DNA of 64,000 bases from Heptranchias perlo (Eukaryota): positions 3,906,001 through 3,970,000 of the forward strand of contig NC_090361.1 in the NCBI RefSeq assembly GCF_035084215.1, read 5' to 3'. This document shows, in pieces, positions 1 through 64,000 of this stretch. Within the stretch, counting starts at the first letter, position 1. Each line of letters begins with the position of its first letter. The translations under genes and the position numbers were made by a program. The notes under the pieces are model-generated. The model searched no databases. It was not told the DNA's origin and worked only from the letters and a program-made list of their open reading frames with translations.

Positions 1-1169
1 ACTCGACCACCGATCAAGGCCAGGGCCACAGTACTCCAGGGCGCTGTCGATGACTGACCAGCTGGCCCAGTTCATTAACAGGACCTCCTGGTTGGGAGGG
101 TAGCCTTCCCTCGACAAGCCACTATCCTAATGAGGTACAGGGGCCTTGGCTAGACGAGGGGCAAGAAGCTTAAAAGTGCCCTGTGCTCGTAAGCTATGCC
201 ATTTTTGGTTTTAAAAGTGCAACAATTGCCCTACGCACAAGTAGGAGTCTCTTAAGCTTTGGCTCTTGCCAACCTGCATCTAAATTCTCTGAGTTTATGA
301 AGTGCACCGTCCCTACGGGAGTGTGCAATCCACGACAGGAAATGGAAACTCTACAGATGTGCACTGCTCAGTAGTTTTACACGCTCAGAAACTCATCACC
401 ATGCTCAAGATATACCCAAACTAGACACCAAACAAAAATCTCCACAAGTGGGCAAGCAAGAGAACATTCATTGACTTGAACATCTTCTCAAGGTCCAAGA
501 TGCAGCCAACTGGGCTCTAGGGTTAGCTGCATTGGTATCCATGTTTACAGTCACACAAATGGTTTTGCCCATCGCCCTAACACATGGTAAGTAAAAATGA
601 GCAATAATGACAAAGACAACGCAATGCCTCGGTTAATTTTATTCAGAAAACTTCGGTGGACAGCCACAGGCCTTTAATGCAATACCAAACCACAATAGGA
701 AACATTAGGAAAGAAGATGGAGATAATTCTTGTGACTAGGTGACACTAAGCTGGGATTTTAAAAAACCTGCAATTTGGAATAAAAAAAGGATGGAAGCTA
801 GAGCAAAAGAATTGTTCATTCCACACTTTGTTCCGTAATTACTTAAAGATGCTCAGCGGCTTGTTTCTCAAACCAGATGTGGCATCAGGAAGGTATGGAG
901 CCAAAGCCAAGCACTTTCCACAATGAGGAAGGAAAATTTAAAATAGAAGGCAGATGGAGTCAACCCGAGTCAGACTCTCTCACCCCTAGATGCTTCCTTA
1001 CAATAGCCTTGGGAACAGGCTCATCCATTCGACTGAGGATGGACACGTGTCACATGAAACCTACAACAAGACTTGCCGGCCCCTTGGAATTCATTTTTAC
1101 AAAGGTTACCAGCAGTCCTTACAGGGTCATCAATAATTCCACCTTTCTCGAATCATCAATTCCCCAGCT

Positions 1170-2930
1170 CTCCCATAACCATTAATGTCCCAAACTCCAG
1201 TCTTTCCGAGATTGCTAGTGCCATAAAACCCAGTTTTTAAACCAAATCATTCTTTCCCACCTCATTAATACTCCCAACCCCAATCTTTTTCCGTTTATTA
1301 ATCTCAACCCTGGACCACTAATGCCCATCCTCAGTCTTTCCCAGATCATTAATACCCTCCAACCTTTTCTGGATCATTAATACTCTCCAACCGCAGCTTT
1401 TCCTGGATCATTAATTCCCAATCGCGGTCTATCCCAGATCATTAATATCCCAACCACAGTATTAATATTCCAAACCCAGCATCAATACTCCACTCTAGTA
1501 TTAATACCCTTCACCACAATATTAATGCCCCAGTATTAATAGCCACACCCTAATATTAGGACCTTTGACTGCATCATCAATACCCCCATCCCATACTAAT
1601 ACTTTTGACTACATCATTAATGCCCCCACCCCAAAACTAGCACCCTCAACTCCAGTATTAATACCCACCCCATTATTGGTACCCCTACATCAGTATTAAT
1701 ACCTCACCCTAATACTAGTACCCGACTTCAGAATATCCCACCCTAATACTAGTACCCCTGACACCAATATTAATACCCCACTCTAATATTAGAATTGACT
1801 CCAGAATTAATACCTTGCCTCAATACTTGTATTCCTGATTTCAGTATGAATACTCCACCCAATACTAGTATTCCTGACTCCAATGTTAATACCGCACCCC
1901 AATACTAATATTCCTGACTGCAGTATTAATACACCATCCCAATACTCATATTCCTGATTCCAGTATGAATACTCCACCCCAATACTAGTATTCCTGACTC
2001 TAATATTAATATCCAACCCCAATACTAGCACTTGACCAGTATTAATACCCCACCCCAATACTAGCACTTGACCAGTATTAATACCCCACCCCAATACTAG
2101 CACTTGACCAGTATTAATACCCCACCCCAATACTAGCACTTGACCAGTATTAATACCCCACCCCAATACTAGCACTTGACCAGTATTAATACCCCACCCC
2201 AATATTAGTACTTGACCAGTATTAATACCCCACCCCAATACTAGTATTCCTGACTCCAGTATTAATACCCCACCCCAATACTAGCACTTGACCAGTATTA
2301 ATACCCCACCCCAATACTAGTACTTGACCAGTATTAATACCCCACCCCAATACCAGCACTTGACCAGTATTAATACCCCACCCCAATACTAGCACTTGAC
2401 CAGTATTAATACCCCACCCCAATACTAGCACTTGACCAGTATTAATACCCCACCCCAATACTAGCACTTGACCAGTATTAATACCCCACCCCAATACCAG
2501 CACTTGACCAGTATTAATACCCCACCCCAATACTAGCACTTGACCAGTATTAATACCCCACCCCAATACTAGCACTTGACCAGTATTAATACCCCACCCC
2601 AATACTAGCACTTGACCAGTATTAATACCCCACCCCAATACCAGCACTTGACCAGTATTAATACCCCACCCCAATACTAGCACTTGACCAGTATTAATAC
2701 CCCACCCCAATACTAGCACTTGACCAGTATTAATACCCCACCCCAATACTAGCACTTGACCAGTATTAATACCCCACCCCAATACCAGCACTTGACCAGT
2801 ATTAATACCCCACCCCAATACTAGCACTTGACCAGTATTAATACCCCACCCCAATACTAGCACTTGACCAGTATTAATACCCCACCCCAATACTAGCACT
2901 TGACCAGTATTAATAGCCTTGACCAGTATG
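1170..2930. repeat. 36-bp minisatellite in PGLS intron 1 (unit CCAGTATTAATACCCCACCCCAATACTAGCACTTGA)
   Basis: About 25 near-identical units over ~2005-2930; progressively degenerate copies back to ~1170. The ORF track shows a 12-aa repeat (VLVLGWGINTGQ), confirming a 36-nt period. Confidence 0.95.
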
Positions 2931-2971
2931 AATCCACCCCATTGATTCCCTCAACCCCCCCCCGGCCTTAC

Positions 2972-3256
2972 CCGGTACAGTCCGCAGGTGCTGTCCGGAT
3001 TCTCGAAGGGGACGAGCCGCTCGTCACAGAAGCCCAGGACCCAGTGGCTCCAGTCGGCGCCGGGCTGCTGGGGCTCGCGGTCCCGGGCGGCGGGGAGCTC
3101 GGCCGCCAGCAGGGTCACCAGGCTGCCGCCCGACACCGACACGGCGAAGCGGCCGCGGCTCCGCACCGCCTGCCCGGCCTGGCCGAGCACGAAGCGGGCC
3201 AGGGCGGGGCCTAGCTCCCGGGCTGAGGGGAAGACGCGGACCTGCGGGGAAGACAT
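2972..3256 (-). CDS. PGLS: 6-phosphogluconolactonase, coding exon 1 (rest of gene beyond the left edge)
   Basis: MSSPQVRVF...FAVSVSGGSL...WSHWVLGFCDERLVPFENPDSTCGLYR has the SGGS and FCDERxVP motifs of 6PGL; 285 nt ending in phase 0 at CGG|GTAAGG; lies in a CpG island. Confidence 0.95.
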
Positions 3257-3765
3257 CGAAACTCTGGCCGGGGGAAGGCGAGGTGGCGCCCGGTTGCATC
3301 AAAAGGAAAAAGCCGCACCGCCCACCACTGACAACACGCAACCTGATTGGCTAATCGCGCTGTCCATCATCCCAGGTTCAAATCTGATTAAACAATTCCA
3401 ACGTCAATCATTTGTATGACATCCAATAGGCGAAGGCCTCCCGTTTACTGACGTTTGATTGGATGAAACGCGGAAGTCCCAACCCTCGGTACAATCTGAT
3501 TGGTGCTGGACCATCACCAGAGCAACACCCGCCTCCGATTATGTCCGATTGGTTGACGAGGATGCCAATCCTTGGCGCTTCGGGGCTCTGATTGGTGAAT
3601 TGGTAACATCAGAGCCCCCCCCCCCCCCCACTTTACAGACCCGCCCCCAAACACCCAGGGCGAGTCCAAAGTTCCGGTGGGGGGGGGGGGGGAAGAGCGG
3701 ACTCATCCAATTAGGGTATATTCTGGGGGGAGGGAGAGTATGCTGGAACAAATCAGCCAATGCTG
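3257..3765 (-). promoter_or_regulatory. PGLS CpG-island promoter with CCAAT array, ETS site and CRE-like site
   Basis: CCAAT/ATTGG at 3346, 3423, 3458, 3499, 3548, 3565, 3591, 3599, 3707, 3757; CGGAAGT at 3471; TGACGT at 3449. Confidence 0.75.
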
Positions 3766-3837
3766 GACATACAGAGCAGGTGAGTCAGCATTTGTGGAGG
3801 GACAAAGCTGGTTCAGGTGTGGGGTGTCTGCAACAGG

Positions 3838-4225
3838 AACAACAATGTGCATTTATATAGCGCCTTTAACACAGTAAAACGTCCCAAGGCGCTTCACTGG
3901 AGCGATTATCAAACAAAATTTAACACCGAGCCACATAAGGAGATATTAGGACAGGTGACCAAAAGCTTGGTCAAAGAGGTAGGTTTTAAGGAGCGTCTTA
4001 AAAGAGGAGAGAGAGGCGGAGAGGTTTAGGGAGGGAATTCCAGAGCTTAGGGCCTGGGCAGCTGAAGGCACGGCCGCCAATGGTGGAGCGATGAAAATCG
4101 GGGATGTGCAAGAGGCCAGAATTGGAGGAACGCAGAGATCTCGGAGGATTGTAGGGCTGGAGGAGGTTAGAGAGATAGGGAGGGGCGAGGCCATAGAGGG
4201 ATTTGAAAACATGGAGAACTTTAAA
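3838..4225 (-). mobile_element. L2-clade LINE 3' fragment
   Basis: Encodes VFKSLYGLAPPYL...RSLRSS...GGRAFS..GPKLWNSLP (L2-type ORF2 C-terminus) and has a TAAATGCA..TTGTT tail; many copies in the window. Confidence 0.85.
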
Positions 4226-4574
4226 ATCAGGATTTAGTAACCACATTTTTGCCATTCCAGTTGCTTTGCTCTACAAAAGATTGTGCCGAATCAGATGGGA
4301 GAGCTGGCAAGTGACACCAGTGATGTCACTGGGCAAAGTTAATAAAACTAAACACAATCCTTTGCCTGCAAAATGTTTAACAGTTTAGTACTTAAATAGC
4401 CATCTACATTCTTTATTGCAGTGAAGCTGAATTACTGTATATACATTCTTAAAAAGTGTATTAGCTACCCTGGTTAGTCCAGTCAGCAGAAACATGCCTC
4501 TTCCTGAAATGATTCTGCAATGCATTGAGTCTCCCAGTGCTCCTGCATTGTCATAATGGTAGACGTAGACATAG

Positions 4575-4880
4575 AGAAGATATTTCCACTTGTGGGGGTG
4601 TCCAAAACTAGAGGTCATAAATATAAGATAGTCACTAATAAATCCAATAAGGAATTCAGGAGAAACTTCTTTATCCAAAGAGTGGTAAGAACATGGAACC
4701 TGCTACCATAAGGAGTAGTTGAGGCAAATAGCATAGATGTATTTAAGGGGAAGTTAGATAAGCACATGGGGGAGAAAGAAATAGAAGGGTATGTTGATAG
4801 GGTTAGATGAAGTAGGGAGGGAGGAGGCAGCTGTGGAGCATCGACCAGTTGGGCCGAATGGCCTGTTTCTATGCTGTAGA
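4575..4880 (+). mobile_element. CR1 LINE 3' fragment
   Basis: RNFFIQRVVRTWNLLP-like coding remnant followed by the GGGCCGAATGGCCTG 3' UTR stem. Confidence 0.75.
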
Positions 4881-5384
4881 CGCGATGTCTATAACGGTAG
4901 TGTTGTCTGGACCAGTAACTCAGAGGTTGAGAGTTTAAATCCCACCATAGCAACTTCTGAAACTGAATTCGATAAATCTGGTAATTTGTGACCTAGCGCC
5001 AGGAAAGAACGAAAAGCTGCTGGACTGTTGTAGCCAATCGAGGACTTGGGTGCATAGTCTAGACTGGTGTTCCAGCCCAGTCTGCTGGAGGATTGAATTG
5101 GTGAACGTGCTATCTTTCAGATGGGACATTAAACTGAGGTCCCATGTGCCTATTCAGGTGGATGTAAAAGGTTCCATGGCACACTTGAAGAACAGCGTCC
5201 TGGCCAACATTCATCCCTCAACTAATACCACCAAATTAGATTGACTGGTCATCATCTTATTGCTGTCCAATCATTCTTTGACTATCCTGTAATCACTAAA
5301 TTCTTTTTAAAATTTTCCAATATGACCTAATCTTTCCATTCATTCATTGGATAGAGCTCGATATACTCCTTTCCCTTTACTGGA

Positions 5385-5803
5385 ATACACTCTCATCTGA
5401 GTCAGAAGGTCATGGATTCAAACCCAGAGATTTGACCACATAATCCAGGCTGAGGGAGTGCTGCACTGTCAGAGGCGGCGTCCTTCAGATGAGATGTTAA
5501 ACAGAGGCCCTGTCTGCCCTCTCAGGTGGACGTAAAAGATCCCATGGCATTTTTTTTTGAAGAAGAGCAGGGGAGTTCTCCCTGGTGTCCTGGCCAATAT
5601 TTACCCTCAATCAACATCACTAAAACAGATTATCTGATTATTACCTCATTGCTGTTTGTGGGATCTTGCTATGCACAAATTGGCTGCCGCGTTTCCTACA
5701 TTACAATAATGACTACACTTCAAAAGTACTTCATTGGCTGTAAAGCGCTTTGGGACGCCCTGAGATCATCAAAGGTGCGAAATAAATGCAAGTCTTTCCT
5801 TTT
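5385..5803 (+). mobile_element. tRNA-derived DeuSINE (SacSINE1/AmnSINE1-like)
   Basis: Core GAGGGAGTGCTGCACTGTC...CAGGTGGACGTAAAAGATCCCATGGCA...GAAGAAGAGCAGGGGAGTTCTCC with an L2-like 3' tail; repeated throughout the window. Confidence 0.8.
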
Positions 5804-6119
5804 ATTTGTACTCTTTCCATCTCGTTAATTATTTCAAATTGCTGAGCCATGGTTCTATTTGTCTATTTTTCTGTCCATTTAATCTGGACAAGCTCTCTTT
5901 TTTATCTTGCAATAATTCACTTTTTCCAGTCTGTTACCCTTGTCCTCAACTTTTTCTTTTTCCTTTTCCATTTTTGCACAGAAACCTAATTATATTCTGG
6001 TCACTGCTTCCAAAACTTCTACACCAACATTATCTGCTTCACTTACCAGAATGAGTCAAGTGGTGCTTCCATTGTACATTTCTTGTTTTTGCATCTTGTT
6101 GGAATAATATGTTGAACAT

Positions 6120-6535
6120 GGAGAGGGTGCAGAGGTGCAGAGTTATGTGGGGAGACTGGAGAAGCTGTGGTTGGTCTCCTCGGAGCACAGAATATTAAAG
6201 GGAGATTTAATAAAGATATACAAAATTATGAGGGTTTTGATAGAGTAGACAGGGAGAAACAGTTTCCACTGGCAGGATTTAAAATAATTGGCAAGAAAGC
6301 CGGAGGGGAGATGAGAACTTTAAAAAAAAACTCAGCGAGTTGTTCTGATCTCGAATGCACTGCCTGAGAGGGCGGTGGAAGCAGATTCAATAATATTCAA
6401 AAGGGAATTGGATAAATACTTAAGAAGGAAAAATATGCAGGGCTATGGGAAAGTGCAGGGGAATGGGATTAATTGGATAGCTTTCACAGGCACAATGGGC
6501 CGAATGGCCTCCTTTTGCGCTGTATGATTCTATAT
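6120..6535 (+). mobile_element. CR1 LINE 3' fragment
   Basis: Degenerate ORF2 C-terminus ending GGGCCGAATGGCCTCC...TATGATTCTAT. Confidence 0.75.
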
Positions 6536-7767
6536 GTTGACTTAAAGGGCCTCTATCCATAAATTGCTGAAAAGGATTTGGAAAAAAAAACTGTAAATTA
6601 AAAAATAAAACATGTCCTATTAAAAGGGGCGTTGCTGCCCACCAGACTGGGAAGGTCCAGGTTGCATGAACCCGATCTGCCCTCCACACATTAGTTCCCC
6701 AATCACAGTTGGTAAAATAAAAATCAGGCACTTTCACACAAGGGGAAATGGAAGGAAAAAGCAAAAGGTTTATCTCCAGGGCATCCTTGTATATCTCCGT
6801 ATGCTTTACCTCACAAAACGGTCTTATGAACAGTAACGCTGAAATGGAAACCCATTACCTCCATTCGCTGGTCTCCTGTTCGTTGTCGTTGCGATTAATC
6901 AAGGCCTTTAGCAAGCCAGACCCATGATTTTCATAACTAAAAGGGAGGGGAATCCAACTCCACAAAAATGTGGGTTTCTGATGTAGTTCAGTCTCCAGCA
7001 CTCAGATCCGATGGGGTTACAGAATGTTGGTGAGTCTCCTGTGGATGGCACTCCTCCAATGTAAGAGTGCTTTGAGTGGGGTATTGGTTGAGGTTTGGAA
7101 GCAAAGCTGTCAGGTTGCCCTCGGGACTGTTCATTGAGAATCTTGGTAAATACTTTACCCCATGGCCCAGGCCCATGCATGTGGCCCTTAACAATCTGCA
7201 GGAAGTTTCATTCACAAATAACTGGAACACTGGAGGAAATTTCAAAGCAGTCCCTTGGCAGACTAGAATTTGTTCATTGTAGAAACTTGAGAGTGATTGA
7301 TTCAGCAGAGAATGCTGAGGGTTTAAGAGGCTGAATTTTCATGACAGGGAATGAAAATACAGTTTACAGAAATCAAAAAAGCAGTAGGTTTTTCAGCTTC
7401 GGACAAAGTAACAGGATTACTGAAACAGATTCACTTGGAAAGCAGACTGTAGGAGAGAGTAGCTTTATATAAAAAAAACTCTTAAGAATCTGATATTCTG
7501 TTTCTACAAATAGACGTCTCACAGCCAAATAAATAAATCTGCGTCAGAATTTCACTGGTTTTCTCAGGAACATTTGTATGTGTGATTCTGAACCGCAGTG
7601 ATTTAAACAACTTATAGCATCTTTTGCATAACAAACATCCCAACCCAGTTTGCTAGGGGGGGTGGTGGATGACGAGCAGAGAGCAAGGGAGGTGTGTGGG
7701 TGAGCTCGCCAAAGGACGAACGAACAAACAAACAAACCTCAATTTATATAGCACTTTTCACAAACCT

Positions 7768-8556
7768 CAGGCTGTCTCCGGTCCCCGCCACTGACTCCAA
7801 CCCTCTCCCTGGCCACTGTCTGAGGCTGAACAAGACTGTTCAACCTCAGACACCAAGAACAACCTTGGTGTACTATTTGACCCGGAGTTGAACTTCCGAC
7901 CCCATATCATCTCCATCGCCAAGACCGCCTACTTCCACCTTCGTAACATTGCCCGTCTCCGCCCCCGCCTCAGCTCATTGCTGCTGAAACCCTCATCCGT
8001 GCCTTTGTTACCTCCAGACTGGACTATTCCAATGCTCTCCTGGCCGGCATCCCATCTTCCACCCTCCATAAACTTCAGCTCAACCAAAACCGTGCTGCCC
8101 ATATCCTGACTCGCATCAAGTCCCGTTCATCCATCACCCCTGTGCTCGCTGACCTACATTGGCTCCCGGTCCGGGAACGCCTCAATTTTAAAATTCTCAT
8201 CCTTGTTTTCAAATCACTCCATGTCCTCGCCCCTCCCCATCTCTGTAACCTCCTCCAGCCCTACAACCCTCCGAGATCTCTGCGCTCCTCCAATTCTGGC
8301 CTCTTGTGCATCCCCAATTTTTAATCACTCCACCATTGGCGGCCGTGCCTTCAGCTGCTTAGGCTCTAGGCTCTGGAATTCCCTCTCTAAACCTCTCCGC
8401 CTCTCGCTCGTCCTTTAAGATGCTCCTTAAAACCTACCTCTGTGACCATCACCTGTCCTAATACCTCCTTATGTGGCTTGGTGTCAAATTTTGTTTGATA
8501 ATGCTCGTGAAGCACCTTAAGAAGTTTAAAGGCGCTATATAAATGCAAGTTGTTGT
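7768..8556 (+). mobile_element. L2-clade LINE 3' fragment
   Basis: [15 protein letters not shown]...LADLHWLPVRERLNFKILILVFKSLH...GGRAFS; ends TAAATGCAAGTTGTTGT. Confidence 0.88.
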
Positions 8557-10694
8557 CTCAAATCGCCTCACTGCCAATGATACTTTTTGAAGTGTAGTCA
8601 GTGTTGAAATGTACGAAACACAGCATTTACCGGTTTTATTTAAATGAAACCACCTGGATCTCAGTTTGACAGAGTGCGTATTCAATCTGCTTTTCGAAGG
8701 AGAATTCCGTCGCAGTCGGTCATACGTTCCAGTGGCCGGTGTAGAGTAAGGGTCCTCTGTTGCAATCCCTGGGTGTCAGTATCGTTTACCTAAATAGTGG
8801 GCTGGTTTACAGCGCACTCAGGATTGTGGGGGATATGAATTCCACCTACAAGAGTGAGTGGTGACGCGGAACCCAAGATAACATCTAGTGTAAAAGCCCC
8901 AAAATGTGACACATGTACATAAGTCTGGTGACTCTTAACCTCTGGCCCGTTAAGTGCAACCTTCTCCAAAGTTTCGACAATTTGGGTACCGTTCCAGAGG
9001 AACCCACGCAGACACCGAATATTTAAGGCACACAATGTTTAATCGCACTTCCACCACTAGAGGCATCATACAGAATACAATACTCTGGAAAGCAGTGCAG
9101 TTCACAGGTCTAAGTAACAGTGACTGGGTTGGTTATAACTTGCTTAGGAAAATCAATGTTAAGACACATCAAAAATCCTTCAAAGGAAGAGGGGGAAACC
9201 AATTACCATTGGTGAAATCATTCCTTTTGTTTTATGCTTCACACCTATTGCTTTTTAACATCAGGGTTTCTTAACTATTTATTATTCCTCCAGTCAGAAC
9301 ACCCTGTGCTTACTCATTTCGAGGAAGCTATGCAGCTTAAAACATATTTTTCCTGCTAAAAATTACATTTGTGCTTCTCCTGTCAGCAAAATCCAAACTC
9401 ATCATGAAACTGAAGTGCATATCCCTTTGGACAAACCCCACAACAATCGGCAAGACACTTTCAATACTTTTCCACAGCAGAGCACATAGAAAGTATACTT
9501 GACAAGTCCTATGAGTTTTTAATATTCCTTGTACAAGGCCACATTCTGTACATTAAGAAAATACAATCCTTAAAACGGGAGTTAGATTTCAGAAATCATT
9601 ACTAGTGTCTCACTTGCATTTTGACTAGAGCTGCATTAGCTTCATAAACTACCATCACTTGGTTGGAGTTAAAAAAAAGACACAGTCTTTGCCAAGAATT
9701 CAAATTTGCTTCCCTTCATTCCCACTATAGAGTTTTTGATCCCGATTCAAGCATAATTCACTGGCTGAGTGGACCCAAAGTTATGTTTGTAAAAACATTT
9801 TGCACTAGTGTTGCTACTTACATCAAAAGCAAGGCTGTGGTACAAATCGGTAATCCTGGTTCTGATATGCGGGCCTAGGCTTTCTGACCCCTCCCTCTCC
9901 CCCTTGATTGAGGCATATCTCAGGTGAGATGGGACTTCTGCCTATCCCACAGATGCCCTGCTGATCCTGGCTGTATGTCTGGCCCACAGGGCAGGGGGGG
10001 GAAAAAAAAGAGGGGTCATTTACATGTGGGAGATGGGCTTGAGGGAAGAGACTTGCTACAGCATCAAATTCCTGATAATTTTTTCCTTGCAGGAAAAGCA
10101 ATGCCACTGAAGGGGGCCTGTGTACTGCCCTGCTACGAGAGCACTTGCCAGGGCCCCTCTTCTGCTGGTGGGGAGAGGGCGGCAGAAAGCCTAGGCCGCA
10201 GTTGCATGACAAACTATTTACATGTCGATTTTTTTTTTAAAAACTGAACCCTTGTGCGGTCACTAAATATAACATTCAAACCCTTCCTCCACTAAGGACC
10301 ACACTGCCCTCACACACTGGCCTGCAGAGGCAACCATTTCCACAATCTATGGGGAATCTTACCCTTCTGCTTGCAGCTTTGGTTCAGGAGTGGCTTTTGC
10401 CTGGGCCTGGAAGCAAGTCACTTTACTGACTCAACTATTTGGGGTTGGGGAGGTAAAAGAGGCAGACATTTGAAAAAGATATTTGTCCCAAAAAATTAGA
10501 AGCAGGTTTTATACAAGTGAGGATGTTTTAAAAAGTGCGGCCAGATCAAGAATGGGAAGCAGAAAGCTCTGGTGTAACTAAGCCACTGAAAGCAGGTGAT
10601 CCCAGGTCTGTACTGAGTTAGTTGGTCTCAAATAGGATAGCAGCAAGGGTGCGACAGATGGCCTATGTGACCCTGAGTAAGTAAACAAAGAGTG

Positions 10695-11930
10695 CAATGG
10701 GATATCGACAAGTTAAGTGAGTGGGCAAGAAGGTGGCAGATGGAGTATAATGTGGGGAAATGTGAGGTTATTCACTTTGGTAGGAAAAAACAGAAAAACT
10801 GAATATTTTTTAAATGGTGAGAAACTATTAAATGTTGGTGTTCAGAGAGATTTAGGTGTCCTTGTACGTGAAACACAGGAAGTTAACATGCAGGTACAGC
10901 AAGCAATTAGGAAGGCAAATGGTATGTTGGCCTTTATTGCAAGGGGGTTGGAGTACAAGAGTTAAGGAAGTTTTGCTGCAATTGTACAGGGCTTTGGTGA
11001 GACATCACCTGGAATACTGTGTGCAGTTTTGGTCTCCTTACCTAAGGAAGGATACATTTGCCTTAGAGGCGGTGCAACAAAGGTTCACTAGATTGATTTC
11101 CTGGGATGAGAGGGTTGTCCTATGTGGAGAGATTGACTAGATTGGGCCTATACTCTCTGGAGTTTAGAAGAATGAGAGGTGATCCCATTGAAACATATAA
11201 GATTCTAAGAGGGCTTGACAGGGTAGATACTGAGAGGATGTTTCCCCTGGCTGGAGAGTCTAGAACTAGGGGACAGTCTCAGGATAAGAGGTCGGCCATT
11301 TAGGACTGAAATGAGGAGGAATTTCTTTAACAAGAAGTTGCATTTATATAGCGCTTTTAACATATAAAATGTCCCAAGGCGCTTCACAGGAGCATTATCA
11401 AACAAAATTTCACATTGAGCCACATAAGGAGGTATTAGGACAGAGTCAAAGAGGTAGGTTTTTAGGACTGTCTTAAAGGAGGAGAGAGAGGCAGAGAGGT
11501 TTAGGGAGGGAATTCCAGAGCTTAGGGCCTAAGCAGCTGAAGGCACAGCCGCCAATGGTGCAGCGATGAAAATCAGGGATACGCAAGAGGCCAGAATTGG
11601 AGAAGCGCAGAGATCACGGAGGGTTGTAGGGCTGGAGGAGGTTACAGAGCTAGGGAGGGATCTGAAAACAAGGACGAGAATTCTTCACTCAGAGGGTCGT
11701 GAATATTTGGAATTCTCTACCCCAGAGGGCTGTGGATGCTCAGTCATTGAGTATATTCAAGACTGAGATCGATAGATTTTTGGACTTTAGGGGAATCAAG
11801 GGATATGGGGATCGGGCAGGAAAGTGGAGTTGAGGTCGAAGATCAGCATTGATCTTATTGAATGGCAGAGCAGACTCGAGGGGCCATATGGCCTACTCCT
11901 GCTCCTATTTCCTATGTTCTCATGTTCTGA
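10695..11930 (+). mobile_element. CR1 LINE 3' fragment interrupted by an L2 insertion
   Basis: QRDLGVLV...KANGMLAFIARG...LYRALVR..LEYCVQFWSP..RKD...LERMRGD; tail CCTATGTTCTCATGTTCT; L2 at ~11330-11685. Confidence 0.88.
11330..11685 (-). mobile_element. L2 3' fragment nested in CR1
   Basis: Same L2 3' end as 3838-4225; splits the CR1 at GAATTTCTT/GAATTCTT. Confidence 0.8.
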
Positions 11931-12580
11931 GCTAGGGAGCAGAGGGGGATAAAAAACATCAGGCAGTGTTTCCGCTCCTGGTCATTATCCAGTCACTCCT
12001 GCCGGAAAGCATGCAAGTGTGGACGTCAGGGTTGGACTTTGCAGCGACCGGCAACACTCGATCCCAACACCCAAATGAAGAACATCTATTTGGGTGGGTG
12101 AGGTATCAGAGGGTGAGGGGTGTTTGTAGAGCTTGAGTCAGTGTCTTTTAGAGAGAGCAGGGGAGAAAAACAGAGAGGACAGGGACAGAGTGTTTTATAC
12201 CCCTTCTCTGATCTGTTATAATTTAGCTGAGGTAATGATACAGTATGATCCAAGGTATGGGCTATCAAGAATATTTACTACAAGAGTGGCACTGGATGCT
12301 ACTTGCAACCCTCTTCCCCCTAAACCTGTGTCCTTCAGTGGAGTTGCTGTCTCTGGGCCTATATTCAAGTCATCTCCAGTTATGGGATGTCACCAGAGCT
12401 AAGATTCAGTGCTGTTTGCTCACCCTTTGTTGTCTAGCGAGAGGAAAAGCAAAGGAATTTGATTAGGAAGTGTGACTATCTCAACATCCTTAGATGTGGA
12501 GATGCCGGTGATGGACTGGGGTTGACAACTGTAAACAATTTTACAACACCAAGTTATAGTCCAACAATTTTATTTTTAAT

Positions 12581-12617
12581 CCCACAAGCTTTCGGAGGCT
12601 TCCCCCTTCCTCAGGTG
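12581..12617 (-). ncRNA. Minimal hammerhead ribozyme motif (SLC27A1 sense strand)
   Basis: CAC-CUGAGGA-A-GGGGG-AAG-CCUCC-GAAA-GC-UU-GUG: stem I CAC/GUG, CUGANGA core, stem II, GAAA, palindromic AGCU helix III. Confidence 0.7.
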
Positions 12618-12639
12618 AGGAAGGGGGAAGCCTCCACAC

Positions 12640-12674
12640 CACCTGAGGAAGGGGGAAGCCTCCGAAAGCTTGTG
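12640..12674 (+). ncRNA. Minimal hammerhead ribozyme motif (plus-strand mirror copy)
   Basis: Exact reverse complement of the 12583-12617 motif. Confidence 0.7.
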
Positions 12675-24614: not shown

Positions 24615-24724
24615 CGTGCAGTTGTACTTCACGCAGTCGTCCCAGAATCGGCTGGCCGAGAACTTCTTCTTGATCACAACAGTCAGGCCGTGCAGCAGGC
24701 ACTGTCCGACGCCAACTATATTAC
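24615..24724 (-). CDS. SLC27A1: FATP1 coding exon 6
   Basis: (G)[36 protein letters not shown]; 110 nt. Confidence 0.96.
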
Positions 24725-24929
24725 CTGCCGGCAGAGCAGAGAGAGAGACGCAAGGTTTAAGGATGGACCTCGCACTAGCTAAAACAAGTCAGCAGCAGAA
24801 AGACATAGTTAAGACTACAGGTGGAGTGTGATCGGCAGCCATGAGGGCACAACATGTTTGAAAGAAAGTGAAAAGCCATTTCACATTTCTCTCCCGCTGT
24901 CACTGTTTTGTGGTTGGTTCTTACCCCTT

Positions 24930-25847
24930 CAATCAAAGCCCCTCCCTATCTCAGTAACCTCCCCCAGTCCTACAACCCTCCGAGATCTCCGCTCTCCTCC
25001 AATTCTGGTCTCTTGCACATCATCTGAAAACACATCATCAGACTCCACATATACGCTGACGACACCCAGCTCGACCTGACAACCACCTCCCTCGACCCCA
25101 CTGTCTCTCATTTGTCACATTACTTATCTGACATCCAGTATTGGATAAGCAAAAATTTCCTCCAACTAAATATTGGGAAGACTGAAGCCATTGTCTTTGG
25201 TCACCGCTGCAAATACCGTTCCCCAGCCATCGAGTCCATCCCTCTCCCCGTCAGAGGCTGAATCAGACCGTTCACAACCTTGGTGTCCAGACTGGACTAT
25301 TCCAATACTCTCCTGGCTGGCCTCCCATCTTCCACCTTCCATAAACTTGAACTCATTTAAAACTCTGCTGCCTGTATCCTAACTCGCACCAAGTCCCGTT
25401 CACCCATCATCACTGTGCTCGCTGACCTACATTGGCTCCCGGTCGTGGAACACCTGAGTTTTAAAATTCTCATCCTTGTTTTCAAATCCTTCCATGGCCT
25501 CGCCCCTCCCTATCTCTGTAACCTCCTCCAGCCCTGCAACCCTCCGAGATGTCTGCGCTCCTCCAATTCTTGCCTCTTGCGCATCCCTGATTTTAATCAC
25601 TCCACCATTAGCGGCCGTGCCTTCAGCTGCCTAGGCCCTAAGCTCTGGAATTCCCTCCCTAAACCTCTCTGCCTCTCTACCTTCCTTTAAGATACTCTAA
25701 ACCTGCCTCTTTGACCAAGCTTTTGATCACCTGTCCTAATATCTCCTTATGTGGCTTGGGGTCAAATTTTGTTTGATAATCGCTCCTGTGAGGCGCCTTA
25801 GGATGTTTTATTACGTTAAAGGTGCTGTATAAATGCAAGTTGTTGTT
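24930..25847 (+). mobile_element. L2 LINE fragments (including RT YADD region and 3' end)
   Basis: CACATATACGCTGACGACACCCAGCTC (HIYADDTQL) and LADLHWLP...GRAFS..GPKLWNSLP; tail TAAATGCAAGTTGTTGTT. Confidence 0.85.
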
Positions 25848-26551
25848 CCCTCATATAGGCCAACTCATTTACCATGCCCCTCGCCACAACGAGAATTATA
25901 AGTAAATAACGTTAACACAGATTCAACGGTTCCTTAAAAAAAGCCTCTTCCCTGTGACATAATTTTTAATTAAAAATGGACATCACGAGAGGGTTGCACA
26001 AGGGCTCACTCTGATGAAACATTAGCCTTTTATCTCTTTACAGAGAACGACAGACCCGAGGATTTATACTGAGTGATATCAGCCACAATTCCTAGCAGGC
26101 AAGATGTAATCACATCCAAGGTGGCTTAAACAGGTAAGTGAAGAGCCCACAGACTGAAGCAGATTCACAGCTGCAGTGTAGCACCGGTCTATATTACAAT
26201 ATTTAATGATTTGTGATGAGTGCGTGCTCGTGGGGTAAAATTTGACATTTTGGCAGTAAAAGGGACAATATCTGGGGGTAATCTGAGGTAGCTGGTGCAA
26301 AGCCCTGTGCTACAAAAGCTTAACATCTCAACTTATTGAACAATGTACACTTGGTGAATGCATTTCAAAATATATTTCAAAGCCCTTCAGACTGAATGAC
26401 ATAAAATATAATGGAGACAAAACAGTAAGCTGGAATTTTGAAATAGAAACAGAAAATCCCGAAGTAAAGAGCCCACTGTGATTCTCCTGGCCTGTCCTAC
26501 AATTTGAGAATTTTCATACACTACTCTCTCATGCCCCTCAATGACATGAGG

Positions 26552-26700
26552 TGTCAGCCATGGCTCAGTGGGTAGCACTCTTGCCTCAGAGTCAGGAAGT
26601 TGTGGGTTCAAGTCCCACTCCGGAGACATTTTCAGTGACTATCGAGGGAGTGCTGCACTGTCGGAGGTGCCGTCTTTCGGATGAGACGTTAAACCGAGGC
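26552..26700 (+). mobile_element. DeuSINE 5' fragment
   Basis: TGGCTCAGTGG A box, GGTTCAAGTCC B box, start of Deu core. Confidence 0.75.
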
Positions 26701-27044
26701 ACAGGTTCATTGCAGGCTGACACAAGTGAGAAATTGGATCAATGGGAATGATCAATAAAAAAGGGGACTAGCTCTCCTGTCCTTAAGGTGACTTTCCTAC
26801 TTTACCTGCCTCAGCACCGAACCTTCAATTGGTGATTCCATCTGTTGGGTTGGTCAAGTTCAGAAGATAGGGGAGTGGAAGGCAGTGTGCCCATGCCCTT
26901 ACATGGTACCAAGCCGCATAGCGTACTGGAGCATTAACCCACTATGCCACCTCATTCCACAACATAACCGGCGTACTAATTCACACTGCAATGGAGACAA
27001 CTGGAAAACCGGTCTCCAGTAAGGTTAACATGACCATTAGTTAC

Positions 27045-27136
27045 CTGCTGAATGATACAGTGGCAAGCAGTCGTAAATGATGTCATCGGGCCCCATTCGG
27101 AATCCATAATAAGCAAACGCGGCCATCCTATAGTAC
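27045..27136 (-). CDS. SLC27A1: FATP1 coding exon 5
   Basis: (R)[30 protein letters not shown]; 92 nt. Confidence 0.96.
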
Positions 27137-27344
27137 CTGTAACCAATGACACCGGGTTAGTAATGAGTGGGGCAGAGGCAGAGTTTTATATCTCACAGAG
27201 CAGGTCAATCACCAGGTACCTGCAGCCCACACAACATGGCAAATACTGACACGGGAAAGTCATTAAAAAGCTTTTTAACGATTTTTACTTGAGGGGACAG
27301 GAAAGAGAGAGAGGAAGAAATTGAGCAATACTGTAGCATACCCG

Positions 27345-27625
27345 GCCTGCTAGTGACTGAGAAGCATCATCAAGCCACCCAAGACCAGAACCCTGGTCTG
27401 TGTCGAGTTAGCCAATCTCAGCCAGGCAGCAGATGGGGGGTTAAAATTGCCCTCGGCAACCCATGGGCTGATATAGGACTTCTCGCTCCTAACCACTTTC
27501 CGCCCATTGCTGCTGGGCAATGCCCAGGCGGCTCTCAAGCGAGGACAGGAATGGGCTCAGCTGTCATGCCTTCCACAGTCAAATAGTCCACCAACACTCA
27601 CTCACACATGAAGAATAGGCAGGGG
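27345..27625 (+). mobile_element. Ancient SINE (LmeSINE1/AmnSINE2-like, tentative)
   Basis: GGTCTGTGTCGAGTTAGCCAATCTCAGCC...GAGGACAGGAATGGGCTCAGCTGT...CTCACACATGAAGAAT; related copies at ~10570-10680 plus 11930-12110, ~24020-24225 and ~52440-52720. Confidence 0.5.
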
Positions 27626-28189
27626 AATGGGGTACAGGAGAGCTGCTGGCAAGTGTGGACACACACCAAGAGTTAGCAGCTTCAGGAGGGGAGAAAAATT
27701 ATTGTGGGGGTGGTGGCGGGGAGATAACGTCACCAGATACTTGTGAGAAGCACCTTGCAAATCCTGGATCCCGACCAGTGACTCTGAAATCAGAACGAGT
27801 TCTTTGGCATACATAGATGTTCTTGGTCCACAGAAGTTCTGAAGCAAATTGCTGGCATAGCTCACAGGGATTTCAGTGTGGGGGCTATACTGTATCTACT
27901 TAAAGGAAAATGTACCACCCCAAACAGCACTCGCTCTCTCTCTAGTTTATCGATTCACATAATGACGACCCTGTTCCCATCACCTCGAGCAGGTACATTC
28001 AAAGCATCACAGAACGCATGCTGTACAGCTAACACAGGCTACAGAATTTAACCTAAGTTCTGGTGTATGGGTCCCACCTTCACGTTGCCATGTACTAAAA
28101 ACCTGCACAAAGATGCAACTTGCTGTCTTGGTGATTAACGGGTTTGTACTGCGCACAGTTCTGGTCTCAGTGTTATAAAAAGGATTTAA

Positions 28190-28650
28190 GAGGCACTGGA
28201 GAAGACCCAAAAAAGATTCACAAGGATGAGACCAGAACTGAGAGGATATATTTAACAGGAAAGGTTGAACAGGCTGGGGCTTTTTTCTCTGGTAAAGAGA
28301 AGGCTAGAGGTCTTTAAAATTATGAAGGAGTTTAACAGGGTAGATGTAGAGAAAATGTTTCCACTTGTGGGGGACCAAAACTGGGGGCCATAAATATAAG
28401 ACTGTCATTAATAAATCCAATAGGGAATTCAGGAGAAACTTCTTTACCCAGAGAGTGGTGAGAATGTGGAGTTGTTGAGGCGAATAACGTAGATGCATTT
28501 AAAGGAAGCTAGATAAGTAAATGAGGGAGAAAGGAATAGAAGGATATGCTGATAGGGTTAGATGAAGAGGATCTAGCAGAGGGAGCATAAACACAGGCAT
28601 GGACCATGTGGGCCAAATGGCCTGTTTCTGTGCTGTAGATTCCATGTGAT
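28190..28650 (+). mobile_element. CR1 LINE 3' fragment
   Basis: QKRFTRM...RNFFTQRVVRMW remnant and GGGCCAAATGGCCTG tail. Confidence 0.75.
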
Positions 28651-28750
28651 TGTTGAAATCAGTAGCAATAGTCCCAGAGCAAAAAACGTTGAAAAGTCAG
28701 AGCAAACGCAGCCACTGCCCTCTGCTCTGCCACAAAGTTCTGGTACGTAC

Positions 28751-28820
28751 CTGCTGTGCACGACAATAGCAGCTTTGGGCATGCCTGTGGTTCCAGACGT
28801 ATAGATGTAAAACAGACGAT
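28751..28820 (-). CDS. SLC27A1: FATP1 coding exon 4 (AMP-binding P-loop)
   Basis: (D)[22 protein letters not shown](R); 70 nt. Confidence 0.97.
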
Positions 28821-31344
28821 CTACAAAAACAGAGAGAGAAATCAGGTGCGGTGTATTTGCTCCTATTTAAAATTTCCAAAATAGGATTAAGATTGCCCCC
28901 TTTCCTCGCAGATCCCAGCTCTCAACTGTTAGAGGGGTGCAGGCAGTTTAACCTGCGTTGGCCAATTCAAAATCAAAGCAAATCACATAAGCCCAAAGTG
29001 GAATCAGTCTTTCAAAGCTCAAGAACCTGTAAAAGAAACTGCATATCAACCAAGAGCTATGTTTTCTCCATCTACAATATACTAACAGTCTTCATATTAT
29101 ATATAATATATATTGTTGTACACACCATGCTGCATTTGAATTTCTCTTGTCTTTAGGTTTTACAGATTTAATAACAGAAACGTACAGGAGTTATAAAGCC
29201 ACACGGTCATTGCTTCTAGGATCCAGCAACCCTTGACCACAATTAGTCAGTGTTATTTACAAGGGAGGAAACAAAACGAGTCCCTGACACACTCAGACAC
29301 AAGGGCAGCAGCAGCAGCAATTAACCTGTCAACACACAAACCTGCACTGCTGCAATGACCAACAGATGGCACTGCATGCAATAGGAATCAATGTAGGATC
29401 AAGTAACTCCCGGTCATAGCACTGCACTGGCCTATGCTGTTCACGTGCTTTTTTTCACATGCTAAAGAGACAGACTTTCGCAACACCAAGGAGTGGTGAT
29501 TGGTCCTTGCTTTCAAATCCCTCCATGGCATCGCCCCTCCCTATCTCTGTAACCCCCCCCCGCAACCCTCCGAGATCTCTGCGCTCCTCCAATTCTGGCC
29601 TCTTGCGCATCCCTGATTTTAATCGCTCCACCTTTAGCTGCCGTGCCTTCAGCTCCTTAAAACCTCTCTCAGTGACCCCACCTGTCCTACTATCTCCTTA
29701 CGTGGCTCGGTGTCAATTTTTGTTTGATCATGGTCCTGCGAAGGGCCTTGGGACGTTTTACCACAAGAGCCTGAGTGACAGATGAGGCCCTCTGTTGATT
29801 GGGCTGTTAGGACGCCCCGTGTGTTGTGAGAGCTGCTGTTCATGTCATGGAAGGATTCGGGATGCAATTTTCACCCCTCTACCCTGCTCCTCCAGTCCAG
29901 CTGGCGGAGGATTTGGGGGGAGAGCGAGCGAGCTGTCCGGCTCACTCCTGCTTCACAGGCTGGAAGAGGCAGGATCGCGGAGGGAAACGAGAGAGGGTTG
30001 TGATAATCAGCTGAGAAGAAAAGCTACATAGGAATAAGAGGAGGCTATTCAGCCCTTCGAGCCTGTTCCAACAATCAATTAGATCATAGGTCATCCGTAT
30101 CTTAACTCCATCTAACCACCTTGGTTCCGGGACCCTTAATACCCTTGTCTAACAAAAATTTATCAATCTCAGTTTTTAAATTTTCAACTGACCCCCAGAC
30201 TCAGCAGCTTTTGGGGGGGGGCGAGAGTTCTAGATTTTTACTACCCTTTATGTACCCAGCTTGAGGGGCTGAATGGCCGACTCCTGATCCTACAAAATCA
30301 ATACTAGCCCAAAAATGTGGTCAGCTCTGGGCCTTTTAGGGAACAAGTGGTTCTTAAATTTCAAAGAAATCCCATCCTGATCACAGATGAGCCAAAACTG
30401 CCGCGCTCACACGCAGAGAGCATTTCGTTTAAGTTCCAGGGCTCATGCTCACTCTTTCTGCCCCACAGCCCTCCTCAACTGAATTAAACTTCATTTTAGT
30501 TATACAGGAGTCTCATTGGATTGCTTTACATGAAGATTGCACTGTTAAGCCGGTCAGAATCGTGTGAAAAGTCAGAGAAAAAAAATATATAAATCAGCCT
30601 GCTTGCAGGAATCTAATTGTTAACTGACCAATTTTGGAAATGCAGTTATTTTTTAAGTGTTTGACATCTGGTGTGTGATATCTGCTTTCTGTTGCTAATC
30701 AGCTAACTGCAGTTGGAGATTGCAGATATTATTGATGCTTTTAAAGTGACAATGTCCGGTTAGCAGCATGGAGCTTGATGCACCTGCCACCGCTTTAGTG
30801 TATAGGAGGTGCAATCTGCGTTGGCAACTGTGTCAGAGACATCACGTTACTGGGTCCAGAGAGTGGCCACTCGAGCAGCGGAGACTGCATTAAATTCGAG
30901 AACTGCTGGAATGCACGGCTTGAAAAGGGCGGTGGAAGCAGATTCGATGGTAACTTTCAAAAGGGAATCGGATATATGCTTGAAAAGGAAAAAAGGGCTG
31001 TGGGGAAAGAGAAGGGGGAATGGGACTAATCGGATACCTCTTTCAAAGAGCCAGCACAGACACGACGGGCCAAAGGGTCTCCTTCTGTGCTGTAACATTC
31101 TATGATTAGTGATTTCTGCCAGTACTAAAGAATGTCTTATTTAAGGGGCACCCCATTAAAGGCTGGCACAAAGGATTCTTAAAAAGAAATAAAAGTAGAT
31201 CTTTCTCATTAAAGAAAGGGTGCACAAGTGGATAGATTCAGACAGTGCTCTCTGTGCTAGATGCATGCAGCTCTCTGGAGCTTCAGGCTAGGGTGGAAGG
31301 GAGAGGTTTTTGTTTAGGACTCTCTTTTGTGCCTCAACGCTGAT

Positions 31345-31425
31345 GCTGTGACTCAGTTAAAACCTCTCTTTTAGTGGGGCAAAGGTCACAATTCCCCAGC
31401 AGCAGGAAGTAGGTGAAAGGTTGCA
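31345..31425. promoter_or_regulatory. Candidate intronic enhancer: two DR1/PPRE elements, AP-1 and ETS sites
   Basis: TAGT-GGGGCA-A-AGGTCA (31372-31388), AAGT-AGGTGA-A-AGGTTG (31407-31423), TGACTCA (31349-31355), CAGGAAGT (31403-31410), in non-repeat sequence. Confidence 0.6.
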
Positions 31426-32945
31426 TTCTGTGCTGGTGCCTGTACCCCCTTGCTCATGTGAATTGGTGTTTATGGATGTGACTTGCCAGCAAAGCACATT
31501 CAGCGTGCTATAGAGCTTGATAAGCGTATCCTGCTGAGCAAACAGTCCTTCTGGGGTCTGAAGTCCGGTTGTGATGTTTAGCTTCTAACCTGGCATATTG
31601 GTTTAAGGCCACTGCTCAATTACTGGAAGTCTAGGTAATGGCAGCAGTTTGTAAATCCCTGAAGTGATTCTTCAGGAGGTCAGTTAATTGCTTGTATATT
31701 TCAGGCTCCAGGTTAGAAAAACACAGGATAAAATGCTTGGCTTACCTTCTCTTTTTTAAAGATCATTTTAAATCCATAACCAAAGCACAATGTCCGCAGT
31801 GTGACAAACCCTCGCTAGACACAAATTTCTTCCACATGGACTAGGTCGTCTGCCTTGGCACTGTCCATAATAAATTGGACGATGTGTTACTTTACATAAA
31901 TGGGGATGTTATGGACCAAGTGCGATGGGGAAAGTATTACAGGAAGTATTGTGATACTTGTGGGAGGTGCATGAAAGAACTTTAATAGATCAGCACGTTA
32001 CCCGTGCTCTTCTACTGTCCTCTCTCCTTTATTGTTAATCGTGAGATGGTGGGGAGGAGCTGTTGAGGGTGCAGGTCACATTTTCTGGTGCAGAGTGTGG
32101 GAAAATGTGCATCACACACCCACAAATTACAAGATTTATGGAACTTAATTTCACAATGTCTTATGCTGGGATTTTAACTCCTAACCTCTGGGCTGTTAGT
32201 CCAGTACCATAACCACTGGGCTACTGTATCCTATATATCTTTTAAGTTCTTTATAGCACTTACCATGGTTTTTACTAAGATAAAAGCAAAGTACCGAAAA
32301 GAACTTGAAAGCTGGTCATGGCTGGGAATGTGGCACTGGAGTGGGAAAGGCACAGGTATTTGGGGTGGGACATGAGCTCCAAGCAGGAAAATGCCACCTT
32401 GGGGCACAGGCTGAGGAGCGGGAGAGGCAGAGGATGGAACGGAGATAAGTCCATCCTTTAGAGGCCCCGGGTGGTTGGGGCCATGGGGCTCGGACTGAAT
32501 CAGAGGTCAGTTTAGGGTGTGTGTCCCTTTAATGCTATAAAGTCTAATGATTGTTAAGTAAAACTAGATAAGTTCATTCAAAGTTTAGCTGCTATTTACA
32601 GTGGAAATCAAAAGCTCAGTTTTGTTTGTGGGAAAGTCAATTAAGAGCCTCCACACAGTGTGGCTGCTGCAGTGTGTGTTCCTGGGGGGTGTTTTGGTAA
32701 ATTGGAGTAGTTACCTTTGTTTCTTTATACTTTTTTTAAAAAAGCGTGACAGAGAAATCTGCATTAGATATTGTGAAATTTCTAAAGTGTGGGGGTCAGT
32801 AAGTACGTACATATGTATAGATATACACACAAAAAATTCTTTTTTCAAATATACAGAACACTTGTTCTGAGAGTATCTGCAGAAGTAGAACCATCAAAAA
32901 ACAGAATGCTCGAGCAAACAGCAAGGGGCACCCAGTGCCAGCAAA

Positions 32946-33256
32946 ACCTCCGCGATCTCTGCGCTCCTCCAATTCTGGCCTCTTGCGCATCTCCGATTTT
33001 CACTGCCCCCACGACTGACGGCCGCGCCTTCAGCTGCCTAGGACCTAAGTTCTGGAATTCCCTCCCTAAATTTCCCTGCCTCTCTCTCCTCCTTTAAGAC
33101 GCTCCTTAAAATCTACCTCTTTAATCAAGCTTTTGTTCACCTGTCCCAATATCTCCTCATGTGGCTCAGTGTCAAATTTTGTCTGATAATCGCTCCTGTG
33201 AAGCGCCTTGGGCCGTTTTACTACATTAAAAGGCGCTGTATAAATGCAAGTTGTTG
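32946..33256 (+). mobile_element. L2 3' fragment
   Basis: Same L2 3' consensus and tail. Confidence 0.8.
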
Positions 33257-33919
33257 CAATATGGAAATTACTTTCCTTCCACAAGTTCACACAGGACTTC
33301 TGCCTCACAGCACAGCTACCATGGCACTGTATGTGAGACAAGCTGGATTAAAAGAAAAAAAAGGAAGAGGTTTCTCTTTATATTTAAAAGAGACAAGTAA
33401 ATAACATGTGCTACTCAATTCATAACAGATAGTTTTTAAAGTTACAGAAAACATAGTTATTACTTTGAACTTATTTTTACTCTAGAAATAACATAAGTCA
33501 CACAACCTAATATAGAACAGTCTATTGGTATATTTGGACTGTAAACATACTAGGCATCTAAAGTGAGCATAAAAAATGAAAGTCATTCAATGCTGTCAGT
33601 AAAATTTCAGTGACGTGTAATAGTGGGCATATGAAATGTTCACACAATGTCCACATGAACTGTGAAGAACACCCAGCTGTACAATTACAGATTTTGTTCT
33701 TCCAAACTGAGGTTGTGTCTGGGGGGAGAGCATTTCAACCTGTGTAATACCGGGGTGAAGAAATGGTGGTTATAGTTCTGTCACTGGTAGTTGGAGCAAT
33801 TTAAGGGGATGAATTAAGAGCATCAGACAAGAAACATATTGAGACATTGAAGCGTACTTGTTTAACAGAGTTATAGAACAAAAGTACATGAAAACGGGGG
33901 GAGCTGGACGGATATTTTT

Positions 33920-34442
33920 TGGTCTCTTATCTAAGGAAGGATATATTTGCCTTGGAGCCAATGCAACGAAGGTTCACTAGATTGATTTCTGGGATGGGAG
34001 GGTTGTCCTATGAGGAGATTGAGTAGAATGGGCCTATGTTCTCTGGAGTTTAGAAGAATGAGAGGTGATCTCATTGAAACATAAGATTCTGAGGGGGCTT
34101 GACAGGGTAGATGCTGAGAGGCTGTTTCCCCTGGCTGGACAGTCTAGAACTAGGGGGTGTAGTCTCAGTATAAGGGGTCGGCCATTTAAGACTGAAATAA
34201 GGAGGAATTTCTTCACTCAGGTTTTTAATCTTTGGAATTCTCTACCCCAGAGGGCTGTGGATGCTCAGTCGTTGAGTATATTCAAGGCTGAGATCGATAG
34301 ATTTTTGGACTCTAGGGGAACAAAGGGATGGGAGATCAGGCGGGAAAGTGGAGTTGAGGTCGAAGATCAGCCATGATATTATCGAATGGCGGAGCAGGCT
34401 CGAAGGGCCATATGGCCTTCTCCTTCTCCTGTTTCTTATATG
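33920..34442 (+). mobile_element. CR1 LINE 3' fragment
   Basis: KILRGLDRVDAERLFPL...RRNFFTQ..WNSLPQRAV...FKAEIDRFL; tail GGCCATATGGCCT...TTTCTTATATG. Confidence 0.85.
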
Positions 34443-35430
34443 ACCCGTGTTATAACAAGGCCTATGAATGCATCCATTCCACCCCTAATGCCAAAGCCAC
34501 AAATTTGCCCATCTCCTAACCTCTCCCTTTACTCCCTTAGTGATCATGTTAAATTGATGACCCCCCTCGTCACTAACTCCCCAACCAGATGAAATAGCCT
34601 TTCCCCATTCAGCTATCAAAACTCTTCACCATTCTTAAAAACCTGTTCTGAATCTCCCCTCAGCCTTCTCTGCTCCAGTGGAAATAGCCCCAGTATCTCA
34701 AGTCTCTCCTCACAATTATAGCTGCTCAATCCTGGCCTCACAAGCAGTTGTTTGCATTCAGCAGCACAACACAATGACCACGCTGTACTGGAATGGCACA
34801 GGAATGCATTCATTGGGCCCAGCAATACGTTACTCACAATTGCACTGGTCTATTTTAAAAGGTACTAGCCTCCAGATAGAGGGCTGGTTTTCACTGAGCC
34901 CCAAATCCAGTCAATGCCATTACTTTTAACTTGCTGTTGCAATAGAAATAATGCAAATCACACAATATGGTATTAAGACGACAGTATGTACAAATCTGGG
35001 CTGTAAACATGGAAACGTCTGATCTGAGCTTAAAAAAGGAAAGTTACTCATTACTATCATTAGGATTTCAGTGAAATATAATCATAGAATCAGAGCAGTT
35101 ACAGCACAGGAGGCCTTTAGCCCATCGTCCTTTTGCAGGTGCCAGCTCTTCAAAGGGAGCAATCTACTCCAATCTCATCTCATCTCATCTCCCTTCTCCT
35201 TACCCTACATCCTTTTCAAATTCCTTTTAAATGAAAGTTTTGTCTCTGCCACAAATGCCACTTACAGCAAAGCATTCCATGTTCTAATAATCGTTTGTGT
35301 GCACACATTTCTTCTGATTTCCCCCACGTCTTTCCAGTGAGGGTTGATAACCCTCACACACCCCCATGTTGACTTGAGGAGCAGCAGGGGGGGGGGGGGG
35401 GGGAGAAAGGGGGAACTGCAGAAACAGTTG

Positions 35431-35558
35431 TTCACCTGAGGAAGGAGGAAGCCTCCGAAAGCTTGTGAATTTAAAATAAAATTGCTGGACTATAACTTGG
35501 TGTTGTAAAATTGTTTATAATTGTCAACCCCAGTCCATCACCAGCATCTCCACATCAT
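35431..35558 (+). mobile_element. Penelope-like terminal fragment (family A) beginning with an intact hammerhead (35431-35469)
   Basis: UUCAC-CUGAGGA-A-GGAGG-AAG-CCUCC-GAAA-GC-UU-GUGAA, then AATAAAATTGCTGGACTATAAC...CATCTCCACATCAT. Confidence 0.78.
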
Positions 35559-37831
35559 ACCTAGTCAATTCAAGCATGGGTCAGGACGGTACATATACAC
35601 AAAGAAATAGTGAGTAGAGATTTCAACACATGCAAGACAGTGCTGGGCAGTTCCAGGTGTGAAAACACACACTAGTGTGCAAGGTATCACCATTGAGATC
35701 CTCACTCATGTACAAGTAAGTTAGTGATGAACAGATCCAGACATATACACAACGACACTGGTACATAAGCCCTTTCTCACACATGCAAAACAATGCTGTT
35801 TTTCAGACTCTCATTCACACGAGACACATTCAAAGAGGCCCCATTCAGATCTATACACACACACACACAGGATAATGCCATTCAGCTCCTGTTCTATAAA
35901 AGATCAGTGCTGTAGCTTTGTAATAAATGAAACAGTCTCTTGTTAACTGGCCAATTAACATATGAATCAACCGAATAGCATCAGAGTGACATTAATACAC
36001 TGAATACTAGTACAGTGTCTCATAAGGGGAGACTTGCACACTTGTAGGTTTAACGTGCTCAAGGATTTTACTGACCATTGTGACCAGTTATCCAATGATA
36101 AATTAAGATGAATTACTGGAGCATCACTGGGGTGTAATTTTCCAGTTATAGATAAACTAAACATATTAGTATTGGCGACTAGGCTTTACAGTAAACTTGT
36201 ACAGTAAAAACATTACACCCCCAAGAAAATTTACAAATACTGTTGGTCTGTTTTTTTGCTGAACACAGGCTAGCTTTGTTCACAGGGAGATTGTGGTATG
36301 AGGAACTTCAGTCCCCCGATATCAGCTACATACCAAAGGACCTCTTATCTGCACCAACATCTCAGTACATGACAACTACTAAAGGCCTCTCCCACTTGCA
36401 GCAAATACTGCTGAAGGCAGGAATACATCAGGTCAGCGGTAAATCGTCACTGGCATCAGAGTATAAGCTGCAGCCTCGGTACATAGGTCGTTACAGTCTA
36501 TTGTGAAGATGCAAGTGATGCACCTAATTTTATGGTGGTAACTGGATAGGATTTGGAAATCCCAAACTATTTTCAATCTACAGTTGCTAGTGTACAGATT
36601 GTATATTTTTAAATGTGGCTTAACTCGTGGGTTTAAGTTCTTGTAGCAGACATCTGAAGGAGGGTGTAGCGTAACTCTGATGAGTCCACTGGGCTAAAAT
36701 AGTATAATTGGGAGGTCAATGACGCAGATGGATTTTAATACAACGATTTCTATTAAAGGATAGAACGGAGATAGCGATATGCACTATAATACTGTTAATC
36801 TATAGATGTAAGAATTTGTATAAAAATCTACTACTATTTTACAAGGCGGAGGAGTGGGAATCATTGGATAGCTCTTTCAAAGAGCCAGCACAGGCACAAT
36901 GGGCCGAATGGCCTTCTCCTGTGCTGTACTTACTATGAAACTACTGTGATTCTGCTTGGTGTGTGTTTTTTCTAAAATAAATATTAGGATTTCATCATTC
37001 ATGGAGCAGTGGTACTGGTGTTAAAAACGAGGGTATTTATTAAACCAAACTCCTGATAGTCTGGGAGTTTTTATTGACTTATTTCTGGTCATGGGGAAGG
37101 TGGGTGTACTGTACTTAAACTTCAGAATTCAACAACCAAGGACATTTTGTAGATTCACTGAAGGTAATGAGCAGCAATAGGCAGTTGGGAGCCAAAGTAA
37201 GCAAAGAAATGTTCCCTTTCAATGTCTCAGCCTCAGAAAGGTGAAGCTGGGTAAATAAATTAGGGAATACGGAATAGAAGGATATGCTGATAGGGTGAGA
37301 TGAGGCTTGTGTGATGCATAAACACTGGCATGGACCAGCTGGGCCAAATGGCCTGTTTCTGTGCTGTAAATTCTATGCAAATGCCACGGAGATGAAAGCC
37401 CTGATCAGCCTTTATACCAGTGGGAGGGGAGTGAATGCTTTCACATGAATACTTGAGTACATGGTTGTTGTAGGACCTTATCATGCAGTATTTAATGTAT
37501 ATATTGGGTTTGTGGGAATAGACACTGACTCGAGATCAGTTCTGCTCAGTCCACAATATGAGCAGAGAAATGCCAATATTTTTCAGCAGTAGAGGATAAA
37601 GGAGATGGGAAGATAGATTCACACCAAGGTGGTCCCTGAGCCTCCTGGGGGCTAACTTCCAGGGGGAAATAACAGTTGGTTAGATGCGGGCCAGGTAACC
37701 ACCCTCTCTAATGTAGGCAACAGGCCATGTGAATCACAATACAATATAAATGGGGTAAGGTACCCAAATACCCACTCAAAAATGTCAGTATTTACATTCG
37801 AGAAATAATGCTGCATTAAAATAATCATTAC

Positions 37832-37993
37832 CCATGAATCCTATTGCCTGAGGAGGAGAGGGGGCAAACTTGGATGCTGCGTTGAGCAGAGGATCGAGGT
37901 GTTCTGTGCCAGCTGGAACTTTACTTGGATCCCAGCTCCCACTGCAGAACTTCCGAACATTTTTCCCTAGGATTCCATTCACTTCTAACAGGG
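37832..37993 (-). CDS. SLC27A1: FATP1 coding exon 3
   Basis: (A)LLEVNGILGKNVRKFCSGSWDPSKVPAGTEHLDPLLNAASKFAPSPPQAIGFM; 162 nt, phase 1/1. Confidence 0.93.
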
Positions 37994-39064
37994 CTGGAAT
38001 ACAAACACATGCATAAAACGATCAGGTTCAGCTCCACCAGCGCCAGTCAGCACTTCTACAAGATGCAGGTATGTTAAGTTTAACGCTTTGTCGTCGCTAT
38101 ACTTTATAAATAACTTTTAAGCTGCCGTGACATTCTGCGATAGGACAGGTCCGAGAGAGATTAAAAAATACTGCGTATACAGAAATAGTGTGTGTCTGGA
38201 AACACAAGAAAAGTTGTCATCTTTTATAAAAATGCATGTATGAAGATCAAACTTCAAAGATTTGTGCCAGCATTCATAGAATACAGCTCAAGAGGCCATT
38301 CAGCCCATTATGTCTGTGCCAGCTCTTTGAAAGAGCTATCCAATTAGTCCCACTCCCCTGCTCTTTCCCTATACTTCTGCATATTTTTCCCTTTCAAGCA
38401 TATATCCAGTTCTCTTTTGAAAAGTTACTGTTAAATCACACAAAGGAGAGTGAAAATCTGGAACTCTCTCCCCAAGAAGCTGTTGAGGCTGGGGGTCAAT
38501 TGAAAATTTCAAAACCGAGTTTGATAGATTTTTGTTAGGCAAGGATATGAAAGGTTATGGAATCAAGGCAGGTAAATGGAGTTAAGATACAGATCAGCCA
38601 TGATCTAAATGAATGGCAGAACAGGCTCGAGGGGCTGAATGGGCTACTCCTGCTCCTATCTGCTTCCACTACCCTTTCAGCATTCAGAAGATCCTAGGCT
38701 GAACTAACAATCCCTACACGTTGACAGTTTTCGATGTATATATTTTAGTATACTGAGTGGTCTTATTTCTCATAAGACAAGGCCTGAAAATGTCTATGTG
38801 CTTTCTATAAAGCTCTCTCTCCTCCTAAGTCCTTTCAATGGAAGAGGAGAGAGCCCTACAGACAGCAGCACACACAGATATTAAGTTGGACGATTAGGCC
38901 TGGACTTTCCTTCTGGGTGGAGCTGGACGGTCAGGACTGAACTTTCACCCCCTTGACCCCAATCCACTTTCTGGGTCAAGGCTTGTTAAATGTGCGGGGC
39001 AGGCTCCCAATGGGATCGCGGCACAGAGAAGCAGCTCACCATTAGAAATATTTGCCGGTGCACT

Positions 39065-39422
39065 CCAGGCCGACACTTCTAGTGCAGTACTGAGGGAGTG
39101 CTGCACTGTCAGAGTGCCGTCTTTCGGATCAGACATTAAGACGAAGCCCCATCTGCCCTCTCAGTTGGACATGATAAAGCCCATGGCACTATTTGAAAGG
39201 AGTTTTCCCATGGCCAATATTTATCCATCAACCAACATTCACTAAAACCTGATTAACTGGTTATTTATCTCATTGCTGTTTGCTATGCATGAATTGGCTA
39301 CATAATAAAGCATTTGCCTGGATAACAGTGACTGTACCTTAAAAAAAAATAATTCATTGTCTGGGAAGCACTTGGTGCCGTCCCAACAATGTGAAAGGCT
39401 CTGGAAATACAGGTTCTTTCTT
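39065..39422 (+). mobile_element. DeuSINE copy (degenerate)
   Basis: Deu core; ends just beside the exon 2 donor. Confidence 0.7.
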
Positions 39423-39436
39423 TTTAACTGACTCAC

Positions 39437-39831
39437 CGTCACTCATCTCAGCTCCAAAGATAATAGCTTTGGCTCCTGACACAGACAGGCAGTGAGTGAG
39501 TGAGTCCAGACGAAGATTGAAGTTAAGCAGGGCAGCCTCCACACCGATCTTTGCCATCCCGAGCCACAGGCCAACGAACTCTGGCCTGCTCTCCATAAAC
39601 AATGCAATGACCTCGCCCGGCTGATAGCCCTGCTCATGCAGGAGGTTGCCCACTGCATTGGAGTACTCGTCGAGTTGCCGGAAGGTCCACCTTTCGTCGA
39701 CTCCTTCGTAAATGAAGGCAACTTTATCTGGGTGTCTCCTCACCGTCTCTTGAAAGATCTTCGGGATAGTGCTGTCTTCCCGCTGATGTTTTCTCACAGC
39801 TAACTTAACCCGCAGCAGCAATAACAGGCCG
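39437..39831 (-). CDS. SLC27A1: FATP1 coding exon 2
   Basis: GLLLLLRVK...TIPKIF...[15 protein letters not shown]...[26 protein letters not shown]...IIFGAEMSD; 395 nt. Confidence 0.97.
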
Positions 39832-40334
39832 CTGCCAAGGAAAGAAAAATCGCAAGACATTAATTTAGTTCTGATTTCATTCTCCTCAGAACTCGTGAAA
39901 TCACAGCGCGATACAAAGAAACGAGAGAGGTGCTCAAATCAGAAACATGATCTGCAGTTTTAACATGATGAGAATTCCCTGAAAGATAACCCTGGTTTTT
40001 GATGCAAATCTGTCACTGACACGTTATAAAGGGACACTTTAGGCATAAATCTCACTGGGACGCTCTTCTTTTTCCCTGCGTCCTCATTCTGCTGAGATCA
40101 AAATCATATCATTGCCCCATGCCAATTAATTCTTTCTTAATCTCTCAAAACGGTGGAATTCCTTACCTCCTTTAGTCTTCCCTTCTTTCTGCAATTTGAG
40201 AGTTTTAAAGCCCAAGTGTGGTGTGTCACCTAATCAGTGAGTAGGTATACTGAGCCATACAAACCAGGAAGATCCTAGGTCCTACTCCCAGTCTGAGACC
40301 ATTACTTAAGAATTGGGGTATGCCATTCAGCTCC

Positions 40335-40705
40335 TCGAGCCTGCTCTGCCATTAAGTTAGATCATGGCTGATCTGCACCTCAACTCCATATCCCTTGATA
40401 CCCTTACCCAACAAAAATCTATCCATCACAGTTCCAATTGTTCCAGCATCCACAGCCTTTGGTGGTGGGGAGGGGGTGGGAGGTGAATAGAGATTTCTAC
40501 TATTTGTAGCTTGTGTGGAAAAGGGCTTCCTGATTTCACTCCTCAATGGCCTGGCTTTAATTTTAAGATTATATCCCCTTGTCCTTGATTGCCCCACCAG
40601 AGGAAGTCGTTCCTTTGTATCTACCCTGTCAAATCCATTTAACATTTTAAAGCCCTCGATCAGATCACCCCCCTGATCTTCTATACACGAGGGAATACAA
40701 GCCAA
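40335..40705 (-). mobile_element. CR1 LINE 3' fragment
   Basis: GDLIEGFKMLNGFDRVD...SRTRG..LKIKARP remnant. Confidence 0.75.
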
Positions 40706-41319
40706 GTTCTTCTTGGTGTATTCCATCCTTCCTACTCTTTGAACCTCGGTCCTGCACTGAAGCCTCGGCCCTTGTTAATGAAAAAAGGTTTCTTCCGTGC
40801 TTCCTGCAAGGCAAAGATAAGGCTAGAACTCACCACAAGCTGCTCTAACAATTTGAAACAATGTTATGAGTGAAGTTGATTTGAGTGCTGCTGGCACAAG
40901 ATTGACTGGTGATTCGCCAGGGCTATATGCGTAGGGCTGCTCTCAAACCCACTGCTTGGCTCCCGACAATAAGGCTCTCATTTCAAAAGCCTTTTTTGGA
41001 GGATGCACAGCCGAGTGAACTTCTGCTGACATGAACTCACGTAACCTTTAGTTGGAACCCGTACGCTTATTACAAAAGGTCAGTAAGAATATTAATTTTT
41101 AAAAGTTGTTTTCTACTCATGAGCTTTGTTTGGAAAGCTGCCATTGACCAGACTAGACTTTTAATTACGTTTTCACTTTGTTTTTCTACAAGGTCCTTCC
41201 AATGCCTGGCTGCTGAACTTACTGTGAACAAACCCTTCCAAAGACCGACCTATCTAACCTCCGTCTAGCATAGATTTAAATGCAAGTTGTTATGTTGTCC
41301 CAGTTAGAAGAAATGCTTC

Positions 41320-41812
41320 AGCAACAACTTGCATTTAGAATAGCACCTTTAGCATAGGAAAACATCCCAAGGCAATTCATAGGAGCATTATCAGACAAAA
41401 ATTGACATGAGCCAAAGGAGATATTAGGACGGGTGATTGAAAGCTCAGTCAAAGAAGTATGCTTTAAGGAGGGTCTCAAAGGAGGAGACATGGAGAGGCG
41501 GAGTCGTTTAGGGAGGGAATTCCAGAGCTTAGGGACTAGATGGCTGAAGGCACTGCTGCCAATGGAGGGGCCAAAGGGTGTTGGGGATGTGCAAAAGGCC
41601 AAAGCTGGAACTACAACTTACATTTATAAAGCACCTTTAACATAGTAAAATGTCCCAAGGAGGGTTGTAGGACTGGAATAGGGAGGGGCGGGTCCATGGA
41701 GGGATTTGAACACAAGGATGAGAAAGTTAAATTTGAGGCATTAGTGGACCAGGAGCTAATGTAATGCGAGCCCGGGGTGATGGGTGAGCGGGACTTGGTG
41801 CAGGTTAGGACT
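41320..41812 (-). mobile_element. L2 3' fragments
   Basis: AFSHLVPKLWNSLP and L2 tail; compound structure. Confidence 0.7.
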
Positions 41813-42159
41813 AACTACAATGGTAAAAGGACCTTTCAAAAAGTTTTAAGTTGGGTGGATGATAAAACCACGGTGTAGAAAAGTGCAGAGGGACGACTTT
41901 AACCCGAGACATTATATTAAGTGGTTCGGATTGTGAGACAGCAACACCTGTGCAGCGGCCCCCACGTTTACATTATTAAAACCAGCTGCCTTACCCCGAA
42001 GCAGAGTACTTAAGTTTTACAATTTTCTTTCCTTGTAGGTTGGAGGTAAAAATTGATGCAAATCATGGCTTTCTACTCCTGATTTTGGGGAGCATTTTTG
42101 AAGTGAATAATGGAGCCTTGGTGCTCTAATCAGTAGAGACATTGCCCAGCTCAGGATGA

Positions 42160-42503
42160 CACTTCGATGCAGTACTGAGGCAGTGCTACATTGTCAAAGG
42201 CTACCTCGTCCAGACAAGACCTTAACCAAGGCTCCGTCTCCCTGTTCAGGTGGACATGAAAGATCCAAGGGTACCATCCGAAGATGATCAGTGAGTTTTC
42301 TGTGTCCTGGCCACCATTCCTCTTTCAACCAGCATCACCAAATCCAGATTAATTGGTCACTCATTTCACTTGTTGTTTGTGGGACCTTGTTGTGCAACAA
42401 TTGGTTACCGTGTTACACGTCAACAGCAGCTGATTGGATATGAAGCATTCTGAGACATCCTGAGGATGTGACAAGGTGCTATATAAATGCAAGCTCTTTC
42501 TTT
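42160..42503 (+). mobile_element. DeuSINE copy (diverged)
   Basis: Deu core and GCTATATAAATGCAAG tail. Confidence 0.65.
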
Positions 42504-44373
42504 ACTCTCAATTACGAAGGAAACAGTCAAGAAACTGATGCTTCAGAGGAACCGTTCATAGGGCCATTAGAGTTTGACTTGAGTCATTAGGTAGCTTTCT
42601 GCAGCTGCATTAGGCAGTCGCAGGTGGAACTTTTTCCAGCGCGAAAACATGCAGACTCTGAGGTCATTCCTACAGAACGAGACCGCAGGCAACTTTGTAA
42701 ACTGTCGAGGAGAAAGCAAATAAAGAATTCTAAAATGTAAATGTCAGCACAATGTGGGCTTTGGGCTGAACTGACAAGAGTCTGACCCAGAAGCAGCGTA
42801 ATGTGCCCACGTTATCAGATAAACATATGCACATCAATACAGTACACAAGAGGCACAGAGGAGGAGGGAAGTGGAGCCAACCTACATTTGATTTGGACAC
42901 GTTTAAAAGCAGTAACGTCAGCAGAATTCGGGCAGTTTAGCTTTTGCTGAGTTTGACACCAAGCCAAGAAAGATATTAGGAGGGGTGACTAAAAGCTTTG
43001 TCAAAGAGATAGGTTTTAAGGAGCGTCTTAAAAGGAGGAGAGAGAGGCGGAGAGGTTTAGGGAGGGAATTCCAGAGCTTAGGGCCTAGACGGCTGAAGGC
43101 ACGGTTGCCATGGGTGGAGCGAAGGGTGTGGGGGATGTGAGGCCAGAGTTGGAGGAGTACAGCGCTCTCGGAGGGTTATAAGACTTGATGGTGGCGAAAC
43201 ATCGCATAATTAACTGCAATATATCATAAACCTGTCAAGCATTCTAATCCAAGAGAAAATGTAATCATTCGATCAACATGAACTTCAATAAAGTAGTGAA
43301 GAACGTGCACTCCTGATAAGAGGAATTAGTCTTCAATTGGTGTCGCTGTTGTTTTTTTTGAAGAGATAACCGCCCTGTACCAAATATTTGGTATTTTTGA
43401 TCAGAACTGAGTTAACAACAATGAACAAAATGTTCCTTTTAAAGAAATGCTACAGGATCAATAGGGAAGGATTCGACCCACAGCAAGGGGCCCATTAAAA
43501 TGACAGCTCTGCACAGTGGCGGAGGGTCTATAAGCCACGGTGAGTTGCAGGACAGGAGATAGGCCAAAGAAATAATCAAAAGTTGAATCAAACTCTTGGG
43601 ATCAGATAGCTGGCCAGTGTTTAAGTTTAAGTTAAGCACATGCACGGGACCAGTAACCCCATCTTGAGTTTTTTTTAAAAAATAAGTTAACCCTTATCCA
43701 CTCCAAACTGGTTAAAAAGTAACTATCAAATTTAGATAACTCCCCAATGGAATTAAGTAAAGGATTTCTACAGCATAGGAGTTAGAAGCTGAAATTTGCT
43801 TTCCAAATATTTAGTATTGAACACCGTATCAGGGTTGGAACATGGTCTTTTCGCTGGGTTTGAATCCAGCCAAAAACCGATACAATGAAAATCTCTTCTC
43901 TCCAATAGCTGATTTCATTTAGCCCCCTTAGTTTGGACAATCTGAAAGCTAATCCTGGCAGTCACAAACCCAAGGTGGAAAAAGTTCCTTATAATTTGAC
44001 ACTGATCTAGGAATCATAAATCAGATAGACCATGAAAACAGCTGATGAGGAAAACATAAAATGTCACACCACCATTAGGAAAAGGAAAAGAAAAAATCTG
44101 CAGGGCTATGGGGAAAGAGCTGGGGGGGGTGGGGGTAGCTCTCTCAGATGCTGTATGATTCGATGATTATATTAGAGGAACTGGGAGAGGGGGGACCACT
44201 AACTAGGGAACAAAGTAAACGTGACAGAACAAATAAAAACCAGTTCTGGGAATGGACACCCAACTAAAGTGTTTTGTCAAGAAAAATAGGAGGATATTCA
44301 GTACTTCCAGACACTAACACAGAAAGGTACACACAACACACACCCCTCAATAAAATCACACAGTGCAACTTAC

Positions 44374-44540
44374 AAGATATCTCTAGGGGCAGTTTTTAAG
44401 ACTATTCGAATAAACCTCCATCCCCCACTTCCTAGATAAACGCCAAAGCTCGCAGCAATACTCCAGGTCCAGGAAATCCCAAAGAGTTGCATCAATCCCA
44501 GAGATCCCAGGGATGCACTGCAACTGGCCACACTGTGCAT
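44374..44540 (-). CDS. SLC27A1: FATP1 coding exon 1 (exon begins at acceptor 44556)
   Basis: MHSVASCSASLGSLGLMQLFGISWTWSIAASFGVYLGSGGWRFIRIVLKTAPRDI(F); 167 nt, phase-2 GTAAGT donor matching exon 2. The WTWS...GVY.GSGGWRF.RIV pattern favours FATP1 over FATP4. Confidence 0.95.
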
Positions 44541-47500
44541 CTTGTATAGAGACTGTCTGTTAAAAAAAAAAGTTTGACATAAATAACAGTGGTACTGTAC
44601 AACAGAGACAGCAGTTACATTTCCATGAAAAGCCTTGATTACGCTTTGATACTGTTAAATGTTAGAGTTACTGTTAGAGTTAACCGCCACTCGGTTATCA
44701 GAGTAGTTACTAGTTAACCAGGTTAACGTTAGGGTTACCAGCTCGATGATCATTGGAAATAATTGACACTCAACAAGTCTGGAAATAGGACAACAGGCCA
44801 GAGTGTCCATCTTGTATAAAGTACCCGAGACAAACAGGTTCAGAAATCAACAGCGTACACTCCTGAGAGAAGCCGTTTCGAAGAAGAGCAGGTGAATTCT
44901 CCCCGGAGTGCTGGCCAATATTTATCCCTCAACCAACATCACTAAAACAGATTATCTGGTGATTGTGTCACATTACTGTCTGTGGGACCTTGTTGTGCGA
45001 AAATTGGATGCCGCGTTTCCTTTGGCTGTAAAGCGCTTTGGGATGTCCCGCGATCGTGAAAGGCGCTATATAAATGCAAGACTTTCTTTCTTTCTCTCCC
45101 ACTCTGCACCAACTAAAGAAGTGGATCATGGCAACTGAGCACATTAGTGTTTAACATCACTAAGCACTCTGTTTGGAGAAGGTCATCCTGGCTGATTAGG
45201 GATCGCATTCCTGCTGGTGAACAACAAAGTTCTGAACATTACGTATCTTATAGAAAACCTCAGCAACTCCAGAATCAGAAAGCAACCCATGTTTCCGCTT
45301 TCACTACATCAATTTACATTATTTAGAAAGAATCTTGAACAGCAGATCATATAACCCGATAAAACGGTGAGTGTGGGCTTACACCACTGACCAGTTACAA
45401 CAGGGAGTTCAGGAACAGAAAGGGGGAGCACTGCACCTTACTTAGCTCTTATATTTGGAGATGGGGGGGGCGGGTGGGAGAAGGAGATACTTGTATATAT
45501 CCAAAACCGTTCTCCAGTTAACAAGTCCGTCAAAGATGCTGGTGAGGGATGTGAGAAGAGAAGAAACAGCCCTACAACAAAGCACAGAGAAACCCGTTGG
45601 GTTTATTTAACTCATCGATATCAACAGGCATAGAGGCAAATTACCCATTTAACCAATACGCTGCAAATTGTGGTGACGTACGGTTAGAATGTTAGAGCTT
45701 CAAAAATTATCCTTTTTTTTTTAAGTTCGCCAAGAAATTTTTAGTTCTCTGATAGTTGGAAGTTTCATCCGTATCAAAGTATTCCTACTAATACTATCAA
45801 CACCAGTGGCAATACTTCACCCTAGTGTTACACAGCTCAAAACGCTTTACTGCTGCCCGAGTGACAATACTGATGTCATTAAAGGGGCTCTTATAACTTC
45901 TCTGGTTACCGAACCTCCTACCAGGGAGAAACTGTTTCTCCCTATCTATCTACTCTATCAAAACCCTTCATAATTTTGAACACCTATGACTATGATACTA
46001 TAAATTTACAAGGCTATGGAGAAAGAGCAGGCTAGTGGGACTAATTGGATAGCTCTTTCAAAGTGCCGGCATAGGCACAATGGGCCAAATGGCCTCCTTC
46101 TGTGCTGTAATTGACTATGACTATGATACCTCTATCAAATCTCAGCATTAACCTTCTCTTCTCTAAGGAGAACAATCCCAGCTTCTCGAGTCTCGCCACA
46201 ACTGAAACCCCTTATCCCAGGTACCATTAAGCAGCTTAATTGTGTTAGACTCCCAATGTCACAATTTGTTTTCCATTTTTACCATATGTTGAGAAGCAGG
46301 CAAATGTTCAGCCTTCTGGTCAGTTTCCACCCACTCAGTTTGGATCTTTTTGGCACCATTCAGTCTCCTGATCTAACGAGCACCAATCAAAAAAACCCCC
46401 GACAGACCTGATGGATGAAGCTGTACAGCGCACCATTCTGCATCAAGCAACACACACGCACAAAAATAAATCACTCGAGGAATAAAATGCCCCATTGTTT
46501 CAGCTCTTGGGGCTGTCTTCTTTTGAAATGTAACAGTTTGCATTTCACGGATTGAAATGAGAGGTGAATCCTGTTTGTCTTAAAGAAGAATTCCAGGAGA
46601 AATCTCTGGATTTGACATTGTGTCATTAAGTGTAATGACAGCAGTTATATTTCTGTCATCACTATATATTTAAATTGAGCATCAACAATGCCAGACAATG
46701 AACAACAATAAACATACATCAAATACAGCTCTTCATTCTGAAATGCATCTTTGAAGTTTTCAAGTGACACACTATTTTAACAAGAGATGAGAAAGCGGAG
46801 GATCTACCAACTCACCAGAAACATCAATTCTGTAACAGCGTGCAAAGAATTCATTCACCCCTATACCATCCAAACTGCGAACTAAATGATTTTTCCGGAA
46901 GCAATTTCTTTTAACGGTCTGTTGGCACTGCCTGGCAAAACTGGGGGCAGTTCAGAGTGAAAACACGAATATCTCACCTCCCTTTTGCACACAGCGACTT
47001 TGCTGTTTTGATCTGTTTCGCTCGACACAAAGACATGTCATTGTGGTTCTGCGAAGCAGCTCGCAGGCAGCGTTCCAGTGGGGCTCTGTTCCAATTTCAA
47101 ACAAGTGTTTAACTCACTGGATGTCTCTCAGCAAAGCACAGACAAACTGCTCTGCTAGGACTCATTCACAGGGATGTACTTGGGCCGAAAACGGAAAGCA
47201 CAAATCGAGTCCAAATGGGTCCTATCACCACACTTTAAAATGATCTGCTTTCAAAGCTGAGCTGTGTAGTATCCCAACAGCCCTCCCCGAGCTGACTGCC
47301 CTCCTTGTGCTAATGGACTGCTCAGTATGCCTATGAAACTGATCTCGGAAACACAGTTCCAGTTGTATGTTAAATAATACGCAGAAGGAATGAGTGACAA
47401 AGCAACGCATCAAAAGGTTCAGACTAACACAAGAGCAAAGCTCAAGGGATTTGTCAATTGAACCAGGGGATGAGATTACGACGAATATAAAATCGCTCCC

Positions 47501-48061
47501 ATGCACTATTCTTTTGTGAATTTTGAGCTGATCAAGGTGAGCAATGTTAGTGCTGGGGAATGGGATGTTTTTAGTTCCAGGAATCTGGCGTAAGCATGAA
47601 GCACTCCCAGTAAAGTACAACACTGTACGATACAGAAACTAGCAACAAATAAGAAATCTCAGCCCCAATCAGAAGAGCACCCCTTATGGCAGCAGTTAGT
47701 CCATGTTCCATACCTGTAAAACTTATTGCCTCTCTAAACAAGATCACCATTTTGTGCTGAATTACAGGCAGTTTTGCGCTGTGAACCATTCCCATGGGTA
47801 ACTACACACGGGGACTGCCCAAACTCATCAGGTGGCACCTTTACACCCAGCACAAAGGACACTTTCATCTCATCAATCCATACTGGACTTGAGCCCACTC
47901 CCCACACTATTGCAACTAGATAGCATGAGGACATCAAATGTTACGGTTTATAAATAGATCCACACACTATTAGGTCAAAGGAAGTTTGAAGGACACTGCA
48001 ATAGTGAAATAATGTGCTTCGTTTTGCCTACTTTAACTTGTGAAATAAGGGAGACCATGGA

Positions 48062-48944
48062 TAAAGGTGAAGATCTTTTTTCAGAACTGGAAAATGTTAA
48101 AGAGTTAAAGTTTTTGAGCAAGTACAGAGCCAGGGAGTAGGGAGGGGAGGGGACGAAAGAGCAAAAGGGAAGTTCTGTGATAGGGTGGAGGGCACGAGTG
48201 ATTAAATGACAAAAGGGATGATGATGTAAGGCAAGGAAGGTGGTAATGGGACAGGTTAAAAAACAAAAGATTGCTCAGGAGTAGCAGCAACAGCAGAACC
48301 TTTACCAGCATTTGCTGACACAAAATACTCACCTGACGAAGGAGAAAGCCTCCGAAAGCTTGTGATTTTCAAATAAAACTGTTGGACTATAACCTGGTGT
48401 TGTAAGATTCCTTACATTTGTCCACCCCAGTCCATCACCGGCATCTCCACATCACAAAAAATGGAAGCAGTGGTTATGATCTGAAGTGGAACAGCATCTC
48501 ATCTTTCGTTTAGGCACTTTACAACCTTCCGAACTCAACACTGATTTCAATAACTTCAGATCATAACCACTGCTCCCATTTTTTTGGTCAGCTAGTGTTG
48601 GTAATGGTTCTGCTGCTACTCCTGAGCAATCTTTTGTTTCTTAACCTGTCCCATTACCACCTTCCTTGCCTTACATCATCATCCCTTTTGTCATTTAATC
48701 ACTCGTGCCCTCTACCCTATCACAGAACGTCCCTTTTGCTCTTTCCTCTCCTCCCTACTCCCTGGCTCTGTACTTGCTCAAAAACTTTAACTCTTAACAT
48801 CTTTCAGTTCTGACGAAAGGTCTTCGACCTGAAACGTTACCTCTGTTTCTTTCTCCACAGATGCTGCCTCACTTGCTGAGCTTCTCCGGCATTTTCTGTT
48901 TTTATTTCAGATTTCCAGCATCCACAGTATTTTGCTTTTGATTT
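48062..48944 (+). mobile_element. 5'-truncated Penelope-like retroelement (family B) with upstream inverted terminal copy
   Basis: 48489-48566 encodes EQHLIFRLGTLQPSELNTDFNNFRS*, resembling the GIY-YIG endonuclease C-terminus of PLEs; ~48080-48487 is an inverted copy of 48553-48813; hammerhead at 48806-48842. Confidence 0.85.
48329..48454 (+). mobile_element. Family A Penelope-like fragment with hammerhead (48329-48365), nested in the family B element
   Basis: UCAC-CUGACGA-A-GGAG-AAAGC-CUCC-GAAA-GC-UU-GUGA; flanked by CACAAAA on both sides. Confidence 0.78.
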
Positions 48945-49354
48945 AGCTATGTTGAGATTGAGTATACCTGGGTTGTGTTCCTTGAAGGTGAGAAGGATAA
49001 AGGGTGATCTGGGTTGTTCAAAATAACAAAGTAACAGACAGGCTAGACAAAAAACAACTGTTCCCTTTAGTGGGGGAATTTAGATCATCTTGTAATTTGA
49101 ACTAAAGTGAAGAAAAGAAAATCCAGAAAAATATATTCACGTAAAGTGTTGTGAAATGCACTGATACACAATTATCTATGTTTTTAAAAAGGAGTGCAAG
49201 GGTATTAAGAGATACAGAGAAAGGGTGGGGAATTAGGGTCATAAGCAAAGAGCAGCTGTGGTTAACTATACCTCGGAGCTGGCTGAATGATTTACTTCTT
49301 TTCCTATGAATGCGATGGCCATAGTACATTCAGGGGCTTCATCCCCTACATAGC

Positions 49355-49740
49355 ATCATAGAAGGTACAGAACAGGAGGTGGCCATTCGGCCCATCATGC
49401 CTATACTGGCACTTTGAAAGAGCTATCCAATTAGGCCCATTCCCCTGCTCTTTCCCCATAGCCCTGTAAATATTTTTCCCATCAAATATTTATCCAATTC
49501 CCTTTTGAAAGTTACTACTGAATCTGTTTCCACCGCCCTTTCAGGCAGCGCATTCCAGATCAGAACAACTCGCTCCGTAAGAAATGTTTTCTCATGTCAC
49601 CTCTGGTTCTTTTACCAATCTCCTTAAATCTGTGTCCTCTGATTACCGACCCTTCTGCCATTGGAAACAGTTTCTCCTTATTTACTCAGTCACAACTGTT
49701 CATGATTTTGAACACCTCTATCAAATCTCCCCGTAACATA
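49355..49740 (-). mobile_element. CR1 LINE 3' fragment
   Basis: Begins CATAGAAGG...GGCCATTCGGCCC (reverse of the CR1 3' UTR) followed by an ORF2 remnant. Confidence 0.75.
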
Positions 49741-50869
49741 TTAAAGATTTCTCCTGCCTGCATTGGGCCACATCCCACCAGGGAGCCAACAGTTTCGAAC
49801 TGATCAGTAGTCAGTGCTTGATTAGGACCAGCCCAGCACTGAACTCAGATGGAATTATTTACTGAGACACCACCTCCGGTTACTCTCCAGGAAAGAAAGG
49901 TGCATCAGACCTCCTCAGGGATGCAAGCTTTCCGCCAGGAAGGGCAGGCTCCTAATATTTATATTTTTCAGTATCTGTGTCATTGAAGCGTAAACACAGG
50001 AAATATTCTCTAGTTGAAGTACTTCCACACATGACATCTGTATTGACAGCATTGCCAAGCATAGGGTAAACATACATTGTCAAAAATACAAATGCTCCTC
50101 TGTCTGTCAGAATTAAAGTCCCCATGTGACATAGTAAAGATGCAGGAAGGAGAAAGTGTGTGTAGGATGGTATATTTGCAGCTTAGGAGGAATGACCATA
50201 GTTGCATCAATAAAACAGATGAAAACAAGAAATGTTGAGATGTGGGGAGAGAGTGAGTGAAGACAAGAGGTGAAAGCTACCACACTTATTAGATGATAGG
50301 CATTCTCCTGTATCTTATCTGGGGATGGACACAAGAGAGTCCCCAGATATGGGCGCAGTATTTGAGTCTTTAAAGAGAGCCCGACAGTCTTGTGTAGCAG
50401 CAATACAGAATCCACTTGTAAATATAAGAAGCATCAATTACTCACAGCTCCCTCAGACACTGTGTAATGAAGGTTAGCAACATCAGAGATTCATGATCAA
50501 AAAGCGAGGAGACAGATTGCAAAATCCTTTTAAACACATGCAGCTGTTATCTTTCAGAGACAGAGAAATTAAAATGTGACATTTTTAAACCAAATATGAG
50601 TGAGACAAGACCTGACTACACAAAGAGTACGGATTGTAGGACAAGAGAGCAGAGGAGTGGGCTCCTGACTAGGGATAGCAGCTTTACTTTGCCTTACTTA
50701 AGGTGGAAACATATTGAAACCCTAAGGCATTGCCCATGGAAAGACAGGTCAGAGCGAACTCCCCTGAGTGCATGAGAGGTGCTGCGGATATGGGGATGGG
50801 GACCTACAGCTTCTGGGGCTGATGATGCTGCACTCGATGGTTGAAGTGTGGAGCTGCGGGTGTGTCTGT

Positions 50870-51437
50870 GGGACAGGGCACGGCGATGGCCAAAGGGACA
50901 GAGTGACCGCGGGTCGGGGCACGGCGATGGCCAAAGGGGCAGAGTGACCGCGGGTCGGGGCACGGCGATGGCCAAAGGGGCAGAGTGACCGCGGGTCGGG
51001 GCACGGCGATGGCCAAAGGGCAGAGTGGCCGCGGGTCGGGGCACGGCGATGGCCAAAGGGCAGAGTGGCCGCGGGTCGGGGCACGGCGATGGCCAAAGGG
51101 ACAGAGTGGCCGCGGGTCGGGGCACGGCGATGGCCAAAGGACAGAGTGGCCGCGGGTCGGGGCACGGCGATGGCCAAAGGGCAGAGTGGCCGCGGGTCGG
51201 GGCACGGCGATGGCCAAAGGGACAGAGTGACCGCGGGTCGGGGCACGGCGATGGCCAAAGAGACAGAGTGGCCGCGGGTCGGGGCACGGCGATGGCCAAA
51301 GGGACAGAGTGGCCGCGGGTCGGGGCACGGCGATGGCCAAAGGGACAGAGTGGCCGCGGGTCGGGGCACGGCGATGGCCAAAGAGACAGAGTGGCCGCGG
51401 GTCGGGGCACGGCGATGGCCAAAGGGACAGAGTGACC
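50870..51437. repeat. 40-41-bp CpG-rich minisatellite in SLC27A1 intron 1
   Basis: About 14 units of GGGTCGGGGCACGGCGATGGCCAAAGGG(A)CAGAGTG(G/A)CCGC. Confidence 0.95.
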
Positions 51438-51656
51438 GATTATTCACACGGTCATTACCCGGACAACCAACACCTCCGTCTCAGGCGCTCCCCTTCTCCG
51501 TTGGATCGCTGGCCGGCGGCGGCTCTCAAGGAGGCGGTGAGGGTGGCATGCGTTTGACGTGGAGCCCGCTCCGGCCCCGGGCTCCGGCCCACCCCTCCCT
51601 GCGGCCTACCCCTCCCTGCGGCCTGAGGGGACAATAAACCCGGGTCACTCACTCAC

Positions 51657-51745
51657 TGGAGGCCGGGGCCGGGCCCGCGCTCAGAGGCCGCTCCGTTTCC
51701 AAGGCTCCCGCCGCCAACCGTCCAGCTCAACCGGCCCGGCTCAGC
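51657..51745 (-). other. SLC27A1: Putative non-coding first exon of SLC27A1
   Basis: GC-rich stretch in a CpG island ending at CCA|GTGAGTGAGT; the first coding exon has its own acceptor, so an upstream exon is needed. TSS is approximate. Confidence 0.6.
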
Positions 51746-51900
51746 GCGCCTGCGCCGCCTTTACCCGCCACCCATTGGACTGGGAGCCCGCGGCATGCCG
51801 GGAGTTGTAGTCCGCTGGCTGCTGCGCGCGCAGCTCCAGGTCTCCCCGCCTCAAAGAACTACAACTCCCGGCATGCGTTGCGAGCGCTCACCCGCAATGT
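51740..51900. promoter_or_regulatory. SLC27A1 CpG-island promoter (NRF1, CCAAT, two ZNF143/THAP11-type motifs)
   Basis: GCGCCTGCGC at 51746, ATTGG at 51774, ACTACAACTCCCGGCATGC at 51858-51876 (+) and 51793-51811 (-). Confidence 0.8.
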
Positions 51901-53540
51901 TAAAGTGGCCACTTTTTTCACAGTTGCCTTTTTGTTTTGTAATTGACCCATAAAGATTTCCCCCCCTCCCAGTCTCCTCAACAGGGAGACTCATTCACAC
52001 CTGCCCCTTTGTTTTAATCAAGCACAACTAATAAAATAATCTAAACATAAAGTCTACTTTCAGCAAAAACCAAAAGGAAACTTGTTAAAACTAACCCAGA
52101 ATGTTGTGTCTGTCTGTCTGACACTCCATTCCCCGCCAGATGCAGAAAGTTCTTTCCAGATGCTTTTTCTCTTTGAACATAAGGAGAGGCTGGATTGCTC
52201 CAGTGTCATCAAACGCAAAAAAAACCCCAAAAACCCTTTTTAAAGGGGCACAACTAATAAAGAACTTAAGCAAAAACAAAGGAAATTTATGAACATAAAT
52301 ATTTATATTATTCATATTATCCAGTTCCTGCAGTGTCCACCGGTCGTGGAAGGTCTTTCCAGATGCTGCGTGTCTTGTTGAGTGTTTCCTGCATTTTTCT
52401 GTTTTTGTGACTGAAACACTCAGTTTAGGCTCTCCACTAATCATTCAGTGAATTTATCCACTCAGCCGTTGTATTATACAAACCACCAAGTTCCCAGGTT
52501 CAATTCTTGGTCTGTGCTGAGTTAATAATACCAGACAGGACAGTAATAGAGGCAAGCATGGTTAATCTCTCAACACCGGAAGGAAGGAGGAAGATGGCAC
52601 TGAGGTCCTACTTATCCCCATCCAGCCGTGCCTGCTGGAAGTGTGCGTTTATTGACTGGATAATTCACCTCTCTCTATTGCCAGGTTGTGACTGCCTAGT
52701 GCTCACCATCATTCCTGTAACAGCACGGTGAGCTTTGGGACTTTGTTACAACAGTGACTACTCTTCAAAAATAATTAATTGACTGAGAAGCACTTTGGGA
52801 CATCCTGAGGATGTGAAACGCACTATATAAACGCAAGCTCATTCTTTCTTGCTATTGGGAACATGAGTAAAACTCACGGCATACTGTGCCATGACATAAT
52901 TACACCCCATCTGAGACCACATAACAAATTTGTGGATACTGTAGCCTCATTATAACTAATATGTGGGGGGGGGGGAACAACAAATATATTCGTTGGAGTG
53001 AATTGCTGATTGTATGGAATAGTAAACTTTAAACAAATGAGCAACGTATCACTGAGTAAAGGCTAAGTAGTTTTTAATATTTTTAACCACTTTTATGTGA
53101 TAAGTTACCATAATAATACTAGGATTAAAACATTAAATGCTGCTCAGCCTCTCCTCACCAATGCACGGCTGTTTAAGTGCGAATGAGGTGGTGTTGTAGA
53201 ATGTACAGTAACCACCACATCAACAACATATTGTCATTGGTTCTTTAAACAGCTGGGCATGTGGAGACCTGCTGACTGTACTGAACAGCTGCCGAACTCA
53301 TCATAAGAGCAGCAAGTAAAGTACGAACAAGTTATGTCCTCAAAGCATGAACTTAACCAATGAAGTTGAAGGTGACAATGAAGTGCTTATTAATTACTGG
53401 TAGTGGTAGTGTTAGTGCCCTGACTGCAGTGGAAAAGTTACTGAAAACTTTCTGGAGCTTGAGAAACTAGGAATTGTTCTGCAGAGCCATCCTGTGGCTA
53501 CAGCATGGAACTGTAGGTCACCAATCGTCACTGACTGTCA

Positions 53541-53765
53541 CAACAACTTACATTTATATAATGCCTTTAACGTAGTAAAACTTTCCATATGAGCGTTATC
53601 AAACAAAATTTGACACCGATCCACATAAGGAGATACTAGGACAGAGAGGTAGGTTTTTAGGAGTGTCTTAAGGGAGGAGAGAGAGGTAGCGAGGCGGGGA
53701 GGTTTAGGGAGGGAATTCCAGAGCTTAGGGCCCAGGCAGCTGAAGGCACGGCCGCCAATGGTGGA
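53541..53765 (-). mobile_element. L2 3' fragment, left part (continues at 57619-57718)
   Basis: The L2 consensus ...GCCGCCAATGGTGGA|GCGATGAAAATCGGG is split by the CR1 insertion. Confidence 0.85.
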
Positions 53766-56700
53766 ATCATAGAATCATAGAAGTTACAACATGGAAACAG
53801 GCCCTTCGGCCCAACATGTCCATGTCGCCCAGTTTATACCACGAAGCTAGTCCCAATTGCCTGCACTTGGCCCAGATCCCTCTATACCCATCTTACCCAT
53901 GTAACTGTCCAAATGCTTTTTAAAAGACAAAATTGTACCCGCCTCCACTACTGCCTCTGGCAGCTCGTTCCAGACACTCACCACCCTTTGAGTGAAAAAA
54001 TTGCCCCTCTGGACCCTTTTTTATCTCTCCCCTCTCACCTTAAATCTATGCCCCCTTGTTATAGACTCCCCTACCTTTGGGAAAAGATTTTGACGATCTA
54101 CCTTATCTATGCCCCTCATTATTTTATAGACTTCTATAAGATCACCCTTAAACCTCCTACTCTCCAGGGAAAAAAGTCTCAGTCTATCCAACCTCTCCCT
54201 ATAAGTCAAACCATCAAGTCCAGGTAGCATCCTAGTAAATCTTTTCTGCACTCTTTCTAGTTTAATAAGATCCTTTCTATAATAGGGTGACCAGAACTGT
54301 ACACAGTATTCCAAGTGTGGCCTTACTAATGTCTTGTACAACTTCAATAAGACATCCCAACTCCTGTATTCAATGTTCTGACCAATGAAACCAAGCATGC
54401 TGAATGCCTTCTTCACCACCCTATCCACCTGTGACTCCACTTTCAAGGAGCTATGAACCTGTACTCCTAGATCTCTTTGTTCTATAACTCTCCCCAATGC
54501 CCTACCATTAATGGAGTAGGTCCTGGCCCGATTGGATCTACCAAAATGCATCACCTCACATTTATCTAAATTAAACTCCATCTGCCATTCATCGGCCCAC
54601 TGGCCCAATTTATCAAGATCCCGTTGCAATCCTAGATAACCTTCTTCACTGTCCACAATGCCACCAATCTTGGTGTCATCTGCAAACTTACTAACCATGC
54701 CTCCTAAATTCTCATCCAAATCATTAATATAAAATAACAAATAACAGCGGACCCAGCACCGATCCCTGAGGCACACCGCTGGTCACAGGCCTCCAGTTTG
54801 AAAAACAACCCTCTACAACCACCCTCTGTCTTCTGTCGTCAATCCAATTTTGTATCCAATTGGCTACCTCACCTTGGATCCCGTGAGATCTAACCTTATG
54901 TAACAACCTACCATGCGGTACCTTGACAAAGGCTTTGCTAAAGTCCATGTCGACCACGTCTACTGCACAGCCCTCATCTATCTTCTTGGTTACCTCTTCA
55001 AAAAACTCAATCAAATTCGTGAGACATGATTTTCCTCTCACAAAACCATGCTGACTGTTCCTAATCAGTCCCTGCCTCTCCAAATGCCTGTAGATCCTGT
55101 CTCTCATAATACCCTCTAACAACTTACCCACTACAGATGTCAGGCTCACCGGTCTGTAGTTCCCAGGCTTTTCCCTGCCGCCCTTCTTAAACAAAGGCAT
55201 AACATTTGCTACCCTCCAATCTTCAGGCACCTCACCTGTAGCTGTCGATGATTCAAATATCTCTGCTAGGGGACCCGCAATTTCCTCCCTAACCTCCCAT
55301 AACGTCCTGGGATACATTTCATCAGGTCCCGGAGATTTATCTACCTTGATGCACGTTAAGACTTCCAGCACCTCCCTCTCTGTAATATGTACACTCCTCA
55401 AGACATCACTATTTATTTCCCCAAGTTCCCTAACATCCATGCCTTTCTCAACCGTAAATACCGATGTGAAATATTCATTTAGGATCTCACCCATCTCTTG
55501 TGGTTCCGCACATAGATGACCTTGTTGATTCTTAAGAGGCCCTACTCTCTCCCTAGTTACTCTTTTGCCCTTTATGTATTTGTAGAAGCTCTTTGGATTC
55601 TCCTTTGCCTTATCTGCCAAAGCAATCTCATGTCCCCTTTTTGCCCTCCTGATTTCTCTCTTAACTCTACTCCGGCAATCTCTATACTCTTCAAGGGATC
55701 CACTTGATCCCAGCTGCCTATGCATGTCATATGCCTCCTTCTTCTTTTTGACTAGGGCCTCAATCTCCCGAGTCATCCAAGGTTCCCTACTTCTACCAGC
55801 CTTGCCCTTCACTTTATAAGGAATGTGCTTACCCTGAACCCTGGTTAACACACTTTTGAAGGCCTCCCACTTACCAGACGTCCCTTTGCCTGCCAACAGA
55901 CTCTCCCAATCAACTTCTGAAAGTTCCTGTCTAATACCATCAAAATTGGCCTTTCCCCAATTTAGAATTTTAACTTTTGGGCCAGACCTATCATTCTCCA
56001 TAGCTATCTTAAAACTAATGGAATTATGATCACTGGTCCCAAAGTGATCCCTCACTAACACTTCTGTCACCTGCCCTTCCTTATTTCCCAAGAGGAGGTC
56101 AAGTTTTGCCCCCTCTCTAGTCGGGCCATCCACATACTGAATGAGAAATTCCTCCTGAATACACTCAACAAATTTCTCTCCATCCAAGCCCCTAATGCTA
56201 TGGCTGTCCCAGTCAATGTTGTGAAAGTTAAAGTCCCCTACTATTACCACCCTATTTTTCTTGCAGCTGTCTGCAATCTCCTTACATATTTGCTCCTCAA
56301 TTTCCCGTTGACTATTTGGGGGTCTGTAGTACAATCCTATCAAAGTGATCTCTCCCTTCTTATTTTTCAGTTCTACCCATATAGACTCAGTGGGCGAACC
56401 CTCGGATATATCCCCTCTCACTACTGCCGTGATGTTCTCCCTAATCAAGAACGCAACTCCCCCTCCTCTCTTTCCTCCTGCTCTATCTTTCCTATAGCAT
56501 CTGTACCCTGGAACATTGAGCTGCCAGTCCTGCCCCTCCCTTAGCCATGTTTCAGTAATAGCTATAACATCCCAGTCCCATGTACCCATCCATGCCCTGA
56601 GTTCATCTGCCTTGCCCATCAGACTTCTTGCATTGAAATAAATGCAGTTTAATCTGGACTTCCCTTGGTCTTTGCCCTGCTTTCTCAGACCATCTGTCCG

Positions 56701-57618
56701 GTCATGTTTTGTACACTCTCCCTTACTGCCTTTTGTTTCTGTCACCACTTTACTTTCCACTGACTTCCTGTATCAGTTCCCATCCCCCTGCCACATTAGT
56801 TTAAATCCTCCCCAACAGCACTAGCAAACACTCCCCCTAGGATATTGGTTCCAGTCCTGCCCAGATGCAGACCGTCCAATTTGTACTGGTCCCACCTCCC
56901 CCAGAACCGGTTCCAATGGCCCAGGAATTTGAATCCCTCCCTCTTGCACCATCTCTCAAGCCACGTATTCATCCTAGCTATCCTGTCATTCCTACTCTGA
57001 CTAGCCCGTAGCACTGGTAGCAATCCTGAGATTACTACCTTTGAGGTCCTACTTTTTAGTTTAACTCCTAACTCCCTAAATTCAGCTTGTAGGACCTCAT
57101 CCCGTTGTTTACCTATATCGTTGGTACCTATATGCACCACGACAACTGGCTGTTCACCCTCCCCCTCCAGAATGTCCTGCAGCGGCTCCGAGACATCCCT
57201 GACCCTTGCACCAGGGAGGCAACATACCATCCTGGAGTCTCGGTTGCGTCCGCAGAAACGCCTATCTATTCCCCTTAAATCGAGTCCCCTATCACTATAG
57301 CTCTGCCACTCTTTTTCCTGCCCTCCTGTGCAGCAGAGCCAGCCACGGTGCCATGAACCTGGCCGCTGTCACCTTCCCCTGGTGAGCCATCTCCCCCAAC
57401 AGTATCCAAAACGGTATACCTGTTTTGGAGGGAGATGACCGCAGGGGACCCCTGCACTGCCTTCCTACTCTTCCTCTGTCTGTTGGTCACCCATTCACTA
57501 TCTCCCTCAGTAATTTTTATCTGTGGTGTGACCAACTCACTGAACGTGCTATCCACGACTTCCTCAGCATCGCGGGTGCTCCAAAGTGAGTCCATCCGCA
57601 GCTCCAGAGCCGTCAAGC
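53766..57618 (-). mobile_element. Young, 5'-truncated CR1 LINE (esterase-type ORF1 plus APE/RT ORF2)
   Basis: ORF1 pieces with IVIGDS and VHIGTND (SGNH esterase); ORF2 with FNARS, ITETWL, VGDFN, SDH (APE), NYRPVSLTS, DFSKAF, GVPQGSVLGP, FADD (RT); tail CTTCTATGATTCTATGAT; GGTGGA duplicated at 53760-53765 and 57619-57624; only a few frameshifts/stops. Confidence 0.96.
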
Positions 57619-57937
57619 GGTGGAGCGATGAAAATCGGGGATGCGCAAGAGGCCAGAACTGGAGGGGCGCAGAGATCTCGGAGGGTTGCAGGGCTGGAGG
57701 AGGTCACAGAGATAGGGCCTATCAAAAGCCTCCCCAAAATGGGTTAAAAAAAAATTTCAACTACATTTCAGGCAGTGTTTAACCAATCAGGATCAGAAAA
57801 TATTCTGTTCAAAATCCGATTAAGCAATGAGTTGTTGATTGGAGGAAGTAAAGTTCAAGCTGATGTGAGATCAGTTTTCAGATCGAACCGAATGATAAAG
57901 GGAGCAAAGGTTTTTGCTCATTTTAAGAACTCTGAAG

Positions 57938-58013
57938 ATGTCCAACAAAGTTAGAATTCTACACCACTCTCTCTTCCTCTGGACATTTTACCCATTCCTC
58001 TGTCCTGTTGAAG
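57938..58013 (+). CDS. PGLYRP2: PGLYRP2 exon 1 (putative signal peptide)
   Basis: MSNKVRILHHSLFLWTFYPFLCPVE-G|GTGAGC; phase 1 joins in frame to 59327 (giving A-KPDY). The hydrophobic core is only moderate. Confidence 0.6.
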
Positions 58014-58411
58014 GTGAGCACCAAGTCCTTTTGTAGTCATGGATGCTTTTTAAGTGAGTATTGATATAACCTGCGCATTAGACACAGCACAATGCACAAT
58101 CTGCAGTGCATCAAGTGACAGTAATGTATTGAGGGATTAAGCCAATTTAATTCAAACACAAGACAGCAGCCAGTAACTCAAACCTGTGATGTGTTACTGC
58201 CATGGAACGTACTCTTGAATACATTATTCTGTGTTTATTGTAGATATTCAAGGGTAGAAATTTCTTTAGAGTGAGCCATTAAAGCAACACATTTCCAGTT
58301 GGATGTAAAAAGATCCCATTGCACGTTTTTGAAGAAGAGCAGGGAGTTCCCCCAGTGTCTTTGCTGAAATTCATTCCTCAACCAACATCATGAACTAATC
58401 ATTTATTTGAG

Positions 58412-58843
58412 AAAGAAAGCCTTGCATTTCTATAGCACCTTTTACAACCTTAGGATGTCCCAAAGCACTTTACAGCCAATGAAATACTTTTTGAAGTGTA
58501 GTCACTGTTGTAATGTAGGAAACACAGCAGCTAATTTGTACACAGCAAGATCCCAAAAACAGCAACAATGTTAGCTAATGGATAAACGTTGGCCAGGACA
58601 TCAGGGAGAACTCCCCTGCTCTTCTTCAAAACAGTGCTATGGGATCTTTTACATCCACCTGAGATAGGATCTTGGTTTGACATCTTATCTGAAAGACAAC
58701 ACCTCTGACAGTGCAGCACTCCCTCAATACTACACTGGGGTGTCAGCCTAGGCTTTGAGCTCAAGTCTCTGGAGTGGGACTTGAACCCACAACCATCTGA
58801 CTCACAGAGGCAAGAGTGTTACCCAGTGAGCCACGGCTGAGAC
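58412..58843 (-). mobile_element. DeuSINE copy
   Basis: A/B boxes, Deu core and L2-type tail. Confidence 0.8.
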
Positions 58844-59326
58844 CTGTAGAGAGAAAGGGATTGGAGGTCAGAGGTAAGAAAGAATTATATCTCAGGCTGG
58901 AGCACATGCCAAGAAAGTAACTTCTCAAAGGACTCCCAAAATGTTATTAGCCACAAGAGTGAAGATCTTGCATTTTCTTAATGTCATCTATACCCAGGAG
59001 GGTGTTTCACACTTAAAAAACACTTCAACTTATGTTATTCTTCATTGAATTTGTGCGGCCAGCTCTACTCCATTATTTGGAAAGGTTATTTTTTTGCAGT
59101 TGGAGGGTTTTTGTGGAAATGGAGAGTGTAGCTGAGGGATTAAATCAGATTAGTGAGTGTAGAGGTTTGGCACAGCTTGTCATGACACACCAAATCATGG
59201 GGCACTCCTAACTATCACTGAGAGGAGGGTATCCAGTCATCCTTGTATTTGGGACTACACACTGCTGGTCATTGGATAACTTCTGTGTCTTTCTGAAAGT
59301 CTTCATTTGTTTGGTTTTCTTTTCAG

Positions 59327-60178
59327 CAAAGCCAGACTATCACATAAATAATGTTTTGAGCATTATCGAGGAGTTGGAAGGCCATGTTCCTGCATTCACT
59401 ATTCTCAACATAACGTCTATCCTACGAGATCTGCAAACGTCCAACCGGGAGTACGGTCACCTCCTCCTCGGTGAACCCTCGACCCCTTCCACCTCGCTGG
59501 AACCCCTATCTGAAGACAAACAATCTTTTATTAAAGATGTTATGAACCATGAAGTCAGCTCTTTGGGTGAACGTGGCGTGGTCCTCACTCCAGATGGAAC
59601 GACAGTCGCTGTCGGGCATCTTATTGCAGGAATTGAAGCCGGACTGAAGAGAAAAGTAGAGCATTGGTCAGATGTTGCAGGCGATCGCCCAGTCACAGTT
59701 GATAATCTTTATGCTCTGACGTTAGCCAAGGACCTCGGCGTGGCATTTGTGGCACATCACTTGAACAGAAGCCAAGGGTTACTGGGACCTGACGGTTGTT
59801 GGGACAATGTGACATCTCCTCAAGTTTTCACTGGGACAGGGTCCTGGTCGCTGGCAACAAATGCTTTGATTAACGGAGGCATGGATGGCTTTATCCTGGG
59901 AGACCTCTTAACAGAACTCCGAGCTCCATTGCCCAAACTCAGTTCAGTGCTGAGAGATTACTATGGTGAGGTGCAGGGGCAACTGGGTCTAAAGGCAAAC
60001 TCACGTCGTGAGAACTTTGAAGCAAAGGTTGACCTTGGCAATTTTACCAATGAGATTGTTAGTGCAGTTTATCTGTACGACCACAACAGGACTGATTCAA
60101 TCCTTCAACACCTCGACTACAACATCTTCAGAGAGATATCTGAGCAAGGAGTTAAACAGTTTCGTTATAATTATCTCG
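59327..60178 (+). CDS. PGLYRP2: Peptidoglycan recognition protein 2 (N-acetylmuramoyl-L-alanine amidase), large exon 2
   Basis: ERGVVLTPDGTTVAVGHLIAGIEAG, VDNLYALTLAKDLG, LGPDGCWDNVTSPQVF, INGGMDGFILG are characteristic of the PGLYRP2 N-terminal region; tttcag acceptor and G|GTAAGT donor; 852 nt. Confidence 0.93.
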
Positions 60179-61279
60179 GTAAGTAAAAAATAGAAATGAC
60201 TGCCACTCCCTTAAAAAGCCAAGTTGAACTACTGCTTGTCGAGAATTTTATAATAAATTGCCTGGGGCGTCTCCCACAGTCAGTTGATGAATACAAGATT
60301 TATTTATATACAAGATTGTGAAGGAATTGAGAGAGTTTAGAAACTCACTCCAAAGCGCCACCTAGCCTGCAACTACACCGTGACCATTGACATGGAAAAA
60401 CTGAATGGGAAGTGTTGACATAGCAATCTACTGTGGTAAATGCTGATGGAAAAGCGTGATCAAAAGTTATGCCGACAGGAAGTAAAGTTTGCCTTCTGGA
60501 AGGTTTTTTTTTAATGTATAGGCTGGTGTTTTTCTAACATCATGGAATGTTTACCTCCTGTGGATAACCTTCAGCGTGGATCTCCTCAATGCTGTGTCAC
60601 TCTGATGATGACAGCGGTGTGAGTGATTGAAGCAAATGGGCTGCAGTTCAGACCAATTAACTCCTCAACCCCAGCAGGGAGCTGTGATCACAAGGGGGGG
60701 CACAGTTTCATTGTAGCCCTATCCGCCCCACATTTTCCTGTGAGTGCAACTTCCTGCTGGGAGTGTGGGATGGTGATATCGCCCCTTCGGATGGTAGAAA
60801 GTGAGTTGAAGGCTTTACTTTAATTGCAGGTTTAACACGACATGCACAAGAATTTGAGTTTTGTTCTTACTTGCAACACCACTTGAATTGAAAACAATGG
60901 AATGAAAATCAGGTAGATTGGGTAGACCATTATATACGACACCATATACAGTGTCAATTATTTCACCTCTGATTTTACTTCTAAATCTAGCTCTGACATT
61001 TTGTGCTCATTAAAGCGAGAGACGAGTTAGTGCATGGAAATATTCATCCAGTATCAGTACTAAACTCATTCAATCTCGGAGAGCAGGCCCCACTCTGCCG
61101 TGTGACATTTCCATTTCCTACACCATCTGTCCCTGTGGCTTCTTTAAGTAAGATTTCCAAATTAATGCCAATTAGTGGCAAGCTAAGGTTAGTATCTCAT
61201 TACAAGACGCGGTTACCCATTGAGTAACACACCACATTACAAGGTGCAATTACAAAGTACCACATAATAGCAAAATTGA

Positions 61280-61412
61280 CGCCCATTGGATTAAAGGGAC
61301 AGTGGCAGCGTGGATACAAAATTGGCTACGGGACAGAAAGCAGAGTAGTGGTGAACGGTTGTTTTTCAGACTGGAGGGATGTATACAGCGGTGTTCCCCA
61401 GGGGTCAGTACC
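61280..61412 (+). mobile_element. CR1 RT internal fragment
   Basis: WIQNWLRDRKQ.VVVNGCFSDWRDVYSGVPQGSV. Confidence 0.75.
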
Positions 61413-62960
61413 ATACTATGATATTTGGAGCTAGGTTGAGACTGTCCAAACTCATCTTCACACAGACAAGGTGAGAAAGCTTCATCACATCATCTGATCT
61501 AGATTCCAACTCAGGTTCGGGGAGATGACCATCCACTCAACCATCCAGCCCAAAATACTATTATCTTTCTTTCCTCACGTTGGCGGTGTAGTTGTTACGT
61601 GCATCACGTAAATTGATTATTCCAGTTCTTCTCATCTAACCTGCTCCTCAGGTTTTCCTGTGAAATGCTCCTGCTTAGAATCAACGTTACATCACAGAAA
61701 AGGTCTTCCTCATTCATGCCACCATAACATAACCCCAGATTCAATGACATTTAACCAAACCTAACTCAAAGGGGGGTAATCTTGACTTTGTGTGATAGTA
61801 TAGAACGAGTGATAGTGAGTCGGCAGCCCGTTCTACATCTCTCCCCATTTTGATTTCCGTGGACTTCAGTAGGCTTCCCAAATTTCCTTATGCCACGTGC
61901 ACCTGCAGTATTACTTATTTATTTACTTCTCGCATCAATTTTCTTTGGCATTTGCCCACAGCCAATCCCGATCTCGTCCAATGTCCAACAGGAGTCACTA
62001 GATGCCAGTCTGGAACAGGAACCCTGACTGATTGTGTCAAACGACCTGCTGTCCTGGTCCGAGATCATCTAAATCAACTGTAGTGGACACTCGACCCAAC
62101 CTGGGAGTTCCCTGGAAGGACCTCCGCCCGCTGTGCCAACCCCGCCATGACCCCAGCCCAATATCCTGGGTCAGGGGTCATTCTGTATCCATGGCAGATT
62201 CTCGGTGGGATTCCCACCAGTGGCCCTGCAGAGAATCCAGATGGTGCTGCACCTCCTGAAGGGTTTGGAGTGACGTTAAAGGTGGGGCGGGGGGGGGGGG
62301 GGGGTCACAGAGGACCCTGGAAAAATGGAGCGGCACAGCAACTGGAGACCTGGGCACAGACCGAGGCTTCCATCAGTAAAGCAATCGATGGAAGAGGAGG
62401 CCTCCAGTAGCCGCTCTGCTTCCATTGGCCAAATGCCGGGGCCAATTCCCATCCCCACCCCGGGCCTGTCACCACGGCTGTCCTGGGGAGCAGGAGGAGC
62501 AGGGACGGACGGGAGAGAAACAAAGCAGGAACCCAGCACTTGTTGGGTAAGGACTGGGCAGGAATGGTTCCGGGGGGTGGGGGAGGGCAATTCAGGTTGG
62601 AGCGGTGAGATAGTGGTTGGCCTCACTGCCCATGTTGTCCTCTTTAGATGCCACCACGCCACCCGGTTACGAGCAGGAGTAAAATTTAGTCCCAGGTCTT
62701 CAATACTTAACAGCAAACCACATAGTGAAGTTACCCACTAAGCAATTGGGGGGGGTGTTTATCAACACGGGCCATATAAAATGGGAAGCCATTATAGAGA
62801 AGCTGTTGTACATGGGTTCCATTTGAGTGATGGAACTATGAACAATGGATGTTGTATCAGAGCTTACGATGTATCAGCACTTTACTCAGTGACCACCTAA
62901 GGTGTCCGTGCATCGTTCTTTCTTTGACATACAGCTGCATCGTGTGTTTATTGTTTGCAG

Positions 62961-63171
62961 TTTGCCCTCCAATCATTCCTCGCTGTATGTGGGGAGCGAA
63001 GCCCTACAAGGGGACGCCCGTGACGCTGGCACTGCCCCTACGCTATGTCTACATCCACCATACGTACGAGCCAAGCCGACCCTGCACCAATTTCCAGGAC
63101 TGTGCAGCGGACATGAGGAGCATGCAACGCTTCCACCAGGACGATCGGCAATGGGATGACATCGGCTACAA
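62961..63171 (+). CDS. PGLYRP2: PGLYRP2 exon 3 (start of PGRP/amidase domain); gene continues beyond the window
   Basis: CPPIIPRCMWGAKPY...YVYIHHTYEP..PC..F..CAADMRSMQRFHQDDRQWDDIGY; retains the Zn-ligand His (IHHT) and catalytic Tyr (DIGY); 211 nt. Confidence 0.96.
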
Positions 63172-63299
63172 GTAAGGAGCCAACTTCCTTTATGTCCGGA
63201 GGAACTTTGCGTTCAGTGAGTTGAGGGATTGCTGTCGGGGAATGGAACAGTTGGCAGGACAAATGCCCCACTTCCACCCTTGCCCATTGAGTAGGGATT

Positions 63300-63567
63300 A
63301 CATAGAATGCACAACACAGAAACAGGCCATTCAGCCCAACTGGTCTATGCTGGTGTTTATGCTCCACACGAGCTTCCTCCCTCCCCTCTTCATCTCACCC
63401 TATCAGCATATCCTTCCATTCCTTTCTCCCTCATGTGTTTATCGAGCTTCCCCTTAAATGCATCTATGCTAGTCACCTCAACTACTCCTTGTGGTAGCGA
63501 GTTCCACATTCTCACCACTCTCTGGGTAAAGGAGTTTCTCCTGAATTCCCTATTGGATTTATTAGTG
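63300..63567 (-). mobile_element. CR1 LINE 3' fragment
   Basis: Same family as 4575-4880 and 28190-28650, in reverse orientation. Confidence 0.8.
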
Positions 63568-64000
63568 AGTATACTGGAGTATTATAAAAAAAAAACAGAC
63601 CGCAATTTGGAACAAGATGGCAGAGAGGACAGGTGGATGGCTGGAGTAGGAAGTGGGAAACATTTATATGGGTGCAACAGAACAGAGACTAGGTATTCGG
63701 AAGTTGTTGAGGTGGAGTGTAGAGATGCTACTCTGCATTTGGGCGCGCTGCATCTGACCTGGGTATGATTAATTCTGACAAGGGGAAGGGCAGAGTGTCC
63801 AAAGTGGAAAAGTATCCCGTTTTGCACGGTGATATTCCTCACAATAATTCAATGCCCGCCCCACACCGAGAAAGCAAAAAGAAAGCAATTTGTTAACACA
63901 GGAGCTTCACACTGAAACATTAGAGCTAAAATTAATATGAAAAACTTGAGAGAGAATTGAAAGTGTATCATCAAAACCCCTTCAGTAAATTACTCCCTGA

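What the first reader, a model, noticed from the sequence alone, without database searches (positions are those of the whole stretch)
12493..48944. Two Penelope-like families scatter minimal hammerhead ribozymes through the SLC27A1 locus
Seen: six motifs of the form stemI-CUGANGA-A-stemII-GAAA-NN-UU-stemI'. Family A is at 12581(-), 12640(+), 35431(+) and 48329(+) with an AAGCTT palindrome; family B is at 16905(+) and 48806(+) with an AACGTT palindrome. The two families have different helix sequences but the same core and pairing, which is covariation-like support. Family B is tied to a GIY-YIG C-terminal remnant (EQHLIFRLGTLQP..LN..F). Established: Penelope-like elements carry minimal type I hammerheads thought to cleave as dimers through a palindromic helix III. 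Inference: self-cleaving RNA motifs occur at high density in and near a host metabolic gene, so the genome may hold very many.
Basis: partly seen in the sequence, partly recalled or inferred. Interest (0 to 1): 0.7.

Follow-up and report, generated by a model that had tools for sequence, protein, structure and literature searches.

The report
Penelope retroelement stubs carrying hammerhead motifs
The six self-cutting RNA motifs are real but are leftover ends of two Penelope-like jumping genes, a known pairing with about 95,000 such motifs in this genome; five face away from the fatty-acid transporter gene and the sixth is predicted to be locked in a hairpin, so they likely do not cut its RNA.

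Summary
All six hammerhead cores are present (0 in 200 shuffles). One has a broken stem I, and there is a seventh, core-mutated copy. Both families are pseudo-LTR (pLTR) stubs of Neptune/Nematis-type Penelope-like elements. I found RT+GIY-YIG parents for each, with an unbroken 891-aa ORF for family A. A core-only pattern matches 95,458 times genome-wide (229 reversed), so the window is about 3-fold above average. Family A stems covary modestly across subfamilies, but inserted cores decay as fast as neighbouring sequence. Host cleavage is unlikely: five motifs are antisense to the SLC27A gene, close pairs are head-to-head rather than tandem, and the one intact sense motif lies in a perfect 88-bp hairpin. 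Spliced RNA contigs place that hairpin in the likely 3' UTR. Stub 5' ends pile up just upstream of the hammerhead (A 39 of 93, B 23 of 80), partly about 30 nt after a TATA-like box, and none falls exactly at the cut site. The stubs were therefore likely copied from uncut leader RNA. The scan noted this pattern before, in this genome and in others. Verdict: new members of a known kind.

The parts
12495..12730 (.). Family A head-to-head pLTR pair: 88-bp perfect inverted repeat (12530-12617 / 12640-12727, 22-nt loop); only the left arm carries the tail; flanked by a 9-bp target-site duplication at 12486 and 12731
   Evidence: (I19)
12581..12619 (-). Family A minimal hammerhead (C3 at 12614; stem I 5 bp, stem II 5 bp, AGCU helix III, predicted CUU cut). 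The only intact motif in the host mRNA sense; predicted to be fully paired in the hairpin
   Evidence: P(stem II first pair) about 4e-23 in context
12638..12676 (+). Family A minimal hammerhead (C3 at 12643; stem I CCAC/GUGG 4 bp), antisense to the host gene
11891..14494 (-). Last coding exon (14494 to stop near 14339) and likely long 3' UTR of the SLC27A gene; RNA-like contigs cover both sides of the hairpin, none bridges it
   Evidence: (X3 record 24 spans 12702-14494; loose end at 14494 matches the upstream exon; 11891-12520 covered in 4 of 4 runs, one sample)
16674..16988 (.). Family B head-to-head pLTR pair (130-nt arms, 85% complementary), 10-bp target-site duplication at 16664 and 16989; in an intron about 30 nt upstream of the acceptor of the penultimate coding exon (16644-16498, minus strand)
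   Evidence: (I11)
16904..16942 (+). Family B minimal hammerhead (C3 at 16909; stem I 4 bp, stem II 5 bp, ACGU, predicted GUU cut), antisense to the host gene
16784..16822 (-).
35432..35557 (+). Solo family A stub (126 bp): hammerhead (C3 at 35436), AATAAA and tail ending at the parent's ATG; intronic, antisense to the host gene
48065..48940 (.). Family B insertion: inverted 5' arm (48065-48487, interrupted), then the forward GIY-YIG C-terminus, 3' UTR, hammerhead and tail
   Evidence: (I6)
48326..48453 (+). Family A stub (C3 at 48333, stem II 4 bp) nested in the family B inverted arm with a 6-bp duplication; so this A copy is younger than this B copy
48483..48563 (+). C-terminal remnant of the family B GIY-YIG ORF
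48805..48843 (+). Family B hammerhead (C3 at 48810), core intact but stem I only 1 bp; upstream of the first coding exon, antisense to the host gene
14339..44540 (-). Coding exons of an SLC27A/FATP gene (first coding exon 44540-44373, last 14494-14339)
   Evidence: AMP-binding, E 8e-24; best PDB hit FATP2, E 3e-19

Best explanation
These motifs are short end-pieces (pLTR stubs) of two Penelope-like retrotransposon families whose RT+GIY-YIG parents lie elsewhere in the genome; the stubs were likely reverse-transcribed from the uncut 5' leader of the element's RNA and are likely inert passengers in the host gene. Steps: (1, shown) in intact family A copies the hammerhead lies about 90 nt upstream of the ORF's ATG inside each direct pLTR. 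(2, inferred) A TATA-like box 33-47 nt upstream of C3 starts transcription just before stem I. (3, inferred from the Anolis PAc work) the element's RT primes internally at two sites about 37 nt apart near the ATG and runs off the RNA 5' end, giving 90-130-bp stubs, often as head-to-head pairs with a target-site duplication. (4, shown) subfamily sequences keep the core and stems while inserted copies decay at background rates, so (inferred) selection acts on the parents' ribozyme, not on these copies. (5, predicted) no copy here can form the dimer in cis on the host RNA. The most likely effect on the host is the 88-bp double-stranded hairpin in the 3' UTR, not cleavage.
For: Parents: L051 and L056 have direct pLTRs about 3.03 kb apart around the ORF; L079 has an unbroken 891-aa ORF with RVT_1 (E 7.5e-11), a C-x-x-C linker and a GIY-YIG-type C-terminus; L068 has an upstream family B pLTR, a frameshifted ORF and a partial 3' pLTR; 3 of 4 family B ORFs give weak GIY-YIG hits (E 0.007-0.02, below cut-off); A and B proteins are 29% identical. 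Genome counts: A core pattern 39,152; B 2,337; A downstream 23-mer 98,955; B 21-mer 10,726; all four controls 0; general core 95,458 vs 229. Copies were sampled by a motif downstream of the ribozyme. 5' ends: A 39 of 93 within -20..0 of C3 vs 3 and 3 in equal flanks; B 23 of 80 within -8..+1 vs 6 and 3. Within 2 nt of the predicted cut: A 4 of 93, B 3 of 80, none exact. Peaks follow the TATA-like box in two A subfamilies (5 ends at -17 for TATA at -46; 4 ends at -10 for TATA at -40); 19 of 34 short B copies end at TATA+27..33. 3' ends fall in two clusters (45 and 45 of 93), the second at the ATG. Neighbours within 500 bp: 17 of 20 head-to-head, 2 of 20 same strand. Decay: A non-CpG core 7/750 vs tail control 3/1175, G12 (CpG) changed in 5 of 75; B core 18/517 vs control 72/1407, P 0.14. 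PAc primes internally at two sites, and its unprocessed RNA is the main insertion substrate (PMC11167929, parts 1-2 of 4 read).
Against: No transcription start was measured; the TATA-like boxes were picked by eye. Only 16 of 44 short A copies end at TATA+28..32, and two groups (TATA at -39 and -47) are spread out. Bins were chosen after seeing the data, pair members are not independent, and samples come from the first 4 Mb (A) and first 22 Mb (B) of one contig. 7 of 93 A copies end at +27..+36, so a minority may come from cleaved RNA. D. virilis Penelope is reported to use a TATA-less internal promoter (PMC2377424, passages). 63 of 93 sampled A copies still have an intact core and stems, so many could cut if paired in trans or helped by the element's protein. 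The RNA evidence is contigs from one sample, with no contig bridging the hairpin.
Confidence: 0.8

Rival explanations
1. Some inserted hammerheads are active on host RNA. The sense copy in the SLC27A 3' UTR, or copies pairing in trans among tens of thousands of transcribed stubs, cut the transcript and shorten or destabilise it.
For: 63 of 93 sampled A copies have intact cores and stems. Family A sequence is abundant in RNA-like contigs. The PAc ribozyme cuts when the element's protein is added (PMC11167929).
Against: Five of six motifs are antisense to the gene. The sense one has P(stem II) about 4e-23 within the hairpin. Contigs continue on the 3' side of the hairpin. Cores are not protected from decay. 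Minimal hammerheads showed no monomer activity and low dimer activity in vitro (PMC4209133, parts 1-2 of 4 read).
Confidence: 0.06
2. The stubs are ordinary, randomly 5'-truncated retrotransposition products. The pile-up upstream of the hammerhead reflects a structural pause, a template-switch hotspot or microhomology, not the RNA's 5' end.
For: Many ends spread over 20 nt and lie in fold-back junctions; 40 of 93 A copies extend further upstream than -20.
Against: A hairpin would be expected to stall RT on its 3' side (inside or after the motif), where few ends lie (3 of 93 in +1..+22). Peaks shift with TATA spacing between two subfamilies.
Confidence: 0.12
3. Family A stubs are a self-propagating non-autonomous retrozyme or SINE family rather than truncation products of the full element.
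For: Stubs are highly uniform (98-99% identical) and very numerous. Animal retrozymes are proposed to derive from pLTRs (bioRxiv 10.64898/2026.07.22.740005, passages).
Against: Stubs lack the upstream TATA-like box, are not in tandem arrays, have variable 5' ends and share subfamily variants with long copies.
Confidence: 0.02

Closest known systems
Minimal hammerheads (min-HHR) in pLTRs of metazoan Penelope-like elements (Cervera and de la Pena 2014, PMC4209133; parts 1-2 of 4 read)
   Same: Type I, no loop 3, palindromic 15.2-16.2, one extra base after A9, short helix I, located in pLTRs, mostly single or opposite-strand copies; reported in fish Xena/Poseidon/Neptune, coelacanth (about 4,000) and Xenopus (about 9,000).
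   Different: About 95,000 core matches here (different descriptor, so not strictly comparable). Stem II is 5 bp. Family B opens stem II with A-U rather than the usual G10.1-C11.1. The predicted cut follows U (CUU or GUU).
Neptune/Nematis clades of endonuclease-positive PLEs (Craig et al. 2021, PMC8557442; 12 passages read)
   Same: RT followed by a cysteine linker and C-terminal GIY-YIG; direct pLTRs; inverted 5'-truncated copy; 30-40-bp tail on one end only.
   Different: Clade not resolved by a tree here. The families are only 29% identical to each other. No Repbase comparison was possible.
Poseidon element PAc of Anolis carolinensis (Frangieh et al. 2024, PMC11167929; parts 1-2 of 4 read)
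   Same: Two 3'-end classes about 37 nt apart matching two internal priming sites; uncut RNA as the apparent template.
   Different: In PAc the ATG lies within the hammerhead and priming is 111-118 nt inside the ORF; in family A the hammerhead is wholly upstream of the ATG and the tail ends at the ATG.

Membership tests
Minimal type I hammerhead of PLEs | Core CUGANGA ... GAAA ... UH | tested here: met
   6 of 6 named copies; the seventh has C3U. In 82 sampled A copies position 7 varies between G (52) and C (28) while other core changes are rare.
Minimal type I hammerhead of PLEs | Helices I and II can form | tested here: met
   5 of 6 have stem I of 4-6 bp and stem II of 4-5 bp; 48810 fails stem I (1 bp).
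Minimal type I hammerhead of PLEs | Palindromic helix III for dimer formation | tested here: met
   AGCU or ACGU in 7 of 7. The cofold minimum-energy dimers were stem-swapped forms, not the helix III dimer.
Minimal type I hammerhead of PLEs | Covariation in helices across family copies | tested here: inconclusive
   38 A haplotypes: 91.1% of cells paired (0/500 shuffles), 15 two-sided cells (4/500), but 4 pairs with two-sided change (207/500); slid controls 31-53% paired; relatedness not corrected. Family B not run.
Minimal type I hammerhead of PLEs | Self-cleavage as a dimer or with protein help | not testable with these tools
   Needs a bench assay.
Endonuclease-positive Penelope-like element | Single ORF with RT and C-terminal GIY-YIG | tested here: met
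   A: 891-aa ORF in L079, RVT_1 E 7.5e-11; no Pfam GIY-YIG hit, but its C-terminus aligns with the B endonuclease region. B: RVT_1 and GIY-YIG hits weak (E 0.005-0.02) in broken ORFs.
Endonuclease-positive Penelope-like element | Direct pLTRs with the hammerhead, inverted truncated copies, optional tail | tested here: met
   L051, L055, L056 (A) and L068 (B, 3' pLTR cut short before its hammerhead); 17 of 20 close neighbours head-to-head; two 3'-end classes.
Neptune/Nematis clade | CX2-5CxxC linker before GIY-YIG | tested here: met
   Seen in the translations of both families; definition from PMC8557442.
Neptune/Nematis clade | RT phylogenetic placement | not tested
   No reference PLE proteins were at hand.
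Non-LTR retrozymes | Head-to-tail tandem arrays of hammerhead-bearing units | tested here: not met
   2 of 20 close neighbours are on the same strand; no arrays in the window.

The most novel reading that the evidence does not exclude
About 95,000 hammerhead stubs record a run-off product: the Penelope RT primes near the ATG and copies an uncut, TATA-driven leader whose first 35-50 nt are the ribozyme. Head-to-head pairs of these stubs seed host transcripts with perfect dsRNA hairpins, such as the 88-bp one in this fatty-acid transporter's 3' UTR, which could be edited or diced and tune the mRNA.
Probability: 0.35. Interest if true: 0.5.

Novelty: new member of a known kind. Interest (0 to 1): 0.25.

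Why it matters
The ribozyme-transposon pairing is published. What this genome adds is scale (about ten times the vertebrate counts in PMC4209133, with a different descriptor) and a natural record of insertion ends. That record makes the open question of what the PLE hammerhead does testable: most copied RNA appears uncut. Family A has intact, young copies suited to in vitro work. The 3' UTR hairpin is a concrete site to test for editing or mRNA effects. Searches for 'hammerhead ribozyme' + 'cartilaginous' (3 unrelated papers) and 'shark' + 'Penelope' + 'genome' + 'transposable' (19 listings; one opened later for passages) showed no title or abstract describing these families; subscription papers and Repbase were not searched.

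Tried and rejected
Rfam scan: no hammerhead model hit; the miRNA hits at 12585-12672 only reflect the hairpin. RNA cofolding did not recover the helix III dimer and monomer folds of family B preferred another hairpin; the energy model ignores the catalytic core, so this is not used as evidence on activity. Run search: no RNA holder listed on record; four runs were guessed RNA, one sample, contigs only, so starts, ends, strand, levels and editing could not be read. Six single-base differences in 11660-14800 all lie outside the hairpin and may be alleles. No target-site duplication was evident for the 35.4-kb stub or the 48-kb B insertion. The protein atlas gave no answer, so the paralogue name stays inferred. 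Lunse et al. on dimer cleavage was not held; it is known here only through a review (PMC6765202, passages). Locus-specific enrichment was considered and rejected as weak. Rows dropped: family A 100 listed, 98 recovered, 93 after collapsing duplicates; family B 82 of the 100 listed fetched and recovered, 80 after collapsing. Covariation used 36 distinct sampled haplotypes plus 2 window copies. Supplements of the cited papers were not opened and may list shark motifs.
Full report
Observation. C3 lies at 12614(-), 12643(+), 35436(+), 48333(+) for family A and at 16909(+), 48810(+) for family B. A descriptor with core, stem II and palindrome finds 6 in the window and none in 200 shuffles. Five have both helices; 48810 has only 1 bp of stem I. 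A seventh, family B copy at 16817(-) has C3U. Rfam has no matching model at E <= 5.

Anatomy. The motifs sit in five insertions. At 12.5-12.7 kb two A stubs form a perfect 88-bp inverted repeat with a 9-bp target-site duplication. At 16.7-17.0 kb two B stubs form a hairpin with a 10-bp duplication. At 35.4 kb there is a solo 126-bp A stub. At 48.1-48.9 kb a B insertion has an inverted arm, the GIY-YIG C-terminus, a 3' UTR and the hammerhead, and an A stub is nested in its inverted arm with a 6-bp duplication.

Parents. Family A: L051 and L056 have direct pLTRs about 3.03 kb apart. The tail ends at the ORF's ATG, and L079 has an unbroken 891-aa ORF with RVT_1. Family B: L068 has an upstream pLTR, a frameshifted RT-GIY-YIG ORF and a partial 3' pLTR; the window remnant matches L071 at 21 of 25 residues. 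Both carry the cysteine linker that PMC8557442 assigns to Neptune and Nematis. They are 29% identical. No tree was built.

Abundance. In 3.25 Gb the A core pattern matches 39,152 times, the B pattern 2,337 times, downstream motifs 98,955 and 10,726 times, and a family-free core pattern 95,458 times against 229 for the reversed control. The window's 6 compares with 1.9 expected, a modest excess in a window picked after the fact. Earlier scan notes call this genome a shark; I did not test that.

Is the ribozyme conserved? I sampled copies by a motif downstream of the ribozyme: 93 A copies (100 listed, 98 recovered, duplicates collapsed) and 80 B copies. 63 of 93 A and 13 of 80 B copies have an intact core and stems. 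Across 38 A haplotypes 91% of helix cells pair, with G-C/G-U/A-U and A-U/G-U/G-C series in stem II and U-A to C-G in stem I. Three of five measures beat nearly all shuffles, the count of two-sided pairs (207/500) and of pair types (474/500) do not, and relatedness is uncorrected. Copy-level changes hit the core as often as nearby sequence (A 7/750 vs 3/1175, G12 lost in 5 of 75; B 18/517 vs 72/1407). Inference: the ribozyme is maintained in the parent lineages and decays freely once inserted.

Relation to the host gene. The gene is an SLC27A/FATP member on the minus strand, coding from 44540 to 14339. A PGLS-like exon near 3.1 kb and recalled human synteny favour SLC27A1. Five motifs are antisense. 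The 48-kb copies lie upstream of the first coding exon; 35.4 and 16.9 kb are intronic. Contigs from four runs of one sample, guessed to be RNA, include a join of the last exon to the previous exon, one contig running from the last exon into the right arm of the 12.6-kb hairpin, and contigs on its far side. The hairpin therefore likely lies in a long 3' UTR, though no contig bridges it. Folded in mRNA sense, the hammerhead helices have negligible probability. Of 20 neighbouring A copies within 500 bp, 17 are head-to-head and 2 on the same strand, so cis dimers are rare. PMC4209133 found no monomer and low dimer activity for this class. Host cleavage is unlikely; A-to-I editing of the hairpin is plausible, since lizard Penelope and palindromic repeats are heavily edited (PMC5625713, passages), but untested.

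How the stubs arise. 5' ends cluster just upstream of C3 (A 39 of 93 in 21 nt vs 3 and 3 in flanks; B 23 of 80 in 10 nt vs 6 and 3). None falls exactly at the cut site, and 4 of 93 and 3 of 80 lie within 2 nt of it. In two A subfamilies and in B the peak is about 30 nt after a TATA-like box; in two other A groups it is diffuse, and only 16 of 44 short A copies fit TATA+28..32. 3' ends form two classes about 37 nt apart, the second at the ATG. This fits internal priming on uncut RNA as shown for Anolis PAc (PMC11167929), followed by run-off at the transcript start. The start site is inferred, and D. virilis Penelope has a TATA-less promoter (PMC2377424). The lead to look at promoter-relative ends came from earlier scan notes; I tested it on my own sample.

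Verdict. Real, but ordinary: new members of a known class of PLE hammerheads with no sign of a special role at this gene. The residual interest is the scale, the end statistics pointing to uncut templates, and one young hairpin in a likely 3' UTR.

Noticed in passing
window 51790-51878: Inverted pair of ACTACA..TCCC motifs in a GC-rich stretch (57% GC), resembling ZNF143-type promoter elements (name recalled); likely the promoter of the SLC27A gene, with a non-coding first exon.
   Followed up: no
window 2954-3298 (-): First exon of a 6-phosphogluconolactonase (PGLS)-like gene (Pfam Glucosamine_iso, E 7e-16), next to a 36-bp minisatellite at about 1850-3050.
   Followed up: partly
window 54727-57700 (-): Long CR1/L2-type LINE with a 682-aa endonuclease-RT frame (Pfam RVT_1 and Exo_endo_phos).
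   Followed up: partly
window 50821-51467: 41-bp GC-rich minisatellite (13 copies listed) just downstream of the putative promoter.
   Followed up: no
window 59212-60183 (+): 324-aa open frame with no Pfam hit.
   Followed up: no
window 16674-16700: The family B insertion ends about 30 nt upstream of a host splice acceptor; its pyrimidine-rich tail contains a TTTCAG acceptor-like site in host sense. One contig covers intronic 16130-16526 in run X2.
   Followed up: no
L066, L073, L077, L078, L079: Family A pLTR tails are often fused in frame or head-to-head to LINE or second family A ORFs; several loci hold two long opposed ORFs sharing one junction.
   Followed up: no
window 17217-17239 (+): CTGATGAGTC...GAAA hammerhead-like core without convincing stems or palindrome; it did not pass the descriptor.
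   Followed up: partly
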